From contig JBDTAC010000041.1 in the NCBI GenBank assembly GCA_039924845.1, positions 728 to 64,727 on the forward strand: a DNA stretch of 64,000 nt, written 5' to 3'. How positions within the stretch are numbered: position 1 is the first letter of the stretch; the number at the start of each line of letters is the position of its first letter. The position numbers and the translations under genes are program-made. The notes under the pieces are model-generated. The model was not told the DNA's origin and ran no database searches. It saw nothing but the letters and a program-made list of their open reading frames with translations. Positions 1-64,000 of the stretch are shown here, in pieces. Origin of the DNA: Bacteroidia bacterium. GTDB taxonomy: Bacteria > Bacteroidota > Bacteroidia > DATLTG01.

Positions 1-1
1 A

Positions 2-907
2 TCTTTATTAGAAAAAGCAGGTTTTACAGTTATCACCGAAAAGATAGCGCAAGAAGATTTAGCGAAAGCCATTAACGAAAATAATTATGTGGCACTTACG
101 GTTCGTAGTGCTACCAAAGTTCGTAAAGAATTAATAGATGCTTGTCCTAATTTAAAATTAATTGGCAGAGGCGGAGTAGGGATGGACAATATTGATGTGG
201 AATATGCGAAATCAAAAGGAATAAAAGTGGTAAATACTCCGGCTGCTTCTTCGCATTCGGTGGCAGAATTGGTGTTTGCCAATTTGTATGGAATGTCGCG
301 TTTTTTGTACGATGCAAATCGTCAAATGCCTGTGAATGGCGATACGCAGTTTGATGTATTGAAAAAAAAATACGCCAACGGAATAGAATTAAAAGGAAAA
401 ACATTGGGTATTATCGGTTTCGGTCGTATTGGACAAGCGGTTGCGAAAATTGCTTTGGGCAGCGGAATGAAGGTGTTGGCGTTTGATCCTTTTATGAAAG
501 AAGCAACGCTCGCATTGGAAATTCAAGGAGTTGATAAAATTTCTATTCACATTAAAACAATAAGTTTAGAAGATGTGTTGAAAAACAGCGATTTCATTAC
601 CTTGCATGTTCCGGGCGGAAAAATGATTACCGAAAAAGAAATTGCTTTGATGAAAGTCGGCGTGTGTTTGGTAAATGCTTCGCGTGGTGGTGTTATTGAT
701 GAAAATGATTTAATAAAAGCACTGAACAGCGGTAAAATAAAACATGCAGCTTTGGATGTTTTTGAAAACGAACCGCATCCTAAAAAAGAAATTTTGACTC
801 ATCCTAAAATAGCTTTAACTCCGCACATCGGTGCTGCCACGGAAGAAGCGCAAGCGCGAATTGGTATTGAGTTAGCCGAATTGATTACGGCAGTTTTCAG
901 CAATTGA
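2..907 (+). CDS. serA: D-3-phosphoglycerate dehydrogenase / D-2-hydroxyacid dehydrogenase family, 5' end runs off the window
   Basis: The frame is open from the window edge, so the listed start at 89 is an internal GTG. It has the Rossmann motif GIIGFGRIGQAVA and the ASRGGVIDE and HIGAAT motifs typical of this family. Confidence 0.8.
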   Translation, partial: SLLEKAGFTVITEKIAQEDLAKAINENNYVALTVRSATKVRKELIDACPNLKLIGRGGVGMDNIDVEYAKSKGIKVVNTPAASSHSVAELVFANLYGMSRFLYDANRQMPVNGDTQFDVLKKKYANGIELKGKTLGIIGFGRIGQAVAKIALGSGMKVLAFDPFMKEATLALEIQGVDKISIHIKTISLEDVLKNSDFITLHVPGGKMITEKEIALMKVGVCLVNASRGGVIDENDLIKALNSGKIKHAALDVFENEPHPKKEILTHPKIALTPHIGAATEEAQARIGIELAELITAVFSN

Positions 908-1011
908 AAAACAAAAATGATTTGCATATTTGAAGGTGTATAGATATACCAATTAAACGAATGTGTCATTCTGAAATGATTCATAATCTGCGCGCTGGAA
1001 ATTACTTACCT

Positions 1012-1041
1012 AAATCCTCTCCGAAGAAGAGGATTTTTTTA
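1012..1041 (+). terminator. Rho-independent terminator after serA
   Basis: A 9-bp stem AAATCCTCT/AGAGGATTT with a 7-nt loop runs into a T7 tract. Confidence 0.7.
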
Positions 1042-1074
1042 TTTAACGATTTATCTTTTTGAAATGACTTCTCA

Positions 1075-1095
1075 GGTGACAATCAGAGCACTACC
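1075..1095. repeat. Inter-cassette element copy A (GGTGACAATCAGAGCACTACC)
   Basis: It matches copy D at 6161-6181 in 19 of 21 positions. It lies beyond the last immunity ORF. Confidence 0.8.
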
Positions 1096-1130
1096 GACTT
1101 AAAGCTGTTTGTGAATTTTTAAAAAACGCA

Positions 1131-1161
1131 GGTGCAAATTGGAACACTACCGAACACTACC
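1131..1161. repeat. Inter-cassette element copy B (GGTGCAAATTGGAACACTACC) plus an extra tandem GAACACTACC
   Basis: The 18 nt GCAAATTGGAACACTACC are identical to 4535-4552. It lies 15 nt downstream of the immunity ORF stop at 1176. Confidence 0.8.
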
Positions 1162-1175
1162 CTCATCATCATCCT

Positions 1176-1430
1176 CTAACTTTTTTTCTTTGAAAAATTC
1201 AGTTTTTTATAAATGGCAATTCCTCCTATAATAACCCAAAATGAAAAAGTTCCTACTCGTCCTAAATATTTATACATAATAAACAACAAGCTAATGAAAC
1301 CAGGAGCCATGCCAGAATAACTATTAGCCATTTCCTGCGTATTGTGGTACATAAAAAAAATAATAAACCCAAATAATATTAAACCAATTCCAAAAAGGAT
1401 TCCCAAAATATGATTTAGTTTTTTTTTCAT
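1176..1430 (-). CDS. Small membrane protein, putative immunity protein for the 1444-2646 toxin
   Basis: This 84-aa ORF has an ATG start and 2-3 hydrophobic helices. It lies 13 nt downstream of the toxin ORF on the same strand. Confidence 0.5.
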   Translation of the reverse strand: MKKKLNHILGILFGIGLILFGFIIFFMYHNTQEMANSYSGMAPGFISLLFIMYKYLGRVGTFSFWVIIGGIAIYKKLNFSKKKS

Positions 1431-1443
1431 AATTCATCTGCGT

Positions 1444-2646
1444 TTAATAAAACTTTTTTTCTTCATTACGATAGTTTTCTTTAAAGTCGTAATCTTCTTT
1501 TTCTATGAATGATTCTTTTCCTTTATTGTTAATGTATTGTAGATAGTAAATGCCAATTATTTCCTGTTGTTGGTTAAGAATTGGTGAAATTAATGAACTT
1601 CCTGACCCTAAAGTTCTCAATCTACCTTTTGCTTGAAATTTAAATATTCTTTCATTTAACTCGTAAGGGTCAAATACTAACGGTGATTCTGCACCTGCTT
1701 TTCCTTCCAAATAATCTTCAATTTTATCTAAAACAATTCCTATAGCCCTGTCTGTTAATTCTTTTTGGATTTCTTGTTTTGTAAAAGTAGGTGAAATTGC
1801 CCAAAAATCTTTATTATCTTCATATATTGTATTATTCGCTACGTCTGTTGCCGCAGTTTTTGGAGGGTCAGTAGTTGTAGCAGTATTATTAGCAGTAGAA
1901 TTTTGTGTTTCATTATCTGTACTATGCAAGTCATATTTGCCTGTTTCCTTATTCCATGTTCCATAATCCCAATTACTTTCTTTTGCATTTGGGTCGTTGT
2001 GTATTGTTTTTCCGTTATCAGATGTAGCTATTCCATTGCCAGTATGTTCTGTGGTTCCTTTCGGGTCTTTTACATCTGTTCCTTTCGGGTCGCTATAAAC
2101 AATCGGATTATCACTAAACCCCACATAAGGGCTTTCCCATGCTTTTCCTTTCGGGTCTAAGCTCCACCACCTGCCACCCAAGCGGGTGTCCAGTTCTCTA
2201 AACTCGGTAGTATAGGCATTTCCGGTGCCGTATATTTCATCGTCTTTCTCAGAGCCTTTGTTAAATCCGAAGCGGTAGAGATTTGAGCTGAATGTTCTGC
2301 CGGGCATGAGCATCCCGCCAGGATAGTAATCATTGTAACTAATCACAAAAGCAGTGCTATCAGCATTCTTCCTATCACTCACTGTTGTATGAACATTGCC
2401 CAGATGGTCATCCAATTCGTATTCTTTCTTAAATATTTTTCTTGGGTAAAAACCATTGTTCAAGCCAATATCAATTGTCCAAAGGTTTACAGGACAAGAA
2501 ATGCAACTATACGTAGGAATACCGCTGGTCGGGAAGGTTTTCACTAAAATATTCGGTTTCCATTCTCCAAGACGCGCGCTGCCATAAAGTGGCACTTCTG
2601 TTTGAATATAATCGTAATTGCTGCCGTTGATTTTATTTTTACTCAC
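1444..2646 (-). CDS. Rhs/YD-repeat core-end protein with an unrecognised C-terminal toxin domain (cassette 4)
   Basis: It carries the core-end signature YRFGFNKGSEKDDEIYGTGNAYTTEFRELDTRLGGRWWSLDP...SPYVGFSDNPIVYSDPKGT. The tail is unrelated to the other cassettes. The listed start is GTG, not ATG. Confidence 0.75.
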   Translation of the reverse strand: MSKNKINGSNYDYIQTEVPLYGSARLGEWKPNILVKTFPTSGIPTYSCISCPVNLWTIDIGLNNGFYPRKIFKKEYELDDHLGNVHTTVSDRKNADSTAFVISYNDYYPGGMLMPGRTFSSNLYRFGFNKGSEKDDEIYGTGNAYTTEFRELDTRLGGRWWSLDPKGKAWESPYVGFSDNPIVYSDPKGTDVKDPKGTTEHTGNGIATSDNGKTIHNDPNAKESNWDYGTWNKETGKYDLHSTDNETQNSTANNTATTTDPPKTAATDVANNTIYEDNKDFWAISPTFTKQEIQKELTDRAIGIVLDKIEDYLEGKAGAESPLVFDPYELNERIFKFQAKGRLRTLGSGSSLISPILNQQQEIIGIYYLQYINNKGKESFIEKEDYDFKENYRNEEKKFY

Positions 2647-2653
2647 TGAAAAA

Positions 2654-3322
2654 TTATTTTTCTTCTTCTTTTTTCAAATCCTTTTTGCTAACCTGCTCCA
2701 TTGGAACATTTTTATTTACAGGGCGAACATGAACAGCGTGCCCTGTTGCTCGTGTGCCTTGTATTACGTAACCTGTACTGCCGCATCTGTTGCCATAAAT
2801 ACAGCGAACTGTATCGCCATCAATAGGAATAGTTTCGTTTTTTACTTCTTTAACTTTAGTGAAATAAAAATAATACCCTCCACAATCATTTAGCAAGGTG
2901 TCTCCTTTCAAGTAAAATGCTGCACAATCATTCACGCACCCAAATTTCCCAATGCTATCCACAGGTTCAATAACTTTTATTTTTGAAAGTTCTTTCGTTG
3001 TATATGTGTAAACTAATGGATCTTGTGAATCTAAATTTACGGTATCATATTTAGTTACTATCCAATGATCGAAATTGCACCACTCAATGAAACTAATATT
3101 ATTGTAATAGTATGTATGCTTTTCCACTGTTAATATAGATGCTTGAAGTTTGCGCGCCTGTTCCGGAGTTAAATTTTCATATCCTCTTGCATCTAACTTT
3201 ACACATTTCCATTTTCCGTATAGATATTTACTTGGAGCATTTTTTAATTGTTGTGCATAACAATTGTAACACAGTATAAGTGTAGAAAAAAGAAGTAATT
3301 TTTTACTGACCATTGTTTTCAT
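2654..3322 (-). CDS. Secreted (signal-peptide) protein, putative immunity to the lysozyme-type toxin
   Basis: The internal start MKTMVSKKLLLFSTLILCYNCYAQ reads as a signal peptide. The ORF overlaps the 3' end of toxin 3 on the same strand. An alternative start is at 3313. Confidence 0.55.
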   Translation of the reverse strand: MKTMVSKKLLLFSTLILCYNCYAQQLKNAPSKYLYGKWKCVKLDARGYENLTPEQARKLQASILTVEKHTYYYNNISFIEWCNFDHWIVTKYDTVNLDSQDPLVYTYTTKELSKIKVIEPVDSIGKFGCVNDCAAFYLKGDTLLNDCGGYYFYFTKVKEVKNETIPIDGDTVRCIYGNRCGSTGYVIQGTRATGHAVHVRPVNKNVPMEQVSKKDLKKEEEK

Positions 3323-4487
3323 ATATTCCATATAAAAAGATATTTTGTTCTGCAGTTCTCCTGTTTTGAAGTCCTTGTGAATACTCATTCCCTGAGGTAT
3401 TGACATCCATTTCTGATGCTGCTCCAGAAAAATCAGAATTATTTAGTTTAGCAATAAAATGCCTGCCTGCCGCAAGCGAATTATTTACGCCTACATTAAA
3501 CACATAACTTACAGTTGCATTAAACTGCTGCTGAGTAAGTTGGACATTAACGTAAGTATCAACTAAGATAATAGTTTTTTTTATATCAGTTGTAAATAAG
3601 GCATCTGCCTGATCTTGAGTAATACCTTGACTATAATCTTCTCCGCGCTGAACTACGTGTCCGTATCCTATTGTTATTTTACCCGTAGGAGCTTCACCTT
3701 GTTTCCAATATTTGTTTTTATCGTCATATTCTTGTAATGCAGGTCCTCCTTTAGGTCCTTGCTCATACGATTTGATAAAATCTTGTCCTTGAGTATTTAA
3801 CACTAAATCTTTTACATCTTTTTTAGAATCGGTTGTACTTGTCTTTTGATTTTCATCAGATAAACTTTTCTGATAATCTGCCATATCAGCAGCTTCTTTT
3901 TTCGGGTCAGCCCATTCCAAACCTTCTAAATCTTTTCCATCAATAACTCTGTCCATCGCAAAAGCATAAGGCGACCAACCCGCATATTTTCTCCTTAAAG
4001 GGTCTAAGCTCCAAAAGTGTATTAGGCGTGGGTCATCTTCTCTGAATTTAAAATCATAGGCGTTAGCATTGCCGTAAATATCATTGTCTTTGAGCTTTCC
4101 GTTGTATCCGAAGGTGTACAAGGAATCCTGATAATTCCTTCTCGGCATCAGCATACCGCCAGGATAGTAGTCATTGTAACTAATCACAAAAGCGGTACTA
4201 TCCGCATTCTTACGGTCTCTAACAATGGTGTGGACATTTCCTAAATGGTCATTCAGTTCGTATTCTTTCTTGAAGATTTTTCTTGGGAATAAACCATTGT
4301 TTAAACCAATATCAATTGTCCAAAGGTTTACAGGACAAGAAATGCAACTATACGTAGGAATACCACTGGTAGGGAACGTTTTCACTAAAATATTCGGTTT
4401 CCATTCGCCAAGACGTGAGCTTCCATAGAGTGGTACTTCTGTTTGTATGTAATCGTAATTGCTGCCGTTGATTTTATTTATCTTCAC
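3303..4487 (-). CDS. Rhs/YD core-end protein with a C-terminal GH24 (phage/T4-type) lysozyme domain (cassette 3)
   Basis: The core end reads YTFGYNGKLKDNDIYGNANAYDFKFREDDPRL..WSLDP. The tail has SYEQG...TIGYGH...ITQDQADALF...LTQQQFNATVSYVFNVG...GLQNRRTAEQNIF, the classic GH24 pattern. The listed start is GTG. Confidence 0.8.
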   Translation of the reverse strand: MKINKINGSNYDYIQTEVPLYGSSRLGEWKPNILVKTFPTSGIPTYSCISCPVNLWTIDIGLNNGLFPRKIFKKEYELNDHLGNVHTIVRDRKNADSTAFVISYNDYYPGGMLMPRRNYQDSLYTFGYNGKLKDNDIYGNANAYDFKFREDDPRLIHFWSLDPLRRKYAGWSPYAFAMDRVIDGKDLEGLEWADPKKEAADMADYQKSLSDENQKTSTTDSKKDVKDLVLNTQGQDFIKSYEQGPKGGPALQEYDDKNKYWKQGEAPTGKITIGYGHVVQRGEDYSQGITQDQADALFTTDIKKTIILVDTYVNVQLTQQQFNATVSYVFNVGVNNSLAAGRHFIAKLNNSDFSGAASEMDVNTSGNEYSQGLQNRRTAEQNIFLYGIYENNGQ

Positions 4488-4534
4488 TCAAAAATTATTT
4501 TTTGAAACCTCTTTATCTCTTTAAAAGTGTAAGC

Positions 4535-4552
4535 GCAAATTGGAACACTACC
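4535..4552. repeat. Inter-cassette element copy C (GCAAATTGGAACACTACC)
   Basis: It is identical to 1134-1151. It lies 7 nt downstream of the immunity stop at 4559 and upstream of toxin 3. Confidence 0.8.
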
Positions 4553-4558
4553 CACCCA

Positions 4559-5110
4559 CTACCTCAATTTTACTTTGTATTTAGTTAATACTTTATAAGG
4601 ATAAATTCGTTGCTTAAAACTATTAAATGTACGAGGTTTCCAATGAGTAAAAACAATAAGACCATCAGATATTTCTCCATAGTAAAAATTGTAACCACCA
4701 TAATCGTCTGTGGTATATATTTCAATAGTGATTTTTGTACCTTTTATTTTATAATAGCCAATAAATGCATAAGTATCACTATTGCTATTACATTCTTTAT
4801 TGGTCGGTTTGTGTTCGTAAGCATAACTTATCAATAATTTTCCATTATTAAAAAAACGGTATATCACATAAGATGAGTCCACAAAGTGTGATCCATAGTA
4901 TACGTCTGTATTAAGATTAAAATATACTGCATTCGTGTCTATCAAATTAGTATCAGCTAAATGATAGGGGTGTTTTGCAAAAGAGAAATTTGATTTTTTG
5001 GGACGTATTCCTCCATCGGGTAGAGTATAATAATGAGGTATCCATCCCATAATACTACAAGAGGTAAAATTAATAACTATAAAAAAAAAGAAAAACAAAC
5101 GCTTTGCCAT
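4559..5110 (-). CDS. Lipoprotein, putative immunity protein for the 5161-6084 toxin
   Basis: It has an ATG start and the lipobox-like N-terminus MAKRLFFFFFIVINFTSC. It lies 50 nt downstream of toxin 2. Confidence 0.55.
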   Translation of the reverse strand: MAKRLFFFFFIVINFTSCSIMGWIPHYYTLPDGGIRPKKSNFSFAKHPYHLADTNLIDTNAVYFNLNTDVYYGSHFVDSSYVIYRFFNNGKLLISYAYEHKPTNKECNSNSDTYAFIGYYKIKGTKITIEIYTTDDYGGYNFYYGEISDGLIVFTHWKPRTFNSFKQRIYPYKVLTKYKVKLR

Positions 5111-5160
5111 ATATTAATTTTTTTTAGCACTTACTGTTTATTGCCTGCGTATCAACGTAA

Positions 5161-6084
5161 TTAATCATAATGGAATAACTTCAAGTCTTTAGAGTTGTGA
5201 ATATAATTTTGCAACCAGCCTGATCCGTAACTATCAAATAAAAAGCCATTTACTCTCCCAAAAGTATCTGCTTTATTCAATGATTGTTGAAAAGGATCTT
5301 GATCGTAATACAAACTTGTCGCAGTTCTTTGCTGGCTATTAGAACCAAAATGCGTGCCTGTAAAATCCTGATACCCACCTTCAAATAAATTTCCTCCTAA
5401 ATTCGCTGAAAAAATAATTCCACCTGTCCAACCTTGATCTGTGCCACCTCTTGCTCCAACCAATCCTTGAGTTGTTGTTTTATTTGTTGCTGAATTATAG
5501 TTGAGTATTTGACCATACGTTCCAGAGCCACCGAAAGTATTGTTTAACGCAGATTTGGTATTGAAATTTAATGTATATTGTGGCAGTCCAATACCCTTAC
5601 CACCACCAAAAGTTGCATAAGCTGATGTACTGATGTCGAACTGTATAGCTGAACTGTTTCCTGAAGTACCTAAACCACCATTATAAACATTGACAGACAA
5701 ATCAAGTGTTGGCTGAAAAAAGTTAAAACGCTGTCCTATACTTGCTGTTGCTCCTGCATTAAAAGTTAATTTATTACCTCCAAAAGTCAACCCTAAACTT
5801 GCTTCAAATCTTGCCTGAGGATTACCAGCCGTATTACCTTTCGGGTCGCTAAACCATATAGGATTATTACTAAAACCCGAATACAGGCTTTCCCACGCTT
5901 TTGGGGTCGGGTCTAAGCTCCACCAACGTCCGCCTAGGCGTGGGTCAAGCATTCTAAACTCGGCAGTATAGGCATTTCCAGTTCCATAAATCTCGTTATC
6001 CTTCTCCATTCCGTTGAATCCGAATCTACAGCCTCCTGTGCAGCAGGCTGTAGATTCGGACATCGTAGCGGTATTGCGTGGCAT
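5161..6084 (-). CDS. Rhs/YD core-end protein with a Gly/Asn-rich unrecognised C-terminal domain (cassette 2)
   Basis: It carries CRFGFNGMEKDNEIYGTGNAYTAEFRMLDPRLGGRWWSLDP...NPIWFSDPKGN, then a Gly-rich, apparently beta-rich tail. Only about 20 aa precede the core-end motif. An alternative ATG is at 6063. Confidence 0.75.
   Translation of the reverse strand: MPRNTATMSESTACCTGGCRFGFNGMEKDNEIYGTGNAYTAEFRMLDPRLGGRWWSLDPTPKAWESLYSGFSNNPIWFSDPKGNTAGNPQARFEASLGLTFGGNKLTFNAGATASIGQRFNFFQPTLDLSVNVYNGGLGTSGNSSAIQFDISTSAYATFGGGKGIGLPQYTLNFNTKSALNNTFGGSGTYGQILNYNSATNKTTTQGLVGARGGTDQGWTGGIIFSANLGGNLFEGGYQDFTGTHFGSNSQQRTATSLYYDQDPFQQSLNKADTFGRVNGFLFDSYGSGWLQNYIHNSKDLKLFHYD
6019..6060 (-). other. Perfect 16-bp inverted repeat (42-nt hairpin) inside the first 22 codons of toxin 2
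   Basis: TCCGAATCTACAGCCT (6019-6034) pairs with AGGCTGTAGATTCGGA (6045-6060) around a 10-nt loop. It begins right after the internal ATG at 6063. Confidence 0.9.
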
Positions 6085-6160
6085 TGTTTCGTTTTGTGTA
6101 ATTCAAAAATACGGTTTATTTTGCCTTTGAAAAAATATTTTTTTGAAGCCTAAAAATGTA

Positions 6161-6181
6161 GGTGACAATCTGAACACTACC
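6161..6181. repeat. Inter-cassette element copy D (GGTGACAATCTGAACACTACC)
   Basis: It lies 15 nt downstream of the immunity stop at 6196 and upstream of toxin 2. It matches copy A in 19 of 21 positions. Confidence 0.8.
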
Positions 6182-6195
6182 AAAAATGACTATTG

Positions 6196-6603
6196 TTAAA
6201 TACAATCAATAAAAGTAGATATCCCGATACCTCTTAATACAAGCATAATTATATAAAATAAGCATATAATTATATTTATCTTAGCCGTCCAGTTTGTAAT
6301 TTTATGATAGTTTTTATTTCTCATTATGTATTTTAGAAATAGTTTATTTATGGAGTAAATTATAAATATCAAAACACCTGTTTCAGCAATTAATGCTATT
6401 GATTCATAAATAGCTGCTCCAGTTGAACCCCATATATCAATTCTCGAATTGTTATTCTTCCACATTAAATTAGCAGGAATAAATAAATCATTAAGATAAA
6501 CAGCTAACCACAGAAGAATGGGATAAGTTAATATTTGATACCCAAAATTATAAATACCATACAAGCCGTATAAAATATATTTTATATAATTATTGAACCT
6601 CAT
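6196..6603 (-). CDS. Polytopic membrane protein, putative immunity protein for the 6600-7556 toxin
   Basis: It has about 4 hydrophobic helices. The ATG at 6603 overlaps the toxin TGA stop as ATGA, which suggests translational coupling. Confidence 0.6.
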   Translation of the reverse strand: MRFNNYIKYILYGLYGIYNFGYQILTYPILLWLAVYLNDLFIPANLMWKNNNSRIDIWGSTGAAIYESIALIAETGVLIFIIYSINKLFLKYIMRNKNYHKITNWTAKINIIICLFYIIMLVLRGIGISTFIDCI

Positions 6604-7556
6604 TTGTTTGTAGCTGGTTTGCTGATGTGATTTTTGTTCCACTCTTTAAGAGTGTAGGTTTTACCACCATATTCGACACCTGTAAAATTTCCTTTAGAGT
6701 CAATATTTATTCTTACGTCAACAGTTCCAAGTTTCTTTGTGTTATCAAAATATAAACTTAAAGGATTTCCTTTAGCCCCCGAACCAGTTAACCAAACTGT
6801 TTGCCCTTTTGCATCACTTACCAATGCTTCGGTAGCGGGAAATTCTTTTCCTGATAAATCAACATAAGCAATCAAATAACCCGCTTTATCATTTTCCGCT
6901 AATATTACAGATGAATTTACTTCAATATTAGGAGCTGTCCCCAAAAGTGCAAGGTCGGGATTAGAACCCGAATAATGCGCTTCAACATCAGCTACATCAG
7001 AACCCGCATTTTTATAAAAAGTTTTGTTGTCTACTTTTCCTTTGTCTGTTGTGTGTGTTGCATTACCAACTGTTTTACCACTAGTTTTAGTATCGGAACT
7101 TGTTGGATGACCATTACCTATTACTGATTTTTTCGTAGGATCTACGGTATAAGTTTGACTAATACGCGATGTAACATTTTGTTCGGCAGAAAAGCCTCTC
7201 TTATCATCATCATAATCAAAGTATTTGAAAGCATCAGGTGGAACAAAAGACCTAACAGTAACAGCGAATGGAAATAAACCATCTGCATCTAAATAAAGAA
7301 TAGGATTAGAATAGCCATAAGAGTACGGAGACCAAAATGGAATTTTAGCTGCTAATTTATCCAAACTTAACCACCTGCCCAATCTCGCATCGTCCATTCT
7401 GTATTTGAAATCGTAGGCGTTTCCTATTCCACAAAGTTCGTTTGTTTTTTCCTGTCCGTTGAAGCCGAAACAATATGAATTTAGGTTTGATTTGTATCTG
7501 TTGTGTACAATTTTTTGTTGTTCATTTAGATTTTCATAGAAATCTACTTCGTCCAT
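6600..7556 (-). CDS. Rhs/YD core-end protein with an unrecognised C-terminal domain (cassette 1)
   Basis: It has an ATG start and carries YCFGFNGQEKTNELCGIGNAYDFKYRMDDARLGRWLSLDK...SPYSYGYSNPILYLDADGL, followed by a unique tail of about 220 aa. Confidence 0.75.
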   Translation of the reverse strand: MDEVDFYENLNEQQKIVHNRYKSNLNSYCFGFNGQEKTNELCGIGNAYDFKYRMDDARLGRWLSLDKLAAKIPFWSPYSYGYSNPILYLDADGLFPFAVTVRSFVPPDAFKYFDYDDDKRGFSAEQNVTSRISQTYTVDPTKKSVIGNGHPTSSDTKTSGKTVGNATHTTDKGKVDNKTFYKNAGSDVADVEAHYSGSNPDLALLGTAPNIEVNSSVILAENDKAGYLIAYVDLSGKEFPATEALVSDAKGQTVWLTGSGAKGNPLSLYFDNTKKLGTVDVRINIDSKGNFTGVEYGGKTYTLKEWNKNHISKPATNK

Positions 7557-7721
7557 TTTCGATTTTTATTGGTTTATATTCACTAACTTATTTATTGGCG
7601 AATATAATTAATTTTCAATTAATTTCTCATCTGCAAATTGAGGTATATCCCTAATACTCTAAAAAAAGAAGAGCTTCCTTTTTGAATATCCCTCCCCAAT
7701 TTATTATAAAGCAAGATTATT

Positions 7722-8036
7722 GTTTGATGGCGCATGTTACTCGTGTGATGGAGCATGTCATTTGTTTGATGGCGCATGTTAATTGTTTGATGGCACATGT
7801 TACTCGTGTGATGGCAGATGTTATTTGTTTGATGGCACATGTTATTTGTTTGATGGCAGATGTTACTCGTGTGATGGCGCATGTTATTTGTTTGATGGCA
7901 CATGTTATTTGTTTGATGGCACATGTTACTCGTGTGATGGAGCATGTTACTTGTGTGATGGCGCATGTACACTGTGTGATGGAGCATGTTATTTGTTTGA
8001 TGGAGCATGTACACCGTGTGATGGAGTATGTACATC
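7722..8036. repeat. Tandem repeat, 15 contiguous 21-bp units (GTKTGATGGMRCATGTWAYWY)
   Basis: The units were read directly and are in perfect 21-bp register with no spacers. Three overlapping ORFs (two plus, one minus) stay open across it. Confidence 0.95.
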
Positions 8037-8045
8037 GTTTAACAC

Positions 8046-8086
8046 AAAGATGCCTCCTTCGTTAATACGATAAAGGAAGCATCTTT
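8046..8086. other. Hairpin (14-bp stem with one mismatch) 25 nt downstream of the TonB-dependent receptor stop
   Basis: AAAGATGCCTCCTT (8046-8059) pairs with AAGGAAGCATCTTT (8073-8086). No U-tract follows on either strand. Confidence 0.8.
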
Positions 8087-8110
8087 ATAAAAAAAACAAT
8101 ATGAAACGTA

Positions 8111-10546
8111 TTATTTGCCTATCGGGAAAATCAGTTTAAAACCTACATTTCTGCCCATATTGTAAATACCTTGGCTTTGATTGGTTACGGTAACTATTCT
8201 GCCACCATAAGATAGGAAATAGTTTGCAAGATCTAAATGATCTGCATATCCTACATTGGTTAAATTAGTACAATTGATATACAATGAACAAATTACCCTG
8301 CCTGTTTTCGGGTTTACAAAATTGGTTCCTATACCTGCATTAAATAAAGTGTATGCGGCAGAAGGAATTTCTGTATAAAGTGCGCTGTAAATAGCATTTT
8401 GCGCCCAATATTTTGCTTGTCCTAACTTAATGTAGGTATCTTTTAATATGGAATTTGGTTTGTTATTCAAGTGAAGCTTCACTTCCGTAGTTATGTGCGT
8501 AGCAGGTATCCAAGGAATATGATCGGTTGAATCCGTTTGATTTGGCAGAAAGGAATAAATATACGTTAAGCCATTGTCTATTTCAATCCATTTTGTACTA
8601 ACAGGATGTATGTTGAAATACCCCGAAACTCCCGTAATGATAGCAACGTTGCTTGATACAAATTGGTAAACAGGAAGTCCGCCTGAAACAGAATCGGTAC
8701 GATCGCCAAATATGAAATTATTTATAATATTATAAAAACCATCGGCTTCAAAACTAAGGTCCTTCCCATTATTTCCATAGGCAATATCTAATTGATAGCC
8801 TTGTTCTGATTTTAAATTTAAGTTCCCTAACTGAACGGCATTGGAACCGATATTCTGACCATTGCTTGTTAATTCATTAATAGCAGGAGCTCGGTAACTC
8901 TTTGAGAAATTGAGTTTCAGATAATTATTATTTGGTAATTGGTAAGAAGCACCAACACTTCCGGATGGTCCGGTATACGTATTGTTAAATGGACTAAATT
9001 GTGTTTCTGCTCCCGGAGTTCCAGCCGAAACTTGCTGTTGTTCGGGAGTACCACTGTTTGTCAGATACATTCCTTGTCCAATAAAATTACTCCAATCGTA
9101 TCTCAATCCTCCACTTACTGTGAGATTTTTAAAATCTTTTTCTAAAATGGCATAAGCACCCGCTTGAAAATCGGTATAGTTCGGTATTTCATAATTACCA
9201 ATATAAGGCGCAGGTGGTTCCGCCAGTTGGTGCTCGAATTCGTAAGTCCCGTTTATGCCAGTGGTCAGTTTCAATCCTGATTTTTCTCCTATAATTTGAT
9301 ATTTCAAGGAATAAGGAATATCATATACCTGCATATTTCCTTCTCCAACACTTCCTGAATCAATGTCGTGGTGAACACTTTGGGTGAAACCAATATCTAT
9401 CCCAACTCTTCCAGTGCCTGCGTTAATACTATTTTGCCACCAAATTTGATTTTCATCCAAAATTTTATCTCCAGCAATGGTAGGATTGTATGCTAAGAAG
9501 TTGGATTTGTTTGGATATATCTGTCCATTTTGAGGAGCATCGAACATAAATTGTCCAGTTGCGCTGTCGCGATTACCATCCGGCACTTGAATTCGTCTGT
9601 GGAGCGCGCTTACTGTAAGTCGCGTATATCCCCAAGATTTATTCAGTCCAATTGTTAATCGCGCATTCGACTGTTGCCAAGCAGTTCCCCAAATATATCC
9701 ATCTTTTGGATTCCAGTAATCATGCGTTTCTTCGTTACTTGCTCTTAGGTTCCACACAAAATCATTATTATTTCCTCCAATATTTTCGGAGGTTCCGATG
9801 TATCCATCATTGGTATGATATTCTGTAAGCACGCTACCTTGCACCGTTCCGCTTTCTGCAAAAGGTTGCGATTTAAAGCTAATCACTCCCGCTTCGGCAC
9901 TTGCCCCATATTGTAAAGAAGCAGGTCCTCGAATAATTTCAGCATCATAAACAGCATAAGGATCTATCAAAATACCGTGGTCGTCTCCCCATTGAAAATC
10001 TTCTTGTCTTTCTCCATCCATCAACACTAAAACACGGTCAAATCCCAAGCCGTTAATTTGTGGCTTTGTGGTCCCAGAACCTTCCGTTGTTTCATTTACA
10101 CCAGGCTGAGAAGCCACGGCATCAATGGCAGTACTCGAAGTTTGTTGCAACATTACATCGTGAGATATCAGCGAAACAGGTACGGGAGAACGTTGCGTAT
10201 TGGTAACGTTACCCAATGCTGTAATCACCACTTCGTTAGCGGTACAGGCGGAAATACACATAGAACAAGTACAAGTGGTACTGTCCGTTATCATAACTTG
10301 TTGAGTTATGGTAGCATATCCCAAAATTTTTACTTCCATTTCATAAGTTCCTTTAGGGATAGGACTTATTCTAAATTCTCCATTTGAATTGGTAGTAGCA
10401 CCTAAATTAAGTTGCGGAATATACACCACGGCTCCCACTATTGTTTGATGGCTCAAAGAGTCTATAACAGTACCACTTAAAGACTGAGCCATTGCAACAT
10501 TGATTAACATCAATAAAGATGAAATCAATAAAAATATTTTTTTCAT
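8111..10546 (-). CDS. TonB-dependent receptor with an N-terminal carboxypeptidase-regulatory-like domain
   Basis: The signal peptide is MKKIFLLISSLLMLINVAMAQ. A CarboxypepD_reg-like segment (GTVIDS...NGEFRISPIPKGTYEMEVKILGY) is followed by a plug region and a long beta-barrel ending in an aromatic-rich C-terminus. Confidence 0.85.
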   Translation of the reverse strand: MKKIFLLISSLLMLINVAMAQSLSGTVIDSLSHQTIVGAVVYIPQLNLGATTNSNGEFRISPIPKGTYEMEVKILGYATITQQVMITDSTTCTCSMCISACTANEVVITALGNVTNTQRSPVPVSLISHDVMLQQTSSTAIDAVASQPGVNETTEGSGTTKPQINGLGFDRVLVLMDGERQEDFQWGDDHGILIDPYAVYDAEIIRGPASLQYGASAEAGVISFKSQPFAESGTVQGSVLTEYHTNDGYIGTSENIGGNNNDFVWNLRASNEETHDYWNPKDGYIWGTAWQQSNARLTIGLNKSWGYTRLTVSALHRRIQVPDGNRDSATGQFMFDAPQNGQIYPNKSNFLAYNPTIAGDKILDENQIWWQNSINAGTGRVGIDIGFTQSVHHDIDSGSVGEGNMQVYDIPYSLKYQIIGEKSGLKLTTGINGTYEFEHQLAEPPAPYIGNYEIPNYTDFQAGAYAILEKDFKNLTVSGGLRYDWSNFIGQGMYLTNSGTPEQQQVSAGTPGAETQFSPFNNTYTGPSGSVGASYQLPNNNYLKLNFSKSYRAPAINELTSNGQNIGSNAVQLGNLNLKSEQGYQLDIAYGNNGKDLSFEADGFYNIINNFIFGDRTDSVSGGLPVYQFVSSNVAIITGVSGYFNIHPVSTKWIEIDNGLTYIYSFLPNQTDSTDHIPWIPATHITTEVKLHLNNKPNSILKDTYIKLGQAKYWAQNAIYSALYTEIPSAAYTLFNAGIGTNFVNPKTGRVICSLYINCTNLTNVGYADHLDLANYFLSYGGRIVTVTNQSQGIYNMGRNVGFKLIFPIGK

Positions 10547-10610
10547 GAAATGATAATACTGTAATAAATAAAACTCTTTTGTTATTCTGAACATTTGAAG
10601 AATCTATTTT

Positions 10611-10629
10611 ACAAAGATGCTTCCTTCGT
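10611..10629. repeat. Second copy of the 19-mer ACAAAGATGCYTCCTTCGT in the receptor leader
   Basis: It matches 8044-8062 in 18 of 19 positions. Its core AAAGATGCTTCCTT is the perfect reverse complement of 8073-8086. Confidence 0.85.
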
Positions 10630-10669
10630 CTGCAAGACGAGTAACCTGTTTTTAGAAACTAAAATCTTA

Positions 10670-11059
10670 TTAAGCAGTAAATGTAGGCGGATGGAAAATT
10701 TCTAAAATCGCTTTCGCAGATTTTTTTTCAGTATAAATAGAAATTATTTTTGAGGAAAACTTAGGTAAGAAATAAGCTGTTAAATTATTTTTTTTCAGAC
10801 AAAAAAGTGTTTCTAAGTTATCGGAATTAATTGTTGTCGGAGAATTATTTTTTTTATTTTCAGATGCAGCCTTTTTCAATTGTTTCGCCATGTAACACTT
10901 GCCATTGCAGCACATCTTGGTGTTCGATTTATTTTCACAGAGATTGGCAGCAATGTATTTTTCGTGCATCAAATAATCTACAACGGGCACAAAAGGCTTT
11001 ATCAAAGCGAGGGCGTATATCAATAATAAATTAATCGCAATTATTTTTTTGATGCACAT
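10670..11059 (-). CDS. Small N-terminally anchored Cys-motif protein (hypothetical)
   Basis: It has an ATG start, one TM helix, and the motif DYLMHEKYIAANLCENKSNTKMCCNGKCYM. It lies directly upstream of the receptor on the same strand. Confidence 0.5.
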   Translation of the reverse strand: MCIKKIIAINLLLIYALALIKPFVPVVDYLMHEKYIAANLCENKSNTKMCCNGKCYMAKQLKKAASENKKNNSPTTINSDNLETLFCLKKNNLTAYFLPKFSSKIISIYTEKKSAKAILEIFHPPTFTA

Positions 11060-11213
11060 ACGGCAAAGGTATTTGTTTTTAGGAAGCGTTTTTTATTTAT
11101 TGTGTTCCTTCGTTTTTCTAATTGGAATTTAATTTTTAAAAAATAATTTTCAAACAAACGGAAACACCTATCTTTGTTAAACAAATCAAAAAAATATTTT
11201 TTCAATACTGCCC

Positions 11214-11744
11214 ATGAAAACACGTATTTCTCTTTTGAAAAAATATTTTTCGGCGAGCCTTTTTTTACTTCTGTTTTTTAGCGTTTCCGGCATCGCACAA
11301 ATAAAATATGCGCAAGTGGGTGTTAACGGTTTGACTTGCTCCGCCTGTACGCGCTCGGTAGAAATGAGCATTCGTAAATTAGATTTTGTGAAAGATGTGC
11401 AAATGGATTTGAAAAATACGGAAGGGAAGATTATTTTTAAGGAAGGTAAAACCGTGTCGATGGAAAAAATTGCGCAAGCCGTTTACGATGCCGGATTTTC
11501 TGTTCGTTATTTAAAAGCTGCTTTTGTTTTTGATCATCTTTCTATTTCGGAAGGTTTTACATACACGTTCGAAAACTCTTTTTATCAGTTTGTTGGCGTG
11601 GAAACTAAAAAGTTAAATGGCGAAGTAATTTTGACTTTTCTCGGAAAAAAATACTTGGATAGAAAAGGATATAAAAAATGGGAAGATACCTTGAAACCTT
11701 CTTCCGCAAACGCGAATAAAAGCGTTTATTACGTTACTACATGA
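11214..11744 (+). CDS. Secreted heavy-metal-associated (HMA) domain protein
   Basis: A signal peptide is followed by the GLTCSACTRSVE metal-binding CxxC motif in a ferredoxin-like HMA context. Confidence 0.7.
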   Translation: MKTRISLLKKYFSASLFLLLFFSVSGIAQIKYAQVGVNGLTCSACTRSVEMSIRKLDFVKDVQMDLKNTEGKIIFKEGKTVSMEKIAQAVYDAGFSVRYLKAAFVFDHLSISEGFTYTFENSFYQFVGVETKKLNGEVILTFLGKKYLDRKGYKKWEDTLKPSSANANKSVYYVTT

Positions 11745-12736
11745 AACGAATTATTTTTGTTTTCGCCTTATTTTTATTTTCTCTCGGAGCAGAAGCGCAA
11801 GAACTTTTTCCGATTAATGAGCCTGCAAGTACTATCCCGAAAGGAGTTTTTGGTATAAGAGCTTTTGGTGAAACATACGAAGAATTAGGCATTTGGAAAC
11901 GAATGGGCGCGCTACGATTGATGTACGGACTTACTTCCAAACTTACTATTGAAGCCACCGGAGTTATTTCCAATCATCACGATAGTATTTTGCCCGCTAA
12001 TTTGGTTACGCACACACATTACGGCACGCAAACTACTTATTTCACAGGTGCTATTCCACGCGGAATTGTGTATCCGTATCGTTTTCACGATGACATTAAT
12101 TTATATGCAAAATATCGCTTTCTCAGTTTAGACGGGCAAAACGAACATTTTAGAGCTTCGGCTTACGGTGAATATTCCTTTGTAAATGTGGCGCACGACG
12201 AAGCCGAACCAGATTTATTAGACGATACAAAAGGTTTTGGAAGCGGGTTGATTTTAACGTATTTGAAAAATCGCTTTGCAGCGTCTATCACAACGGGAAT
12301 AATACTTCCGGGCAATTATTCGGAAAACGATTACAACTCGATTTACACGGTGCATTGGAATACGTACGAAATTGTTTATGGCAAAGCGGCGGTGTATAAT
12401 TTATCCTTGGGTTATTTGCTTTATCCTAAGGATTATACGGATTACAGTGAGGCAAACTGGAATATTTATTGCGAATTTCTTGGAACATCCTATCAAGGCG
12501 CGAAAGTAATTGAGGATGGAACTTCCATTGATGTGCAAACAACGGCGCTCAAAGCAGGTAATTACATTAATATTTGTCCGGGTGTTCAGAAAATTTTTGA
12601 TTCCAATTTACGAATTGATTTTTCGGTGCAATGGCCTATGATTAGTAAATCGTACGTGTATTATTATCCCGTTTACATGATTGGCTTACAACGCTATTTT
12701 TATCCGAAATCCCATAAAAAAAGAGCGAATTTATAA
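11741..12736 (+). CDS. Putative outer-membrane beta-barrel protein (hypothetical)
   Basis: It has a signal peptide ending AEAQ and alternating aromatic/hydrophobic strands. Its ATG overlaps the HMA gene stop as ATGA. Confidence 0.5.
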   Translation: MKRIIFVFALFLFSLGAEAQELFPINEPASTIPKGVFGIRAFGETYEELGIWKRMGALRLMYGLTSKLTIEATGVISNHHDSILPANLVTHTHYGTQTTYFTGAIPRGIVYPYRFHDDINLYAKYRFLSLDGQNEHFRASAYGEYSFVNVAHDEAEPDLLDDTKGFGSGLILTYLKNRFAASITTGIILPGNYSENDYNSIYTVHWNTYEIVYGKAAVYNLSLGYLLYPKDYTDYSEANWNIYCEFLGTSYQGAKVIEDGTSIDVQTTALKAGNYINICPGVQKIFDSNLRIDFSVQWPMISKSYVYYYPVYMIGLQRYFYPKSHKKRANL

Positions 12737-12737
12737 T

Positions 12738-12755
12738 CAAAAAATTATTTTTTTG
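12738..12755. repeat. A-tract/T-tract palindrome (CAAAAAATTATTTTTTTG), representative copy between convergent genes
   Basis: The central TTA at 12745-12747 is the stop codon of the minus-strand gene. The plus-strand gene stops 2 nt before the motif. Confidence 0.9.
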
Positions 12756-14610
12756 AAACGGAAATTGCTACACGCCTATTTTTTGCTCTTCCGGCTGGGT
12801 TATCACTTCCGTCAGGATTCGTATTTGGAGCAATAGGGTCGGAACTTCCTGCGCCAGTAAGCAAAATTTGTTTTTTAGGAATTCCTTTTTCTGTAAAATA
12901 ACGCTCCACCATTTTAGCACGTTTCAAGGAAAGAGCTTTATTAAGAGCTGTCGTTCCTTTCGAATCGCAATAGCCTGTTAAAGTGAGTTGTGATAGTGTA
13001 TTTTCCTTTAAATATTTATATACTGAGTCCATTCCTGGATAATAAATAGTTTTAACAGTAGATTTATCAAAATCGAAATAAACAAAATCAGTATTCGAAA
13101 AAATATTTTTTCCACCGCCGGATAATTTACTTGCAATAGAATCTGCTTTTGTTTTTTCTGCCAATGCAATTGAAGCAATAGAATCATTGGCTTTGGCTGT
13201 CGAATCTTTTTTCAAAGCCATTAATGAGGCTTTCGCTAAAGAATCGACTTTGTTAGTTTCAAAATCAATCATGTAAATATCCAAACCTCCATATGTATCG
13301 TGTCTTTCGGTAGAATAATAGCCATGAGTTCCAGCAGCATTCATCGTAAAAAAAATATCGTTTCCGCCTTCATTAATTGGATAACCCATATTCTGAGGTT
13401 TTCCCCATTTCCCATTTTCTAAGGTAGATTTAAAAACATCAAAACCTCCGATGCTGTTGTGTCCTTGCGATGAAAAATAAAGTGTTTTTCCGTCGGCGGT
13501 AACAAACGGACTTTCTTCGTCCAGCGCGGTATTAATTTTCGGTCCAAGATTTTGAAGTGGACTCCACGTCCCGTCAGCTTGCAGTGAAGATTGATAAATA
13601 TCTTTTCCGCCAAAACCTCCTGCGCGCTCGCTCACTACATACAAGATTTTTTCGTCTGCCGAAAAGCAAGCACTTGGATTGTAGGAGTTTTTAGTATTGA
13701 TATTTTTATCCAATCGTTGCGGTTTTTGCCATGCATCATTTTTCAATTCAGAAATCCAAATACTGTAATTCTTATAGATTAACAACTTTGTGCCATCAGC
13801 AGAAATGGCAATGGATGCATCATGGAAATTAGTGTTAATAGCTTTTCCTATATTTTTTGCTCTTGAAAAAAATATTTTTTGAAAACCTCTTGGCGCTGGA
13901 AATTTATCCGCAGTTGAATCCAAACGTAACGAAGCGTTCCATTCTTCACCAGAAATTTTTTTGGAGGAATAAATATCTTCATAATACAAACCATCATCTG
14001 CAATTTTTCCGCCTGTTCCTTTTCGTTTTGATGTAAAAATAAGGATAGATTCATTCGCAGAAATAACAGGCGCATAATCCGGAAAACTTGAATTAATACC
14101 AGCTCCCAAATTTTCGATTCGTACGTTAACTGGGTGTTGCATCAACGCAATTCCGTTTTTACAAGCTGCAATATTGGAATCTATTTCTGCGATATCTTCA
14201 GTAGCTTTCGGTTTTATAAACGAAATTAATTTTTGGTAATTTGTAATGGCTTCTTGAAAATTATTTTCGTGTTGATTGGCTAAAGCTAAATAATAATAAA
14301 GATCAGGAATCGTATCGCTTTGGATGTATTTTTTTGCATTTTCTAAAATATGTAATGCTTTTTCATTCTCTGTTTCGGAATAATAATAACAAATTCCCGC
14401 ATGAAAATTGGTAAGGGCATTGGTTGAGTCTGTTTGCAATAATTCTGCATAATAAGGAAATGCTCTGCTGTATTCTTCAAACAAGAAATGATTTTCTGCT
14501 TTACGCAAAAGTCTTTTTTCTTTTCGCGTAAGCGTATTGGCATTCACATTAAGTGATAAGCCATAAATGCAGAGAGAAATAATTGTGAGGTTGAAAAAAT
14601 AATTTTTCAA
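12745..14610 (-). CDS. OmpA-family protein with N-terminal TPR and TolB-like PD40 beta-propeller repeats
   Basis: It has repeated PD40-like motifs (FTSKR..GG.DIY) and a C-terminal OmpA-like domain (GYCDSKGTTALNKALSLKRA...NRRVAI). The start is TTG and lies inside an A/T palindrome. Confidence 0.8.
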   Translation of the reverse strand: MKNYFFNLTIISLCIYGLSLNVNANTLTRKEKRLLRKAENHFLFEEYSRAFPYYAELLQTDSTNALTNFHAGICYYYSETENEKALHILENAKKYIQSDTIPDLYYYLALANQHENNFQEAITNYQKLISFIKPKATEDIAEIDSNIAACKNGIALMQHPVNVRIENLGAGINSSFPDYAPVISANESILIFTSKRKGTGGKIADDGLYYEDIYSSKKISGEEWNASLRLDSTADKFPAPRGFQKIFFSRAKNIGKAINTNFHDASIAISADGTKLLIYKNYSIWISELKNDAWQKPQRLDKNINTKNSYNPSACFSADEKILYVVSERAGGFGGKDIYQSSLQADGTWSPLQNLGPKINTALDEESPFVTADGKTLYFSSQGHNSIGGFDVFKSTLENGKWGKPQNMGYPINEGGNDIFFTMNAAGTHGYYSTERHDTYGGLDIYMIDFETNKVDSLAKASLMALKKDSTAKANDSIASIALAEKTKADSIASKLSGGGKNIFSNTDFVYFDFDKSTVKTIYYPGMDSVYKYLKENTLSQLTLTGYCDSKGTTALNKALSLKRAKMVERYFTEKGIPKKQILLTGAGSSDPIAPNTNPDGSDNPAGRAKNRRVAISVSKK

Positions 14611-14616
14611 AATGAT

Positions 14617-16656
14617 TTATTTTTTTTCTTTGAGTTGTAACTTTTCTGGAACTTTAATTTTTTCAACCACATTGAGTTCGCCTTTCGTACTTAAAATTTT
14701 AAATTCAAATCGTCTGTTTAACGCCATTCCATTCCAATTCCAAGAGCCATCGGTATTTTTATTGATGGCAATGGGTTGTGTATCTCCGTAGCCTTTGGCA
14801 CTGAGTCTTTTTTCTTCTATCCCTTGTTCCACCATATACGCCACAACTGCTTCGGCACGTTTTTGAGATAATTTTAAATTCATATCAGATCTTCCTTGTG
14901 AGTCGGTATGTCCTGAAATTTCAGCCACTAATTGCGGATATCGTTTCATCAGCGCAATTAATTTATTCAATTCTTCTTGGGATCCTACAGCTAATTTAGA
15001 TTGTCCGGATGCGAAAAAAATATTTTTCAAAACAATTTTTTGTCCTACTTCTATAGGAGCTAAAACAACAGGTTTATTAATTATTTGATAAGCAGAATTC
15101 GTTGGCACTTCCATATTTTCTGTTTGAAACAAAAAATTATCGGCTTGATAGGTGATGTGGTACGTTTTTCCCGGAGGAAGGATAAATAAATATTTTCCAG
15201 TGCTGGAATTCGGATAATATTGACCCACAATTTCGCCAGTAGCACTGTCGGTTACATCAATTTCGGTGCCATCCGGTACATCTCCATAAATACTTTTTAC
15301 AACACCTGTATAAACAGTTAGAGGCTGTTCTTTTTTATCAGGGTACGTCAACATATAAATATCTTTTTCGCCGTAACCTTCCTTTTTGAAAGAAGAATAA
15401 TATGCTCTTTTTCCATCTGCCGTAGGCACGTAGAAAATATCATCGCCAGTAGAATTGACTGGATAACCCATGTTTACAGGATCTGACCACGTTCCACTAT
15501 CGGAAAGCGTGCTGTAAAAAATATCGAAACCGCCCATCGTATTGTGTCCTGTGGAACTGAAATAAAGTGTTTTCCCGTCGGGATGGATGTAAGGAGCATC
15601 TTCATCGTACTGCGTATTTATTTTCGGACCCAAATTGATTGCTTTTCCCCATTCGCCATTTGGCAATTTTTTACTCATGTAGATATCGCGACCTCCATAG
15701 CCTCCGGGACGATTACTCGTAAAGAAAAGTAAATTTCCATCGGCACTAATGCTGGCACTTGGTTCCCAATATTTGGTATTGATATTTTCATTTAATTTTT
15801 GAGGAGTAGTCCACTCTGTACCCAACAAACGACTGGTGTAAATGTTTCCGTCTCCCTGATCATCTTTGTAAATAAAAACAGTTTGTCCATCTACGGAAAG
15901 TCCGATACTCGCTTCGTGTCCATCTGTGTTGATGGGAGGTCCAATATTTTGCGGAGTAGACCAAGCGCCATTTTCTTTGTACGAGATATAAATGTCTTCG
16001 AAATATTTTCCGTCTACGTCTAATTTTCCGCCAGTACTGCCTTTTCTTCTAGAAGTAAAAATAAGCGTTGATTCGTCTGCGGAAACTACTGGAGAATAAT
16101 CGGCATACTTAGAATTGACAGTAGCTCCAAGGTTATCTACTTTAATATTTACCGGTGAGGCTACTAATATTTTTCCCGTATTGCACATATCAATTTGGTG
16201 ATTCACATCCGCTTCGATGGATTTATCTTTTACTGAATCTAAAAATGTTTTGTATTTCTGAAACTGAGCAATGGCAGAATCAAATTGATAATTGAGATGG
16301 TACGCGCGACCTAAAAAATAAGAAGCTTCGATAGGAGCATTTTTTTCTTTCAAACTTCCTTCTTTGTAATCTGCGGACGTATTTGCTGCCGCTCTTTCTA
16401 AATAAGGAACCGATTTTTCATTGTCTATTGGAGCGTTTAAATAGCAAACGCCAATTTTAAAATCCAAATTGTAATTGTCTTTTTCGGTAGAGTCAATGCT
16501 TAGGTAAATGGGCAAAGCCTGAGAAAATAAATTGTTATTGAACAAATCTTCCGCCTTCTGAAAATCTTTTTTTTGATCCTTGTCTTTTGCTTTTGCAAAA
16601 ACGGTTGTTGCTGCTGTAAGCGCAACAATGGTAAAAATAAAATAAATTTTTTTCAT
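14617..16656 (-). CDS. OmpA-family protein with TPR, PD40 repeats and a CarboxypepD_reg-like insert (tandem paralogue)
   Basis: It shares the architecture of 12745-14610. The OmpA-like end reads GHTDSQGRSDMNLKLSQKRAEAV...NRRFEFKI. Confidence 0.8.
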   Translation of the reverse strand: MKKIYFIFTIVALTAATTVFAKAKDKDQKKDFQKAEDLFNNNLFSQALPIYLSIDSTEKDNYNLDFKIGVCYLNAPIDNEKSVPYLERAAANTSADYKEGSLKEKNAPIEASYFLGRAYHLNYQFDSAIAQFQKYKTFLDSVKDKSIEADVNHQIDMCNTGKILVASPVNIKVDNLGATVNSKYADYSPVVSADESTLIFTSRRKGSTGGKLDVDGKYFEDIYISYKENGAWSTPQNIGPPINTDGHEASIGLSVDGQTVFIYKDDQGDGNIYTSRLLGTEWTTPQKLNENINTKYWEPSASISADGNLLFFTSNRPGGYGGRDIYMSKKLPNGEWGKAINLGPKINTQYDEDAPYIHPDGKTLYFSSTGHNTMGGFDIFYSTLSDSGTWSDPVNMGYPVNSTGDDIFYVPTADGKRAYYSSFKKEGYGEKDIYMLTYPDKKEQPLTVYTGVVKSIYGDVPDGTEIDVTDSATGEIVGQYYPNSSTGKYLFILPPGKTYHITYQADNFLFQTENMEVPTNSAYQIINKPVVLAPIEVGQKIVLKNIFFASGQSKLAVGSQEELNKLIALMKRYPQLVAEISGHTDSQGRSDMNLKLSQKRAEAVVAYMVEQGIEEKRLSAKGYGDTQPIAINKNTDGSWNWNGMALNRRFEFKILSTKGELNVVEKIKVPEKLQLKEKK

Positions 16657-16671
16657 GCGGTTTTTGTCAGA

Positions 16672-17994
16672 TTAAATTTCTCGTTTGGAATCAAATTGCT
16701 CTAAATAATCAGCTACTCGGCGGATAAAACTTCCACCCAAAGAACCGTCTACTACTCGGTGATCGTAAGACATAGAAAGGAACATCAAATGACGAATTCC
16801 GATGGTATCGCCTTGCGGAGTTTCGATAACAGCTGGTTTTTTCTTGATGGCTCCTACCGCCATAATGGCAACTTGTGGTTGGTTGATAATCGGTGTTCCC
16901 ATAATATTTCCGAAAGATCCCACATTGGTAAGCGTAAACGTTCCTCCTTGAATTTCGTCCGGAACCAATTTGCTGTTGCGCGCTCTGGTCGCCAAATCAT
17001 TGACAGATTTAGTGAGACCTAACAGATTTTTTTGATCCGCATTTTTAATCACTGGAACAATTAAATTTCCAGAAGGCAAAGCTGCAGCCATACCAATATT
17101 AATATTTTTATGGATAATAATTTTGGATCCGTCCACGGATACATTAATCATCGGAAAATCTTTGATAGCACGAGCAATCGCTTCAATAAAAATAGGCGTG
17201 AAAGTAATTTTTTCTTTTTCGCGTTTTTCAAAACTATTCTTTACGCGATCGCGCCATCGCACAATACTCGTTACATCCACTTCCACGAAAGAAGTAACGT
17301 GTGGCGAAGTGTGTTTCGACATCACCATGTGATCCGCAATCAATTTACGCATTCGGTCCATCTCCATAATTTCATCATTCTCAGAAACCGAAATAGCTGG
17401 TTTTGCTGCGCTTCCGTTGCTGGAAATAGGAGTTGAAATTTCTGTTTTTTGATGTGTTGAAATGTGTTGTGTATTCCGATTTGGAATGTATTCTAAAATA
17501 TCAGTTTTGGTTACGCGACCTTCTTTTCCGGTGCCAGCAATACGTTCTAATTCCGCCAATGGAATTCCTTCTTGTTTCGCGATATTTTTTACCAATGGAG
17601 AATAAAAACGTTCTGATGAAGAAAAATTTTCCGTTGCAACGGAAACACTTGTCATGACTTGCTTATGTGCGTTTGCAGAACCATTGGATGAACCATTAGT
17701 AGAAACACTAACCGGCGCTGAAACCTTTGGCGCAGCAGTTGCAGCAGCTTCTTGTCCGCTGGCAATAATGGCAATTGCTTTTCCTACCTGCACCACATCG
17801 CCTTCTTTAAAAAGAATTTTAACTAAAGTGCCTTCAGCAGGCGAAGGAATCTCGGAATCTACTTTATCTGTTGCAATTTCCAACACTGTTTCGTCCATCG
17901 CAATTTTATCGCCTTCTTTCTTTAACCACTTGATAATAGTCGCTTCTGCAACGCTCTCGCCCATTTTAGGCATAATCATTTCTACCTGTGTCAT
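16672..17994 (-). CDS. 2-oxoacid dehydrogenase complex E2 (dihydrolipoyllysine-residue acyltransferase)
   Basis: It has a lipoyl domain (LEIATDKV), an E3-binding segment (SPLVKNIAKQEGIPL) and the catalytic motif DHRVVDG. Confidence 0.9.
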   Translation of the reverse strand: MTQVEMIMPKMGESVAEATIIKWLKKEGDKIAMDETVLEIATDKVDSEIPSPAEGTLVKILFKEGDVVQVGKAIAIIASGQEAAATAAPKVSAPVSVSTNGSSNGSANAHKQVMTSVSVATENFSSSERFYSPLVKNIAKQEGIPLAELERIAGTGKEGRVTKTDILEYIPNRNTQHISTHQKTEISTPISSNGSAAKPAISVSENDEIMEMDRMRKLIADHMVMSKHTSPHVTSFVEVDVTSIVRWRDRVKNSFEKREKEKITFTPIFIEAIARAIKDFPMINVSVDGSKIIIHKNINIGMAAALPSGNLIVPVIKNADQKNLLGLTKSVNDLATRARNSKLVPDEIQGGTFTLTNVGSFGNIMGTPIINQPQVAIMAVGAIKKKPAVIETPQGDTIGIRHLMFLSMSYDHRVVDGSLGGSFIRRVADYLEQFDSKREI

Positions 17995-18151
17995 TGTATT
18001 TTGCTGTCTGAAAAATTAATTTTTTGAATTGAAAATAATCCACAAAAATAAGGGATTATTTATGAAAAGCAAGACTTCTGAAATATAGATTTTAAGTATT
18101 CTTTTTCTATTGTTTTTTTGTTTGAAACAAATTTAACAAGCGATGAAGTGG

Positions 18152-19120
18152 TTATAAAAACAACGCGATGCTATCACGCCAAATCAATATAAGAACGCCT
18201 ATAATAGCGATAAAGGCTCCCAATGAAGATTTTACAGTTACTTTTTCTCTGTAAAATAAATAGCCTAAAGGCAATACTGCAACGGGAACTAAGGAAAAAA
18301 TTGTTTGCGCCACAGATGCTTTTATAAGCGAAACAGAATACATGGAAAGGCTGATACCTAAAAGGGATCCGAAGATAGTGCCGACAATAACAAATTTCAA
18401 TGCCTTGTTTTTATTGGTGATAACGGGGCGCATCACTTCTTTAATATCTCCACGAAAAAGACTGACCAGATAAGTGGCTACAGTAGCTACTAATACACGC
18501 ATCCAGGTTACTTGAACAGGCGAAAGCATGACTCCATTTATACCGTTATAATTAAATCCTTTTTTTGAAAGAACCAATCCAACACCTTGACAAATGGCGG
18601 CAATTACGCCCCAAAAAATTCCTTTTTCCACTTTACCATGACCGAGATTCGGAATTTTTGCTTTTTCTGCTTTGGTTGCGGTAAGCCACATAATACCTGC
18701 AACTGTAATCACCATGCCGATAATACCAATATAATTGAGCTTTTCTCCAATAATTAAATAACCAAAAAATAAAGCTGCACCTGGCGATAATGTCCCGAAA
18801 AGGCTGGCAATGCGTGTTCCGAGAATCGCGAAAGATAAAAAACTAAAATAATCGCCCAAAGCCAAACCAATAATTCCAGAAATTCCGAATAAATACCATT
18901 GTTGTGGCGCGGCATCTGTAAAAAGAGAAAGAAAATGAAACGAGTTAAAAATCAAGCACGTAATTGTCAATAAAACGGTTGCCAGCAATAAATGAAAATG
19001 ATTTAATACTTTCCCGCCCCATCTGCGAGCTGCTTCCGTAAAGGGAAAAATACCAATGCTCCACACAATGGTGGTTGCAAAAGCAAGTAAAATTCCTAAA
19101 TTTTCAGAGCTAATTTTCAA
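18152..19120 (-). CDS. DMT-superfamily (EamA-like) transporter
   Basis: It has about 10 TM helices in a two-fold EamA-like arrangement. The start codon is TTG. Confidence 0.65.
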   Translation of the reverse strand: MKISSENLGILLAFATTIVWSIGIFPFTEAARRWGGKVLNHFHLLLATVLLTITCLIFNSFHFLSLFTDAAPQQWYLFGISGIIGLALGDYFSFLSFAILGTRIASLFGTLSPGAALFFGYLIIGEKLNYIGIIGMVITVAGIMWLTATKAEKAKIPNLGHGKVEKGIFWGVIAAICQGVGLVLSKKGFNYNGINGVMLSPVQVTWMRVLVATVATYLVSLFRGDIKEVMRPVITNKNKALKFVIVGTIFGSLLGISLSMYSVSLIKASVAQTIFSLVPVAVLPLGYLFYREKVTVKSSLGAFIAIIGVLILIWRDSIALFL

Positions 19121-19123
19121 GTT

Positions 19124-19139
19124 GAAAAATTATTTTTTG
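19124..19139. repeat. A-tract/T-tract palindrome (GAAAAATTATTTTTTG), representative copy
   Basis: The central TTA is the yggS stop codon. The TTG start of the next gene lies 3 nt away. Confidence 0.9.
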
Positions 19140-19804
19140 AGAGCATTTCTATTTCCGAAAATAGCACTTCCAACACGTATCATTGTGCTGCCTTCTTCAA
19201 TGGCGATAAGATAATCCGAACTCATTCCCATACTCAATGTGTGTAAATTACAATTCGGATAATTCTTGTTTTTATGTGCGTCAAAAAATAATTTTAACGA
19301 TTGAAATTCTTTTGCAATTTGTGCTTTGTTGTTTGTGTTCGTCGCCATTCCCATCAATCCGATTATTTGAATATTTTGTAATGATTTTAACTCGTCCGAA
19401 AAAAATATTTTTTCAGCTTCTGCAAAATCCAACCCAAATTTCGTGTCTTCTTTTGCGATGTAAATTTGTAATAAACAATTGATAATCCGTTTGTTTTTTT
19501 GCGCTTGTTTATCGATTTCTTGAAGCAATGTTAAACTGTCCACTGCCTGTATCAAACTCACAAATGGTGCGATGTATTTTACTTTATTACTTTGTAAATG
19601 TCCGATTAAATGCCATTCAATATCCGAAGGAAGTTGCGTTTGTTTTTCGCACAATTCTTGCACTTTATTTTCACCGAAAATTTTCTGTCCAGCAGAATAT
19701 GCTTCTTTTATTTTTTCAACAGGATACGTTTTGCTTACCGCGATTAACGTAACGTGCAAAGGCAATTCCTTTTTTAATTGTTGAATATTTTCGGAAACGG
19801 ACAT
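19130..19804 (-). CDS. yggS: YggS-family pyridoxal-phosphate homeostasis protein
   Basis: Motifs AVSKT, FGENKVQE, HLIGHLQSNKVK and LSMGMSSDY match the family, as does the 224-aa length. Confidence 0.85.
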   Translation of the reverse strand: MSVSENIQQLKKELPLHVTLIAVSKTYPVEKIKEAYSAGQKIFGENKVQELCEKQTQLPSDIEWHLIGHLQSNKVKYIAPFVSLIQAVDSLTLLQEIDKQAQKNKRIINCLLQIYIAKEDTKFGLDFAEAEKIFFSDELKSLQNIQIIGLMGMATNTNNKAQIAKEFQSLKLFFDAHKNKNYPNCNLHTLSMGMSSDYLIAIEEGSTMIRVGSAIFGNRNALKK

Positions 19805-19809
19805 GGAAA

Positions 19810-21060
19810 TTATTTTTCACTCAAACTGTAAACCACCAAGCCACTGCGCATTTTCGGTTCTACCCAAGTTGATTTTGGTGGCATAATATTATTGGTATCC
19901 GCAATATTTTTGAGTTGCGTCATACTAACAGGGTACAAGCCAAATGCGACTTTCGCTTTGTCCGCATCCACTTGTTTTTTTAATTCTTCCATTCCTTTTA
20001 TGCCAGAAACAAAGGCGATGCGTTTGTCTGTGCGTAAATCTTGAATGTTTAAAATAGGAGCGAGGATGTGTTTGGTAAGTATAAATGCGTCTAAACTTTC
20101 CACTGGATTTTGGTCGTCAAAAAAATATTTTTTCAGCGTAAGCGAATACCATTCATTTTCTATATACATACTGAAATTGTGCAATTCAGAAGCTTTGTAA
20201 ATTTTTTCACCCTTTTTTTCAACGATGAAAAATTCATTTAAGTGTTCCAAAAAAATATTTTTTGGAAGCCCATTTAAATCTTTTACTACACGATTGAAAT
20301 CGTATATTTTTAATTGTGTTTCTGGAAAAAAAATTCCCAAATAAAAATTATAAGGTTCCTTTCCAGTGTGATTTTTATTTTTCTCTTTCCTTGATTTACC
20401 AAGCAATGCAGAAGAAGCTGAACGATGATGTCCGTCGGCAATATAAATGGCGGGCATTTTTGAAAAGTGTTCCAAAATAAGTTGAATATTTTCTGTCTTA
20501 TTGACAACCCACAATTGGTGGCGAACTTTGTCGGTAGTGGTAAAATCGTACATCGCGGAAACGCTTGTTATTTTTGCCGTTAGCGCATCAATTTGTTTGT
20601 CGTTGGGATAGCTAAATAAAACAGGTTCGGCATTAAAATCACATACTTCTAAATAATTTTTTAATTTTTCTTCACGATTAGTAAGTGTTTGTTCGTGCTT
20701 TTTTATCACTCCATTAAAATAATCTTCGATTGCTGAACAGCCAATGATTCCGGTATATTCTTGATTGTTTTTTATTTGTCGATAAATATAATAACACGGA
20801 GTTTCGTCTTTTACAAAAACTTTTTCTTGAACAAAATCAAGGAATTTATTTTTTACTTTTTGCAAACGTTCTGGAGAACCGGGGCGCGTTTTTTGTCCGT
20901 CGTAAAAATCAGGATTGATAATGTGCAAAAATGAATACGGATTTCCGAAAAGTTTATCTTTCAATTCTGCAGGCGTATAGCCGTCTACCGAACGAGATGC
21001 GACCAAATGGACTTTGTCTTTCGCCGGACGTATGCCTTTAAAGGGAATTACAATCGCCAT
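19810..21060 (-). CDS. DUF1015-family protein
   Basis: It has the IADGHHR motif and the typical length of about 415 aa. Confidence 0.7.
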   Translation of the reverse strand: MAIVIPFKGIRPAKDKVHLVASRSVDGYTPAELKDKLFGNPYSFLHIINPDFYDGQKTRPGSPERLQKVKNKFLDFVQEKVFVKDETPCYYIYRQIKNNQEYTGIIGCSAIEDYFNGVIKKHEQTLTNREEKLKNYLEVCDFNAEPVLFSYPNDKQIDALTAKITSVSAMYDFTTTDKVRHQLWVVNKTENIQLILEHFSKMPAIYIADGHHRSASSALLGKSRKEKNKNHTGKEPYNFYLGIFFPETQLKIYDFNRVVKDLNGLPKNIFLEHLNEFFIVEKKGEKIYKASELHNFSMYIENEWYSLTLKKYFFDDQNPVESLDAFILTKHILAPILNIQDLRTDKRIAFVSGIKGMEELKKQVDADKAKVAFGLYPVSMTQLKNIADTNNIMPPKSTWVEPKMRSGLVVYSLSEK

Positions 21061-21219
21061 TTTGGAATATTATTTTTCAGAATTTTATGTTGCAAAACTA
21101 AGAAAAATATTCAGCTATTTAGAAGGAATATAAAGTATGCTTTTTAACAAAAAATAAAATCCTAAAAATAAAAATATACTTATCTTGGTCGAAAAAAAAC
21201 ATAATTAATTGGTAAATTT

Positions 21220-21942
21220 ATGAGTATTATCAGTACAGAGACGGCACATTTCTCTTTTTTGAACAAACAAATAATTAAATGCGCTTTGCGTGATGAAGTA
21301 GAAATAGACGTAAAGGATATTAAGAAAAATATTGAAACACTTATTGAAATGACAGCGCATAAAAAACACGTTGTTTTAATGGATGCAGATATGAATTATA
21401 CTATCACAAAAAATGCTTGGGAATACGTTGCTACACTTGAGAGATATGAAAATATTGTTGCGTTTGCCATTATTGCCAGCAATCTTGCCAGCCGAATTAT
21501 ATGGAAATTTATTGCAAAAAAATTTGCTTCGTTTGCGCCAGTGCAAATTTTTTTAGATTCAGAAAGTGCAGTTACTTGGCTGAATGAATGTTTGGTAGAA
21601 GAGGCGAGTAGGGGGCTCGTCGAATCGGAATCGCAAAATTGTTTGCAAAAAAATAATTTTGTAGACATCGGAAAAATAATTCAAGAACAATTTCAGAAAT
21701 CAGAATTGACGGTTACTGAATTTGCGAAAAAAATTCATACGACGCGCGAAAATGTGTATAATATTTTCAGACGGAAATCAATGGATTGTGACTTATTACA
21801 GAAAATATCAAAAGTATTAAATCATAATTTTTTCGACTATTATCAAATAGCTAAGTCTGCTAAAATAAATAAAGTTGACATTCAATTACTCCAAAAAAAC
21901 AACCTTATTTTAGAAGAATTATTGGAACGATTTAGTCGTTAA
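21220..21942 (+). CDS. Hypothetical protein: N-terminal STAS-like(?) module fused to a helix-turn-helix-like C-terminal module
   Basis: The C-terminal segment of about 90 aa (ELTVTEFAKKIHTTRENVYNIFRRKSMDCDLLQKISKVLNHNFF) is paralogous to the next ORF. Confidence 0.5.
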   Translation: MSIISTETAHFSFLNKQIIKCALRDEVEIDVKDIKKNIETLIEMTAHKKHVVLMDADMNYTITKNAWEYVATLERYENIVAFAIIASNLASRIIWKFIAKKFASFAPVQIFLDSESAVTWLNECLVEEASRGLVESESQNCLQKNNFVDIGKIIQEQFQKSELTVTEFAKKIHTTRENVYNIFRRKSMDCDLLQKISKVLNHNFFDYYQIAKSAKINKVDIQLLQKNNLILEELLERFSR

Positions 21943-22122
21943 TAAAAAAATTGTCGTTCGTTCGCGTTAGCCGATTTCTCAAAAATTAGGACTCATCAAT
22001 AAAGAGTGCCTAAATATGTGGAGTTTTTTTTATACGCTTCCGTGAGAAAAAATTAATATTAGTAATACCAATTATTTGGAGGCTTGTTAAGATATTGTGC
22101 GGAATTTAATGATTGTAAAATA

Positions 22123-22530
22123 ATGAATGTTGAAAAAGTAAAAATAAACGAAGAGCAAGGTAATTGCCCAACGGATTGTTTGAAAGAGCACACCGTTAAC
22201 ATTGGTAAAATTGTGGAAGAACAATTCGAAAAATCTGGATTTTCGGTAACAGAGTTTGGAAAGAGAATTCATACAACGCGTGAAAACGTGTATAATATTT
22301 TCAGACGGAAATCAATGGATTCAGATTTATTACAAAAAATATCTGAAACATTAAATCATGATTTTTTTCAGTATTACAAAAAAGATATTTTAGAAAAGGA
22401 AGTAAAAGAAGAGGATAAAAACCTGATTCAGCAAAATAATAAACTTCTCTGCAGATTACTGAAAATGTTGAAGAATGAACATAAGGTAACGAAGCGCAAT
22501 TTATCCGGTAAAAGTCGTTCAAAAAAATAA
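22123..22530 (+). CDS. Hypothetical helix-turn-helix-like protein, paralogue of the C-terminus of 21220-21942
   Basis: It carries FSVTEFGKRIHTTRENVYNIFRRKSMDSDLLQKISETLNHDFF. The listed start at 22084 is TTG, and the first ATG is at 22123. Confidence 0.5.
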   Translation: MNVEKVKINEEQGNCPTDCLKEHTVNIGKIVEEQFEKSGFSVTEFGKRIHTTRENVYNIFRRKSMDSDLLQKISETLNHDFFQYYKKDILEKEVKEEDKNLIQQNNKLLCRLLKMLKNEHKVTKRNLSGKSRSKK

Positions 22531-22550
22531 TTTTTTGACACAGCAATTTC

Positions 22551-22766
22551 TTAGAAATAATTGAGGCGTTTTAACGTAACAAACAAAAAAAGTAGCGAAA
22601 AAACGACAATGATGGCTAAAATTATTTTGTAGATTCCTTTAAAATAATCTTTGTCATTTCCTTTGTCTTTGCGGTAAGCAAAACTTATTCCGATGACGAA
22701 AGCGATAAAAAAAACTATCGCGAAAATATGTTCTCCTTTACTAAACATACATTGTATTTTCTGCAA
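22551..22766 (-). CDS. Small two-helix membrane protein (hypothetical)
   Basis: This 71-aa ORF has two hydrophobic helices and no other support. Confidence 0.3.
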   Translation of the reverse strand: MQKIQCMFSKGEHIFAIVFFIAFVIGISFAYRKDKGNDKDYFKGIYKIILAIIVVFSLLFLFVTLKRLNYF

Positions 22767-22834
22767 ATATATGTTAAAATTTCGTGTACCTGTTTCGCAT
22801 TCTATTAACTTCGCAACGTTTACAGATTTATTTT

Positions 22835-24946
22835 ATGAGAAAAATTATTTTTCTTGGACTCTTTTTTCTTGTGATTACTCAAGCGGCTTTTGCCGGGAAA
22901 TTGCAAAAGGGATTTCAGGCTTTGCATATTTACGATTATTTTAAAGCGAAAAATTATTTTCAGAAAGCCTTAAAACGTGATTCTGCTGGAGCTTCTTATG
23001 GTTTGAGTATTATTTATTATCGTACCGATAATCCTTTCAGTAACGTGGATAGCGCGCATAAATACATTTCTATTTCTGCGAAAAAATATGCTATACTTCC
23101 TCCAAAAAAGAAAATCAATTTTGCTTTATTGCAGATCAATGATTCCGCCATTTCAGCTTTAACAGACAGTATTAACGCGCGTGCTTTTTTGATTTGTAAA
23201 AATAAAAATTCGATGGAGGCATACACGCATTTTTTGACAAATTTTACCAATGCAGCCGAATACGAAAATGCTGTTAAATTGAGGAATCGCTTGGCTTTTA
23301 ACATTGCTCAAATTTTAGATACCTACCAAGCGTATTCTGATTTTATGAAAAATTATCCTGATGCGGAAGAGTACAAAGACGCCGAATCGAAATACGAAAG
23401 TTCACTTTACAAAACGCTTACAAAGCCTTCCGATATTAAAAGTTACGAATCATTCATTTTAAAATATCCGAAAAGTCCGTACCGAGAGGATGCTGAAAAT
23501 GCTATTTTCGCTTTAGCTGTACCCAATGCTACGATTGAAGAATACCATCAGTTCGTCAAAAAATATCCGAATAATCACAACGTAGAAACCGCTTGGCACA
23601 ATATTTACACCATTTTTACGAGCGATTTTAATCCGCGTTCTATCGTTGATTTTCGCTTGGATTATCCCGATTATCCTTACAGAGAAAAAATTTATCAAGA
23701 TTTGGCTTTATCGCTCACGCATTTTTATCCTATCCGCGAAAACGGGAAATGGGGCTACGCCGATAGTTCTGGAAAAACGATGATTCCTTGTATTTATGAA
23801 TGGAATGCGAATTTTTCGGAAGGATATGCAGAGGTGGGAATGAATGAAAAAGCAGGGTTTATTAGTAAATCGGGAAAACTTGAAATTCCTTTTAAATACG
23901 ATGATGTAGAAGCTTTTAAAAAAGGATATTCTGTTGTTAAATTAGGCAATAAATACGGAATGATTTATAAAACTAAAAAAGAAATTATTCCGATTGTGTA
24001 TGATGAAGTATCTGATTTTTCAGAAGGTTTAGCGGTAGTGATGAAAAATGAAAAATACGGTTTCGTGAATGAGAAAGGAAGAGAAATTATTCCGTGCCGG
24101 TACCAAAATGCCGGCGATTTTTCGAATCACTTGGCTTTCGTGGAAACACAAAATAAATATGGTTTTATCAATCTGGAAGGAAAACAAATTATTCCTTTTA
24201 AATACGATTGGGTAGAAAAATTTTCGCAAGAAATAGCAAAAGTGGAATTGGCTGGAAAATATGGAATAATCAATACAAAAGGCGATACGATAGTTGCTTG
24301 TATCTATGATAAAATAGGTGATTTTTCAGAAGGCAAAGCGATGGTGGTGAAGGATGGAAAATATGGATTTATCAATAAAAAAGGAGAAATAATTATTCCG
24401 ATAGAATACGATTTTACATCGGATGCACTTTTGACGGAAGGCTTTAAAAATGGATTTGCCAAAATTATCAGTAATCAAAAAAAAGGCTTGATTGACAGCA
24501 CTGGAAAAATAATTTTGTCGCGTGATTTTGAAGATATTTCTTATTGTTCTCAAGGTTTAATAGCCGTTCAGAAGCATGACAAATGGGGTTATTTGAATCA
24601 GAAAATGAAATTAAAAATTCCTCTCCAATACGACAATGCGTATGATTTTTCAGACAGTTTAGCGCGCGTATCGAAAAAGAATTTAGTTGGATTTATTGAT
24701 ATGAATGGAAAAATAGTAATTCCTTTTAATTACGATGATGCGGGAGATTTTGTGAAAGGAATCGCACAAGTAAAACAAAACGGAAAAATTGGGTTTATAG
24801 ACAAGCAAAATAATTTTATTATTCCTTGTGAATTGGACAAAGTCGGCGATAATGTGGACGGGATTTTAGAAGTAGAAAAAATTAAAAAAATGGCGTACTT
24901 TAATTTAAAAACAAAACGTTACGTGTGGAAAGAAATTGGTTTTTGA
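22835..24946 (+). CDS. WG-repeat (KWG/Leptospira-type beta-repeat) protein with an N-terminal TPR-like region
   Basis: The ATG at 22835 gives the signal peptide MRKIIFLGLFFLVITQAAFA. It has about 12 repeats of the form GKWGY/F-I-N/D..GK.IIP..YD....FSEGLA. Confidence 0.8.
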   Translation: MRKIIFLGLFFLVITQAAFAGKLQKGFQALHIYDYFKAKNYFQKALKRDSAGASYGLSIIYYRTDNPFSNVDSAHKYISISAKKYAILPPKKKINFALLQINDSAISALTDSINARAFLICKNKNSMEAYTHFLTNFTNAAEYENAVKLRNRLAFNIAQILDTYQAYSDFMKNYPDAEEYKDAESKYESSLYKTLTKPSDIKSYESFILKYPKSPYREDAENAIFALAVPNATIEEYHQFVKKYPNNHNVETAWHNIYTIFTSDFNPRSIVDFRLDYPDYPYREKIYQDLALSLTHFYPIRENGKWGYADSSGKTMIPCIYEWNANFSEGYAEVGMNEKAGFISKSGKLEIPFKYDDVEAFKKGYSVVKLGNKYGMIYKTKKEIIPIVYDEVSDFSEGLAVVMKNEKYGFVNEKGREIIPCRYQNAGDFSNHLAFVETQNKYGFINLEGKQIIPFKYDWVEKFSQEIAKVELAGKYGIINTKGDTIVACIYDKIGDFSEGKAMVVKDGKYGFINKKGEIIIPIEYDFTSDALLTEGFKNGFAKIISNQKKGLIDSTGKIILSRDFEDISYCSQGLIAVQKHDKWGYLNQKMKLKIPLQYDNAYDFSDSLARVSKKNLVGFIDMNGKIVIPFNYDDAGDFVKGIAQVKQNGKIGFIDKQNNFIIPCELDKVGDNVDGILEVEKIKKMAYFNLKTKRYVWKEIGF

Positions 24947-25013
24947 AAAATGAAAAATACAATCGTTTGCTATTGTTTCGTAATTTTAACTTTGCTCATT
25001 CAAAAATAAAAGG

Positions 25014-25751
25014 ATGTACTTAGTTCAAAATTTTCATGATTTGTTTTCTTGGTCGGCGCTTGGAAGCCTCTTACTACTGTCAGTTTTAGAGATTGTTTTG
25101 GGCATTGACAATATTATTTTCATTTCCATTGTTGCTGGAAAATTACCAAAAAACAAACAAAAAAAAACACGTACTACAGGATTATTACTCGCTCTTTTGA
25201 TGCGTATTATCATGCTTTTCGCGATTACAACCTTGGCACAAATGAAATCTACTTTATTTAGTATTTCTGATTTTGACGTAACCGCTAGAGATTTGATTTT
25301 ATTTGGTGGCGGAATTTTTTTATTGATAAAAACGAGTTTAGAAATCCTTGATAAAATTAAAAGTGGAGGAGAGGAAGAGGCTCCAGAACCTTCTGTAACA
25401 CAAAATGTGTTACGTGCAGCCGTTTTGCAAATTGTGTTGATAGACATTGTGTTTTCCTTCGATTCGATATTAACTGCCGTTGGTTTGGTAACTAATTTAC
25501 TGATTATGATTTTGGCGGTGATTGTCGGAATGCTTATTATGATTGAATTTTCAGGCACAGTGAGTGATTTTATAAATAAAAATCCGACCATAAAAATGTT
25601 AGCCTTGGCTTTTTTATTGATGATTGGCGTGTTGTTGATTTCATCCGCTTTTCACCACGAAATACCAAAAGGATATATTTATTTGGCAATGGGATTTTCG
25701 CTTTTTGTAGAAACATTGAACATTCAAGTAAAGAAAAGGAGAAAGCATTGA
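25014..25751 (+). CDS. TerC-family integral membrane protein
   Basis: It has LEIVLGIDNIIFISI and a second DSILTAVG half-motif, with about 7 TM helices. Confidence 0.8.
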   Translation: MYLVQNFHDLFSWSALGSLLLLSVLEIVLGIDNIIFISIVAGKLPKNKQKKTRTTGLLLALLMRIIMLFAITTLAQMKSTLFSISDFDVTARDLILFGGGIFLLIKTSLEILDKIKSGGEEEAPEPSVTQNVLRAAVLQIVLIDIVFSFDSILTAVGLVTNLLIMILAVIVGMLIMIEFSGTVSDFINKNPTIKMLALAFLLMIGVLLISSAFHHEIPKGYIYLAMGFSLFVETLNIQVKKRRKH

Positions 25752-25796
25752 AAACTGTTTATTCCAAGTTTTCGTATATGCTTGTAAAATCACCTT

Positions 25797-25813
25797 CAAA
25801 AAATTAATTTTTC
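25797..25813. repeat. A-tract/T-tract palindrome (CAAAAAATTAATTTTTC), representative copy
   Basis: It ends 3 nt before the msrB ATG. Confidence 0.9.
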
Positions 25814-25816
25814 AAC

Positions 25817-26380
25817 ATGAAATTCAATATCAAAAAAACATTTTTTTTCAGCGGTTTAGTGGCTGTCTCCATTATCAGTTGCTATAACAAGCCGGATGCA
25901 TCAAAAAATAATAATTCAAAAAATAATTTTCCCATGAGCGATTCAGAACATCCGAATAATCCCTATTATTCGCGCACAGATACTACTAAATTGGATTTGC
26001 CAGATTCAGTTTGGGCAAAAGTGTTACCAGATAGTATTTACGAAGTGGCTCGTGATAAACAGACAGAGCGTGCTTTTACAGGAAAATATTGGAATTATAC
26101 TGGCATTGGAACATATTATTGCGCGGCTTGCGGAAATGAACTTTTCCGTTCGGATGCTAAGTTCGCCAGCTCTTGTGGTTGGCCCAGTTTTTTTGAAACG
26201 GTTCGTAAAAACAGTGTTATTTACAAATCAGATCATTCCTTCGGAATGGATAGAACAGAAGTTCTGTGTGGCAGATGTGGCGGACATCTCGGACATGAAT
26301 TTGATGACGGTCCGCCACCTACCGGAAAACGCTTTTGCATGAATTCCATCGTCTTGGATTTTGTACCTGATAAAAAATAA
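25817..26380 (+). CDS. msrB: Peptide-methionine (R)-S-oxide reductase MsrB with an N-terminal export signal
   Basis: It has two CxxC zinc motifs (CAACGNEL, CGRCGGHLGHEFDDGP) and the catalytic RFCMNS. Confidence 0.9.
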   Translation: MKFNIKKTFFFSGLVAVSIISCYNKPDASKNNNSKNNFPMSDSEHPNNPYYSRTDTTKLDLPDSVWAKVLPDSIYEVARDKQTERAFTGKYWNYTGIGTYYCAACGNELFRSDAKFASSCGWPSFFETVRKNSVIYKSDHSFGMDRTEVLCGRCGGHLGHEFDDGPPPTGKRFCMNSIVLDFVPDKK

Positions 26381-26685
26381 TTTTCCGAAGCATCTATTTT
26401 GCATTACATTCGTTCTGTCATTTTTAGCCCCCGATAAAAATGTCTTAATTTATAGTTCGAAAAATATTTTTTGATGGAAAATAAAACGACCAATTTGAAG
26501 TACTCGAAAAAATATTTTTTTATGTTCTGTTTCTTTTGTTTGTAAGACAAAATAAAGAAGAGTTCCGAAATTCCAATAAAGAAATAAATCATTATTTTAT
26601 TGAAACCAATCGGTAAGATACCGATTAATAAAAGCATAGCGAGACGCTACGCTTAACGTGGAATAGGTAATTAATGAATTGAATT

Positions 26686-26883
26686 ATGGTGGAATATTTA
26701 ATGATTTTAATTGGCTACGGAATTGTAATTTTTCTGTGCTATGTTTTTTCAAAAATGCTTTATTATTTAATTACGAAATTCGGTTTCAATGCAAATAATA
26801 AAATTGTTTTTAAATATCTCTTTTGGGGAATTACAATTATTATTTTAGTTGGTTACACAATTTTGGGAATTCTAAACTATTAG
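26686..26883 (+). CDS. Small two-helix membrane protein (hypothetical)
   Basis: This 65-aa ORF has an ATG start and is hydrophobic. No other support. Confidence 0.25.
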   Translation: MVEYLMILIGYGIVIFLCYVFSKMLYYLITKFGFNANNKIVFKYLFWGITIIILVGYTILGILNY

Positions 26884-27177
26884 TGTAATGTTGGTCGCTA
26901 ATAAAATGTTGGTTGTAGGCATGCGCCTAAACTATAAATTTAAAACGCTGGTCGATTATACACGATGATAAAATGAAAGGCTTTTTAGAAGTGATAAAAT
27001 AATTGACAATGGAGAATTGAAATTGAAAAGAGCGCGTCATTTTGCATTTAATGCAAAAGCTGCACGAAGGAAATAATTTAGAATTCAAAAAAATAATTTT
27101 TCAACGTTAAATAATGTTAAGGCAATGAAGGGATCATTTTATTGATTAGTTTTGTCGCCGATTCTATTTCAAGTGTG

Positions 27178-27555
27178 ATGGATAAATTGAGTTTCGTTTT
27201 CAAAAAATATTTTTTCGTTTCTGTGATTATCTGTGCAGCAGCGCTTTTTACCTCCATTCAAACAAACGCGCATAACTCTTTTCGAAAAGAAAGTTTTTCT
27301 TGTATTCAATCCAATATCCACGAAAGTATTGGAGATTGCGGTTATGTACACATTTACGCGACCAACGATGCGCAGCAAGAAAATTACAATAATATTTGCA
27401 AGGCGTATCATTTAAACACGATTAATCTGCTTCAAAAAAATATTTTTTTGAGCATCAAAATTTCCTCTAATACTTGTTTCGTTTTTGTTGATACGACGCA
27501 TTTTCCCAAAAACACACAAAAACGAAACGTACTTTTTCGTACCTTTTTAATCTGA
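27178..27555 (+). CDS. Hypothetical exported protein upstream of the efflux operon
   Basis: The ATG at 27178 gives a signal-like N-terminus (the listed start at 27142 is TTG). No family was recognised. Confidence 0.3.
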   Translation: MDKLSFVFKKYFFVSVIICAAALFTSIQTNAHNSFRKESFSCIQSNIHESIGDCGYVHIYATNDAQQENYNNICKAYHLNTINLLQKNIFLSIKISSNTCFVFVDTTHFPKNTQKRNVLFRTFLI

Positions 27556-27664
27556 TTTTTTCTTCCAAATAGTTGCTTCTCGGCACATTCCAAATATCTT
27601 ACAAGTAAAGATATTTAAGTAAAAATTCCATTTTAAATTTTTTATTTTAATACGTTGTTTTTTT

Positions 27665-29050
27665 ATGATTCGTCAGAAAAAATATTTTCTCATTCCATTT
27701 TTGGGTTTGTTGTGCAGTGTTGCATTTTCGCAAACAGATAGCATTATTACGCTCAAACAAGCGCTCCAATTAGCTATAAAAAACTATCCTTTATTACAGG
27801 CAAAGGAGTATGAAGTAAAGGCAGCCGATGAAGAGTTAAAAGCGACACGCAGAGGCTATTTGCCGGCTTTGGGCGTTAGCGGACAACTTAGTTATGCGAC
27901 GGATAATTCCTTGCCAGGAACTTATTTTCCGATGGGCATTGTGCCTTCTACTTCAGCTGGAATTAGTGCGAAAGAAAATACAGAAGCTGCTTTTGGTTCG
28001 ATTGCTCTGGGTTATTTTGAATGGACACCCATACGTTTTGGAAAATACCGCGCAAAAATAAATGAATCGAAAGCAGAATTAATATATGCAAATGCAGACG
28101 ATGCGAACGAATTGTTTACCGATCAAGTAAATGTTGCCGGAGCTTATTTCAAATTATTGGCTCTTCAAAAAATCGTAGAAACAGATCAAAAAAATATTTT
28201 TCGGGCAGAGGAAATCAAACATATTATTGCTTCGTATGCCACCAATGGATTAAAACCAGGTGTAGATACTTCGTTTGCTAACTCCGAAATATCCAAAGCG
28301 AAAATTAATTTTTTAAACGATGAACAAATATCAGAAACGCAAAAAAATACATTGGCAAATTTGATGGGCATCGCCAATGTTAATTTTAAATTAGACAGCG
28401 TTTTTACACAGCATATTCCAATTGTTTCTGCGGATACTATTACTACGAATCTGGGAAATAATCCCTTGATTCAATTGTATAATTCAGAAGTAAAAATAAG
28501 CGAAGCACAATCGAAATACATTGCCAAAAGCTATTTTCCGAACATTTCTCTTTTAGGAATAACAGATGGGAGGGGTTCTGGAATCGGCTACAACGGCATT
28601 TACAACAATGCGTTTAGTGATGGCACAAAATTATCGCGCTACAACTATGCCTTGGGGATTTCGTGCACGTTTAATATTTTAGATTATCCGCGAATAAAAT
28701 CAGAAACCGAAGCACAAAAATTTCGCACGAAAGCTTTGCAGTCTGAGTTAAGCGCACAAAATGTAGAACTTAAAAATCAACTATTATTATCGTACAATAC
28801 CATACAATCTGCTCTGGAAGAGGCAAAGGAAGCACCTATTCAGTTTTCTGCAGCATCCGATGCGTACCGTCAAAAATTAGCGATGTACAATTCCGGATTA
28901 ACTTCTATTGCGGATGTTGCCCAAACCTTGTATAATCTGAATCGGGCAGAATCCGATCAAGCCATTGCCAACGAAAAGGTATGGGATGCCTTGTTGTACA
29001 TTGCTGCTACCAAAGGTGATTTAACCATTCTATTCAATAACATTAAATAA
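27665..29050 (+). CDS. TolC-family outer-membrane efflux protein
   Basis: It has a signal peptide, two-fold repeated coiled-coil/beta architecture, and is first in the operon with the RND pump. Confidence 0.8.
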   Translation: MIRQKKYFLIPFLGLLCSVAFSQTDSIITLKQALQLAIKNYPLLQAKEYEVKAADEELKATRRGYLPALGVSGQLSYATDNSLPGTYFPMGIVPSTSAGISAKENTEAAFGSIALGYFEWTPIRFGKYRAKINESKAELIYANADDANELFTDQVNVAGAYFKLLALQKIVETDQKNIFRAEEIKHIIASYATNGLKPGVDTSFANSEISKAKINFLNDEQISETQKNTLANLMGIANVNFKLDSVFTQHIPIVSADTITTNLGNNPLIQLYNSEVKISEAQSKYIAKSYFPNISLLGITDGRGSGIGYNGIYNNAFSDGTKLSRYNYALGISCTFNILDYPRIKSETEAQKFRTKALQSELSAQNVELKNQLLLSYNTIQSALEEAKEAPIQFSAASDAYRQKLAMYNSGLTSIADVAQTLYNLNRAESDQAIANEKVWDALLYIAATKGDLTILFNNIK

Positions 29051-29056
29051 AAAGAG

Positions 29057-32000
29057 ATGATAAAATTTGCGCTCCGAAAACCCATTGCGGTGATTGTAAT
29101 TATTGCAGGATTGGTATTCTTTTCTTTTTTAGCAGCTCAAAAAATTGCGATAGATATCTTTCCGGCGATTGATTTACCGACTATTTATGTTTCGCAACCT
29201 TACGGGGGAATGTCGCCACAACAAATGGAAGCATTGATTTCCACGCGATACGAAGACCATTTTTTGTATGTATCCGGTATCAAAAGCATTGAAGTAAAAA
29301 ACATACAAGGTGCTGCTTTGGTAAAATTATCTTTTTACGAAGGTACAGATATGGCGCAGGCTGCTGGAGAAGTGGCGAATCAAGTTACACGCTCCAAAGC
29401 ATTTATGCCACCCGGAACTGTTCCGCCTATTGTGATGCGCTTCGATGCCAGTTCATTGCCTGTAGGCGAATTGGTGTTTAATGCGCCACATCGCACCTTA
29501 AACGAATTGCAAGAATTTGCTGGACGGATTGTGCGCCCGATGTTCTCCGCAATTCCGGGCGTATCGTCGCCTCCACCCATTGGAGGAAGTTCCAGAACGA
29601 TTGTGGTTACTATAAATCCTGAATTGTTGAGGAGTTATAATTTAACTCCGGATGAAGTTGTGAAAGCCATCGCGATGAGCAATCAAATAGCCGCTGCCGG
29701 CGATGTAAATATCGGCAATACAACTTTTATGACTCCTGCCAATACCTTGGTAAAAGAGCCATCCGAATTATTGGATTTACCAATAAAAATGGGAACAGGA
29801 CCAACAGTTTTTCTAAAAGACATTGCTTCTGTTGAAGATGCGGGAGATGTAACAACTGGTTATGCACTTGTAAACGGAAGAAGAGCAGTTTTTATTCCTG
29901 TGCTAAAACGGGCAGAAGCTTCTACTTGGGATGTAGTGCAACGTGTAAAAAAGACGATGCCGCAAATGCAAGCTCAGCTTCCCAGTGATGTAAAAATATC
30001 CTACGAATTTGACCAATCTGTTTATGTGATTAATTCGGTAAAAAGTTTGATGACAGAGGGAATCACTGGCGCTATTCTAACGGGATTAATGGTGTTATTG
30101 TTTTTAGGAGATGCTCGTAGTGCGCTAATTGTCATTTTGACGATTCCAGTTTCCATTATGGTGGCTATTTTAATGCTGATGTTGTGTCATCAAACCATCA
30201 ATATTATGACTTTGAGCGGATTGGCATTAGCCATCGGCGTTTTAGTAGATCAGGCAACAGTGGCGATAGAAAACATTCATCAGCATTTGGAGATGGGGAA
30301 ACCAAAGGCAAAAGCTATTTTGGAAGCCAGCCGCGAAATGTCCTTTCCTCTGTTATTGATTTTATTGTGCGTATTGGCTGTTTTTGCTCCTTCTTTTATT
30401 ATGACAGGAGTTCCAAAATCGCTGTTTACGCCTTTATCCTTATCTGTTGGATTTGCAATGATTGTGTCGTATTTACTTTCTCAAACATTCGTTCCGATAA
30501 TGGCGAATTGGATTTTGAAAACTGATAAATTTAAGCACCATGAGCATACTACTTTGGCGATGGATAAGCGCGAAATAAAAGATACTGCTGCGGATGAATA
30601 CAGAATTGAACACGCATCCGAAAAAAAGCTTTCTCGCTTTGATAAATTCAAGAAAAGAATTATCAACGTTCTTCATCAACTATTGAAAAGTAAAAAGAGA
30701 GTGATTACTATTTACATGTTGGGCGTTATCGGGTTAGTGGTCGTTTTAGCTTCGGTAATAGGAAGAGATATTTTACCGAAAGTAAATTCAGGTCAATTTC
30801 AACTACGCTTGAGAGAGCCAGACGGCACACGTTTTGAACGCACAGAAGAAAAATATTTGCAAGTCATCGACATCATCAAACAAACCGTAGGCGAAAAAAA
30901 TGTTTCTATAACGTCCGGTTTTGTGGGTTCACAGCCAGCCACGTATGCCGTAAATAATATTTTTATGTTCAGCAGTGGTCCGCAAGAAGCCATGATGCAA
31001 GTGAATTTGAACAGAGATTATTTGAAAGAATATCCGCAGTACAAAGACATGGATGATTTAAAAGAAAAACTTCGGCAAGAAATACACGCAAAAATGCCTG
31101 AAATGAAGGTTTCCTTTGAGCCCATCGAATTGGTGGATAAAGTAATGAGCGAAGGCTCGCCAACGCCCGTAGAAATTATTGTATCTGGAAAAAATTTAAA
31201 CCAAGGCGAAGTATATGCAGATACTGTGATGTCGCATCTTCGAAAAATTAATTTTTTGAGAGATGTTCAAATAGCCGAACCGCTTAAATACCCAACCATT
31301 AGTATACATATTGATAGAGTAAGAGCAGCTCAGTTTGGATTAAACATCAGCGATGTAACACGATCCTTGGTAGCAGCTACTTCCTCCAGTCGATATACAG
31401 ATAAAATCTTTTGGATGGATCAAAAAATAGGGATGGGCTATCAAGTGGAGGTGGAGGTACCTCATCCTGATATGAACAGTATGTCGGATATGGAAAATAT
31501 TCCTTTGATGGCTGGTAAAATTCGTCCGCTTTTGCGAGATGTAGCAACATTGCAATACGATACGATACCCGGCGAAATTGATCGCATTGACGGCAAAAGA
31601 GTGGTTACAATTACTGCCAATATCTATAAAAAAGATTTGGGAAGAACAGTTGCGGCAGTAAATAAAGCTATTGCAGAATCCGGTCAATTGCCACGAGGAT
31701 TAACCGTAGAACAAAGTGGATTAACGAAATTGTTAAGTGAAATTTTAGGCAGTTTACAATCTGGTTTATTGTTAGCAGTGTTAGTTATTTTCTTGTTGCT
31801 TGCTGCCAATTATCAATCGTTTAAACTTTCCTTAATCATTTTGTCGGCTGTTCCTGCTGTAATTGCAGGCTCATTAATTGCATTATTGCTTACAGGTTCC
31901 ACACTTAATTTGCAATCCTATATGGGAATTATTATGTCGATTGGTGTGTCCGTCGCGAATGCGATTTTATTGGTTACCAATTCGGAAAGTGTGCGATTGG

Positions 32001-32317
32001 ATTGCGGAGATGCGGAAAAAGGAGCTATTGCGGGAGCCAACGCAAGGATTCGTCCGATATTAATGACGACCCTTGCCATGACAGTCGGAATGTTGCCGAT
32101 GGCAGCTGGGATGGGCGATGCCGGTGAACAAAGTGCGCCGCTTGGAAGAGCCGTTATTGGTGGTTTGATTGCTTCTACATTGGCGGTAATCTTTATTCTA
32201 CCGATTGTATTTGCTCAAATACAAAACAAAACCACTTTGCAATCTGTTTCCTTGGATCCAGAAGATCCGGAAAGTAATTTCTATAAAGAGCATAAAAAAA
32301 CGTCATCGAAAAAATAA
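29057..32317 (+). CDS. RND-family efflux permease (AcrB/CzcA-like)
   Basis: This 1086-aa protein has a 12-TM layout with two large periplasmic loops and conserved TM4 and TM10-like segments. Confidence 0.9.
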   Translation: MIKFALRKPIAVIVIIAGLVFFSFLAAQKIAIDIFPAIDLPTIYVSQPYGGMSPQQMEALISTRYEDHFLYVSGIKSIEVKNIQGAALVKLSFYEGTDMAQAAGEVANQVTRSKAFMPPGTVPPIVMRFDASSLPVGELVFNAPHRTLNELQEFAGRIVRPMFSAIPGVSSPPPIGGSSRTIVVTINPELLRSYNLTPDEVVKAIAMSNQIAAAGDVNIGNTTFMTPANTLVKEPSELLDLPIKMGTGPTVFLKDIASVEDAGDVTTGYALVNGRRAVFIPVLKRAEASTWDVVQRVKKTMPQMQAQLPSDVKISYEFDQSVYVINSVKSLMTEGITGAILTGLMVLLFLGDARSALIVILTIPVSIMVAILMLMLCHQTINIMTLSGLALAIGVLVDQATVAIENIHQHLEMGKPKAKAILEASREMSFPLLLILLCVLAVFAPSFIMTGVPKSLFTPLSLSVGFAMIVSYLLSQTFVPIMANWILKTDKFKHHEHTTLAMDKREIKDTAADEYRIEHASEKKLSRFDKFKKRIINVLHQLLKSKKRVITIYMLGVIGLVVVLASVIGRDILPKVNSGQFQLRLREPDGTRFERTEEKYLQVIDIIKQTVGEKNVSITSGFVGSQPATYAVNNIFMFSSGPQEAMMQVNLNRDYLKEYPQYKDMDDLKEKLRQEIHAKMPEMKVSFEPIELVDKVMSEGSPTPVEIIVSGKNLNQGEVYADTVMSHLRKINFLRDVQIAEPLKYPTISIHIDRVRAAQFGLNISDVTRSLVAATSSSRYTDKIFWMDQKIGMGYQVEVEVPHPDMNSMSDMENIPLMAGKIRPLLRDVATLQYDTIPGEIDRIDGKRVVTITANIYKKDLGRTVAAVNKAIAESGQLPRGLTVEQSGLTKLLSEILGSLQSGLLLAVLVIFLLLAANYQSFKLSLIILSAVPAVIAGSLIALLLTGSTLNLQSYMGIIMSIGVSVANAILLVTNSESVRLDCGDAEKGAIAGANARIRPILMTTLAMTVGMLPMAAGMGDAGEQSAPLGRAVIGGLIASTLAVIFILPIVFAQIQNKTTLQSVSLDPEDPESNFYKEHKKTSSKK

Positions 32318-32323
32318 TTTTTT
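32308..32323. repeat. A-tract/T-tract palindrome (GAAAAAATAATTTTTT), representative copy
   Basis: The central TAA is the stop codon of the RND pump gene. The adaptor gene ATG follows 2 nt after the motif. Confidence 0.9.
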
Positions 32324-32325
32324 AA

Positions 32326-33456
32326 ATGAATCTTAATCTTCAAAAAATGAAAAACAAAATCATCTTATCGGCACTCTCAATCATTGTGGCAAGCGTTGCC
32401 TTTACAGGATGCGATAGCTCCAATGGAAATACGGCTAACTCTGCTGCTACTACCGATAAAAAAGCTTCTCCGCAAATCCTTACTTGTTCTCCCACCTTAT
32501 CAGATATGGCGAAATCAATTACTTTACCGGGAGAATTAAAGGCATTTAACCAAGTAGATATTTATGCCAAAGAAAGTGGATTCGTTAAACAAGTGCTGGT
32601 GGATAGAGGCTCTGTAGTGAAGAAAGGCGATTTGCTGGCGGTATTAGATGCCCCCGAATTAGCAGCACAAATGGCAGAAGCCGAATCGAAATTAAATGCA
32701 GAACAAGCTATTTATATCGCCAGTAAATCCAATTACAAACGCTTGTTCGAAACCAGCCAAATAAAAGGAACTGTATCTGTCAATGATTTGGAGCAAATGA
32801 AATCGAAAATGATAGCAGATAGCGCGATGGTTGTTTCAGCCAAATCGGCGTATCAATCCTTGTCGGATATTCAAAATTATTTAAACGTAACGGCTCCTTT
32901 TGATGGAATTATTACGGAACGAAATATTTCGCCTGGAGCTTTAGTAGGCGTTTCTCGAAAAAACAATACGTTGCCGATGTTTAGCTTAAAGCAAGAAAAC
33001 AAATTGCGTTTGGTGGTAGCTGTTCCCGAAATTTATGCAAGCAGTATTCCTGATAAACAAAATGTTTTTTTTAGTGTGGATGCCTTTCCGGGGAAGAAAT
33101 TTATAGCGGTATTGGCTCGGAAAGCAGATGCCATCACACAAGATATCCGTTCAGAAATGATTGAGTTTGATGTGGACAATTCTAATTTCATTTTAGAATC
33201 TGGCATGTATGCCGAATTGAATTTGCAAATTCAACGTGCCGATTCCAGTCTTTTTGTTCCTAAGTCTGCTGTGGTTACTTCTACCGAAAGAGTTTTTGTT
33301 ATTCAAGAAGATGAAAATGGAAAGGCAAAATGGGTAGATGTAAAAAAAGGAAACGAATCTGGCGATAAAGTAGAAATATGGGGAAATGTAAAACCTGCTG
33401 ATGTATTGGTTTTAAATGCTTCCGATCAATTGCGTGAAGGACAAGAAATAAAATAA
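32326..33456 (+). CDS. RND efflux periplasmic adaptor (membrane-fusion) lipoprotein
   Basis: It has the lipobox AFTGC, a lipoyl-like hairpin (GDLLAVLDAPEL ... VTAPFDGIITERNISPGALVG) and a beta-barrel C-terminus. Confidence 0.85.
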   Translation: MNLNLQKMKNKIILSALSIIVASVAFTGCDSSNGNTANSAATTDKKASPQILTCSPTLSDMAKSITLPGELKAFNQVDIYAKESGFVKQVLVDRGSVVKKGDLLAVLDAPELAAQMAEAESKLNAEQAIYIASKSNYKRLFETSQIKGTVSVNDLEQMKSKMIADSAMVVSAKSAYQSLSDIQNYLNVTAPFDGIITERNISPGALVGVSRKNNTLPMFSLKQENKLRLVVAVPEIYASSIPDKQNVFFSVDAFPGKKFIAVLARKADAITQDIRSEMIEFDVDNSNFILESGMYAELNLQIQRADSSLFVPKSAVVTSTERVFVIQEDENGKAKWVDVKKGNESGDKVEIWGNVKPADVLVLNASDQLREGQEIK

Positions 33457-33705
33457 ATTTCCCTTCGCGCAGATTCTGCATTCATAATTGTTTTTTGCTT
33501 TTTCTTTTGCCTTGAAGCAACAGAAACAAAAATTCAAGGCTTGGGTTCCTCCTTTCATTTTGCTAAAATCGTATTCGAAATCCAATGCCGAATCAAGTTC
33601 GGAATGACGGGCTTTTTCTTTATTGTTTTTTAATCGGTACATCTGCACATTTTCAAATCTTCAAATCAACTTTCAATTCTGCATTCTTAATTCTGCATTC
33701 TGCAT

Positions 33706-34887
33706 TTATTTAATCACTTCAAGGAACCCTTTCTTCACTTCCTTATTTGGTAAAGTTAATAGGTAATAATACGTTCCTGCATTTACTTCATCCGCTTTCC
33801 AATTGTTTTGATAATTGAGACTTTGGTAAACGTTATTACCCCAACGGTTATAAATAGTAAGCTCGCTGTTATCGGGTAAGTTCTCTATCACAAAATAATC
33901 GTTTTTGCCATCGTTGTTGGGTGTAATTACATTGGGTATTTGCAAGGTAGGCGGCGGACAAACGGTAACAGTTACCGTATCGGTGCTGCTGCAACCAGCG
34001 CTATCTTGCACACTTAAGTAATACGTTGTAGTTTGTGCAGGTTTTGCCCAAGGCTGTGCGCTGGTATTATTACTTAAACCTGTTGTGGGGTACCAATTAT
34101 AGGTAAAACCTTGCAAGACGGCTTTGCCCAATTGTACGCTATCTCCTTTGCAAATACTGCCACCCAAGCCTGCTGCACTATCGGGCAGCTCTATTACCGA
34201 AACATCATCGATGTAGTAAATTGCGCCGCCACCATTTAAGGTATCTCTAATATCTTCAAAGTGCAACTGGGCATTGTTATACACAAAGGTGCCGAGTGTG
34301 ATGTATTTTTCTCCTCCTTTTGCGGTAAAACTGCCCGATACGGGCATCCATTTGAGCGTATCGTTTAAATAATTAGTTACCGGATTATTCACTTGCGGCT
34401 GGAAGGAAAATGGGTAATTATTGTCATTGGTAATAGCTGTATCCGAAAAATAAGCTCCCATATCACTGATGGCGTAAGCATCATTGGCTAAATTCACAAA
34501 AAAGCGTACGCAGTATCTCTTCCCTTTTTGCAGCGGTTTTACCAAGGGTGTTTCCATGTATTCTCTCGCATTTGGAGGGGCTACCGACCATGCATAGCAC
34601 CTAATCAATGTATATGCATCTCCTGTTCTTGGATATTGAAAGCCAGCAATACTAAGCGGTACTCCTCCTCCTCCTCCCTGGGGTGCACAAGTATGATAAT
34701 ATTTATCATATTCATCACCGAAAAGAATAGAACAAAACCATGGGCTTTGACAGCTTATTTGCCCAATGTTTGGGCAACAGGTATGGTATTCAAAACTCGG
34801 ATTGGGTACGAGGTTTTGCACTTGAGCTTTTGTTGTAAAAGCCAAGAGGCAAAGCGAAAAAAGGAATAGAAAGAATGTTTTTTTCAT
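33706..34887 (-). CDS. T9SS type-B C-terminal-domain (gliding-motility-associated CTD) secreted protein
   Basis: It has a signal peptide. The C-terminus PNVITPNNDGKNDYFVIENL...LTIYNRWGNNVY...AGTYYYLL matches the CHU_C/TIGR04131-type pattern. Confidence 0.75.
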   Translation of the reverse strand: MKKTFFLFLFSLCLLAFTTKAQVQNLVPNPSFEYHTCCPNIGQISCQSPWFCSILFGDEYDKYYHTCAPQGGGGGVPLSIAGFQYPRTGDAYTLIRCYAWSVAPPNAREYMETPLVKPLQKGKRYCVRFFVNLANDAYAISDMGAYFSDTAITNDNNYPFSFQPQVNNPVTNYLNDTLKWMPVSGSFTAKGGEKYITLGTFVYNNAQLHFEDIRDTLNGGGAIYYIDDVSVIELPDSAAGLGGSICKGDSVQLGKAVLQGFTYNWYPTTGLSNNTSAQPWAKPAQTTTYYLSVQDSAGCSSTDTVTVTVCPPPTLQIPNVITPNNDGKNDYFVIENLPDNSELTIYNRWGNNVYQSLNYQNNWKADEVNAGTYYYLLTLPNKEVKKGFLEVIK

Positions 34888-35034
34888 CTGTTAGTTCAAA
34901 TCAAAGATACAGTTTTTCCTATGGTCTTAAATAAACTTCAACAGAATTTTCTGCGGAGGAGAAGTGAGTACTTTTAAAACGGAATTGCCTTGTTAAACAA
35001 GCGTCCTGAGAGGATAATAGCATTTATTAATGAG

Positions 35035-35307
35035 CTGTGAGTATCTTAGTCGCAGCTGTGAGTGTCTCAGTATGAACTGTGAGTGAGGCAGTATGAACTG
35101 TGAGTGTCTCAGTCTAAGCTGTGAGTATGACACTCAGAACTCTGACTAAGGTAGTATGAACTGAGAGTATCTCAGTATGAGCTGTGAGTGAGACACTCAG
35201 AACTCCGACTAAGGCAGTATGAGTTGCGACTAAGAAAGTATAAGCTGTGAGTAGGGCACTCGCAGTTCATTATTTGTTGGTATGAGTTGATACATAGCAA
35301 GAATGAA
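35035..35307. repeat. Non-coding array of 13 units in exact 21-nt register (CTGTGAGT-N-CAGTATGAR types)
   Basis: Unit starts were read at 35035, 35056, 35077 and so on to 35287. Stops occur in all plus frames, and no ORF of 60 aa or more is present. Confidence 0.9.
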
Positions 35308-35418
35308 CTGATACCATTTATTTATTAGTTCTTTTTTAGTAAATTTTAACACATGCTAAACAATAATGAGTTAATACTTGACGTTGTTAAACACGTTTAA
35401 CCCTAAAAACAAAAGAAG

Positions 35419-35835
35419 ATGTCGAAAAGAACCGTAAGTGTAACCCTCCCGCACAGACAGCCGGAAGAGTTATTGCGTCTTGCTCAACGCATCATGGAAA
35501 AGAGCGCAACAAATGAGGAAGTAAGTCCGATTGCCCAATCCGATTTGGCAGAATTGGAATTGCTTGCCACCGAAGCCGAAACCAATCGCACCCGCAGCAT
35601 ACACTTACGCGAAGAAAGCGAAAAGGATATGCAAGCAGCGCGCATCGCTTTGGGTATCGAGAAGGGGCAAACAGCCAGTAATCCGAACACCCTTACGTAT
35701 TTAGTTTCTAAAATGCGGGATGTTTTGCTCGCTCATTATCGCGGTAAAGAGGAACAGCTGAGTGAGTACGGCTTTAAGGTAGTAACCAATTCCTTTTCGC
35801 CAAAAGGCAGAAGCATTAAGATTGTGAAAGAATAA
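35419..35835 (+). CDS. Hypothetical protein (no family recognised)
   Basis: This 138-aa ORF has an ATG start, visibly higher G+C than its neighbours, and a strong terminator immediately after it. Confidence 0.55.
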   Translation: MSKRTVSVTLPHRQPEELLRLAQRIMEKSATNEEVSPIAQSDLAELELLATEAETNRTRSIHLREESEKDMQAARIALGIEKGQTASNPNTLTYLVSKMRDVLLAHYRGKEEQLSEYGFKVVTNSFSPKGRSIKIVKE

Positions 35836-35853
35836 ATTCCATTTAATTTTCAG

Positions 35854-35885
35854 AAAACCACACCAAATATTGGTGTGGTTTTTTG
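35854..35885 (+). terminator. Rho-independent terminator
   Basis: AACCACACCA / TGGTGTGGTT form a 10-bp stem with a 5-nt loop, followed by a T-run. Confidence 0.85.
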
Positions 35886-35968
35886 TTAGTATGAAATAGT
35901 TTTTTAGTCTATTTTATAAAATATTTCTTTGAGAATATATCTTCTTCAGAAGTTTTAAATAAACAAAC

Positions 35969-38221
35969 TTATTTAACTACACTTAACTTCTTCAGTACTT
36001 TTCCATCGCTGTTGCTAATGCTTACCCAATACATTCCGGCAGCAAATGAAGCTGTATTGATAGCAAATTTATCTACTCCCGCAGGAATTTTTGTGGTGTA
36101 TATAATTTGTCCGAGTATGGAATAGATATTTACTTCTTTCACTTTCGTAGAAGCCAACAAACCATCAATATAAAACATGCCATCGCTTGGATTTGGATAC
36201 ACGAAATAATCCATTTTATTGGCTGTAATGTTATCCACACTTAAATAACCACCTACGGTAAAGCTTTGGATAATAGAAGTCCCGAAATCTGGCTGTAAGG
36301 TATTGAACACAGTGGATGGAGTAGTAACTTTTTGGAAACGTATAAAGCCATTTCCATCACTGTTTGCAAAAAAGCTAATACCATCTTCTCCGGCATCGTC
36401 CAATTCAAATTGATAACAACCGTCGCCTAAATTAAGAGTATCTCTATAAAGTGTATTGTTTGCAAAACCACTTTTGGAATGAACAACAGTTCCATTTCCA
36501 TCACGAATAACATAGGAATCTTCTGCTGCTGCGCTATTCGTTTCAAAAACAACAATAAATATATTAGGATATTGTGGAGGATTGATAAATGGAGCTTGCA
36601 TCATATCGTTCGCTGCATATTGATCTGCTTGTCCGTTTGGATTGCTAACGCTTGCTTGAAAAATATGTTTAGGTGCGCTGCTGCTCCAATTCATAGAAGG
36701 AAGTGCAACTGTTAAGGTATCTGTAAAATTTAAAGTTCCAGTCCAATGATACGTTTGTGTTGATCCGCCGATAACACCGTAGTTAATATCTACGCTGGTA
36801 AGCGGAGTGGATCCAGCATTTCGCAACACTACTTCCGGAATACCGCAAATAGGGTTAAAGCGACTGTATGCCGGAAAGGTAGTAGGTGCTTTGATGTCAT
36901 AAACTTCTGCATCCACTGTAAAATTAGCAGGACCGTAAAAGATAACAGAAGAACCAATGTTGTAACCGCAATTTCCGTTACCTGCATCACGTGTATAAGG
37001 ATCCATATCCATACCCAAAGTATAAGTTGTTTTAGGTGCTACAAAAGAACTTAAATCAAACGAAAAAGGATATACATCTGCTCCAGGACACCAATTGGCA
37101 CGATCGTAAATCCATGTTCCAGCTTGGTGCAAAAGTGGATTTAATCCGCAAGTGTTTCGCCAAATAGTTTTGGTAAAATCAGTGGTTCCGTTTATCTTAA
37201 AATAACTGTTTTGAGAACAAAATTCAGAGCAAGGGTCTACATTATCCGAGCCATGACCTGTTTGAAGAACGCGTATGCCTACAGCAGATTCGGCGCTGTC
37301 AATTTTTACTGTTTGAGGCAGTAAATACGTGCCGATGGGATGAACAGGATCTCCGTAAGGAAACCATCCACTCCATAAATTTTGTGTTTTGTAAGCTTTG
37401 TGTGGAGGAATACCTTTGATCATTTCGAAATTACAAGTAACGGCAAAACCATCTGAATAACCTTGATAATACACACGTATTTGGGTTGAATCATGTAAAA
37501 GCGAAACGAAATCAGAAACGTCTATTTGGTACAAATGCGACCAAGAGGTATTGTAATATCCGCCATAAGGCGTAATGGTACGTGCAATTTCATATTCCTG
37601 AATGGAATCGTATTTTGCATAATAATGATAATAGGTTTGGTACATTATACTGTCGTTCACAAAAATAGAATCTGTTTTTGCGCCCGTGTTGTTATAGTAA
37701 TAATTGTAGTATCCGGAATTCCACCAATGAACTGTATCTGTTGGAGTAGTGGGTTGTGAAGAATTCAAATATTGAACTATAGTATAAGCACCATTTTTAG
37801 TAGAATCCGTTGTGTGCGTAATCGTGTCGTAAAAAGTAGTGTAAGTAGTGTCCTTTTTAATTTTAACGGAATCTTTTATAGATCCATTTACTGTAAAAGA
37901 AGGCGCTGTTTTATAGGTAGAATCTACAATGCCTGTATTATGGCGCACCATTATTTTTACGGTATAATCCCACTGGCTGCAACCGCTGGAAGGACATCCA
38001 ATCGTTAAATTCAATAACACTTTACGGAAGGATACGGTATCACTCGGGAAAACGCCCCAGCCATCAAATGAACCGTAATAGTTCATGTGCACTTTGTTAT
38101 GACTGATTACATTAAGCGTATCGTTAGGTCCGGCATAAGCGGAAAATCCAAGTACTATAAAACATGCAAACGCCATCAGCGTTTTAATGCATTTGTTTTT
38201 TGGCGTAGTTCTTTTTATCAT
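35969..38221 (-). CDS. T9SS type-A CTD (Por secretion tail) secreted protein, N-terminal region possibly PNGase F-like
   Basis: The C-terminus YPNPSDGMFYI...VNIYSILGQIIY...AGMYWVSISNSDGKVLKKLSVVK is a typical sorting domain. GHGSD..PCSEFC and ANWCPG resemble N-glycanase motifs, but that match is weak. Confidence 0.7.
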   Translation of the reverse strand: MIKRTTPKNKCIKTLMAFACFIVLGFSAYAGPNDTLNVISHNKVHMNYYGSFDGWGVFPSDTVSFRKVLLNLTIGCPSSGCSQWDYTVKIMVRHNTGIVDSTYKTAPSFTVNGSIKDSVKIKKDTTYTTFYDTITHTTDSTKNGAYTIVQYLNSSQPTTPTDTVHWWNSGYYNYYYNNTGAKTDSIFVNDSIMYQTYYHYYAKYDSIQEYEIARTITPYGGYYNTSWSHLYQIDVSDFVSLLHDSTQIRVYYQGYSDGFAVTCNFEMIKGIPPHKAYKTQNLWSGWFPYGDPVHPIGTYLLPQTVKIDSAESAVGIRVLQTGHGSDNVDPCSEFCSQNSYFKINGTTDFTKTIWRNTCGLNPLLHQAGTWIYDRANWCPGADVYPFSFDLSSFVAPKTTYTLGMDMDPYTRDAGNGNCGYNIGSSVIFYGPANFTVDAEVYDIKAPTTFPAYSRFNPICGIPEVVLRNAGSTPLTSVDINYGVIGGSTQTYHWTGTLNFTDTLTVALPSMNWSSSAPKHIFQASVSNPNGQADQYAANDMMQAPFINPPQYPNIFIVVFETNSAAAEDSYVIRDGNGTVVHSKSGFANNTLYRDTLNLGDGCYQFELDDAGEDGISFFANSDGNGFIRFQKVTTPSTVFNTLQPDFGTSIIQSFTVGGYLSVDNITANKMDYFVYPNPSDGMFYIDGLLASTKVKEVNIYSILGQIIYTTKIPAGVDKFAINTASFAAGMYWVSISNSDGKVLKKLSVVK

Positions 38222-38321
38222 AGTATTTGGGTTCTAAATTAATTATCTACAACAAATGTAAACAACAAATCCACTTTTTATTGTAAAAAGGAACAGTTGG
38301 TGGGATTGTAAGAATAAGTGG

Positions 38322-38831
38322 TTATTTTTTTACCACTAAGCAATCGCTTACTATATCGTGAAGGGCTTGTTTTTTTTCTGTAAATCCTGCCATCATGTAT
38401 CCGATAAATAAGATTAAGCCAGAAATGTATTTGGCAAAAAATCTTCCAGATGCTTTTCCGAAAGAAATTCTTTCTCCGTTTAAACCTGTTACTTTCAAGC
38501 CCAGTGCCATTTTTCCCACGGTTGCTTGTTTGGATGAAGATTCCATCAACGCATAATACAGCCAATACAAAACGCATAAAATAATTGCTGAATAGATAGC
38601 AGCAACGGTAATTAACGCAAGTAATTTACTGAAAGAAAGCATGGATTCAGGACTTGCGGAAGGATGTTCCAAACCCGCAGCAATAGTGCTAATTCCAAAT
38701 AATGCAAGTAGAGGTGCTAAAATAATCCATTTGGCAGCGCCCAAAATAAGCGCATCTAAAATAAATGCTACGAAGCGAAGCCAAAATCCTGCATAAGCAG
38801 GTGGAGTAGGAGGTGTAGTTTGTTCTGTCAT
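38322..38831 (-). CDS. RDD-family membrane protein
   Basis: It has YAGFWLRFVAFILDALIL, 3 TM helices and HDIVSDCLVV at the end. Confidence 0.7.
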   Translation of the reverse strand: MTEQTTPPTPPAYAGFWLRFVAFILDALILGAAKWIILAPLLALFGISTIAAGLEHPSASPESMLSFSKLLALITVAAIYSAIILCVLYWLYYALMESSSKQATVGKMALGLKVTGLNGERISFGKASGRFFAKYISGLILFIGYMMAGFTEKKQALHDIVSDCLVVKK

Positions 38832-38950
38832 GAGGCGTTTTTTATTTGTGAAAGTAAATGTAGAACAATAATCTGAAGCAGCAAGTTAATAGGATGCAAA
38901 AGGTGAATCCCAAAAATATTTTTTTGAATCGGATTTAATCGCTTGAAAAA

Positions 38951-39583
38951 TTATTTTCTCCAACGAAAACTGTCAATCATTTTTTGAATGTCTTGTTTTA
39001 TAAAACCAACTACTGGCGCAATCGAATCGCTGTTCGGCACAGCTTCAAAATAAAGTGATCCACGAATAAAATTAGACACACTATCCGTTAAATAAAATTG
39101 CATCGGCGAAGCCGCATTACCTTCAATATCATACACCAAACCGTACACTTTGTTGGAATCATTTACAATCACTTGTTCGGTAATCGCAGAAGCTTTTATT
39201 TCGTGTTTAATTGCCAAGGTGCGCGATTGTTCCAAATAGTCTTTCAAATTTCCGTCTACGTGTTTGTACGTTAAATGGATGGATCCGTGAAATTGAGGGA
39301 ATTCCACATTTAACCAACACGGTTGCGCGTCTGGTCTGGTATCGGGAACTACTTTTGCATACGTCGGATAATCAAATGAAAACGGACAAACGGCATTGTA
39401 GATAACATAATTTTTTTGTGGAAGTGCAATTCGAAAATAACCTTTTGGTTTTGGTAATGGCAAGGAATCATCACTGTTTCCACAGGAAGCTAGGATTATT
39501 AAAAATGCACTCGCGAAAAAATATTTTTTTGCGTTCGAAAAATTATTTTTTTGAAACGCTTTTTTTTCAGTCGGATATAACAT
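38951..39583 (-). CDS. gldD: Gliding-motility lipoprotein GldD (by synteny)
   Basis: It has the lipobox ILASC and is about 200 aa. It overlaps the end of the CBS/CorC gene in the ssb-gldE-gldD order known from Flavobacterium johnsoniae. Confidence 0.6.
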   Translation of the reverse strand: MLYPTEKKAFQKNNFSNAKKYFFASAFLIILASCGNSDDSLPLPKPKGYFRIALPQKNYVIYNAVCPFSFDYPTYAKVVPDTRPDAQPCWLNVEFPQFHGSIHLTYKHVDGNLKDYLEQSRTLAIKHEIKASAITEQVIVNDSNKVYGLVYDIEGNAASPMQFYLTDSVSNFIRGSLYFEAVPNSDSIAPVVGFIKQDIQKMIDSFRWRK

Positions 39584-40904
39584 CGTTTAAAGTTATTTTT
39601 ACGCGTTTTATTTTTCGATTATCGGACGATTCGATGTTGAAAAGAATATTATCAAAAAATATTTTTTCATTTTTTCTCGGAATTCTTCCTTCCAATTCGA
39701 TGAGAAATCCTGCCAATGTTTCGGATTCTCCTTTATTATCTTGAAAAATATCCGTGCTTAAATTCGTAATTCGACAAAAATCATTCAGTAAAATTTTTCC
39801 TTCGAACACAAAATTTTTCGCATCCAATTTAGAATAAACAGTATCGTCGTCGTCAAATTCATCGTTTATTTCGCCTACAATTTCTTCAATTACATCTTCC
39901 AAGGTTACAATGCCGGAAACGCCGCCGTACTCATCCACTACAACGGCGAGGTGTGTTTTTTTATATTGGAATTCGCGCAATAAATCGTCTATTTTTTTAT
40001 TTTCTGGAACAAAAAAAGCAGGTCGAATCAATTGTTGCCAGTTGAAATTATTTTTTTCATTTAAAAACGGAAGTAAATCTTTGATGTGTAAAATTCCGGA
40101 AATAGTATCTAAATTTTCTTTGTAAACAGGCACGCGCGAAAATCCGGCATTGGTAATTTTTTCGAGCAATTCTGCGTAAGCCATTTTTTGTTCAAACGCA
40201 ATCACATCCATACGCGGCTTCATAATTTGTTTTACATCGGTATTTCCGAAACGCACAATTCCTTTCAAGATTTTATGATCTTCTGCGGGCATGCTTTTTT
40301 CGGAAGTTAATTCAAGCGCGTGCGACAATTCGTCCATCGAAATATTTCTGCTTTTACGTTTTATTTTTTTATCAATCAAAGAAGTAGAAGCAATTAAAAA
40401 TGAAGCTAAAGGTTGCGTTGTTTTTCGTAAAAACACAATTGGATAAATGAGTCGTCGCGATGTTTTTAGTGCATTTTGAGTGGCATAAATTTTCGGAATC
40501 ATTTCGCCAACAAGTAAAATTAATAAAGTGATGGCGGCAATTTCTACGATAAATTCAAGTATCGGATTTTGAAATTTCGGAAATATATTTTCTGTGAGAT
40601 ACGTGGAAAGAATGACGATAGCAATGTTGGTGAAATTGATAGAAATAAGTAGCGTGGCAAGTAAATAGCGAGGTTTTGAAATAAGTTCTACGATGCGTGT
40701 ATCTTTTTTTTCATTAGAAGATGTTAAGGATTCAATGTCTGCTGGAGAAAGTGCAAAAAACGCGCCCTCTGCTGCAGAAACGGTGGCAGTTAACAACAAT
40801 AAAACCACAATTCCGATAATCGCGCTAAGCGCAGCCAATGTCAATGGACTGAGGGAAATATTGAAAATTAAAAAAGAATATATTGGTATAAATAAATGCT
40901 GCAA
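39567..40904 (-). CDS. gldE: Gliding-motility protein GldE (DUF21 - CBS pair - CorC/HlyC transporter-associated domains)
   Basis: It has 4 N-terminal TM helices, CBS-pair motifs and a CorC_HlyC-like end. Synteny with ssb and gldD supports the call. The listed start is TTG. Confidence 0.7.
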   Translation of the reverse strand: MQHLFIPIYSFLIFNISLSPLTLAALSAIIGIVVLLLLTATVSAAEGAFFALSPADIESLTSSNEKKDTRIVELISKPRYLLATLLISINFTNIAIVILSTYLTENIFPKFQNPILEFIVEIAAITLLILLVGEMIPKIYATQNALKTSRRLIYPIVFLRKTTQPLASFLIASTSLIDKKIKRKSRNISMDELSHALELTSEKSMPAEDHKILKGIVRFGNTDVKQIMKPRMDVIAFEQKMAYAELLEKITNAGFSRVPVYKENLDTISGILHIKDLLPFLNEKNNFNWQQLIRPAFFVPENKKIDDLLREFQYKKTHLAVVVDEYGGVSGIVTLEDVIEEIVGEINDEFDDDDTVYSKLDAKNFVFEGKILLNDFCRITNLSTDIFQDNKGESETLAGFLIELEGRIPRKNEKIFFDNILFNIESSDNRKIKRVKITLNDVISD

Positions 40905-40920
40905 TGTTTTTTTTTTGCCA

Positions 40921-40983
40921 AAGATAAAAATAAAAACGCCCTTTCTAATTCCTTTATTTACAAGGTAACCAGAAAGGGCGTTT
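40921..40983 (-). terminator. Rho-independent terminator after ssb
   Basis: A 13-bp stem AAACGCCCTTTCT/AGAAAGGGCGTTT is followed on the minus strand by TTATTTTTATCTTT. Confidence 0.75.
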
Positions 40984-41008
40984 GAAAAATTAATTTTTCG
41001 ACATCGTT

Positions 41009-41437
41009 TTAGAACGGTAAATCATCCGTCGATTCGTTGGCAGGTGAGGGCGCATGATTGTCTTCATGCTGCGATTCTGCGTGTACCGAATTTCCGTCAC
41101 GATCCTCTTTTTTACCCAAAATATTTAAACTTTCTCCAACAATTTCGGTCGTGTATTTTTTCACGCCTTCTTTGTCTTCCCACGAACGCGAGCGTATTTT
41201 ACCTTCGATGTACACTTGCATTCCTTTCTTTAAATATTTCTCGGCAATTTCCGCCAAACCGCGCCATAAAACAATATTATGCCATTCGGTTTGATCTACT
41301 TTTTTACCTGTTTTGTCTTTGTAGCTTTCGCTGGTTGCTAAGGAAAATTTAGCAACAGCAGTTCCTCCTTCGAGGTAACGCACTTCGGGATCTTTGCCCA
41401 AATTACCTACTAAAATCACTTTGTTTACTCCGGCCAT
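41009..41437 (-). CDS. ssb: Single-stranded DNA-binding protein
   Basis: It has an OB-fold N-terminus ([17 protein letters not shown]...[12 protein letters not shown]) and the acidic tail DDLPF. Confidence 0.95.
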
Positions 41438-41537
41438 GTTTACACGTTTTAAGTTAATAATTATGAAACAAAAGTACTAAAAAAGTAAAAATGTTTCGTT
41501 TTCTATCATACTATCAACGGGAGTTATTGGCAGAAAA

Positions 41538-42137
41538 TTGTTTTTGAAGAAAAAAAAATGTTTCTTTGCCTCTCAAACTATTCGAAAAAATATTTTTTTG
41601 AAACGATTTTTTTCCATATCGCTGCTCGCACTTTTTTTATTTAACCTCTTCGGGGTGTATCTTACGTTGGATTTTATGCAATTCGACAACAAAGAAAAAA
41701 TGGAGCGCGAAGTGGAAAATAAATTTTCTGATAAGCAATTAAACGTTGTGAAAATTTCTGAAAAAGAAATCGAAAACAATACTTCTGATTTTCAATTAAC
41801 AGATAAAAATGAAATTCGTTACCACGGAAATATGTACGATGTGGTGCGCCAAAAAAAATCGGATGGCTTTGTGTATTTTTATTGTATTCAGGATAATCGT
41901 GAAGATACGTTGAATAAAGCATTGAATGTTCAGGTAAGTATGAACGTTTTACCTGATTCAAAAAACACGAATGATAATTCTAAGAAATTGGTAAAAGCAT
42001 TTAGTAAAGATTATTTTCCGTCAATAAATACAATTCTTATTCATCAATCTTCAAAAAATATTTTTTTCCCACTTCTTTTTTCGCATTATAGCAATGCAAG
42101 TAAGGATGTTCTCTCTCCACCGCCTAAAATAGCATAA
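41538..42137 (+). CDS. Small N-terminally anchored hypothetical protein upstream of a TonB-dependent receptor
   Basis: It has one TM helix followed by LDFMQFDNKEK, and the C-terminus ends SPPPKIA. The start is TTG, with no in-frame ATG before the TM helix. Confidence 0.4.
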   Translation: MFLKKKKCFFASQTIRKNIFLKRFFSISLLALFLFNLFGVYLTLDFMQFDNKEKMEREVENKFSDKQLNVVKISEKEIENNTSDFQLTDKNEIRYHGNMYDVVRQKKSDGFVYFYCIQDNREDTLNKALNVQVSMNVLPDSKNTNDNSKKLVKAFSKDYFPSINTILIHQSSKNIFFPLLFSHYSNASKDVLSPPPKIA

Positions 42138-42162
42138 AAAAATAGTTTAGTAGTTTAGTGAT

Positions 42163-42216
42163 AAACTGTTCAGCCTATTGTTTAGTTTAGGCTGAACAGT
42201 TTTATCTTTTTTTTAT
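42163..42216 (+). terminator. Rho-independent terminator or attenuator between the small ORF and the receptor
   Basis: A 14-bp stem AAACTGTTCAGCCT/AGGCTGAACAGTTT is followed by TATCTTTTTTTT. Confidence 0.8.
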
Positions 42217-42284
42217 TTTACGCAAAAGCAGAAAGCGTTTTTGGTAGAGTGCGTATTTTAATTATAAATCATATAAAAATAGAC

Positions 42285-44666
42285 ATGAAAAAAACAATCT
42301 TTATGGCACTTGCTGCCTTTATATTATCCACCCAAATTACCTATGCGCAATACAGCGTTAAAGGTGTGGTAAACGGATCAGACAATGAACCAATACCTGG
42401 AGCGGTAGTTTCTATTCCTCATACATCCACGGCTGTTAGTACGGATAGTAAAGGAATGTTTACGCTTTCAGCTCCAACTGATTTTGACAGTATTATGGTT
42501 TCTTTAATTGGCTACCAGTCGCAGGAATTGCTTGCAAAGGATAAATCACAACAGCTATCCGTTTTACTTAAAGTTTCTAATACCGCACTCAGTGAAGTTC
42601 AAATATTAGCCTTAAAAAAAGGAGGTTCGGTTACCACATTAAGCCACGATGAATTAAATAGAAGTTCGGGTTTAAAATTAGAAGATGCGCTGAATACGGT
42701 GCCTGGAGTAATGATGAGCTCTCGCTCTCCTTGGGGCGGACAGCACATTATTATTCGTGGTTATTATCCCAGTGCTGACAATGGTAGAACTAATGGAGAG
42801 AATTTTAATGGATTGGGTTATCAATTATATATCGACAATATTCCTGTAACAGATGCAACAGGAACTACGGTAATGGATGATATTGACATGTCTAATCTTG
42901 GTAAGGTAGAAGTAGTAAAAGGTCCTTCTCCTTTGTATGGTAGTTACATTGCAGGTGCAGTAAGCTTGTATACACCCACTCCAACCCCCGATCAAACAAG
43001 CGTTCAGGAGCAAGCAATCGCAGGCAGCTATGGTTTATTTCGTACAAATACGAGCCTAATGACTTCCGATGGTTCTTCTTCTATATGGGTAAATTATGGA
43101 CAACAAACGTACGATGGATTTCGTCCGAACGACCATTCTAAAAAAAATTATGCAAGTTTCGCGGGAGATTTTAAAACAAGTAGTAAAAACACTATTTCCA
43201 CTTATTTTTCTTACAGCCATTCTTACGAACAATTAACTGGAGAAATTGACAGTGCAACGTTTTATAATAGACAAGCTGTAAGTGATACCAATTATATGTT
43301 TAATCAATCACATGTTGATATAGAGAGTTATCGTACAGGAATAACAGATAAATATAAATTGTCAAAAAAATTTAGTACAGAAACCACCTTATTTGCTACA
43401 GGAAATGAACTGAACCAATATTTTGCTCATGGTTTTAGCTTGAATAACAATTTGAATTTCGGCGGACGAACAGCTTTGGTTTACGATACCAAAAGTGATA
43501 AAATAAGCGTAAATGGCATTACGGGTGTTTCTTTCCAAAAATCAAATCAAACAGATCAAGGAAATTTTATTCTCCCTTTTGTTCCTTCGCCATTCACTTC
43601 AACTTCAGGACCTGATTTTCCATCCGATGTAAAAAACTATGCGTTGAGTTATAATTTATTTACTAATTGGATAGTTGGTTTACCTTCTAATTTTACGTTG
43701 GCAATTGGTGGGTCTCTTAATTTTAATGAATTCGGCACACAAAATTTACTTAATAGTGGCAAGATATATTTAGATGATCCAATCTTTATTAAGTCATTTA
43801 GTCCTGTGTTCCTGCCAAGTATATCTCTAACAAAAGCTTTGACCTCAAACATTGCTGTTTACGCCAATGTGAGTGAAGGATATGCTCCAGCCTTACTAAG
43901 CCAAATGACCAATTCAGTTGGAAAAGTGGACTCCGCGCTGAAGCCAGAAAATGCGATACAATACGAAATTGGCACTAAAGGTTCTTTGGGATCAACTCAA
44001 AAATTTACGTACCAATTAGCTTTGTACGATATGGATATAACGAACAGGCTTGTTCAAGAAACAGCTAATTCGATATCCTTTTATACCAATGCTGGCGAAG
44101 AACGTAACTTGGGAGCAGAATTGTATATGGCATATAATCTTTTAAATAATAAAAATAACGCCATTACATTGCTCCGTCCTTGGGTGTCTTACACGTATTC
44201 TAATTATACGTATGTTAATTTTAAAACATTTGGAGCAAAAGGAAATACAGACACTGTGACGAATGATTATTCCAATAAAAAAGTTGCAGAAGTAGCTCCT
44301 AATGTGTTCAATTTCGGTATTGATTTGCAGACAAAAATTGGATTTTATGCAAATACTACTTATCAATATGTAGATAAAGTTCCTATTACATTTGACAATG
44401 GTCATTATATGAATGCATATTCATTGCTGGGAGCAAAAATTGGCTACAAACATACATTTAACCATTTTGTAGTGGATGTTTATGCAGGTGCTAATAATTT
44501 GTTAGGCAGTACTTATTACAGTCTTATTTTTGTTGGACAAAATATCCAAGAGTTGGCGCAAGGGAATGACCCTAATATTAAAAATGGAGGTGGTGATGGT
44601 TACATTTTACCGGCTCCTTATGCAGCTACTTTTTACGGAGGATTAACTATCAGTTATAAATTTTAA
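42285..44666 (+). CDS. TonB-dependent receptor with an N-terminal carboxypeptidase-regulatory-like domain
   Basis: The ATG at 42285 gives the signal peptide MKKTIFMALAAFILSTQITYAQ. It has a CarboxypepD_reg-like segment, a plug, a beta-barrel and a terminal YKF. Confidence 0.85.
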   Translation: MKKTIFMALAAFILSTQITYAQYSVKGVVNGSDNEPIPGAVVSIPHTSTAVSTDSKGMFTLSAPTDFDSIMVSLIGYQSQELLAKDKSQQLSVLLKVSNTALSEVQILALKKGGSVTTLSHDELNRSSGLKLEDALNTVPGVMMSSRSPWGGQHIIIRGYYPSADNGRTNGENFNGLGYQLYIDNIPVTDATGTTVMDDIDMSNLGKVEVVKGPSPLYGSYIAGAVSLYTPTPTPDQTSVQEQAIAGSYGLFRTNTSLMTSDGSSSIWVNYGQQTYDGFRPNDHSKKNYASFAGDFKTSSKNTISTYFSYSHSYEQLTGEIDSATFYNRQAVSDTNYMFNQSHVDIESYRTGITDKYKLSKKFSTETTLFATGNELNQYFAHGFSLNNNLNFGGRTALVYDTKSDKISVNGITGVSFQKSNQTDQGNFILPFVPSPFTSTSGPDFPSDVKNYALSYNLFTNWIVGLPSNFTLAIGGSLNFNEFGTQNLLNSGKIYLDDPIFIKSFSPVFLPSISLTKALTSNIAVYANVSEGYAPALLSQMTNSVGKVDSALKPENAIQYEIGTKGSLGSTQKFTYQLALYDMDITNRLVQETANSISFYTNAGEERNLGAELYMAYNLLNNKNNAITLLRPWVSYTYSNYTYVNFKTFGAKGNTDTVTNDYSNKKVAEVAPNVFNFGIDLQTKIGFYANTTYQYVDKVPITFDNGHYMNAYSLLGAKIGYKHTFNHFVVDVYAGANNLLGSTYYSLIFVGQNIQELAQGNDPNIKNGGGDGYILPAPYAATFYGGLTISYKF

Positions 44667-44737
44667 TCATCAAAAAATTATTTTTTCGGGAGGAGATTTA
44701 TTCTTCTCCCGAAAAAAATTTTATTATACATAAAAAA

Positions 44738-45634
44738 ATGTTTTTAAAAAATAAACTACTCTTAGGAATTTTTTCACTTCCTTTATTTTTCGCTTCTTGT
44801 GGACAATTTTCAAATAAACCATCCGCCAATCAAGACAAAGATAGCACACGAATTGTTTGTGTTTCTAAACAACTTACCGAATTATTATTTGATCTCGGAC
44901 AAGGCAATAAAATTGTTGGTGTTGATTTATCAAGTACATTTCCGGAAGCTGCAAAAAAAATTCCTACTGTTGGTTATCACATGATGCTAAGCGCAGAAGG
45001 TATTGCTGCTTTGCGACCAACCATCGTTATTTTTAATAAAGGTACTGATGCTGAAGTAGGACCAATTACGTTGCTTCCTCAGCTTCAAAAAATTGGCATT
45101 CATATCAAACAATATCCTGCCGCAGGTTCTATTGATAGCTTAAAAATGTTAATCCATCTTTTAGGTAAAGATTTTAACGCGACAGCTAAAGCAGATTCGA
45201 TTTGCAATAAATTAGATGCAGACATGAAAATAGTTGCCGAAAAACAAAAACAATATGAAGGAAAACCCAAACCAAGAGTATTGATTATTCATTACGGACG
45301 AAAAAGCAATCGTTATTTTGTGATGGGAAACAACGGAACTCCAACTGATTTGATTGAAATGGCAGGTGGCGTAAATGCTGCTGATACTACCAAATGGAGA
45401 AATTTGAGTGCCGAAACAATTGTGAAAGATCAACCAGATGTTATTTTAGCTACTGATTATGGTTTTGATAAAGCTGGAGGCGTTGGTAAATTTTTGGACG
45501 TAATGCCAGGGTTGTCGCTCACTCCCGCGGGAGAAAATAAAAAAGTATATCGCATCTCAGAACACGATTTGTTATATCTCGGTCCGCGAACGGGAGAAAA
45601 TATTTTAAAATTAATGGACATTATTCATCGCTAA
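44738..45634 (+). CDS. ABC transporter substrate-binding lipoprotein (hemin/siderophore/cobalamin class)
   Basis: It has the lipobox FFASC and a cluster-A binding-protein layout. It is encoded next to the FecCD permease gene. Confidence 0.7.
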   Translation: MFLKNKLLLGIFSLPLFFASCGQFSNKPSANQDKDSTRIVCVSKQLTELLFDLGQGNKIVGVDLSSTFPEAAKKIPTVGYHMMLSAEGIAALRPTIVIFNKGTDAEVGPITLLPQLQKIGIHIKQYPAAGSIDSLKMLIHLLGKDFNATAKADSICNKLDADMKIVAEKQKQYEGKPKPRVLIIHYGRKSNRYFVMGNNGTPTDLIEMAGGVNAADTTKWRNLSAETIVKDQPDVILATDYGFDKAGGVGKFLDVMPGLSLTPAGENKKVYRISEHDLLYLGPRTGENILKLMDIIHR

Positions 45635-45635
45635 A

Positions 45636-46700
45636 ATGCGTCAAAAAATAAGCTATTCGGTTATCTATTTATCTTTAGGGATTGGATTGCTTTTTTTATT
45701 TTTATTATCCGTTGGTGTAGGAGCCGTAAATTTAAGTTATTCTCAAATACTTAATTATTTTTTAAACTTCTTCGGATTAAAATCCGGAGACGGAATCAAT
45801 AAAATTTACGAAGGATTATTTTTACAAATACGTTTGCCGCGGACGATTTTATGTATGCTTTCAGGAGCAATACTTTCCGTTTGTGGCGCAATGATGCAAT
45901 CGTTATTTCGCAATCCGATTGTAGAACCAGGATTAATTGGAACTTCATCAGGCGCAGCATTGGGCGCATCGCTCGTTTTTGTGTTTGGTAAAATTGCTTT
46001 CTTCTCCCATTTCGCTTTTCTGGGAAATTTTTTATTGCCATTTATGGCTTTTGTAGGTGGATTATCCGCGACTTTATTGGTCTATCGAATTTCATCTTCT
46101 TTCGGAAAAGTAAATATAACTTCTATGCTATTAGCTGGAATTGCTGTGAATGCAATTGCCGCAGCAGGCGTTGGTTTTTTGTCTTACATCGCTCGTGATC
46201 CGCAAGCACGTTCTATTACGTTTTGGAATTTGGGAACTTATTCTGGTGCCGACTGGCCCTCTGTTTGCATTCTTCTTGTTATTACAATTACCGGAATTTT
46301 TTATTCGATACGAATGGCAAAAGCCCTCAACGCTTTTCAATTGGGCGAAACCGAAGCAGGTTATTTGGGTATCAACACACGTAAATTAAAAATGCGTGTT
46401 ATTGTTGTAACAGCATTAATGGTTTCTGTAGCAACAGCAATGACGGGCGTTATCAGTTTTGTCGGATTAATTGTTCCGCATATTTTGAGATTAATAAAAG
46501 GTTCTGATAATCGTTATCTTATTATTGGCTCCGCGCTTTTGGGAGCTATTGTTACCGCTTTGGCGGATATGTTAGCGCGTATTATTATTGCTCCTGCTGA
46601 AATGCCTGTTGGTATTATTACCGCTTTTGTAGGCGCTCCGCTATTTTTATGGTTACTTATTCGGAATAGTAGAAAAGGGAAAGGGAATTTTTATGCTTAG
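45636..46700 (+). CDS. FecCD-family iron-complex/hemin ABC permease
   Basis: It has about 9 TM helices and motifs typical of FecCD/BtuC-type permeases. Confidence 0.85.
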   Translation: MRQKISYSVIYLSLGIGLLFLFLLSVGVGAVNLSYSQILNYFLNFFGLKSGDGINKIYEGLFLQIRLPRTILCMLSGAILSVCGAMMQSLFRNPIVEPGLIGTSSGAALGASLVFVFGKIAFFSHFAFLGNFLLPFMAFVGGLSATLLVYRISSSFGKVNITSMLLAGIAVNAIAAAGVGFLSYIARDPQARSITFWNLGTYSGADWPSVCILLVITITGIFYSIRMAKALNAFQLGETEAGYLGINTRKLKMRVIVVTALMVSVATAMTGVISFVGLIVPHILRLIKGSDNRYLIIGSALLGAIVTALADMLARIIIAPAEMPVGIITAFVGAPLFLWLLIRNSRKGKGNFYA

Positions 46701-47469
46701 TCTGAAAAATATTTCCTACGAAATTTCCAAAACTCCGCTTCTGAAAAATATTTTTTTAGAGTTTCAAGCAGGCGAATTTATTACGATTATGGGACCAAAT
46801 GGTGCTGGAAAATCAACGCTTTTAAAAGTAATGGCGGCAAGTATTTTTCCTTCCACAGGAGAAATTTTAATGAATGATAAATCGCTTAACAAGTTCCCAA
46901 AAACAGAACTCGCGAAAATGCGTGCCGTACTTTCGCAACACTACGAAATTTCTTTCCCGATAACGGTAGAAGAAATTGTGTTGATGGGGCGTTATCCTTA
47001 TTACGACACGATTGTAACGGCAAAGGATAAAAAAATTTGCGCAGAGATGTTGGAAAAAATGGGTGTTCAAAATTTAAGCGAACGCGATTACAACACACTT
47101 TCTGGCGGCGAAATGCAAAAGGTGCAAATGGCAAGGATTTTAGCACAATTGGAAAACGAAGAATACGCATCTAAAATATTATTTTTAGACGAACCGGTTT
47201 CCAGTTTGGATATCAATTACCAACATTTCATTTTGAAAATAGCACAATCCTTAGCCAAAAAAAATATTTTGGTCATTGCCGTTTTACACGATATTAATTT
47301 GGCTTCGCAATATGCCGATAAAATTGTGATGATGAAAAACGGAGAAATAGTTGCGAATGGAAAACCTGCGACTATTATTACGCCCGAATTACTTTTTTCT
47401 ACTTACGGGATTAAAGGCAGGATGCTGAAAGACGATAAAATTACTTTCCCTTATTTTATTGCTGAATAA
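46693..47469 (+). CDS. ABC transporter ATP-binding protein (hemin/iron-complex type)
   Basis: It has Walker A GPNGAGKST, signature LSGGE and Walker B LFLDEP. It overlaps the permease gene by 8 nt. Confidence 0.9.
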   Translation: MLSLKNISYEISKTPLLKNIFLEFQAGEFITIMGPNGAGKSTLLKVMAASIFPSTGEILMNDKSLNKFPKTELAKMRAVLSQHYEISFPITVEEIVLMGRYPYYDTIVTAKDKKICAEMLEKMGVQNLSERDYNTLSGGEMQKVQMARILAQLENEEYASKILFLDEPVSSLDINYQHFILKIAQSLAKKNILVIAVLHDINLASQYADKIVMMKNGEIVANGKPATIITPELLFSTYGIKGRMLKDDKITFPYFIAE

Positions 47470-47477
47470 AAGGATTT

Positions 47478-47493
47478 GAAAAAATAATTTTTC
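47478..47493. repeat. A-tract/T-tract palindrome (GAAAAAATAATTTTTC), representative intergenic copy
   Basis: It lies between the convergent ABC ATPase and murF genes. Confidence 0.9.
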
Positions 47494-47551
47494 AAACATG
47501 AAAATGGACATGTAAAAACGTCATCAGAAAAATAATCTTCCGAATACTTTT

Positions 47552-48865
47552 TTAGAGAAATTCAACCAATTTCTCTAACTGAATTCCGCGTGAACCTTTT
47601 ATTAAAATGCTTGCATTTTCAATAGGATGAGACAAAATCCATTCTTTCGCTTCTTCCGTATTTCGAAATGTTTTTGCATTTCCTTTTTTCGCGGAAGCAG
47701 AAAAATAAGTGCCTACGAAAAATAATTTTTCAAACTTTTTTTGATGAATTAAATCAAGTATCGCATCGTGTTCTTTTGCAGTATCATCGCCCAATTCAAG
47801 CATATCTCCCAAAATTAAAATTTTATTTTTGGAAGGCATTGCTGCAAAATTTTCAATCGCAGCGCTCATGCTGGAAGGATTCGCGTTGTAAGCATCTAAC
47901 AATAAAAAATTTTTTTTCGTTTGCATTGCTTGCGAACGATTCATGGATGGAACGTAATTTTCTAAACCTGCTCGAATATTTTTTTCAGGCACACCAAAAT
48001 AATTTCCGATGCAAGCCGCCGCCAAAATATTTTCGAAATTGTATTTTCCAATTAACTGTGTACTAATAATTTCTTTTTCGTTAATAGAAATCGTTTCGTT
48101 TTTTGTTTTATATTTTAATTTTACGAAAGGATTGCTTTCAATAAATAAACCAATAATATCAGCTTTTTTAGCGCTTCCGAAAATTATTTTTTTGATACTT
48201 TCCGAAAGTTTTTTTAATAAATCATTGTCGTCGTTTACAAAAAGAATTCCATTTTTTTGTTGAATAAATTGATACAATTCATTTTTTGTTTTGACGACAC
48301 CTTCGTATCCGCCGAAGCCTTCTAAATGGGCTTTTCCAATGTTTGTAATCATTCCGAAGTCGGGTTCAGCAATTTTACAAAGTGCTTCAATTTCGTTTTG
48401 ATGATTCGCACCCATTTCTATAATTGCGATTTCGTGCGATTTGTCAATAGAAAGCAACGTGAGCGGCACGCCGATGTGATTGTTTAAATTTCCTTTTGTT
48501 GCTACGGTTTTAAATTTCTGCGAAAGCACCGCATTGATCAACTCTTTGCTGGTCGTTTTTCCGTTTGTTCCTGTAATGGCGATGATGGGAATTGTTAATT
48601 GTTTGCGGTGATAATTTGCTAATTCTTGAAGTGTTTTCAGCACATCATCCACTAAAAAATATGATTCGTTTTTTTGATATTTCTTTTCATCAATAACAGC
48701 GATGGAGCATTCGGATTCAATGGCTTTTTCAGCAAATTCATTTCCATTAAAATTTCCACCTTTTAAAGCGAAAAAAATACTTCCGGGAAATAAATTTCTC
48801 GTATCAGTAGATACGATTGGATTTCGGAGAAAGTGCGCGTATAGTTTTTTAATTTGTTCTGACAT
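47552..48865 (-). CDS. murF: UDP-N-acetylmuramoyl-tripeptide--D-alanyl-D-alanine ligase
   Basis: It has the Mur ligase P-loop ITGTNGKTT and MurF-type N- and C-domains, at 437 aa. Confidence 0.85.
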   Translation of the reverse strand: MSEQIKKLYAHFLRNPIVSTDTRNLFPGSIFFALKGGNFNGNEFAEKAIESECSIAVIDEKKYQKNESYFLVDDVLKTLQELANYHRKQLTIPIIAITGTNGKTTSKELINAVLSQKFKTVATKGNLNNHIGVPLTLLSIDKSHEIAIIEMGANHQNEIEALCKIAEPDFGMITNIGKAHLEGFGGYEGVVKTKNELYQFIQQKNGILFVNDDNDLLKKLSESIKKIIFGSAKKADIIGLFIESNPFVKLKYKTKNETISINEKEIISTQLIGKYNFENILAAACIGNYFGVPEKNIRAGLENYVPSMNRSQAMQTKKNFLLLDAYNANPSSMSAAIENFAAMPSKNKILILGDMLELGDDTAKEHDAILDLIHQKKFEKLFFVGTYFSASAKKGNAKTFRNTEEAKEWILSHPIENASILIKGSRGIQLEKLVEFL

Positions 48866-48908
48866 AGCTATAAAAATAAAAGCCCCAATTTATAAAAATC
48901 GGGGCTTT
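48866..48908 (-). terminator. Probable terminator after gldJ
   Basis: An 8-bp stem AAAGCCCC/GGGGCTTT with a 14-nt loop is followed on the minus strand by TATTTTTAT. Confidence 0.55.
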
Positions 48909-48927
48909 CAAAAAAATATTTTTTTAA

Positions 48928-50451
48928 TTACTCTCTTTTTTTAGTTCCTAATCCTGTTGGACTTCCAACACGCGTCATTGCGCAACGGAATCCAATATAA
49001 TCGGTAGCTTGACGTTGATCCAAGAAACGTCTTGTTCCAGGACTCATCCAATACGCTCTATCTCTCCAAGAACCCCCTTTATAAACTTTTGCGTTGTCGT
49101 TAATCATGGAAGTTTTAGCATACTCATACATTATAGCATTACCACGACTGGTGACTGCATCTTGTCCATCTTTGTAGTAAATACTGGAATTAACATCTCC
49201 ATCGGTGTAGTTAATATTGTCAGCTTGTTTGTAGTTTCTGCGTTCGTCCAAATGATCTTCTTTGTTGTTGATGCTTACATCTCTCCAAAGAACTTGTCCT
49301 GGAATATTTGTAATATTGCTATCAGCGTCATATCTAATAGAATCATTGATATGAATTCCGTCATCATCTTTCACTTGTGTTTTAAATACGTTTCCACGGA
49401 ATGGTCTGAAATCATCGTCATCCTGAAGGTTTAACGTTCTATAAGTATCCATTACCCATTCGCTTACGTTACCAGCCATATTGTACAAACCATAATCATT
49501 CGGCCAGTAAGAATATACAGGAGCTGTAACATCGGCAGCATCATTCAACCAACCAGCAGCACCCATATAATCTCCATTACTTCTCACAAAGTTGCCTAAC
49601 ATTTGTCCAATCCATTTGTCGTCCGGATTTCTCACCCAGTGTCCATTCCACGGATATATTCTACGATCAGTAATCAATTCTCCATGTGTATTTCCGATTA
49701 AGCCGTAAGCAGCATATTCCCATTCTGCTTCAGTTGGAAGGCGGTAATCCGGTAAAAAGATACCATCTTCCATTTTCACTTGGCGTGTATCTGTATTAGG
49801 ATCTAATGAAGGTAAGGGAGTTTTAATTTGTCCTGTCCATTTTCCAGCAAGGTATTCATCTGTATTAAAATAATCTGCATCAGAAGCATTTGGATTGATA
49901 TCAATGATTCCTTCGCGCATTAAAATAAATTCATTCACCCTATCGGTACGCCATTTACAAAAATCATTTGCTTGTAACCAATTAACACCAACCACTGGAT
50001 AATCGCGGTAAGCAGGATGTCTTAAATAATAATTTACATAAGGTTCATTATAGGCTAATTTAGAACGCCAAACAAGTGTATCAGGGAGTGCCTTGGTGTA
50101 TATTTGAGGAAAATTAGCACTGAAAACTCTGTTTGTCCAATGTAAATATTCTAAATAATCTAAGTTGGTAACTTCGGTCTCATCCATGTAGAAAGAAGAA
50201 ACAGTAACTCTTCTTGGAACGTTGTTCCAATCATAATTTACGTCTTGCTCTGTGCGACCCATCGTGAATGTACCACCTTCCACCAAAATAAGACCAGGTC
50301 CAGTTTCTTGCTCCTCGTAAGGGACTACTTCAAAACCTCCGTTTTTCTTATCGTTGTAATTCCATCCTGTAGCAGGAGATCTTTCTTTACTGCACGAAGC
50401 AAAAAGCATTACGCCTGTGGCAAATAGAACCGTTCTTGAAATTATTTTCAT
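48928..50451 (-). CDS. gldJ: Gliding-motility lipoprotein GldJ (SUMF1/FGE-like fold)
   Basis: It has the lipobox LFASC and FGE-sulfatase-like motifs (GGTFTMG, PVVGVNW, RLPTEAEWEYAA, GNVSEWV, GGSWRD, GFRCA). Synteny with murF and porU/porV supports the call. Confidence 0.8.
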   Translation of the reverse strand: MKIISRTVLFATGVMLFASCSKERSPATGWNYNDKKNGGFEVVPYEEQETGPGLILVEGGTFTMGRTEQDVNYDWNNVPRRVTVSSFYMDETEVTNLDYLEYLHWTNRVFSANFPQIYTKALPDTLVWRSKLAYNEPYVNYYLRHPAYRDYPVVGVNWLQANDFCKWRTDRVNEFILMREGIIDINPNASDADYFNTDEYLAGKWTGQIKTPLPSLDPNTDTRQVKMEDGIFLPDYRLPTEAEWEYAAYGLIGNTHGELITDRRIYPWNGHWVRNPDDKWIGQMLGNFVRSNGDYMGAAGWLNDAADVTAPVYSYWPNDYGLYNMAGNVSEWVMDTYRTLNLQDDDDFRPFRGNVFKTQVKDDDGIHINDSIRYDADSNITNIPGQVLWRDVSINNKEDHLDERRNYKQADNINYTDGDVNSSIYYKDGQDAVTSRGNAIMYEYAKTSMINDNAKVYKGGSWRDRAYWMSPGTRRFLDQRQATDYIGFRCAMTRVGSPTGLGTKKRE

Positions 50452-50503
50452 ATTTTTTGTTTTTTGATAGAGTTCGTTGGCAAATATAACTATATTATAT
50501 TAA

Positions 50504-51481
50504 CTAAAAAGAAGGACAACTTATTGTTCTGAATTTTTTTCTTTTTGGTTTGCACTGAAATTGCATTTGAAAAGAAAGTTCATGAGATCCTGCTGTTGCA
50601 TTGCTCAGTTTGGATACCGTAACATCGTAACTGTATCCAAATTTGAATAGATTTTGTTGAAATCCTACTAAAGCAATAAAGGCATCTTGATTTCTATACC
50701 ATAAACCACCTACAATTGGACCTTTACTGAAATACAAACCCAAATTTAATTGTTGAAAATCTTGTTGTTTTTGGAATAAGATATTGGGAGAAATAAATGC
50801 TTGATTTCCGCTTCCCATATCATTTCCAACAGGAATAATAGCTCCAGCATGTCCAGTAAATTTCATTGGTAGCGGACTGTTGTTATTCGCTCCGGTAAAA
50901 AAACTTTCGTTTGGTTGTGTGAGGTGATCAACGGCAAATCCGAAAAAATAATTCTTGCTGAAGCCTAAAATACCTGTTGAAAAATCAACATTATTAATGG
51001 AACTAGCTCCTGGAATTTCGTGTGAGTTGAACACAAACCCTCTTCTCGGATCAATCATATCACCAAAAGTAAGTTTACTCCAATCTATACTTTTTTCTTC
51101 GTATGTGGCTTGAAAACCAACGCGGATAGAAAACTCGCGTGTTACATTTAATTGATAGGAATAGATTCCACTGAAATTAGTGGTATTAATAGTGCCTTGC
51201 CCAGCTTGATCACTTGTAACTAAAAGCCCCAAGCCTCCAGAAATAGCATCCACTGATTGATCATAAGATGCGCTGTAAGTAACAAAAGTTCCTGAAATAG
51301 CAGGCCATTCGTTACGGTAATTAAGACAAACCCTCGGACATCTTCCAGATCCAGCGAAAGCAGGATTCAAATATAAAGGATTAGCATAAAACTGTGTGAA
51401 CTCAGGATCCTGTGCCATTGCAGACTGTGTCAACCCTAAGGAGATCATCGCAACAACGAAAATAGTAAATCGTTTTATCAT
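50504..51481 (-). CDS. T9SS membrane protein, PorP/SprF family
   Basis: The ATG at 51481 gives a signal peptide followed by QDPEFTQFYANPLYLNPAFAG, the hallmark N-terminus of the family. The listed start at 51535 is TTG. Confidence 0.8.
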   Translation of the reverse strand: MIKRFTIFVVAMISLGLTQSAMAQDPEFTQFYANPLYLNPAFAGSGRCPRVCLNYRNEWPAISGTFVTYSASYDQSVDAISGGLGLLVTSDQAGQGTINTTNFSGIYSYQLNVTREFSIRVGFQATYEEKSIDWSKLTFGDMIDPRRGFVFNSHEIPGASSINNVDFSTGILGFSKNYFFGFAVDHLTQPNESFFTGANNNSPLPMKFTGHAGAIIPVGNDMGSGNQAFISPNILFQKQQDFQQLNLGLYFSKGPIVGGLWYRNQDAFIALVGFQQNLFKFGYSYDVTVSKLSNATAGSHELSFQMQFQCKPKRKKFRTISCPSF

Positions 51482-51740
51482 AGTATATATGTTAAGCAAT
51501 GGGTTATACGGATTATAGTTGTAAATATGTTTCAAAAAAATATTTTTAATGTATAATAAAATAAAATTTCAATTCTTGCGTTAAGCAAAGACAAAATACA
51601 GAGACAAATATATGCAATATATATTCAAAACAAAAAATTTATTAAAAAGAACTTGTATAATCGAATCGTCTATATTTGCTATTTTTGAAATTCAAAAGTC
51701 TTTCACCGTCGTTTTTTATTTTTTGATATCTAAGTTTAGA

Positions 51741-54700
51741 ATGCTAAAAAAAATAGTTGTTTTTCTTTTTTTTATTTCGTCTTCGCTTTCTTTGCTCGCT
51801 CAAAGTGATGTGGGTTTGCGTTATTTAAAATGGAAAAATCCTGTTGTTGAAACATTACCTGATGGGCGCGAGGTCTCCTATATTTGTTTCCAAAAAGCCA
51901 TTTACGATTCGAAAACACAGCCGCTTCCCACGTATTATGAAACGATTAAATTGTCAGGAAATCCAACTGATATTTCCGTGAGTTTAATCAATGATGTATA
52001 TGAACCTCTTACTTCAGCAGAGGTTAATTTAGCGACTCAAAAAAATATTTTTTTAAGTACTAAAATAAAAATAATTGCAAATGTGGGTTACAGTCAGAAA
52101 CAAGCCTTTGCTCAAATAAAATTTATTCCCATTAGAAAAAATACTTTTACAGGAGCCTATGAAAAATTAGTTTCTTTCAGTTTTATTATTCAGAATGTAA
52201 AAGAGGAATTGAAAACGCACAGAACAGGATCCATGAGTTTCGCTGCTAATTCGGTTTTGGCAACCGGAAAGTGGTATAAAATAGGCGTAACTCAGGATGG
52301 TATTTATAAATTATCCTATCAATATCTAAAAAATATCGGGATGGATATGACAACAATTAATCCTAAAAATATCCGAGTTTATGGTAATGGAGGTGGCATG
52401 TTGCCTTTGCCCAATAGTACTTTTAGACACGATGATTTAGTAGAAGATCCTATTTTTGTAAATGAACAAAATAACACAACGCTGGACAGTGCTGGATATT
52501 TACTTTTCTATGGGCAAGGTCCAGTAATTTGGAAGTATGATTCTACCGATACTAGATTTCATCATCAAAGTAATTATTATTCTGATACCACTTTTTATTT
52601 TATTACAGCGGATTTAGGTGCAGGTAAACGAATTGCTAACATTCCTTCCGCCACACAATCTATAACAAATACGGTTAGCTCTTTTGATGATTATAATTAC
52701 CACGAATTAGACGGAGTAAATTTGATACGTTCTGGAAACCAGTGGTACGGAGAACAATTTAATATACTCAATTCATATAATTTTTCTTTTAATTTTCCCA
52801 ATATCGATGTTTCTTCAAAAGTTTGGGTGAATACGGATTTGGTAGCTCGAAGTAGCTCTAACGGTTCTTTTTCCGTCAGTTCACAGTCGGGATCCACAAC
52901 GCTAATTACGACGCCTGTCGCAGTTACTTGCTTTGATTGTATATATGCTTCTGAAGCAGACAGCAGCTATGTATTTACTCCATCGAGCTCAAATATTACT
53001 GTAACCGTTACCAATAATACGCCAGCAGCGGTTGGTTGGTTAAATTTCATTGAATTAAATGCGAGAAGACAACTTACTATGGTTGGGAATCAAATGGAAT
53101 TCCAAGATACGAAATCGGTGGGTGCAACAAATATTTCACAATTTAATGTGTCTTCTTTTCTTCCGATAACAATATGGGACGTAACAGATCCGACCAATGC
53201 GCAACAAATCACAATGTCTTTGAGCGGTACGACGTATCAATATACCTTACCAACACCAACGCTCCGAAAATTTATTTCTTTCACTGGAAATAATTTTTTA
53301 ATACCACAAAATTTTGGTTCGGTTGCGAATCAGAATTTACATGCGTATCAGCGGGCAGATTTAATTATTGTTACGAATCCGAAATTTGTCAATCAAGCAA
53401 ATAATTTAGCAAATTTTCATGCAAATCAGGATAATTTAAATGTTGTAGTTGCTACAACTAATCAGATTTACAATGAATTTTCTGGCGGAGAACAAGATCC
53501 TGTAGGGATTCGAGATTTTGTTAAAATGTTTTATGACCGGGCAAGTAATCCAAGCAATGCTCCTAAATATTTATTACTGATGGGGCGCGGATCTTACGAT
53601 AATAAATATCGTATCCCCAATAATACAGATTACATCCCAACGTATGAATCAGACAATTCACTTGATCCTACTAGTTCCTATGTCTCAGATGATTTTTATG
53701 CTTTATTAGATGACAATGAAGGCGATTGGACTTCTAGTTATATGTTAGATATTGGCGTTGGTCGGATGCCAGTGCAAACAACTCAAGATGCACAAAATAT
53801 TATCAATAAGGTGATTCGCTATGAAACGAAAACGGGTGCCTTAGCATCGAGCGGAAACAATTGTAATTGTGGATCACAAGCTCAAAACTACAATTTAACT
53901 GATTGGAGAAATCAAATTTGTTTTGTAGCGCACGATGGTGATATTACTTTTGAATCGCAATCCGATCAACTTGCTACACAAGTGGAAACCGCTTATCCAG
54001 ATTATAATATAAATAAAATTTATTTTGATGCGTATGTAGAGCAAACAACGCCGGGAGGGGAACGTTATCCTGATGTCGAAAATGCAATTAACCAACAAGT
54101 TCAAAAAGGAGCATTTATTGTTAATTATCTTGGACATGGAGGCGTATTTGGTTGGGGATTGGAAAGGGTGTTAAGTATTTCGGATATTCAAAGTTGGACA
54201 AATATGAACACTCTACCATTGTTTATTACTGCAACCTGTGAGTTCAGTCGTTTTGATGATCCGGAACAAGTAGCAGCAGGGGAAGATATTTTGCTAAACC
54301 CTATTGGTGGTGGTATTGGTTTATTAACTACAGTGAGGGTTGTCTATTCAGGACCTAATTTTACGCTCAATCAGAATTTCTTTAATGTCTTACAAAGCCC
54401 TATGCATGGTACTTTTCCGAGAATGGGAGATTTAATGATGGAAACAAAAAATTTAAGCGGAACGAATGTAAACAATCGAAATTTTACTTTCTTGGGCGAC
54501 CCTGCTGTAACGCCTGCTTTCCCACATTTTAATGTAACCACAACTTCCGTAGGAGGAATCCTTGCCACATCACCCACAATGGATACAATTAAAGCATTGA
54601 CAAAAGTTACCATAATTGGTTTTGTGAGTGATTCTGCCGGAAGCAAGGTGTCTAATTTTAACGGAATTATTTATCCAACAGTATACGATAAGCCAAATAG

Positions 54701-55613
54701 TATAACGACACTTTCCAATGGTGGCACTGCAAATAATCCTCCTTTTACTTTTCAATTGCAAAATAGTGTTTTATATAAAGGAAAAGTAAGCGTCATCAAT
54801 GGAAATTTTAGTTTTACTTTTGTCGTACCTAAAGATATTGCTTACAATTTCGGGAAAGGTCGCATCAGTTATTACGCCGAAAATGGGGTGCAAGATGCTG
54901 CCGGACAATTCGGTAATTTTGTTGTGGGTGGCTCCAATCCAAATCCGCCCAAAGATGTTACAGGACCGTCTGTTAAACTGTATTTAAACGACAATAAGTT
55001 TGTATATGGAGGAATGACGAACGAAAATCCACAATTATACGCGACTGTTTTTGATTCGAGTGGGATAAATACAGTAGGAAATGGCATCGGACATGATATT
55101 ACAGCGATACTTGATCGCAATACTGCTGGTGCAATAAATTTGAATACCTATTATCAAGCCGATATGAATAGTTATCAAAGTGGAAGTGTTACTTATCCTT
55201 TCACAGGATTAAGTCCTGGCACACATACGCTTACGTTGAGAGTTTGGGATGTGTACAATAATTCATCCGAAGTAACAACAGAGTTTGTTGTAGCGCAAGC
55301 AGCGCAATTCCAATTGGATCACGTGTTGAATTATCCCAATCCGTTTACTACAAATACAAATTTTTATTTTGAACAAAATTTTGGCTGTGGGCAATTTGCA
55401 GTTCAAATTCAAATCTTCACCGTTTCTGGAAAATTAGTTAAAACAATCGCTGAAAATGTCCAAACACAAGGCTTTCGATCAGACCCCATTGAATGGAATG
55501 GAAAAGACGATTATGGCGATAAAATCGGACGAGGCGTTTACGTGTATCATCTAATTGTAAAGGCTTCGGATGGATCCATCGCAGATAAATACGATAAACT
55601 TGTTATTTTGTAA
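51741..55613 (+). CDS. porU: T9SS C-terminal signal peptidase PorU (gingipain/C25-like)
   Basis: The ATG at 51741 gives the signal peptide MLKKIVVFLFFISSSLSLLAQ. It is a protein of about 1290 aa with a C25-like central region and a C-terminal Ig-like sorting domain, and porV lies immediately downstream. Confidence 0.8.
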   Translation: MLKKIVVFLFFISSSLSLLAQSDVGLRYLKWKNPVVETLPDGREVSYICFQKAIYDSKTQPLPTYYETIKLSGNPTDISVSLINDVYEPLTSAEVNLATQKNIFLSTKIKIIANVGYSQKQAFAQIKFIPIRKNTFTGAYEKLVSFSFIIQNVKEELKTHRTGSMSFAANSVLATGKWYKIGVTQDGIYKLSYQYLKNIGMDMTTINPKNIRVYGNGGGMLPLPNSTFRHDDLVEDPIFVNEQNNTTLDSAGYLLFYGQGPVIWKYDSTDTRFHHQSNYYSDTTFYFITADLGAGKRIANIPSATQSITNTVSSFDDYNYHELDGVNLIRSGNQWYGEQFNILNSYNFSFNFPNIDVSSKVWVNTDLVARSSSNGSFSVSSQSGSTTLITTPVAVTCFDCIYASEADSSYVFTPSSSNITVTVTNNTPAAVGWLNFIELNARRQLTMVGNQMEFQDTKSVGATNISQFNVSSFLPITIWDVTDPTNAQQITMSLSGTTYQYTLPTPTLRKFISFTGNNFLIPQNFGSVANQNLHAYQRADLIIVTNPKFVNQANNLANFHANQDNLNVVVATTNQIYNEFSGGEQDPVGIRDFVKMFYDRASNPSNAPKYLLLMGRGSYDNKYRIPNNTDYIPTYESDNSLDPTSSYVSDDFYALLDDNEGDWTSSYMLDIGVGRMPVQTTQDAQNIINKVIRYETKTGALASSGNNCNCGSQAQNYNLTDWRNQICFVAHDGDITFESQSDQLATQVETAYPDYNINKIYFDAYVEQTTPGGERYPDVENAINQQVQKGAFIVNYLGHGGVFGWGLERVLSISDIQSWTNMNTLPLFITATCEFSRFDDPEQVAAGEDILLNPIGGGIGLLTTVRVVYSGPNFTLNQNFFNVLQSPMHGTFPRMGDLMMETKNLSGTNVNNRNFTFLGDPAVTPAFPHFNVTTTSVGGILATSPTMDTIKALTKVTIIGFVSDSAGSKVSNFNGIIYPTVYDKPNSITTLSNGGTANNPPFTFQLQNSVLYKGKVSVINGNFSFTFVVPKDIAYNFGKGRISYYAENGVQDAAGQFGNFVVGGSNPNPPKDVTGPSVKLYLNDNKFVYGGMTNENPQLYATVFDSSGINTVGNGIGHDITAILDRNTAGAINLNTYYQADMNSYQSGSVTYPFTGLSPGTHTLTLRVWDVYNNSSEVTTEFVVAQAAQFQLDHVLNYPNPFTTNTNFYFEQNFGCGQFAVQIQIFTVSGKLVKTIAENVQTQGFRSDPIEWNGKDDYGDKIGRGVYVYHLIVKASDGSIADKYDKLVIL

Positions 55614-55665
55614 TTAAAAAAATTATTTTTGTACCCCATTTATCAATAAAAAACAGAAGATAAAC

Positions 55666-56925
55666 ATGAAGTTTTTGAAAGAAAAAAAAATTTTCACCCT
55701 CACTGCCGGAATTGCATTTGCTGGTTTTTTAGGCGCGCAAACAAGTAATCCGACTAATCTAAATAATGTTGGACAAGCTACCAGCGGACATAATATTAAT
55801 ACAGTTACTACGGCTGTTCCTTTTTTAATGATTGCACCTGATTCCAGGTCGGGCGCGATGGGAGACGCTGGGGTTGCTTCTTCTCCTGACGCTAATTCGC
55901 TACATTGGAATTGTTCTAAGTTAGCATTTGTTGATAAACAAATGGGTTTTTCTATTTCCTATACTCCTTGGTTGCGCGCCTTGGTGCCAGATATTAATTT
56001 AGCATACCTTGCTGGATATTATAAATTAAAAAATGATCAAACCATCTCTGCTTCATTACGCTATTTTTCTTTGGGGAGTATTACATTTACTGATATGGGA
56101 GGCAATGCTATCGGACAATACAATCCCAATGAATTTGCGCTTGATTTCGGGTATGCAAAAAAACTATCTGACAAATGGTCGGGAGGAATGGCAGTACGTT
56201 ATATTTATTCCAATTTAACGGCAGGACAAATTGTCTCAGGTGCTACTACGCATCCTGGTAGGTCTATTGCTGCGGACATCAATACCTTTTATCAAAATTC
56301 TGACATTACCATTGGTGGTAAAAAAAGCATTTGGAGAGCTGGATTAAATATTTCTAATATTGGCGAAAAAATGTCATACAGCAGCAGTACGATAACCGAT
56401 TTTATTCCTACTGATTTGCGTTTGGGTACTTCTATTACCATCAATACAGACGAATACAACAGTTTTTCTTTCATGGTGGATGCCAATAAACTATTAGTGC
56501 CGACACCGCCAGTATATTATCAAAATCATTCGGGTACAGATAGCGTCAACGCCGCTGGACAATATGTAATCCTCGCAGGAAAAGATCCAAACCAAAGTGT
56601 AGTAAGTGGCATGATCAGCTCTTTTTCGGATGCACCGGGTGGTTTATTAGAAGAATGGCATGAAATTGATTGGTCTATCGGAACAGAATATTGGTATGCG
56701 AAGCAATTTGCTATTCGTGCTGGCTATTTTTATGAAGATGCCACCAAAGGTGATCGGCAATATGTTACGCTTGGAGCCGGATTAAAATATCAAGTTTTTT
56801 CACTCGATTTGGCATATCTAATTCCAACGCAAATAAATAATCCTTTGGCGCATACGTTACGTTTTACCATGCTTTTTGATTTGGATGGATTTAAGGATCA
56901 GAATAAAAAAACCACGACAGATTAA
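55666..56925 (+). CDS. porV: T9SS outer-membrane shuttle/channel protein PorV (LptO)
   Basis: It has TAVPFLMIAPDSRSGAMGDAGVASSPD near the N-terminus and a beta-barrel of about 400 aa. It is syntenic with porU. Confidence 0.85.
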   Translation: MKFLKEKKIFTLTAGIAFAGFLGAQTSNPTNLNNVGQATSGHNINTVTTAVPFLMIAPDSRSGAMGDAGVASSPDANSLHWNCSKLAFVDKQMGFSISYTPWLRALVPDINLAYLAGYYKLKNDQTISASLRYFSLGSITFTDMGGNAIGQYNPNEFALDFGYAKKLSDKWSGGMAVRYIYSNLTAGQIVSGATTHPGRSIAADINTFYQNSDITIGGKKSIWRAGLNISNIGEKMSYSSSTITDFIPTDLRLGTSITINTDEYNSFSFMVDANKLLVPTPPVYYQNHSGTDSVNAAGQYVILAGKDPNQSVVSGMISSFSDAPGGLLEEWHEIDWSIGTEYWYAKQFAIRAGYFYEDATKGDRQYVTLGAGLKYQVFSLDLAYLIPTQINNPLAHTLRFTMLFDLDGFKDQNKKTTTD

Positions 56926-56935
56926 AAAGAGCCTT

Positions 56936-56952
56936 CAAAAAAATAATTTTTC
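56936..56952. repeat. A-tract/T-tract palindrome (CAAAAAAATAATTTTTC), representative copy
   Basis: It ends 3 nt before the ispF ATG. Confidence 0.9.
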
Positions 56953-56955
56953 GAG

Positions 56956-57435
56956 ATGAACATACGTATTGGATTTGGCTTTGATGTACATCCTTTAAAA
57001 GAAGGAATTGATTTTTGGTTAGGTGGAATTCAGCTTCAACATACAAAAGGCGCGGAAGGGCATTCAGATGCTGATGTATTGATTCATGCTATCTGCGATG
57101 CCTTACTTGGTGCAGCCAATCTCGGAGATATTGGTATTCATTTCCCGAATACTTCTTCCGAATTTAAAAATATTGATAGTAAAATTTTATTGAGAAGAGT
57201 AGCGGATTTAATAAAAAAGGAAGGCTACGAAATCGGGAATATTGATGCTACTGTTACGCTCGAACAACCTAAAATAAATCCATACATTCCTGAAATGAAA
57301 AAAGTGTTATCACATGTAATGGGAATTTCCGAAAATGATATTTCCATTAAAGCAACTACTAACGAACAGCTTGGTTATGTAGGTAAAGAAGAAGGCGTGA
57401 ACGCTTCTGCTGTTGTGCTGATTCAAAAATTATAG
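56956..57435 (+). CDS. ispF: 2-C-methyl-D-erythritol 2,4-cyclodiphosphate synthase
   Basis: It has GFGFDVH and GHSDADVLIHAICDALLGA motifs, at 159 aa. Confidence 0.95.
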   Translation: MNIRIGFGFDVHPLKEGIDFWLGGIQLQHTKGAEGHSDADVLIHAICDALLGAANLGDIGIHFPNTSSEFKNIDSKILLRRVADLIKKEGYEIGNIDATVTLEQPKINPYIPEMKKVLSHVMGISENDISIKATTNEQLGYVGKEEGVNASAVVLIQKL

Positions 57436-57661
57436 TTTTTTTTTGTTTTTTTGAAGTTTATACGAATGTATAATAAACCTATACTTCTTTTTAATTAGTG
57501 CTTTTTTAGATTACTTGCTTTTGCATCATCTAAAACATAGCCAAGCAACCTTTTTCAAGCGCATCTCTACCTTAAATTTCATTTTCCGTTTTTTACAAAT
57601 TATTTTGAATATTAAAAAAAAGATATATATTCGTCCTTGTATTTATTCAAAATATTTTTAG

Positions 57662-59413
57662 ATGAAAAAAACATTACTCATTGTCAGTATTCTTTTTTTG
57701 AGTGCATTTTTTGTAAGTGCCCAAGTTCCACAAGGAATTACTTATCAAGCAATCGCTCGTAATTCTGTAGGCGTTGAATTAGCAAGTACTGCTATTCAGG
57801 TAAAATTTACTATTCACACAGGCACTGCTGCCGGACCAATTGAATGGGAAGATACGCAAAGTACAACCACCAACCAATTTGGTTTATTTACACTTGTTAT
57901 AGGAAGTGGTACATCTACAACAGTAGGCTCTGCGACTACTTTTTCTGCTATTAACTGGGGGAGTGGAAATCATTTCCTCGAAGTATCTGTCAATATTGGC
58001 TCCGGCTATGTTTCTATGGGGACAACACAATTTATGTCTGTACCTTATGCTTTGTATGCAGCCAACGCACCACAAGGTCCGACTGGTCCAACAGGACCTA
58101 CTGGAGCGACGGGTGTAACAGGATCAACTGGAACTGCGGGTACGAATGGCGTAACGGGTGCTACTGGTCCAACAGGTGCAACTGGAACTGCAGGTACGAA
58201 TGGTGTAACGGGTGCTACTGGTTCAACAGGGGCGATTGGAACAAATGGTGTTACAGGACCTACGGGAGCAACTGGTTTTTTACAATCCGGCACTACAGGT
58301 TCTGTACCTTACTACAATGGCACTAATTGGGTTACAACCGCAACAAATATTTATGATTTAGGAAGCAATATTGGTATTGGAACCAATACTCCTAACAATT
58401 TTATTCAAGTACAAGGTTTAATTGATTTTGAAAACAATGGCTCTAACGTTAGCTTGGGCTTAAACACTCCCACAACAACGTCCTCAACAGGAAATTATTA
58501 TAATACTTTTGTTGGTTACAATGCAGGACAAAGCACTTCTGGCGCTGGTGGTGCTTCGGAAACATTTATTGGGTACAATGCCGGCAATGCAAATACAGTT
58601 GGCGGTAACAATGTTTTTATTGGTGCCAATTCAGGATCTTTAAATACAATCGGGGTACAAAATAGTTTCTTTGGCTCCACAGCTGGCAAAATAAATACAA
58701 CAGGATCTGGCAACACTGCAATTGGTTATAACGCCACTTTTTCTACAAACAATTTAACAAATGCTACCGCTATTGGAGCAAATGCCGTTGTCAGTGCCAA
58801 CAACGCCTTAGTACTTGGTTCTCCAGGAACCATGGTTGGTATTGGAACTAGCAACCCTAGTTATTCACTTGATATCGTAAATACTAGTTATAATTTATTG
58901 CACTTAAGCACAACTGGAGCCAACAGTAACGTTAATTTAGATTTCTCTCCAACGGGAGCTGGGATTGCACAATTTAGTGCAATTGGTTATGGATTTTCAT
59001 TTGTCACACAAGGATCAACTCCTGCTATTTTTGTGAACAGCAGCAACAATGTGGGTATTAATACAAACAGCCCTAATACTAATGCTGCCTTGGATGTAGA
59101 AGGGTTTACAAAAATGGGAAATAATGCAAATGCTCCAATTATCCAAATGGAAACATTAACTGGTACTACATCCGCTACAAGCGGAGGAACTGTAGCTATT
59201 CCTCATGGACTAACTTCTACTAAAATTTTGTCGGTTACTGTTTTGGTTCAATATTCACCTAACAATTTTATTCCTCCTGAATATAAACTCAGTACAAACT
59301 ACCAATACAATTTTTACATCAGCAATACAAATATCGTAGTTTGGTCATATACTGGGAATGACGCTAATATTTTAGGAAAACCACTTACAATATTGATAAC
59401 ATATTCAAATTGA
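57662..59413 (+). CDS. Secreted collagen-triple-helix-repeat fibre protein with a beta-helix-like repeat region and a globular C-terminus
   Basis: It has a signal peptide and about 20 uninterrupted G-X-T triplets ([16 protein letters not shown]...). These are followed by short Asn/Gly/Ala-rich repeats (IGYNAG, IGANS, AIGANA) like those of fibre or adhesin heads. Confidence 0.75.
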
Positions 59414-59432
59414 AAATATAGCCTCTTCTAAA

Positions 59433-60167
59433 ATGATAGTTCGAAAAAATATTTTTCTGATGCTGTTTATTTGCTTCGTTGTTTTTTCAGCGGATGCCCA
59501 GCAATTAACTCCTTTTTTAATTGGCAGTACTGGAAATTACAGTACTAATGGAACATTTAGTATTTCTTCTTCCGTTGGTGAGCCTATAACAACGAGCTTA
59601 TTTAATCCAAGTCTTATACTGACGCAAGGCTTTCAACAACCAACAATACTCACTGTTTTGCCTTTTGCTTTTTATGTGAGTGAAAACAATGAAACTTGTA
59701 TCAATGCCAATGATGGAAGTGCAACGGTACATGTTAGTGGAGGAAGACCTCCATTCACGTATTCTTGGTCGCCTATTTCAAGCAACAGCGATTCTGTGCA
59801 ATCGTTACCACCTGGAATATATTTTGTTACCGTTTCAGATTCAACCGGAGCTTCAAAAACAGATACTATCAACATACAAGAAAGTCAAGAAGCTTGTGCG
59901 ATTCACATCTATACAGGAATTACGCCTAACGGCGATGGACACAACGATTTTTGGCAAATTGATAACATTGAATTGCATCCCAACAACAAGGTAATTATTT
60001 TTAACCGTTGGGGCAGCGAAGTATGGAAAGCAAAAGGATACAACAATAATAATATCTCTTGGAAAGGGGAGAGTGAATTAGGAAAAGCATTGCCGGATGG
60101 TACTTATTTTTATGTATTTACCATAGATGATAAAACATATAAAGGTTGGGTACAATTAACGCGATAG
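59433..60167 (+). CDS. SprB-repeat protein with a T9SS type-B C-terminal domain
   Basis: It has CINANDGSATVHVSGGRPPFTYSWSP (SprB-type repeat) and the tail TPNGDGHNDFWQIDNI...IIFNRWGSEVW...DGTYFYVF. Confidence 0.75.
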   Translation: MIVRKNIFLMLFICFVVFSADAQQLTPFLIGSTGNYSTNGTFSISSSVGEPITTSLFNPSLILTQGFQQPTILTVLPFAFYVSENNETCINANDGSATVHVSGGRPPFTYSWSPISSNSDSVQSLPPGIYFVTVSDSTGASKTDTINIQESQEACAIHIYTGITPNGDGHNDFWQIDNIELHPNNKVIIFNRWGSEVWKAKGYNNNNISWKGESELGKALPDGTYFYVFTIDDKTYKGWVQLTR

Positions 60168-60225
60168 AAGGCTTCGAATAAACAAAAACGTATGATACGA
60201 AACAAATAAAGCTTATTAAAACAAA

Positions 60226-61143
60226 ATGAAAAAAATACTACTCTCCTTTTTTTGCTTGTTGTTTGGGTATGCTGCTTTTGCGCAACAAGATCCACAATAC
60301 AGCGAATATATGTTTGATCAATTAGCGATAAATCCTGCTTATGCTGGAAGTTGTGATGTATTGAGCGCCTCCTTGTTGGCTCGCAACCAATGGGTAGATA
60401 TTCCGGGTGCACCTAAAACAGGAAATCTTATTTTGCAAGGACCTCTTGCTGGAAAGAATGTAGGCTTGGGTTTGGAAATTAGTTCAGATAAAATTGGTCC
60501 AACTACCAACAATGCTATCAGCGGAAGCTACGCTTATCATTTAAAATTAGGACAAGGGAAATTAGCCCTGGGAATCCGTGCTGGAATTTACGATTATCAA
60601 ATCAACTGGAACGAAATTGATTATAAAGATAAAAATGATGTGTATAATTCGTACAGCCAAACTCAAAAAGTAATTCCTACTGCTGATGCAGGATTGTATT
60701 ATTATACTCAAACTTTTTATGCTGGGCTTAGCATTACGCATTTATTAGGAAGTCGGATGACAGATTACAATAATCCGATCAGTATGGATGCTTCTTTTAA
60801 GCCACACGCATATCTCAACTTCGGAAAAGGATTTCAGCTTTCGCAGAATGTGATATTAAATCCTTCCATTTTAATCAAAATGGCGCAAAATTCTCCAGGC
60901 ACATTTGATTTGAATCTGAATGTATTGTTGGATAATAAATTATGGTTGGGTGTTTCCGCAAGGGATAATTATGGACTTGTTCTTTTAGCTGCTTTTAACA
61001 TTACACCGCAATTTCGTTTAGGTTATTCATACGATGCTGGCTTTAATGCAATTGGAATGGCAGGCGGTGCCGCACACGAAATGTTATTGAATTATGATTT
61101 TAATACGCATCATTCCAAAAGCGTTTCCCCTAGATTTTTTTAA
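60226..61143 (+). CDS. T9SS membrane protein, PorP/SprF family
   Basis: A signal peptide is followed by QQDPQYSEYMFDQLAINPAYAG. It lies immediately downstream of a type-B CTD gene. Confidence 0.85.
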   Translation: MKKILLSFFCLLFGYAAFAQQDPQYSEYMFDQLAINPAYAGSCDVLSASLLARNQWVDIPGAPKTGNLILQGPLAGKNVGLGLEISSDKIGPTTNNAISGSYAYHLKLGQGKLALGIRAGIYDYQINWNEIDYKDKNDVYNSYSQTQKVIPTADAGLYYYTQTFYAGLSITHLLGSRMTDYNNPISMDASFKPHAYLNFGKGFQLSQNVILNPSILIKMAQNSPGTFDLNLNVLLDNKLWLGVSARDNYGLVLLAAFNITPQFRLGYSYDAGFNAIGMAGGAAHEMLLNYDFNTHHSKSVSPRFF

Positions 61144-61157
61144 GTTAGAATTCTTTT

Positions 61158-63848
61158 ATGAAAAAGAAACTTTTTTACATCACCTTTTCTTGCTTGCTTA
61201 TTGTTCATTGTGATACGTTCGCGCAAATGCGTAAAGCAACTTATTTGTACAACAATTCGGATTATGCGAAAGCTATTCCGTTTTATCTGAAAGCAACAAA
61301 ATCGAGTAAAAATAATCCGCAAGCATTGGAGAAATTAGCGGATTGTTACCGCTTAACAAACGATTACGCTAACGCCGAAACCTATTATTCGCAATTGATT
61401 ACAGCGGGGGATGTGCCTCAAGCCATTGATTATTACAATTACGCAACGATTCTCAAAAACAATGGAAAATACGATAAAGCCAAACAAGAAATCAATGCGT
61501 ATTTAAAATTAAATCCGAATGATAAAAATGCGAAATTGCAACTCGCGTCTTTCGATAAAGTAATAGAATGGCAAAACGATCCGCAAGAATATAAAATTAA
61601 AAACCTGATTGGCATAAATTCAAAAGTGGCTGAATTTTCTCCTGTTGTTTATAAAAATGAATTGATTTTTGTTTCGGAACGCAATCCTGATTTAGTGAAT
61701 TTCGAAGATTATGGTTGGACAAACGAACCGTATTTGAATATCTATGCCAGCGACATAAAACAGAAAAGTGATTCTGTTAGCTTCAGCAAAGCTCATTTAT
61801 TCTCCAATACTACCAATACCAGCGGACATGATGGACCAATTTCATTCACCTCTTCTGGCGATGAAATGTATTTTGCACGCGTAAATACAAAAGGAAAAAA
61901 AGACAAGAACTTTGTGAACCGATCGAAAATATATTTTTCTAAACGCTCCGGAAACTCTTGGGGAAAAGTAATGGCGTTTACTTATAACAGCGATACATAC
62001 TCCGTGTTTGATCCCTGTATTTCAGCAGATGGACAATCGCTTTATTTCGCTTCAGATATGTCGGGAGGTTTTGGAGGAACAGACATTTATATTTGTAAAA
62101 GAAATGGAGATACTTGGGGACAACCAGAAAATTTGGGCTCCGATATCAATACTTCTGGCAACGAAGTGTTTCCTTATCTGAGAACAGATGGCGTTTTATT
62201 TTTCGCTTCTGACGGTCAAGCCGGATTGGGCGGATTGGATATTTTTTCGGCTACGCAACAAAACGGCAAATGGAACAATGTAGAACATTTAGGCGCGCCT
62301 GTTAATTCTTCTGCCGATGATTTCGGGATTTACTTTACAGATACTAAAAATGGGTATTTCTCTTCCAACAGAGTAGGAGGAAAGGGAAGCGATGATATTT
62401 ATTCTTTCAAACAAACTACTAATTTCATTGCAGTATCCGGTAGGATTTTATTGAGCAAAAATGCAAACGATCCCGCAAAAAATGTGAAAGTAAATTTATT
62501 GACCGATCCTGGTGGGCAATTGTTAAAAAGCTCTACGACTGACAATGGCGGCAATTTTAAATTCAATCACCTCAATCCAAATAACAAATACATGGTGAAA
62601 ATGGATGGTGAGGATGCCGCACATCTCGGTAAGACAAAATATTTTTTGGCAGACGATAAGGGCAAATTAGTACGTGTAACGGTGGCGGACAATGCAGGAA
62701 ACAAATTTGTTTTTCGGGATTTACCTGCCGATGAGAATACTTTATCTCCTATGGATGAAGGGGATACAACACACTCCATTGCCGGAAATTTATTGGTCGG
62801 CGACAATCCTTCAATACCTTTAACCAATGCGAAAGTAAATTTGGTAAACGACAAAGGCGAAATCGTGCAAAGTACTACGACCAATGCCTTCGGATCCTTT
62901 GTATTTGCTAATTTACCTACCGATCAAAACTACATGGTAAAAGTAGACGAGAATGATCCTGCCCTTAACGGAAAAAAAATTATGATGACGGATCGTAATG
63001 GCAAAGAAATGGGTACTACCAATGCCGCCAACAATGGTACGTTTAGTTTCCGAATGCTTGCTTCCGACCAAAACACGCTTTCGCAGATGGATGTAAAAGA
63101 CGCGGATTTGCGTTGGGATATGAAAGGAAAGATTCTATCCGATAACAACAAAGCTTTGCCGAATATGAAAGTGAATTTGGTAGATGACAAAGGAAACGTG
63201 ATACAAACGACTACAACTGATGCCAACGGAGGATTTGATTTCAACGAATTGCCTACCGACCAAAACTATTTGGTAGCGATGGACGCCACCGATACACGCA
63301 TCAAGAAAGTAAAAAAACTCTATTTAACAGATGCGAGCGGAAAAGTAATCAAAGAAATTAATGTCGATAAAAGCGCCACTTTCTCCTTTCATTTATTACA
63401 AAGCGACAAAACCGAATTGGGAACTATTTATGTGAACGATCCTTGGTTGAAAGTCTTAAAAATGAAAAACGAGAAGAAATCAGCGAAGGAAGATAGCTTA
63501 CTCATCATTGAAAACATCTATTACGATTATGGTAAATGGGACATTTTAGCTGCCGGGCAAAAAACATTAGACAAAGTGGTGCAAGTAATGAAAAACGATC
63601 TGAGCATTTCCATCGAATTAAGTGCCTATACCGATCCGCGTGGAACTGCCGAATTTAACCAAACACTTTCCGACAAACGTGCCAAAACGGCTGTGGATTA
63701 TATTGTAGCACATGGCATCAGTTTTAAACGAATTTCAGGTAAAGGATATGGTAAAACAAAGCTTCTAAATGATTGTGGCACACAACCCTGTACAGAAGAA
63801 CAATATGCTATTAACCGACGAACAGAATTTAAAGTAATTCGGAAATAA
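61158..63848 (+). CDS. OmpA-family protein with TPR, PD40 repeats and several CarboxypepD_reg-like repeats
   Basis: It has the same N-terminal architecture as 12745-16656, four repeats of the form KVNLV.D.G..V.ST.T...G.F.F..LP.DQNY.V, and the OmpA-like end YTDPRGTAEFNQTLSDKRA...NRRTEFKV. Confidence 0.8.
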   Translation: MKKKLFYITFSCLLIVHCDTFAQMRKATYLYNNSDYAKAIPFYLKATKSSKNNPQALEKLADCYRLTNDYANAETYYSQLITAGDVPQAIDYYNYATILKNNGKYDKAKQEINAYLKLNPNDKNAKLQLASFDKVIEWQNDPQEYKIKNLIGINSKVAEFSPVVYKNELIFVSERNPDLVNFEDYGWTNEPYLNIYASDIKQKSDSVSFSKAHLFSNTTNTSGHDGPISFTSSGDEMYFARVNTKGKKDKNFVNRSKIYFSKRSGNSWGKVMAFTYNSDTYSVFDPCISADGQSLYFASDMSGGFGGTDIYICKRNGDTWGQPENLGSDINTSGNEVFPYLRTDGVLFFASDGQAGLGGLDIFSATQQNGKWNNVEHLGAPVNSSADDFGIYFTDTKNGYFSSNRVGGKGSDDIYSFKQTTNFIAVSGRILLSKNANDPAKNVKVNLLTDPGGQLLKSSTTDNGGNFKFNHLNPNNKYMVKMDGEDAAHLGKTKYFLADDKGKLVRVTVADNAGNKFVFRDLPADENTLSPMDEGDTTHSIAGNLLVGDNPSIPLTNAKVNLVNDKGEIVQSTTTNAFGSFVFANLPTDQNYMVKVDENDPALNGKKIMMTDRNGKEMGTTNAANNGTFSFRMLASDQNTLSQMDVKDADLRWDMKGKILSDNNKALPNMKVNLVDDKGNVIQTTTTDANGGFDFNELPTDQNYLVAMDATDTRIKKVKKLYLTDASGKVIKEINVDKSATFSFHLLQSDKTELGTIYVNDPWLKVLKMKNEKKSAKEDSLLIIENIYYDYGKWDILAAGQKTLDKVVQVMKNDLSISIELSAYTDPRGTAEFNQTLSDKRAKTAVDYIVAHGISFKRISGKGYGKTKLLNDCGTQPCTEEQYAINRRTEFKVIRK

Positions 63849-63895
63849 CATACCAATAAGACTTACCAATCCAATAGATTTATCCCACTTTCTAT

Positions 63896-63933
63896 TATAT
63901 AACTGATGAGAACTATTTCTTATCAGTTATATA
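63896..63933. other. 17-bp-stem hairpin downstream of the OmpA-family gene
   Basis: TATATAACTGATGAGAA pairs with TTCTTATCAGTTATATA (one G-T pair) around a 4-nt loop. No T-run follows, so it is not a canonical terminator. Confidence 0.6.
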
Positions 63934-64000
63934 AAGTTAAGTATCAATCTAAAATAGTTGGAAAGAAACAAAGGGCTGTTTAAAGCACTCTCTTCTCTAA

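Follow-up and report, generated by a model that had tools for sequence, protein, structure and literature searches.

An array of four orphan Rhs tip/immunity cassettes with IS1-type end repeats in a Bacteroidia contig

Introduction

How do four Rhs toxin tips, each with its own putative immunity gene, come to lie side by side where no full-length rhs gene is found, and what could they do there? Such an array occupies part of a 64,000-nucleotide stretch of a Bacteroidia bacterium contig (the whole stretch analysed, hereafter the window), with a TonB receptor gene on one side and a dehydrogenase gene on the other. We consider it probable that these four orphan cassettes constitute an immunity reservoir and a silent store of toxins, which IS1-type events assembled or relocated. 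From its upstream border onwards the array is laid out as follows:

8111-10594, TonB-dependent receptor gene, upstream of the array
7719-8010, no strand assigned, tandem repeat of 14 copies of a 21-nt unit that borders the array upstream, located between T4 and the terminator of the TonB receptor
6600-7556, minus strand, T4, orphan Rhs core (aa ~26-94, ending in LDADGLF) plus a 225-aa beta-rich putative toxin domain
6196-6603, minus strand, I4, putative immunity protein of 135 aa with multiple TM segments, overlapping T4 as ATGA
6149-6181, minus strand, IS1-type end copy (GGTAGTGTTCAGATTGTCACCT...), 14 nt past the I4 stop
5161-6084, minus strand, T3, orphan Rhs core (aa 19-83, ending in SDPKG) plus a Gly-rich 229-aa domain
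6019-6060, minus strand, palindrome with a 20-bp perfect stem, T3 codons 9-22, exactly at the core junction
4559-5110, minus strand, I3, 183-aa putative lipoprotein immunity protein, hydrophobic N-terminal leader with FTSC lipobox
4520-4563, minus strand, IS1-type end copy after I3 (full copy at 4552-4520)
3303-4487, minus strand, T2, about 125 aa of YD-shell end, degenerate core and GH24 lysozyme toxin; GTG start only
2654-3313, minus strand, I2, putative immunity protein of 219 aa with a signal peptide for export
1444-2646, minus strand, T1, about 125 aa of YD-shell end, core (ending in SDPKG), linker and toxin domain
1176-1430, minus strand, I1, 84-aa putative immunity protein with TM helices
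1074-1161, minus strand, left-end module of IS1 type, made up of a 10-nt half copy (1161-1152), a full copy (1151-1119) and a second copy (1095-1074)
1012-1036, no strand assigned, terminator-like hairpin that closes the array, common to the array and the convergent dehydrogenase gene (89-907)

Organization of the array

All four co-directional toxin ORFs (4/4) combine only the shell-closing core of an Rhs/YD protein with an unrelated C-terminal domain. In tblastn searches with seven full-length relatives, T4, T3, T2 and T1 aligned solely to the last ~60-185 residues before the toxin domains (E 1e-6 to 1e-30 for the core alignments), no further match was obtained in the 64 kb, and shell-only queries from the same relatives detected no YD shell in the window. 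The Rhs_assc_core model TIGR03696, whose cutoff is 32.5 bits, gave 33.6 bits for T4, 31.5 for T3 and 19.3 for T1, and did not match T2; the PF05593 repeats had no match in any of T1-T4. DUF6443 was likewise not found in these four ORFs, nor was a hydrophobic leader, a signal peptide or another export signal. Reading upstream from the homology, an in-frame stop is reached after 3-28 codons, and 203-225 codons are open downstream of it. ATG is the start codon of T4 and T3; for T1 and T2 only a GTG is available, 3-9 codons past an in-frame stop. Each toxin ORF is followed by a small ORF encoding TM helices (I1 and I4), a lipobox (I3) or a signal peptide (I2), at spacings that comprise overlaps of 4 and 11 nt and gaps of 13 and 50 nt.

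These results agree well with a preliminary description of the locus, which had reported four minus-strand ORFs with an Rhs core-end signature (all present, the core of T2 being degenerate), a small membrane or exported ORF after each toxin, an ATGA overlap of the first toxin with its immunity ORF (the T4 stop overlaps the I4 ATG at 6603) and no secretion or trafficking N-terminus in T1-T4. It had also held the C-termini to be mutually unrelated, and BLASTP among the T1-T4 C-termini and the four small ORFs indeed gave no mutual match below E 0.4. Finally, its view of the ORFs as displaced, orphan tips, two of them with ATG starts, stands, given that they hold core and toxin domain but no shell. 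Regions of this kind are already known as orphan rhs-CT/immunity arrays.

The four cassettes

An in-frame stop is found 28 codons upstream of the T4 core. The homologues of T4 (n = 24) are without exception short proteins of 138-384 aa, and T4 keeps all the residues that are invariant in an alignment of 22 of them. Its AF2 model has a pLDDT of 85-90 in the C-terminal domain and below 50 in the core, and the closest PDB fold to the model is 3c5p, of unknown function; Pfam has no family for the T4 or T3 toxin domains. The true start of I4 is the ATG at 6603, and the Logan gene call in an independent assembly also gives 135 aa.

For the C-terminal domain of T3 a single homologue was found. A TAnnTTTG motif, the Bacteroidetes -7 box, lies 27 nt ahead of the T3 ATG and is a plausible promoter motif, and the palindrome at the core junction folds with -21.4 kcal/mol (z = -7.8).

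T2 residues 266-380 match PF00959 (GH24 lysozyme, E 3e-24), and the E/D/T catalytic motif of the lysozyme can be seen in the sequence. T2 aligns to the shell ends of full-length relatives, but its core is degenerate, with RLIHFW instead of RLGRW and without DPxG. I2 starts at ATG 3313, overlapping the T2 stop by 11 nt, and has the N-terminus MVSKKLLLFSTLILCYNCYAQ; a periplasmic location of I2 would suit a lysozyme toxin.

The GTG start of T1 lies 7 nt past the I2 stop, and the shell-end stretches of T1 and T2 are 88% identical at the nucleotide level over 300 nt. The C-terminal domain of T1 also forms the very C-terminal end of a 2,522-aa protein. Together with the GH24 domain of T2 and its exported partner and the invariant residues kept by T4, this speaks for real toxins.

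Related loci in Bacteroidota

The same core closes proteins of 2,200-3,800 aa in related Bacteroidota, which carry a signal peptide, DUF6443 and RHS repeats, and rows of orphan cassettes of ~300 aa come after the full-length genes of relatives. At locus L002, a 3,859-aa DUF6443/RHS protein and its immunity gene are followed by five orphan pairs, in which the region upstream of the orphans is conserved and the orphans have a common leader, MRHTPQNSFSKLVL, altered by one substitution in two of them. Of 68 loci, 20 have the match at the end of an ORF that extends more than 1,000 codons further upstream, and ~90 other matches begin at most 150 codons from a stop. Orphans detached from any shell within 10 kb occur at at least 10 loci and detached orphans also at L084, L085 and L089; complete genomes too carry detached arrays. 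Many of the ~300 aa proteins of relatives begin just ahead of YYPGGM or RFGFNG, and for the orphans of relatives an ATG start is the norm and nothing unusual. Bacteroidetes RHS toxins are mostly listed as Sec ("T2SS") exported (Zhang et al. 2012, PMC3482391).

An IS1-type repeat at the cassette ends

In three cassettes the immunity gene (I4, I3 or I1) is followed by a repeat of 22-33 nt (GGTAGTGTTCCAATTTGCACCT), and I2 is followed by none. In the window this repeat, of left-end type, is present as four full copies and a 10-nt half copy; the exact matches (4 against 0.05 expected) are all on the cassette strand and confined to the array, and the second copy after I1 (1095-1074) begins exactly 56 nt downstream of the full copy. 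This IS1-type end repeat had been overlooked in the preliminary description. Relative to what is known of such arrays, the IS1-type repeat at the cassette ends is a new detail.

Two unrelated rhs loci of 47-50% GC also contain the 22-mer of this repeat. In four other Bacteroidota toxin loci the repeat forms the outer left end of transposase genes of the IS1 family that occupy the same slot, where the order is immunity stop, outer repeat, terminator, inner repeat, transposase and 5'-truncated rhs fragment. At L071 an orphan core comes immediately after an IS1 transposase ORF (PF03400, E 2e-21; 33% identical to the E. coli IS1 transposase), and the repeat precedes this ORF by 175 nt. The same repeat/transposase architecture is seen in an Emticicia plasmid, in L088 and, in three subtypes, in L034, and a PF03400 transposase gene is present in L071, L034, L088 and L081. 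An IS1 origin of the cassette arrangement is suggested because intact IS1 transposase genes fill the same slot in other Bacteroidota. The link to an insertion sequence comes from comparison with these other loci, since the window has no transposase gene (tblastn with the L071 transposase) and no inverted end; a PWM search for an inverted (right-end) copy found none in the window or any locus, and the window has no clear target duplications. The Bacteroidota elements also differ from IS1 in their long left end, in which a terminator separates the outer from the inner repeat, and no right end could be recognised in them. Direct IS repeats around passenger genes are the classical IS1 way of building and amplifying arrays; Tn9 and the r-determinant of R100 are examples of units flanked by IS1.

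A PWM scan for the repeat gave 27 matches against 4.3 in shuffles, and the strong matches are all on the cassette strand, most of them beginning 0-35 nt past the stop of an ORF of 85-300 codons. This single orientation just past stop codons, with no inverted partner anywhere, would also be expected if the GGTAGTG... repeat were a cassette-level signal (a regulator site or transcript 3' end) that IS1-like elements target or mimic; the same can be said of its occurrence without any transposase in the window, L079 and L002, and of the fixed 56-nt spacing of a repeat pair with terminator hairpin, which recurs in the window, L034 and L079. Nevertheless, we regard such a signal as unlikely: in four loci the repeat is the outermost one upstream of IS1 transposase genes, within each element it co-varies with the inner copy beside the transposase ATG, and it has the IS1-family tip GGTAnTG..TCCAAnTT (GGTAnTG..TCCAA included) in common with the ends of E. 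coli IS1A. Partial tip copies of 7-16 nt stand directly before full copies at 1161 and 4563 of the window, in L013 and in L034 (at 5439); that at 4563-4557 of the window, GGTAGTG, precedes the 4552-4520 repeat and contains the I3 stop codon. Judged by their arrangement, these partial copies would fit insertion into a resident end. The repeat was not found in most related loci, several detached arrays included, and IS1 involvement is therefore not general.

Independent expression of the short ORFs

The short ORFs might instead be expressed independently, as TA-like modules inside the producer or as free-standing effectors. The ATG starts of T4 and T3 and the TAnnTTTG motif ahead of T3 would be in keeping with this, the T4/I4 and T2/I2 overlaps suggest translational coupling, and both the conserved leader and upstream region of the L002 orphans and the uniformly short T4 homologues point the same way; Salmonella orphan Rhs modules, moreover, reportedly behave as TA modules (PMC7043789). 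However, T1 and T2 have no ATG and their starts fall mid-repeat in the shell, the 5' end of T3 is covered by the strong hairpin described above, and the core left in the orphans is predicted to be disordered when alone. The lack of any export signal in T1-T4 also weighs against this, and a cytoplasmic lysozyme without export cannot reach its substrate. Independent expression as the role of these ORFs thus seems unlikely, although some of it may occur from T3 and T4, and silent storage remains the preferred reading.

Genomic context and assembly

Upstream of the array, the preliminary description had noted a tandem repeat and then a TonB-dependent receptor gene in place of a YD shell, and this is what the window contains (7719-8010 and 8111-10594). 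The 21-nt tandem repeat has no copy in any related locus. A hairpin at 8031-8103, just past the TonB receptor stop and the site of the sole, weak Rfam matches, is read as the terminator of this gene. As also reported earlier, T9SS genes (PorP/SprF, PorU, PorV and GldD) are present and T6SS genes were not seen in the window; the absence of a T6SS is no puzzle, because the full-length relatives start with a Sec-type signal peptide and DUF6443 and not with PAAR/VgrG. A protein database search returned no full-length rhs partner with a NGSNYDYIQTEVPLYGS end and no close shell-end match, the closest genome in the searched collections being 46% identical at best.

An independent short-read assembly matches the window at 100% over 7616-4335 and at 99.97% over 20546-7933, the sole stretch without such confirmation being 7617-7932, within the tandem repeat. 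Both independent contigs break there, as would be expected if the array were the tail of a full-length rhs locus misjoined to the TonB receptor, but this is highly improbable, given that T4 is not the in-frame end of a long gene, because of the stop 28 codons upstream of its core and the 60 nt of AT-rich non-coding sequence ahead of its ATG (in the independent contig as well), that the TonB receptor contig extends 178 nt into the same tandem repeat, and that detached arrays are known in complete genomes.

Comparison with known systems

Insertion sequences are physically associated with rhs core-extension and orphan regions in E. coli too, where H-rpt (ISAs1-family) insertions lie downstream of the core extensions of Rhs elements; IS family and phylum differ here, and we know of no fixed slot right after the immunity gene for H-rpt. 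In Bacteroidales, rAID-1 clusters are said to be arrays of orphan immunity genes, in some cases with toxin remnants, that have conserved repeats between them, and reportedly adjoin a tyrosine recombinase. In contrast, here the toxin domains are full length and no recombinase, tyrosine recombinases included, was found in a scan of 30 of the 44 flanking ORFs that reach 150 aa or more. The repeat is IS1-like and not attC-like: the inverted repeats listed include no short-range one covering the IS1-type copies, as an attC-like palindrome, and internal symmetry is absent from the repeat by inspection.

The 5'-truncated, head-to-tail core/toxin/immunity units resemble the orphan rhs-CT/rhsI modules of enterobacteria (Salmonella Typhimurium LT2, PMC3967940) and of bee-gut arrays (PMC5727410), which are thought to be an immunity store and a reserve recombining onto the full-length gene (Koskiniemi et al. 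2014, PMC3967940; PMC5727410). Unlike these, the present array has no upstream full-length rhs and is flanked by TonB receptor and dehydrogenase genes, its parent is of the Bacteroidota signal peptide plus DUF6443 type and not T6SS PAAR/VgrG-linked, and three of its four cassettes end in the IS1-type repeat. It also resembles the silent stand-alone cassettes with immunity genes of polymorphic toxin systems (Zhang, Aravind et al. 2012, PMC3482391), where one active toxin accompanies several silent cassettes (median about 1:3). That survey, in whose text "transposase" appears once, does not describe IS1-type ends at cassette borders, and the T4 and T3 toxin domains here lack a Pfam family. Tandem toxin/immunity pairs among mobile-element genes are likewise found in CDI orphan arrays (2016, PMC4927057), whose intervening transposases were read as transposition-driven remodelling; there, however, the scaffold is CdiA and not Rhs and the description names neither a particular IS family nor a set location with respect to the immunity gene, whereas here only solo ends are left.

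Proposed function and origin of the array

Without shell, signal peptide or DUF6443, the tips would not be delivered on their own, and the small genes may provide immunity when relatives deploy these toxins. The last 65-185 residues of Rhs shell and core, which each ORF keeps, make up the homology handle and self-cleavage motif, and homologous recombination through this common core could join silent tips to a full-length rhs gene at another place in the genome, an event demonstrated experimentally for Salmonella orphans (PMC3967940). Most likely, as far as the sequences indicate, the cassettes were truncated, stacked and relocated to this ectopic site by IS1-type events, which could include insertion, adjacent deletion and direct-repeat recombination; the transposase genes would have been lost afterwards, leaving solo left ends. 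The IS1-family end offers a concrete reason for the place of the array away from any full-length gene, and its remnants hint at how spare toxin/antidote pairs get moved.

The toxin/immunity array

The region 1176-7556 is an orphan Rhs toxin/immunity array, of a kind already known, in which 5'-truncated rhs fragments keep the core and the toxin domain and lack the shell, the long YD/RHS-repeat part of the protein. Four toxin-like ORFs (T1-T4, counted from the 3' end of the array) are each followed by a small putative immunity ORF (I1-I4):

T4, 6600-7556, minus strand, toxin-like ORF with Rhs core
I4, 6196-6603, minus strand, small ORF behind T4, membrane protein
T3, 5161-6084, minus strand, toxin-like ORF with Rhs core
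I3, 4559-5110, minus strand, small ORF behind T3, lipobox leader
T2, 3303-4487, minus strand, toxin-like ORF, degenerate Rhs core
I2, 2654-3313, minus strand, small ORF behind T2, N-terminal signal peptide
T1, 1444-2646, minus strand, toxin-like ORF with Rhs core
I1, 1176-1430, minus strand, small ORF behind T1, membrane protein

All four minus-strand core-end ORFs named in the preliminary description are present, and three of them matched the NCBIfam model TIGR03696 (RHS repeat-associated core) that it proposed as a check. Only T4 (33.6 bits) passed the curated cutoff of 32.5; T3 fell just under it (31.5 bits), T1 was weak (19.3 bits), and T2, the core motif of which is visibly degenerate, gave no match to the HMM. 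As had been described, the C-terminal halves of T1-T4 are mutually unrelated, and so are I1-I4, each of which carries a signal peptide, a lipobox or transmembrane helices. The ATGA overlap between toxin and immunity genes lies between T4 and I4, and T2 and I2 overlap by 11 nt. The two ORFs with ATG starts are T4 and T3; T1 and T2 have only GTG, a few codons past an in-frame stop, and their first 125 residues or so come from the last YD repeats, a stretch in which they share 88% DNA identity over 300 nt. The core-coding DNA of T1 and T3 (2081-2250 and 5837-6006) is likewise 77% identical over 170 nt, so that homologous recombination has several places within the array at which it could delete or fuse sequence.

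Toxin domains

The C-terminal part of T2 is a GH24 phage-type lysozyme domain (PF00959, E 3e-24) whose Glu/Asp/Thr motif, read from the sequence, is intact, and the predicted signal peptide of I2 fits the periplasmic target expected of such an enzyme. Homologues of the T4 domain number 24, each in a short 'RHS repeat-associated' protein, and in an alignment of 22 of them T4 retains every invariant residue. AlphaFold models the beta-rich domain of T4 with confidence and its 93-residue core piece as disordered; the best fold match is 3c5p, a Bacillus protein of unknown function. For the T3 domain one homologue was found, and for that of T1 15 relatives among 1.84 billion representatives. One of the latter is a 2,522-aa protein with the domain at its very end, as expected for a real polymorphic toxin tip. 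A PDB sequence search with the T1, T3 and T4 domains gave no match. The array thus contributes the toxin domains of T4 and T3, neither of which belongs to a named family, and the rare one of T1.

At the 5' end of T3, a near-perfect 20-bp palindrome (6019-6060, codons 9-22; -21.4 kcal/mol, z = -7.8) lies precisely at the joint between the ORF and the Rhs core (RFGFNG) and may be either the scar of a fold-back junction or an obstacle to translation.

Absence of a shell and genomic surroundings

When seven full-length relatives from the genome scan (2,224-3,567 aa) were used as tblastn queries, the window was matched only in T1-T4, and only through the last 60-185 residues before the toxin domain. 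The same queries without their last 450 residues, representing the shell only, found no match in the 64 kb, and Pfam detected neither RHS_repeat nor DUF6443 in T1-T4, which also lack a hydrophobic leader. The earlier statements that no full-length rhs gene is in view, that the four ORFs have no N-terminus for secretion or trafficking and that they are displaced tips are therefore well supported.

Upstream of T4 there is a 160-nt AT-rich spacer and then, as previously noted, a tandem repeat followed by a TonB-dependent receptor gene. The tandem repeat (7719-8010; about 14 copies of a 21-nt unit, CCATCA[A/C]AC[A/G]A.TAACATG[C/T]GC, with a super-period of 63 nt) lies between T4 and the terminator of the receptor gene; it is unique within the window and has no counterpart in any fetched locus. 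The hairpin beyond it (8031-8103), which we read as that terminator, gave the sole Rfam signals, all weak, and the Rfam and tRNA searches found nothing else of relevance. On the other side, I1 is followed by a terminator-like hairpin and a convergent 2-hydroxyacid dehydrogenase gene.

A second assembly, made independently from the short reads of one sequencing run, reproduced 7616-4335 exactly and 20546-7933 at 99.97%. The sole stretch without such confirmation is the inside of the tandem repeat, in or near which both short-read contigs break. An in-frame stop 28 codons upstream of the T4 core means that in neither assembly can T4 be the terminal part of a long gene.

The window otherwise resembles an ordinary Bacteroidota chromosome, and the gene survey bore out that no T6SS genes are seen in it and that T9SS genes are present. 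The T9SS parts (GldD, PorP/SprF, a PorU-like C25 peptidase and PorV) lie at 33706-38221, 38951-39583 and 50504-56925, stretches that also encode two cargo proteins with CHU_C/Por_Secre_tail C-terminal sorting domains. As far as the evidence goes, these genes are unrelated to the Rhs cassettes. The missing T6SS is no problem, since the long relatives begin with a signal peptide, followed by DUF6443 and RHS repeats, and Bacteroidetes RHS toxins have mostly been classed as Sec-exported (Zhang et al. 2012, PMC3482391).

Full-length relatives and orphans in other loci

In the search for a partner full-length rhs gene, the best match of the genome scan reached 46% identity, exact-protein look-ups yielded nothing but short contigs from the same sample, and a protein search with the shell end NGSNYDYIQTEVPLYGS.RLGEW returned no close long protein. 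Of 68 related loci, 20 have the matching segment at the end of an ORF that extends more than 1,000 codons upstream of it, and about 90 further matches start at most 150 codons from a stop, often in a row behind the long gene. ATG starts are normal among these orphans. At least ten loci, plus three reached via T4 homologues, have orphans with no shell within 10 kb, which indicates that detachment from the long gene is not unusual.

The clearest row was found in a 3.9 Mb complete genome (L002), where a 3,859-aa DUF6443/RHS protein and its immunity gene are followed by five orphan pairs (316-362 aa plus 134-221 aa) and then by a tyrosine recombinase and two opposite-strand orphans. The five orphans have a common leader, MRHTPQNSFSKLVL (with single substitutions in two), fused to the core at the same residue, and about 300 nt upstream of them are conserved. 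The inter-cassette spacers of this locus (locus positions 1946-2400, 3753-4077, 5762-6074, 7667-8052 and 9584-10000), conserved over 300-450 nt, each open with an IS1-type repeat, GGTAATGTATCAAATGTGTTGATT, and close with that leader; they carry an HU-like gene (..LIGFGSFEV..), complete in two of five and internally deleted in the others. The recombinase lies between the plus-strand and minus-strand orphans (12113-17200), and in L084 (1-9000) detached T4-like orphan cassettes stand amid four tyrosine recombinase genes, a ParE toxin and an IS110 transposase. These contexts suggest other mobile-element routes for orphan cassettes.

An IS1-type repeat at the cassette borders

The preliminary description overlooked a repeat of 22-33 nt, GGTAGTGTTC(C/A)(A/G)ATT(T/G)(G/T)C(A/G)C(C/T)T, which lies directly after I4, I3 and I1 and in each case on the cassette strand. 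There are four exact occurrences of the pattern, against 0.05 expected, all of them in the array, with none elsewhere in the 64-kb window. After I3 a 7-nt partial copy includes the stop codon; behind I1 come first a 10-nt half copy, then a full copy, and 56 nt beyond that another copy. A possible relic of an inner repeat upstream of T4 (TCAATTTGCA, near 7641) is a 10-mer only and is not claimed.

A metagenome pattern scan gave ten matches. Two are rhs loci (L071 and L079; GC 47-50% versus 35% in the window), where the repeat stands just after immunity-like ORFs; the other eight, which lack an Rhs core and a transposase and share only the 22-mer, were set aside as chance. Behind the repeat in L071 come a terminator hairpin, an inner partial copy and, next, the ORF of an IS1-family transposase (PF03400, E 2e-21; 33% identical to the E. 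coli IS1 transposase over its length), the stop of which abuts a 5'-truncated rhs fragment. The same order, from immunity stop through outer repeat, hairpin, inner repeat and transposase to rhs fragment, recurs in Wandonia haliotis (L034), in three subtypes, and in L088, a JGI metagenome locus, where it lies behind a full-length rhs gene. The W. haliotis locus is a 15-kb rhs orphan array (700-15350) with four IS1-family transposase genes or fragments, each with its own matching outer and inner repeats in identical slot and orientation; its ORF 6223-6570 is a truncated transposase N-terminus running into a stretch that encodes an Rhs core fragment in another frame.

A looser version of this order occurs on the Emticicia oligotrophica plasmid pEMTOL03 (L081; NC_018743.1, 29931-31772), where the repeat begins about 140 nt after an annotated SMI1/KNR4 (SUKH-type immunity) gene and is duplicated (locus positions 262 and 431), and where an uncharacterised hypothetical protein of 1,846 aa, with a signal peptide, is encoded behind the transposase. 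The duplicated IS1 left end measures 169 nt, with no hairpin noted.

The outer and inner copies co-vary within each element, which argues that they are putative binding sites of the cognate transposase. The ends of E. coli IS1A, GGTGATGCTGCCAACTTACTGAT and GGTAATGACTCCAACTTATTGAT, and the window repeat have the common tip GGTAnTG..TCCAAnTT. A PWM scan of about 1 Mb of fetched loci returned 27 matches, against 4.3 in shuffles, and the strong ones, all on the cassette strand, fall in L002, L013, L017, L033, L034, L071, L079, L081 and the window; an early idea that the repeat is lineage-specific, as the first 70 loci were unmatched, was dropped after the metagenome and PWM scans. In most matches the repeat starts 0-35 nt past the stop of an ORF of 85-300 codons, and its inner side meets either a transposase or directly a truncated rhs fragment.

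The 56-nt paired form with hairpin occurs in the window and twice in L079, and the pair only in L034. [quoted passage not shown] There is no IS1 transposase gene in the window, and the PWM scan found no inverted right-end copy in the window or any fetched locus; candidates ending ..TACC after the transposase stop (L071, 3080; L081, 1257) were picked by eye and do not define a right end.

In all, an IS1-type end at the cassette border, a few bases from the immunity stop, is found in the window and at least six other Bacteroidota loci of different families, four loci still having the transposase. The repeat is absent from most related loci.

Possible origin and role of the array

Orphan toxin/immunity arrays are standard in bacterial contact-warfare loci, and their short-core trimming, stacking and distance from the full-length gene are usually put down to recombination alone. 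E. coli Rhs elements have classically been linked to the H-rpt insertion sequence. For CDI systems, orphan pairs with intervening transposases have been described (2016, PMC4927057); in a limited literature search, which is no proof of novelty, no publication connected IS1 elements with the Rhs orphans of Bacteroidota.

The comparisons show how the cassettes are built, that they lack a shell and export signals, how they relate to full-length proteins elsewhere, and that the repeat is of IS1 type and where it stands. We propose that the small ORFs most likely confer immunity to the four toxins if these are delivered by kin or competitors, and that the toxin tips are most likely silent spare parts. 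Recombination through the retained core could fuse a tip to a full-length rhs gene, as demonstrated for a Salmonella orphan (PMC3967940), and T1 and T2 would offer a longer homology handle for it. The cassettes were most likely trimmed, stacked and set at an ectopic site by IS1-type events, the transposase genes being deleted afterwards.

The main alternative to silent tips is independent expression of T3 and T4, for which speak the ATG starts of both, the overlapping toxin/immunity genes and a TAnnTTTG box before T3, the sole plausible site in the scan and weak evidence. A sigma-70 promoter scan, uninformative for Bacteroidota, gave fewer matches than shuffles.

A stronger reading than that of silent tips moved by IS1-type events, and one we consider rather improbable, is an active transposase-driven cassette system. 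An IS1-family clade in Bacteroidota would then have become specialised for the loci of polymorphic toxins: its left end, made up of outer repeat, terminator and inner repeat, would dock directly after immunity genes, and a transposase provided in cis or in trans would use such ends to stack, truncate and relocate whole cassettes; the solo ends in the window would then be live handles of a DDE cassette exchange, integron-like in logic, instead of dead scars.

The array itself is one more example of its kind, and the useful contribution lies in the mechanistic part. A tag based on the repeat (GGTAGTGT..CAA...) is a simple handle for finding such cassettes in metagenomes. The IS1-type ends point to an agent, open to testing, by which toxin cassettes of Bacteroidota would be truncated and relocated, and as cassette borders they are a concrete lead on how such arrays form and move.

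Follow-up and report, generated by a model that had tools for sequence, protein, structure and literature searches.

Comparable over-used genomic words are HIP1 of cyanobacteria, for which enrichment by selection or drive has been proposed, and the DNA-uptake sequences, of which USS in Haemophilus and DUS in Neisseria are accumulated by uptake bias and recombination. The window studied here, that is, the whole 64-kb stretch of DNA analysed, was assigned to the Bacteroidota by its GldD, GldJ and T9SS genes, in agreement with the initial annotation, which had suspected a lineage little given to Shine-Dalgarno use. This phylum is known for such little use. The window contains an all-A/T palindrome, an A-run followed by a T-run, at a frequency of about one copy per gene.

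Abundance of the word

A search for at least five A, a centre of TA, TTA, TAA or TTAA, and at least five T, with no condition on the flanks, gave 44 copies in the window (0.69 per kb). The strict form, with arms of 5-7 nt and C or G on both sides, gave 36, and about 24 further sites were one-substitution near-misses, the ratio of perfect to one-mismatch copies being roughly 2:1 (44:24). The initial annotation had counted about 45 strict and about 10 weaker instances by eye. Its example coordinates were all correct, with 48909-48925 and 52038-52054 carrying A instead of C/G on one side.

The 44 copies compare with 1.06 (maximum 4) expected from dinucleotide shuffles and with 0.75, 1.1, 2.9 and 10.7 expected from Markov models of order 1, 3, 5 and 7, respectively. 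For the 23 copies lying wholly inside ORFs, codon permutation inside genes gave 0.39 and synonymous-codon shuffling 8.6 ± 2.2. The count was thus not reproduced by the Markov and codon-shuffle controls that had been proposed, and a 15-50 fold excess withstands the order-5 Markov, codon-permutation and synonymous-shuffle controls. Since all three reading frames are used and the shuffles fall short of the observed 23 copies, the abundance of the word is maintained at the nucleotide level, by selection or drive, and not via the peptide, as had been claimed. Sixteen copies are intergenic. The opposite arrangement, already noticed to be rare, is not enriched in the window: the exact mirror, T5+(AT..)A5+, occurs once, and six-base T6..A6 stems are at or below expectation (0 observed, 4.8 expected), as against 49 A6..T6 stems where 3.9 were expected. 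In 2.86 kb of the same contig past the window end, used as hold-out sequence, three further copies were found, each at a gene end, at a density matching that of the window.

Location of the copies

Non-coding DNA has a roughly tenfold higher density of copies than the deep interior of genes, and 22 of 40 copies are located at boundaries, compared with 28 of 95 other all-A/T 13-16-mers. The suggestion that the word marks gene boundaries is supported to this extent; within intergenic regions, however, the copies lie no nearer to gene ends than under random placement (P = 0.38). Four of the eight junctions of up to 9 nt bear a copy.

The seven central stop codons reported earlier were all found, five of them in perfect copies, at 2654 (copy G-AAAAATTATTTTT-C, 2649..2661; ORF 2654-3406(-)), 12745 (12739..12754, between convergent genes; ORF 12745-14610(-), 2 nt past the stop of 11741-12736(+)), 19130 (19125..19138; yggS-like 19130-19804(-), which an EamA ORF closely adjoins here), 22528 (22521..22536; ORF 22123-22530(+)) and 32315 (32309..32323; ORF 29057-32317(+)). 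The other two lie in near-misses, at 26378 (AAAAAATAATTTT, 26373..26385, with a T-run of 4; msrB) and 38951 (AAAAATTATTTTC, 38946..38958; gldD). Among the starts described as adjoining the word, three ATGs located 2-4 nt past the T-run are credible: those of msrB (25817, 4 nt from copy 25798..25812), of the HlyD-type efflux adaptor (32326, 2 nt from 32309..32323) and of ispF (4 nt from 56937..56951, which is 11 nt from the porV stop). The GTG and TTG "starts" 2 nt beyond the word are probably artefacts that arise when ORFs are extended maximally, since the word carries stop codons itself; maximal starts of this kind are the GTG of ORF 3303-4487(-), 2 nt from the intergenic copy 4490..4503, and the TTG of ORF 12745-14610(-), which meets ORF 14617-16656(-) at copy 14594..14607.

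Other spacer copies are at 6130..6144 (mid-intergenic, with a (-) ORF on either side), 11188..11202 (divergent region, 11 nt ahead of ORF 11214(+)), 18011..18025 (16 nt upstream of the start of sucB-like 16672-17994(-)), 38912..38925 (25 nt downstream of the gldD stop), 40985..40998 (10 nt downstream of the ssb stop), 47479..47492 (between the convergent ABC ATPase and murF-like genes), 51534..51547 (divergent porP/porU region) and 55616..55630 (2 nt past the porU stop and 35 nt ahead of the porV start; the spacer of relatives has no copy). The 0.8 kb stretch 26381-27177, which holds no convincing gene, contains copies 26460..26472, 26507..26521 and 27087..27101, and the doubtful ORF 27178-27555(+), with no family match, contains 27202..27215 and 27434..27449. 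No copy was found between 32323 and 38912, in agreement with the sparse interval described at about 32.4-38.9 kb.

Near the 5' ends of ORFs, copy 10530..10543 encodes MKKIFLL, a signal-peptide start that is probably the true N-terminus of the TonB-dependent receptor 8111-10594(-), copy 11238..11250 encodes KKYF (codons 9-12 of the HMA-domain ORF 11214-11744(+)) and copy 22840..22852 the N-terminal MRKIIFL of the WG-repeat protein 22835-24946(+). Two copies 22 bp apart lie in the N-terminal part of gldD (39516..39530, KKYFF; 39538..39552, KNNF). Copies 41585..41599, 46744..46757 and 59444..59456 begin 47, 51 and 11 nt inside ORF 41538-42137(+), the ABC ATPase ORF 46693-47469(+) and the maximal ORF of the SprB/CHU_C protein 59433-60167(+), respectively; 42053..42067 also lies within 41538-42137(+), and 39654..39667 is close to the 3' end of the CNNM/CBS ORF 39567-40904(-).

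At least 13 copies are deep inside genes, and many are within operons. Deep copies are found in the PD40/OmpA ORF 12745-14610(-) (13098..13111, KNIF; 13866..13880, KIFF), the PorE/CHU_0125-like ORF 14617-16656(-) (15014..15027), the DUF1015 ORF (20119..20133, KKYFF; 20249..20263, KNIF), the outer-membrane efflux protein ORF 27665-29050(+) (28188..28201, KNIF) and the 1086-aa ORF 29057-32317(+) (31243..31257, KINF), a putative efflux pump by its OEP and HlyD-type neighbours. Further coding copies lie in yggS-like (19399..19413, EKIFF, in a variable loop that is 2 residues longer than in PDB homologues), murF-like (47718..47730, FEKLFFV) and porU (C25 peptidase; 52039..52054, TQKNIFLS, in a non-conserved segment). 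Low constraint is common to these locations, whether spacers between genes, last codons (..KK-stop), N-termini rich in Lys/Phe or loops in which the protein varies. The apparent punctuation of gene boundaries may largely be a by-product, since non-coding DNA tolerates the word and both its TAA/TTA centres and a T-run followed by GA are stop codons, so that ORFs necessarily end or begin at copies. Given the boundary bias and the short junctions, a function linked to gene ends may also exist.

Architecture and lineage specificity

The consensus is 5'-T-Y-S-A(5-7)-T(1-2)A(1-2)-T(5-7)-S-R-A-3', a dyad-symmetric element whose A/T core measures 14-15 bp; less pronounced A/T blocks follow 10-14 bp beyond each arm and bring the whole to about 43 bp. 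The preference for C/G as the flanking base, rather than T, was borne out: C/G occupies position -1 in 80 of 88 half-sites, and T is found there in 40% of the other A/T runs of the window. On the opposite side, R and A mirror the Y at -2 and the T at -3. Left and right S are complementary in just 17 of 36 copies (GC 11, CG 6, GG 9, CC 10), and the half-sites are therefore independent. The variance of core length was 0.98, compared with 2.19 for independent arms and centre (P < 1e-4), although some anticorrelation of the arms could come from the A+T >= 10 selection rule itself. Centre and arm lengths were anticorrelated (r = -0.52). Even in deep-coding copies an A/T block is present at -14..-10 (81% versus 63% background, P = 1e-6), with an A/T dip at -7..-5. 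The varying lengths of arms and centre are atypical of a sequence-specific site and count against a site read by protein.

As a hairpin the word folds negligibly (median RNA energy -1.55 kcal/mol), and the A/T-swapped version, absent from the window, would fold equally well (-1.2 kcal/mol). The flanking C/G bases of the copies pair no more than by chance, with no covariation, and canonical GC-rich terminators of -20 and -23 kcal/mol adjoin two copies: 44672..44686, 5 nt past a TonB-dependent receptor stop, whose T-run is the 5' arm of terminator 44681-44717, and 48910..48925, 2 nt past the gldJ stop, with terminator 48910-48877 following immediately on the (-) strand. On these grounds the weak bidirectional hairpin, or terminator, that had been suggested was rejected. 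Because the A-run-then-T-run order alone is enriched, and not its equally foldable mirror, a property of the duplex rather than a hairpin is indicated.

In 40 other low-GC Bacteroidota loci (685 kb) only 11 copies were found, 0.016 per kb, so that the search in related genomes that had been called for showed a word specific to this lineage, in about 40-fold excess over chance as well as over equal-GC relatives; the 11 copies are themselves a mild 2.5-fold excess over the 4.4 expected. The nearest relatives found (GldJ 76-78% identical) have 0-3 copies per 6-21 kb: loci L082-L085 and L328-L332 none, and L086 three in 21.5 kb. Their orthologous spacers keep the terminator, for example after gldJ, but lack the word. 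Copies in PorU, the MurF-like protein and YggS replace non-conserved residues and add no length, save for the 2-residue YggS loop difference. Judged from these alignments, copies arose in place by substitution and not by insertion, as at the murF-like copy, where relatives show FENICFV or LTNVVLV.

Possible explanations

The HIP1/USS-like and bent-DNA or protein-site readings of the initial annotation fit the data best. Our preferred reading, held at a little under even confidence, is a lineage-specific, hyper-abundant, dyad-symmetric double-stranded DNA word read through its shape by a dimeric protein or machinery. Such a duplex would present two opposed A-tracts, rigid, narrow in the minor groove and each bounded by a C/G base, with a flexible TpA hinge between them, and its recognition would be symmetric and depend mostly on shape. 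The lineage would have its own reader, an abundant dimeric DNA-binding protein or machinery; the simplest candidate is a nucleoid-associated or architectural protein able to bend or wrap about 40 bp of DNA. The genome would have become enriched for the reader's preferred site through selection or drive, as for HIP1. No likely reader was identified among the proteins of about 67 kb of host sequence.

It is also conceivable, if rather unlikely, that the word is an uptake signal: the competence machinery of the lineage would prefer DNA with the word, owing, for example, to ready kinking at the A-tract/TpA/T-tract hinge, and uptake bias with recombination would drive its build-up wherever tolerated. 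The density of 0.7 per kb, the strict lineage specificity, the use of all frames at variable protein positions and the non-coding over-representation match USS/DUS, and the 2:1 ratio of perfect to one-mismatch copies is in line with such a signal. USS have flanks resembling the A/T-rich ones seen here at roughly one and two helical turns away from the centre. In the Flavobacteriales, Riemerella columbina has been reported to be naturally competent and to prefer its own DNA; an uptake sequence was not identified (PMC7965970). Known uptake signals, however, have an invariant, non-palindromic, G/C-containing core and the present word is degenerate in length, its copies do not form terminators as inverted pairs, and no competence genes were seen in the 67 kb.

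Somewhat less probable still is an origin without function, through a bias of mutation or repair specific to the lineage; near-cognate sequences might, for example, be converted into the palindrome by a mismatch- or nick-directed process. Origin in situ by substitution, the relatives without the word and the numerous near-misses would suit it. Generic hairpin or template-switch correction would, however, enrich all palindromes, including the T-run-then-A-run order, which is not the case; recognition over about 40 bp is implied by the flanking C/G and Y, the constrained length and the distal A/T blocks; and amino-acid sequences bent to the word (0.4 expected by codon permutation, 23 observed) would be costly if purely neutral. 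For HIP1, neutral replenishment by biased DNA repair was tested and argued against (PMC5861425).

Punctuation at the RNA or expression level is improbable, whether through a weak hairpin or terminator acting in both directions, through RNase processing at the word or through a non-Shine-Dalgarno stop/restart or leader context for translation. About half of the copies are at or adjoin gene ends, a bias greater than that of other all-A/T stretches, and the five central stops, the three nearby ATGs and the short junctions agree with it. Against it stand the poor folding, a placement within spacers that is no closer to gene ends than random, the genuine terminators separate from the word, the deep and intra-operon copies, where a terminator would be harmful, and the relatives that share expression machinery and gene order without having the word; nor does an RNA signal need palindromy.

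A compositional or peptide artefact of low GC, Lys-Lys/Phe-rich signal peptides and KK-stop ends, of which MKKIFF-type starts, as at 10530 and 22840, could plausibly yield the 2.5-fold excess of other Bacteroidota, is refuted by the Markov, codon-shuffle and relative-genome comparisons, the intergenic and three-frame copies, and the lack of an ATG ahead of most copies.

With its 14-15 bp all-A/T palindrome, this uncultured gliding Bacteroidota bacterium presents a new kind of over-used genomic word.

Abundance and anatomy of the word

The core expression A{5,}(TA|TTA|TAA|TTAA)T{5,} was matched 44 times in the window (0.69 per kb), and about 24 more sites differed from it by one substitution, mostly by a run of four in place of five. 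The strict form with C or G on both sides, which the initial annotation had counted about 45 times by eye, was matched 36 times, and the observation was confirmed. The expected number of core matches was 1.06 (maximum 4) in dinucleotide-preserving shuffles and 0.75, 1.1, 2.9 and 10.7 under Markov models of order 1, 3, 5 and 7, respectively, the order-7 model being trained largely on the word itself. The palindrome is thus at least 15-fold over the expectation of orders 1–5 (44 versus 0.8–2.9), and its count is not reproduced by the order 3–5 control that had been proposed, run here on the window only. Its 44 copies stand against about 51 ORFs and occupy both non-coding and coding sequence, with frames 0, 1 and 2 each used, as had been noticed by eye. 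Twenty-three copies were found inside ORFs, compared with 0.39 after codon permutation and 8.6 ± 2.2 after a synonymous-codon shuffle, the other control proposed; since both fall short, not only the codon choice but also the peptide words (KKYFF, KNIF, KIFF) have been bent towards the word. A Logan contig of this organism served as a hold-out: its 2.86 kb beyond the window end added three copies, each at the end of a gene.

The two possible orders of the runs behaved very differently. Six-base A6..T6 stems (loop 0–4) numbered 49 in the window versus 3.9 expected and T6..A6 stems none versus 4.8 expected (order-3 Markov), and the exact mirror word, with A and T swapped, was present once versus 44 copies of the word, so that an A-run 5′ of the T-run is preferred as in curved A-tract DNA. 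The complete lack of the reverse stems over the whole window suggests that the mirror arrangement is avoided, beyond mere non-enrichment. Palindromes containing G or C were near expectation (130 versus 102). Palindrome mutation by template switching was ruled out, as only the A-run-then-T-run class is enriched.

The centre of the word was always T(1–2)A(1–2), namely TA in 25 copies, TTA in 8, TAA in 7 and TTAA in 4, and a direct junction of A-run and T-run without the TpA step occurred once in the window. The arms were 5–7 nt long and the total A/T core had its mode at 14–15 bp, with a length variance of 0.98 versus 2.19 under independent arms and centre (P < 1e-4). Centre length and arm length were anticorrelated (r = −0.52); the selection rule, by which the arms sum to at least 10, could yield part of the arm anticorrelation, not the centre effect. 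The word accounts for 30 of the 67 C/G-flanked all-A/T stretches of 14–15 nt in the window.

The flanks, numbered outward from the core with both half-sites pooled, also carried information. Position −1 was C or G in 80 of 88 half-sites, whereas other A/T runs have T there in 40%; position −2 was T or C in 78 of 88, and −3 was mostly T, with the other side mirroring these as R and A. After a dip to about 50% A/T at −7 to −5, an A/T block was found at −14 to −10, with 87% A/T at gene edges and, in the deep-coding copies, 81% versus 63% in the coding background (P = 1e-6). This block and the T at −4 to −2 are spaced about 9–10 bp apart, and a side has one or, at most, two such repeats. The left and right flanking C/G pairs (GC 11, CG 6, GG 9, CC 10) were complementary at chance level. 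As the flanks are informative and these pairs uncorrelated, the element is a dyad-symmetric one of about 43 bp with independent half-sites.

Placement relative to genes

In this window, 91% of which is coding, 16 copies were intergenic, 5 lay across a stop codon, about 10 within 20 codons of the start of a gene or 5 of its end, and 13 deep in genes, which corresponds to about 3 copies per kb of non-coding sequence versus 0.24 per kb deep in genes. The view of the initial annotation that the word marks gene boundaries stood in part: 22 of 40 copies were at boundaries, compared with 28 of 95 other C/G-flanked all-A/T 13–16-mers, and four of the eight gene junctions of up to 9 nt carried a copy; within spacers, however, copies did not crowd towards gene ends, with 11 close to them versus 10.0 by random placement (P = 0.38). 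Copies in spacers showed no significant preference for a given distance from start or stop codons, nor were unequal arms significantly oriented with respect to transcription (8:3:2 in tandem spacers).

The boundary pattern is partly built in, because the TAA, TTA and TTAA centres and the T-run followed by GA are themselves stop codons. A copy therefore forces ORFs to end in some frames, and maximal ORFs then begin at the next GTG or TTG. The central stop codon reported for at least seven cases was recovered in five perfect and two near-miss copies. As to the starts described just past the motif, the ATGs of msrB, ispF and the efflux adaptor, 2–4 nt after the T-run, look genuine, but no called gene on record matches ORF 1444–2646 with its GTG start, as would be expected if this start is spurious. 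Gene callers and terminator predictors can go astray in genomes of this kind, where the word creates stop codons and spurious maximal ORF starts.

ORF 1444–2646 belongs to a run of eight co-directional minus-strand ORFs (1176–8035), seven of them without a Pfam match (1176–1430, 1444–2646, 2654–3406, 4559–5110, 5161–6084, 6196–6603, 6600–7556 and 7619–8035), which also includes 3303–4487, encoding a 394-aa protein with a C-terminal phage-lysozyme domain; it looks like a cluster of the effector/immunity or polymorphic-toxin type. About 1.3 kb at 26381–27664 held five copies and no convincing gene, its ORFs being short and hydrophobic apart from one of 125 aa without family match, and gave no Rfam match. 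Conversely, no copy was found between 32.3 and 38.9 kb, where few or none had been seen by eye. This 6.6-kb stretch (32324–38911), slightly higher in G+C (about 39%), encodes the efflux adaptor, two T9SS-sorted cargo proteins (33706–34887 and 35969–38221) and an RDD-family protein, and was possibly acquired recently.

Three outer-membrane proteins with an OmpA C-terminus are encoded at 12745–14610, 14617–16656 and 61158–63848, two of them similar to PorE/CHU_0125 below the NCBIfam cut-offs and one with PD40 repeats. A 703-aa protein with 11 WG beta-repeats (22835–24946) and a 583-aa protein with a collagen-like Gly-X-Y segment and weak Scl/Lcl adhesin matches (57662–59413) were also found.

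Host lineage and distribution

The window encodes GldD, GldJ, PorP/SprF, PorU, PorV and PorE-like proteins and T9SS cargo, and the host, which is uncultured, is therefore a gliding Bacteroidota. Its closest named relatives were Flavobacteriales, Crocinitomicaceae and Fluviicola MAGs with 60–68% GldJ identity. The exact sequence was found elsewhere only in the Logan assemblies of run SRR24716215, where it is identical.

Among 80 GldJ loci of other Bacteroidota in the genome collection, each contained 0–2 copies and none was dense; the 40 below 40% G+C (685 kb) contained 11 copies versus 4.4 expected, or 0.016 per kb. The search of related genomes that had been suggested gave no copy in the nearest relatives that were found (loci L082–L085 and L328–L332; GldJ 76–78%, G+C 38–48%) and three in L086 (GCA_017303975.1, 36% G+C, 21.5 kb). 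None of the close relatives reached through encoding contigs was dense in the word. A pattern scan of metagenomes, the first pattern of which fits only two window copies, listed at least 120 matches, nearly all of them single chance matches, and almost all matches listed in a scan of viral contigs were of the same kind. Among the sequences sampled, the hyper-abundance is a property of this lineage alone.

The L086 copies, at 4716, 6405 and 21391 of JAFLBG010000007.1, make it the only relative above chance; one is at the 5′ end of porV, roughly matching the copy in the porU–porV spacer of the window. They could mean that the same expansion is just beginning there, or be due to chance. Metagenome contig L175 (ERZ795048 NODE-1167) contained a perfect extended consensus ttcgAAAAAATATTTTTTcgaa at 1736 and two further copies in 10 kb, and another of 1.3 kb (L134) two overlapping copies 15 bp apart at 269–298. 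The block ispF-porV-porU / porP-gldJ (window 47552–57435) is kept in L082, L083, L086, L328 and L330, with a murF-like gene after gldJ except in L086 and L330, and L083 has two porV paralogues. The relatives' orthologous spacers between gldJ and its terminator and in porU–porV, porV–ispF and porP–porU lack the word, and the gldJ terminator is kept.

Readings of the word and known systems

What selection or drive favours is a word of duplex DNA that has a defined overall length and independent half-sites and spreads by substitution into tolerant positions. The PorU copy encodes TQKNIFLS, a segment unconserved among relatives; the MurF-like ligase has FEKLFFV in place of FENICFV or LTNVVLV with unchanged length; and the YggS copy (EKIFF) falls within a variable loop that exceeds that of solved homologues by two residues. 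The selection or drive behind the word is strong enough to have altered amino-acid sequences. An inserted mini-element or excision footprint was ruled out by the PorU and MurF-like alignments and the non-complementary flanks. REP/BIME elements and MITEs are likewise abundant, palindromic, genome-specific and frequent at gene ends, but they are longer (usually at least 20 nt, with a conserved stem) and strictly extragenic insertions, whereas the core measures 13–16 nt and has entered genes by substitution, the PorU and MurF-like copies aligning without added length.

Whether the A-run precedes or follows the T-run makes a difference to the double helix, through minor-groove width and bending, but none to hairpin potential, and TpA is the most flexible step. 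Because the polarity matters only in the duplex and the central TpA is obligatory, the word would be recognised symmetrically as a rigid-hinge-rigid shape, as DNA biophysics suggests, and its reader may be a dimeric protein or a machinery contacting about 40 bp. A-before-T polarity, a core delimited by G/C, dyad symmetry and an A/T modulation of about 10 bp are traits of curved DNA and of shape-reading, DNA-bending proteins of the Fis, IHF and HU type, and the word has the first three and perhaps the fourth; unlike curved AnTn DNA, its favoured centre contains the TpA step, the direct junction occurring once. We know of no nucleoid-protein site over-represented 40-fold as a single word, nor of a shape-reading nucleoid protein of this kind in this lineage.

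HIP1 (highly iterated palindrome 1, GCGATCGC) of cyanobacteria is likewise a short palindrome, 15–300-fold over-represented in certain lineages, with at least about one copy per gene in all coding frames and in non-coding DNA and without a peptide or RNA role; to our knowledge it has gone unexplained for decades. The word is not HIP1 itself, its sequence being other than GCGATCGC and its host a Bacteroidota, not a cyanobacterium. HIP1 is an exact G/C-rich 8-mer with a methylation site, whereas the word is all A/T with variable arms and centre, a length-constrained core of 14–15 bp, degenerate C/G flanks and distal A/T blocks, is far more biased to gene boundaries, and belongs so far to one lineage of Bacteroidota. 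A chromosome or nucleoid role has been proposed for HIP1 (PMC5861425). The reading that we rank first, and hold tentatively, is that the word is a putative HIP1-like site of a lineage-specific architectural or nucleoid-associated protein.

A DNA-uptake signal appears unlikely, although it comes next. The uptake sequences USS (Pasteurellaceae) and DUS (Neisseriaceae) also occur about once per kb, are lineage-specific with many one-mismatch copies, and accumulate in tolerated protein positions and intergenic DNA; the word has 0.69 copies per kb, compared with 0.016 in other low-GC Bacteroidota. The A/T-rich flanks of USS are in helical phase. On the other side, USS and DUS are exact, with an invariant core, and non-palindromic, often forming terminator stems as inverted pairs, while the word is itself a palindrome; they are defined by biased uptake. 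Competence can occur in Flavobacteriales, with own DNA favoured (PMC7965970). No competence genes were found in about 67 kb of this genome. A repair or mutation drive without function, to which spread by substitution could also be due, is rated somewhat lower again.

Improbable is a role at the RNA level or as translational punctuation. Rho-independent terminators likewise place an A-run and a T-run on either side of a dyad downstream of genes, but the word has no G/C stem: the core with 4 nt on each side folded with a median of −1.55 kcal/mol (the mirror would give −1.2), and 45-nt windows around the copies with −1.2 to −9.3 kcal/mol (z-scores +0.8 to −3.2). Canonical G/C-rich terminators were present separately, at 44681–44717 on the plus strand (−22.8 kcal/mol) and at 48910–48877 on the minus strand (−19.9 kcal/mol), both immediately downstream of a copy, between the word and the next gene; in the former the T-run of the word is the outer 5′ arm of the stem. 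In addition, 23 copies are wholly within ORFs, several others sit in junctions of up to 9 nt that look operon-internal, and the flanking C/G combinations are independent, without the covariation of an RNA stem. Rfam gave no match in the window. The weak bidirectional hairpin of the initial annotation, and with it a terminator function, was rejected on the folding energies, the mirror control, the absent covariation and the separate true terminators.

A Bacteroidetes −33/−7 promoter or an UP element, the alpha-CTD site with consensus AAAWWTWTTTT, was also rejected, judging by eye, on account of wrong spacing, the T-run being followed by C as often as by G, and the intragenic copies; many copies are 2–16 nt from start codons, on stops or inside genes, and not about 40–60 bp upstream of a transcription start. 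An artefact of composition or peptide sequence, contradicted by Markov orders 1–5, both codon controls and relatives of equal G+C, has next to no probability.

No report of this word or of iterated palindromes in Bacteroidetes was found in the literature. The word belongs, as a new variant, to the small class of hyper-abundant genomic words, and what is new in it is that it is all A/T, set by shape and length and not by exact sequence, with degenerate flanks and a strong gene-boundary bias. It is conceivable, though less likely than not, that it is the putative recognition signal of an undescribed genome-wide system of Bacteroidota, either the first shape-read uptake signal outside Proteobacteria or the site of a dedicated chromosome-structuring protein, for which genome and proteins would have been remodelled to about one copy per gene. 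Hyper-abundant words are rare, and have led to DNA uptake (USS/DUS), recombination (Chi) and segregation (KOPS). An all-A/T, length-constrained palindrome once per gene in one Bacteroidota lineage would add an example with a different physical logic, and its A/T-swapped mirror is a ready negative control, which makes the case directly testable.

What the first reader, a model, noticed from the sequence alone, without database searches (positions are those of the whole stretch)
34989..35401. Non-coding array of 13 units in exact 21-nt register with alternating hairpin-forming sub-units, bracketed by TGTTAAACA palindromes
Unit starts fall at 35035 + 21n for n = 0-13. Type I units read CTGTGAGT-N4-C(A/T)CAG... 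and contain a short inverted repeat (for example CTGAGA-GTA-TCTCAG at 35161-35175, and CTGTGAG-TGT-CTCAG). Type II units read CTCYGACTAAGGYAGTATGAR. A type I plus type II pair forms 42-nt super-units at 35119-35160 and 35182-35223, with a degenerate one at 35245-35286. Most units end in GTATGAR. All plus frames contain stops and no long ORF exists on either strand. The array lies in a 530-bp divergent intergenic region. It is flanked by CTTGTTAAACAAG (34989-35001) and GTTAAAC-AC-GTTTAAC (35386-35401, 18 nt before the ATG of 35419-35835), which look like operator sites. The 21-nt period (two helical turns) matches that of the unrelated array at 7722-8036. Candidate roles are a multi-site regulator landing pad, a structured repeat RNA or protein sponge, or a decayed repeat-protein gene.
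Basis: seen in the sequence. Interest (0 to 1): 0.7.

Follow-up and report, generated by a model that had tools for sequence, protein, structure and literature searches.

The report
Phased 21-bp array with partner gene
The 21-base repeat array is real. Similar arrays, with the same spacing but unrelated sequence, sit in front of relatives of the small unnamed gene next to it in other bacteria, so array and gene look like a conserved two-part module, most likely a protein and its lattice of DNA binding sites.

Summary
Window 35030-35310 holds 13-14 abutting 21-nt units with a 63-nt higher-order repeat. It is non-coding and lies in a 531-bp divergent intergenic region.

The main new result is comparative. 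The downstream 138-aa gene (35419-35835) belongs to an unnamed family with 377 cluster representatives. It has no Pfam, NCBIfam, PADLOC or PHROG hit, and confident AF2 models found no PDB or BFVD match.

I could fetch seven independent family loci. Five carry a significant 21/42/63-nt periodic array 100-350 nt upstream of the gene, one carries a 40-41-nt array, and one has none. Unit sequences are unrelated between loci. The five 21-nt arrays are more dyad-symmetric than column-permuted controls (L059 only weakly). No such array occurs in 390 kb of control DNA.

Single units fold weakly as RNA, and there is no Rfam match.

Best reading (about 0.5): a helically phased lattice of duplex-DNA sites for the basic, probably self-associating gene product. 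The main rival (about 0.25) is a repeat RNA partner, as in type III toxin-antitoxin systems.

A neutral minisatellite and a decayed gene are disfavoured. The TGTTAAACA palindromes are not beyond chance. The array at 7720-8035 shares only the period.

The parts
35030..35265 (.). Core of the array. Eleven well-kept 21-nt units start at 35035+21n and are organised as a 63-nt higher-order repeat of three unit types: short palindrome CTGAGA-GTA-TCTCAG or CTGTGAG-TGT-CTCAG, long palindrome CTGTGAGT-N5-ACTCAG, and CTCYGACTAAGG. Junction motif GTATGAR.
   Evidence: dyad symmetry
35266..35390 (.). Decayed units continuing in the same 21-nt register towards the gene. The ATGAR-YTR junctions are at 35282, 35303 and 35366.
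   Evidence: families D2, D3
35243..35277 (+). The last good unit forms the only strong hairpin: 10 pairs, -12.7 kcal/mol, z -3.3. It is followed by a T-rich tail, so it looks like an intrinsic terminator on the gene's strand. Its function was not shown.
35419..35835 (+). Gene for a 138-aa protein of an unnamed family. The family is basic (median pI 9.2); this member has pI 8.0. The model has helices at 15-31, 40-78, 92-106 and 111-117, an extended N-terminus (KRTVSVTLP), a C-terminal YGFKVV and a basic tail. It is the only neighbour conserved with such arrays.
35340..35347 (+). TAAATTTT, the best match (7 of 8) to the Bacteroidota -7 promoter box TAnnTTTG between array and gene. It is a candidate promoter of the 138-aa gene, inferred only.
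   Evidence: the consensus is from my own knowledge of Bacteroidota promoters
35386..35401 (.). GTTAAAC-AC-GTTTAAC inverted repeat, overlapping the second TTGTTAAACA copy (35384-35393), 17 nt before the ATG. It is a possible operator but not beyond chance.
34989..35001 (.). Palindrome CTTGTTAAACAAG on the far side of the array, containing the first TTGTTAAACA copy. Whether it belongs to the module is uncertain.

Best explanation
Array and downstream gene form one conserved two-part module. The array is most likely a lattice of binding sites on duplex DNA for the 138-aa protein. Each 21-bp unit spans two helical turns and carries a short dyad-symmetric core, so successive sites lie on one face of the helix with symmetry centres every 10.5 bp. 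The protein is small and helical and belongs to a mostly basic family. It appears to join subunits through its N- and C-terminal beta-strands, so it would assemble cooperatively along the lattice, just upstream of its own promoter. The likely outcome is a large nucleoprotein complex that autoregulates the gene, or that marks or organises the locus.

Shown: the gene-array association, the conserved 21-bp phasing, the dyad symmetry, and the absence of coding or known-RNA signals.

Inferred: that the protein is the binder, that the target is DNA rather than RNA, and what the complex does.
For: (1) Seven independent family loci were retrievable. Five have significant 21/42/63-nt periodicity within about 100-350 nt upstream of the gene: window, L054, L056, L059 and L066. 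In each, 0 of 200 Markov-1 nulls reach the observed value, and it exceeds every other lag. L055 has a 40-41-nt x3.1 array, and L069 has none.
(2) Control DNA, 390 kb of unrelated loci, has no array of period 21 or 42 and at least 100 nt.
(3) Unit sequences are unrelated between loci while the period stays at multiples of 21, although palindrome arm and loop lengths differ. Helical phasing of DNA explains a fixed period, whereas an RNA fold does not obviously require one.
(4) Dyad symmetry exceeds column-permutation nulls in four of the five 21-nt arrays and is marginal in the fifth: 2, 7, 2, 19 and 6 of 300 (L059 = 19).
(5) In L059 a sigma-70-like promoter (TTGACT-17-CATTAT) lies between array and gene, which places the array upstream of the promoter.
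(6) Units are heterogeneous, with 51-70% identity at the period in four of the arrays, which operator or iteron arrays tolerate.
(7) Single units and 63-nt super-units fold no better than shuffles as RNA. The strong whole-array z-score can be put down to pairing between dyad-symmetric units (the whole-array dyad symmetry is reproduced when unit order is shuffled).
(8) The family is basic, with median pI 9.2, a basic N-terminus and a basic C-tail.
(9) In a natural two-domain member, modelled at pLDDT 96, the C-terminal strand of domain 1 (120-126) is followed after two residues by the N-terminal strand of domain 2 (129-135). This suggests head-to-tail association of single-domain subunits.
(10) Unit number is identical among near-identical strains from different samples, so the arrays are not hypervariable.
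Against: The protein has no recognised DNA-binding domain (Pfam, NCBIfam and PDB profile searches are empty) and no structural neighbour.

Many family members carry C-terminal CarboxypepD_reg, PKD or other beta-sandwich-like extensions, which is unusual for DNA-binding proteins.

Terminator-like hairpins sit at the gene-proximal end of the array in the window and in L056, as expected if the array were transcribed.

There is weak covariation in the L066 unit hairpin (25 of 500 shuffles reach it).

L055 has a period of 40-41 rather than 42, and L069 has no array.

Among close strains the array accumulates SNPs (4 in 168 nt) while the gene has none (0 in 414 nt).

Only seven loci could be sampled, and nothing here measures binding or transcription.
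Confidence: 0.5

Rival explanations
1. The array is transcribed on the gene's strand into a repeat RNA that partners the protein. That would be either a new type III toxin-antitoxin-like pair (repeat RNA antitoxin, leaky terminator, protein toxin) or an RNA that titrates or is coated by the protein.
For: The architecture of tandem repeats, then a terminator-like hairpin, then a small gene matches the published locus criteria (PMC3401426). Counted as super-units, 63 nt x about 3-4, 42 nt x 4.3 and 40 nt x 3.1 sit at or just above the reported 31-62 nt range (40 and 42 inside it, 63 one nt over) and within x1.9-5.6, and gaps up to 340 bp are reported there. Terminator-like sites lie at the array end in the window and L056. 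Restriction-modification genes adjoin the module in L059 and L066, which is a defence-island-like context. There is weak covariation and a recurrent T-G pair on the plus strand in L066 units. Basic termini would suit RNA binding as well.
Against: The protein is all-helical. It has no ToxN, CptN or TenpN hit, no PADLOC hit and no PDB neighbour. Unit and super-unit RNA folds are not better than shuffles. A period locked to multiples of 21 despite differing hairpin geometry is unexplained by an RNA fold. Units are much more heterogeneous than I recall known antitoxin repeats to be. Wobble-strand bias is inconsistent between arrays. A promoter-like site lies between array and gene in L059. No terminator-like site was found after the arrays in L059 and L066. 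There is no Rfam match.
Confidence: 0.25
2. The array is a neutral minisatellite produced by slippage or unequal recombination and has no function. Its position next to the gene is incidental.
For: The units are degenerate and decay towards one end. Higher-order 63-nt structure is typical of expansion by block duplication. Among close strains of the L059 locus the array accumulates SNPs at an intergenic-like rate. A second array of the same period but with no such gene exists at 7720-8035.
Against: Arrays recur at the same place relative to the same gene family in 6 of 7 independent loci from divergent genomes, against none in 390 kb of control DNA. The period and dyad symmetry are conserved. 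Unit number does not vary among strains.
Confidence: 0.05
3. The array is the decayed remnant of a heptad-repeat protein gene, or it encodes short repeat peptides.
For: The period is 7 codons. One minus-strand frame is nearly open (LTVHTET-type heptads). Another minus frame reads HSQFILR/YSQLILS, which resembles HNHLIMP/HSQLILP in a plus frame of the L054 array.
Against: There are stops in all six frames here, and no ORF is longer than 46 aa. The resemblance lies on opposite strands relative to the gene and follows from about 50% DNA identity of quasi-palindromic units. No gene was called across the arrays at L054, L055 or L056 (their frames are). Pfam shows nothing.
Confidence: 0.03

Closest known systems
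Plasmid centromere or iteron arrays with their binding proteins, recalled from the literature: parC/ParR of R1 and the 20-bp tandem repeats of pSK41; sopC/SopB of F (12 x 43-bp repeats, each with a 16-bp inverted repeat, PMC3177203); plasmid origin iterons spaced about 22 bp apart.
   Same: There are many tandem units spaced at whole numbers of helical turns. Each has a short dyad-symmetric core. They sit beside the gene for a small protein whose sequence specificity would co-vary with the array. The expected product is a cooperative higher-order nucleoprotein complex.
   Different: No ParA/ParM-type NTPase or Rep initiator is adjacent. The protein has no RHH, HTH or ParB signature and no structural match. 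The loci lie among ordinary chromosomal genes where neighbours are visible, and the family was not found in plasmid, phage or IMG/VR collections. With 8-15 units, it is longer than I recall most such arrays to be.
Type III toxin-antitoxin loci (toxIN, cptIN, tenpIN; PMC3401426)
   Same: A tandem nucleotide repeat array lies upstream of a small gene. A terminator-like hairpin lies between them in two of the loci. Repeat sequences are unrelated between homologous loci. There is occasional defence-island context.
   Different: The basic period is 21 nt with up to 15 units, against 31-62 nt x 1.9-5.6. The units are dyad-symmetric and heterogeneous. The protein is helical, not ToxN/Kid-like. There is no evidence of toxicity or RNA processing.
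REP/BIME clusters of enterobacteria (from my own knowledge)
   Same: They are intergenic clusters of short imperfect palindromes of alternating types.
   Different: REPs are dispersed in hundreds of copies per genome and are linked to RAYT transposases. Here the unit occurs only in this array within 64 kb, and no second array of it was found in 185,579 species genomes or in the metagenome or viral collections. The spacing here is strictly periodic.

Membership tests
Type III toxin-antitoxin system | Tandem nucleotide repeat array upstream of the protein gene | tested here: met
   Array 35030-35310 lies upstream of 35419-35835. The same arrangement holds in 5 further family loci.
Type III toxin-antitoxin system | Short palindromic terminator between the repeats and the gene | tested here: inconclusive
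   Terminator-like hairpin plus T-run at 35243-35277 and at L056 3634-3651. None was found in L059 or L066. These are consensus scans only.
Type III toxin-antitoxin system | Repeat length 31-62 nt, 1.9-5.6 copies (Table 2 of PMC3401426) | tested here: inconclusive
   The basic unit of 21 nt x 13 is outside the range. The 63-nt, 42-nt and 40-nt super-units x 3-4.3 are at or just beyond its edge.
Type III toxin-antitoxin system | Toxin of the ToxN/CptN/TenpN (Kid/MazF-like) kind | tested here: not met
   There is no Pfam, NCBIfam or PADLOC hit. The AF2 model is all-helical with pLDDT 92.5. There is no PDB fold match.
Type III toxin-antitoxin system | Protein is toxic and is neutralised by the repeat RNA, which it processes | not testable with these tools
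   This needs expression and RNA assays.
Plasmid-type centromere or iteron array with cognate binding protein | Tandem repeats phased with the DNA helical repeat, each with a recognisable core | tested here: met
   Exact 21-nt register, with the conserved core CTGTGAGT...CAGTATGA. Dyad symmetry exceeds the null.
Plasmid-type centromere or iteron array with cognate binding protein | Adjacent gene encodes a known centromere-binding or initiator fold (RHH, HTH, ParB, WH Rep) | tested here: not met
   No such Pfam family even at E up to 10. The PDB profile search is empty. There is no Foldseek match.
Plasmid-type centromere or iteron array with cognate binding protein | Partner NTPase (ParA/ParM/TubZ) or replication genes in the locus, on an extrachromosomal or mobile replicon | tested here: not met
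   Neighbours are a CHU_C T9SS protein, a PNGase-like T9SS protein and an RND pump. The family is absent from the plasmid and phage collections.
Plasmid-type centromere or iteron array with cognate binding protein | The protein binds the repeats | not testable with these tools
   This needs EMSA, footprinting or ChIP.
Any curated RNA family (Rfam 15) | Covariance-model match at gathering score | tested here: not met
   There are 0 matches in the window and in six related loci. Only chance-level hits (E from 2.2 to 9.4) appear in the permissive scan.
CRISPR array | Repeats separated by unique spacers of similar length | tested here: not met
   The units abut with no spacers.
REP/BIME elements | Many dispersed copies of the palindromic unit in the genome | tested here: not met
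   All 8 matches in the 64-kb window lie in the array. There are only single chance matches in 596 Gb of genomes.
Hypervariable minisatellite (VNTR) | Unit number differs between close strains | tested here: inconclusive
   No second assembly spans the window's own array, because Logan contigs stop at window positions of about 33514 and 35795. In related loci, unit number is identical across samples.

The most novel reading that the evidence does not exclude
An unrecognised protein-repeat system that recurs in divergent genomes, including Bacteroidia and Cloacimonetes MAGs. A small helical protein of a new fold polymerises head-to-tail along a private, helically phased 21-bp lattice next to its own gene. 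This would form a chromosomal nucleoprotein filament, acting as a self-contained epigenetic, organising or centromere-like element. Alternatively, the same module is a fourth, structurally unrelated family of repeat-RNA (type III-like) toxin-antitoxin or defence systems.
Probability: 0.3. Interest if true: 0.85.

Novelty: new variant of a known kind. Interest (0 to 1): 0.72.

Why it matters
A family with 377 cluster representatives has no annotation, no recognisable domain and no structural neighbour. It now has a concrete, testable partner: a phased repeat array beside the gene, whose sequence changes from genome to genome while its 21-bp geometry stays fixed.

This gives a direct route to a function through binding, footprinting, transcript mapping and toxicity tests. 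It also provides a natural set of matched protein-site pairs for working out a new recognition code.

If the target is DNA, the module would be an unusually long chromosomal operator or centromere-like lattice built by a new fold. If it is RNA, the module would extend repeat-RNA/protein systems beyond the ToxN-like toxins.

Tried and rejected
Scans for the unit sequence elsewhere:
- The genome collection gave only 51 single matches, a number expected by chance, and no array.
- The metagenome and viral collections gave none.

Scans for the protein:
- Pattern-based scans of the genome, metagenome and viral collections found none. One alignment was too diverse to search with.

Closest relatives:
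- P0002, P0003 and the 93%-identical P0004 could not be fetched as DNA. The orthologous array in the nearest relative therefore remains unseen.
- Logan contigs of the same organism stop short of the array on both sides.

Whole-array RNA fold:
- The strong z-scores (-5.5 and -6.8) were discounted as evidence for RNA. The whole-array dyad symmetry is matched by unit-order shuffles (72 of 200), so the long-range pairing can be put down to dyad-symmetric units, and local folds are unremarkable.

Ribbon-helix-helix idea:
- The N-terminal KTVRVxIP...ELLxLA motif suggested it, but there is no RHH Pfam hit. The two-domain model shows four strands from the N- and C-termini of the two domains rather than one N-terminal ribbon strand per domain.

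A shared unit consensus between loci:
- The best cyclic alignments, counted by hand from the units, give 10-12 matches of 21. I judge this borderline for quasi-palindromic AT-rich units.

A heptamer (TAACTGA-type, PMC4679880) sub-period:
- No lag other than 21, 42, 63 and 84 exceeds a match fraction of 0.4, so there is no lag-7 signal.

Other rejected readings:
- TTGTTAAACA as a target-site duplication of a mobile element. A 10-mer repeat within 540 nt is not rare by my estimate, and the gene lies outside the pair.
- Selenocysteine or recoded TGA in the Cys-rich plus frame. This was not pursued, since stops of other kinds are also present.

Full report
**1. What is in the sequence**

Window 35030-35310 is a head-to-tail array in exact 21-nt register. 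TRF reports period 21 and, with higher scores, period 63.

Laid out from 35035, eleven units are clearly related. They read CTGTGAGT-N4/5-(C)AG/ACTCAG-TATGAR, alternating with CTCYGACTAAGGYAGTATGAR. Two or three decayed units follow in the same register. The ATGAR-YTG junction motif can be traced at 35030+21n as far as 35366.

Match fraction is 0.57 at lag 21 and 0.67 at lag 63 over the whole array. In the best 126-nt window it is 0.82 at lag 63, while Markov-1 nulls never exceed 0.46. The unit pattern with up to 3 mismatches occurs 8 times in 64 kb, all in the array, against 0.17 expected.

All six frames have stops, and the longest ORF is 46 aa.

The array lies in the 531-bp divergent region between a CHU_C/T9SS gene (33706-34887, minus strand) and a 138-aa gene (35419-35835, plus strand). 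The window comes from a Bacteroidia MAG contig of 74,792 nt.

**2. The hairpins are a property of dyad-symmetric units, not of a folded RNA**

The whole array folds far better than shuffles on either strand, with z-scores of -5.5 and -6.8. The predicted helices, however, are long-range pairings between different units.

Self-comparison with the reverse complement gives symmetry centres every 10.5 nt. The level of symmetry is unchanged when unit order is shuffled (72 of 200 shuffles reach it). It is lost when unit columns are permuted (2 of 300).

Taken alone, units fold at -1.5 to -6.7 kcal/mol, and 63-nt super-units have z-scores of -0.2 to -0.3.

Only the last good unit (35243-35267) forms a strong hairpin, at -12.7 kcal/mol and z -3.3. 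A T-rich tail follows it, so it is terminator-like on the plus strand.

Rfam has nothing at gathering score. A permissive scan gives only chance-level hits.

**3. The decisive evidence is comparative**

The unit sequence itself is found nowhere else:
- The genome collection gave 51 single matches, a number expected by chance, and no array.
- The metagenome and viral collections gave none.

The neighbouring 138-aa protein is a different matter. It has only three close relatives in the word-indexed search. An exhaustive profile search finds 377 cluster representatives at E <= 1e-3, and 247 at E <= 1e-10. Many of these are tandem two-domain proteins, with or without C-terminal beta-sandwich extensions.

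I could fetch DNA for six further, mutually distant members. The table gives the upstream array for each.

| Locus | Protein | Identity to query | Array position | Period and units | Gene start | Notes |
|---|---|---|---|---|---|---|
| L054 | P0019 | 41% | 976-1143 | eight 21-nt units | 1242 | |
| L056-58 | P0065 | 36% | 3373-3650 | thirteen 21-nt units, 42-nt alternation | 4001 | from three samples |
| L059-65 | P0182 | 33% | 2669-2836 | eight degenerate 21-nt units (yCGACCG-N-CGGTCGG type) | 3001 | GC-rich organism |
| L066-68 | P0168 | 39% | 2163-2400 | eleven to twelve 21-nt units | 2501 | Cloacimonetes MAG |
| L055 | P0056 | 40% | 494-617 | 40-41 nt x 3.1 | 944 | |
| L069-72 | P0177 | 38% | none | no significant periodicity | 2501 | |

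In the window and the first four of these loci, periodicity at 21, 42 or 63 beats all 200 Markov-1 nulls and every other lag.

Unit sequences are unrelated from locus to locus. All five 21-nt arrays show dyad symmetry at or above column-permutation nulls: 2, 7, 2, 19 and 6 of 300 (marginal in L059). Palindrome arms (6-8 bp) and loops (3-6 nt) differ between loci while the period does not.

Flanking genes differ completely between loci. They include T9SS cargo, glycosyltransferases, restriction-modification genes with cytochromes, and VWA proteins. The conserved unit is therefore array plus gene.

**4. The protein**

There is no Pfam, NCBIfam, PHROG or PADLOC family, and no PDB sequence relative.

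AF2 with a 51-sequence alignment gives a confident model with pLDDT 92.5. It has helices at 15-31, 40-78, 92-106 and 111-117, with extended N- and C-termini.

A natural two-domain member models at pLDDT 96 and pTM 0.84. Its strands are at 6-9, 120-126, 129-135 and 246-249. The C-terminal strand of one domain is followed after two residues by the N-terminal strand of the next. I read this as the covalent version of a head-to-tail contact between single-domain subunits. That reading is an inference.

Neither model has a significant neighbour in the PDB or BFVD.

The family is basic, with median pI 9.2, and basic residues concentrate at the N-terminus and in the C-terminal tail.

It was not found in the plasmid, phage or IMG/VR collections.

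**5. Mechanism**

The most economical reading is that the array is the cognate nucleic-acid lattice of the adjacent protein. I favour duplex DNA, at about 0.5, for these reasons:
- The one feature conserved across unrelated unit sequences is a period of two helical turns with dyad centres every 10.5 bp.
- The units are heterogeneous, as binding-site arrays can be.
- Local RNA structure is unremarkable.
- G-T versus A-C mismatches show no consistent strand bias.
- In L059 a good sigma-70-like promoter lies between array and gene.

The complex would sit just upstream of the gene's own promoter. In the window, a TAAATTTT -7-like box at 35340 is the best candidate. The complex would then autoregulate the gene or mark the locus.

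The main rival, at about 0.25, is a transcribed repeat RNA partner, as in type III toxin-antitoxin systems. The published criteria are repeats, terminator and gene, with gaps up to 340 bp (PMC3401426). The super-units and the two terminator-like sites meet these loosely. Two loci also sit beside restriction-modification genes.

Against this rival, the protein is unlike ToxN-type toxins and the 21-nt phasing is unexplained.

Weak covariation in the L066 hairpin fits either a hairpin or symmetric half-site variants.

A neutral minisatellite and a decayed heptad-repeat gene are disfavoured by the recurrence of arrays at the same gene family, with no gene called across those I translated, and by stable unit numbers across strains. 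The array region does, however, collect SNPs faster than the gene in the one set of close strains available: 4 of 168 against 0 of 414.

**6. Side claims**

TTGTTAAACA is an exact direct repeat flanking the array, and both copies are palindromic. TGTTAAACA is not over-represented, with 3 observed against 1.64 expected. The second inverted repeat is no rarer than chance. No comparable flanking motif was evident by eye in the other loci. I keep them as possible operators only.

The array at 7720-8035 shares the 21/63-nt periods. It has no dyad symmetry (120 of 300) and no family gene nearby. It lies between a TonB-dependent receptor and orphan Rhs toxin cassettes. It is a different kind of array, and I did not explain it.

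**7. Limits**

- The nearest relative (93% identical protein) could not be fetched.
- No second assembly spans the window's array, and short-read Logan contigs stop on both sides of this region. The exact unit number rests on one MAG assembly.
- Nothing here measures binding, transcription or toxicity.

**8. Verdict**

The array is real and non-random. It is part of a conserved, previously undescribed gene-plus-array module that recurs in divergent genomes. It works most like an iteron or centromere-type binding lattice and least like a neutral repeat, and it fails the membership tests for every named family I considered. I rate interest at 0.72 and novelty as a new variant of a known kind, namely cognate protein plus tandem-repeat array.

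Noticed in passing
window 7720-8035: A second non-coding array of about 15 units of 21 nt with a 63-nt higher-order repeat (TTGTTTGATGGCRCATGTTAY). Four of its six frames are open. It has no dyad symmetry and no relative of the 138-aa gene nearby. It lies between the 3' end of a TonB-dependent receptor (8111-10594, minus strand) and the start of an orphan Rhs toxin cassette (6600-7556, minus strand). Why two unrelated arrays share the 21/63 periods is unexplained.
   Followed up: partly
window 5161-7556: Two orphan Rhs C-terminal toxin cassettes (5161-6084 and 6600-7556), each with the RHS repeat-associated core motif (TIGR03696). A small hydrophobic ORF (6196-6642) lies between them and looks like an immunity gene.
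   Followed up: no
window 58090-58242: Tandem repeat of period 27/54 inside the long ORF 57662-59413. It is probably a coding repeat with GTG-rich triplets.
   Followed up: no
L056 4516-4633: Another tandem repeat, 50 nt x 2.4, lies about 100 nt downstream of the family gene in that locus.
   Followed up: no
L059 1-2467 versus L061, L063, L065: Near-identical strains differ by a swapped restriction-modification island (DNA methylase + Vsr, or methylase + Mrr + MvaI/BcnI) immediately upstream of the array-gene module. Homology resumes at L059 position 2467.
   Followed up: partly
L052 and L053 (window about 33514 and 35795): Short-read Logan contigs of the same organism (SRR24716215) end on either side of the region 33514-35795, which includes the array. 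No independent assembly confirms the unit count.
   Followed up: partly
proteins P0009-P0157 (family of window 35419-35835): Most of the best-scoring family representatives are tandem two-domain proteins of about 250-270 aa. Others, at about 340-440 aa, have added C-terminal CarboxypepD_reg, PKD or other beta-sandwich-like segments, and the sequences I inspected showed no obvious N-terminal signal peptide. This architecture is unusual for a nucleic-acid-binding protein.
   Followed up: partly
window 34982 plus frame; window 7600 plus frame; L056 3302 plus frame: One frame of each of three arrays reads as heptads with Cys at a fixed position: SCECLSM, CDGACYL and SSGCLIL. In the window's array, TGA falls where other units have TGT or TAT. 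This is probably a by-product of the DNA motifs, and it was not tested.
   Followed up: no
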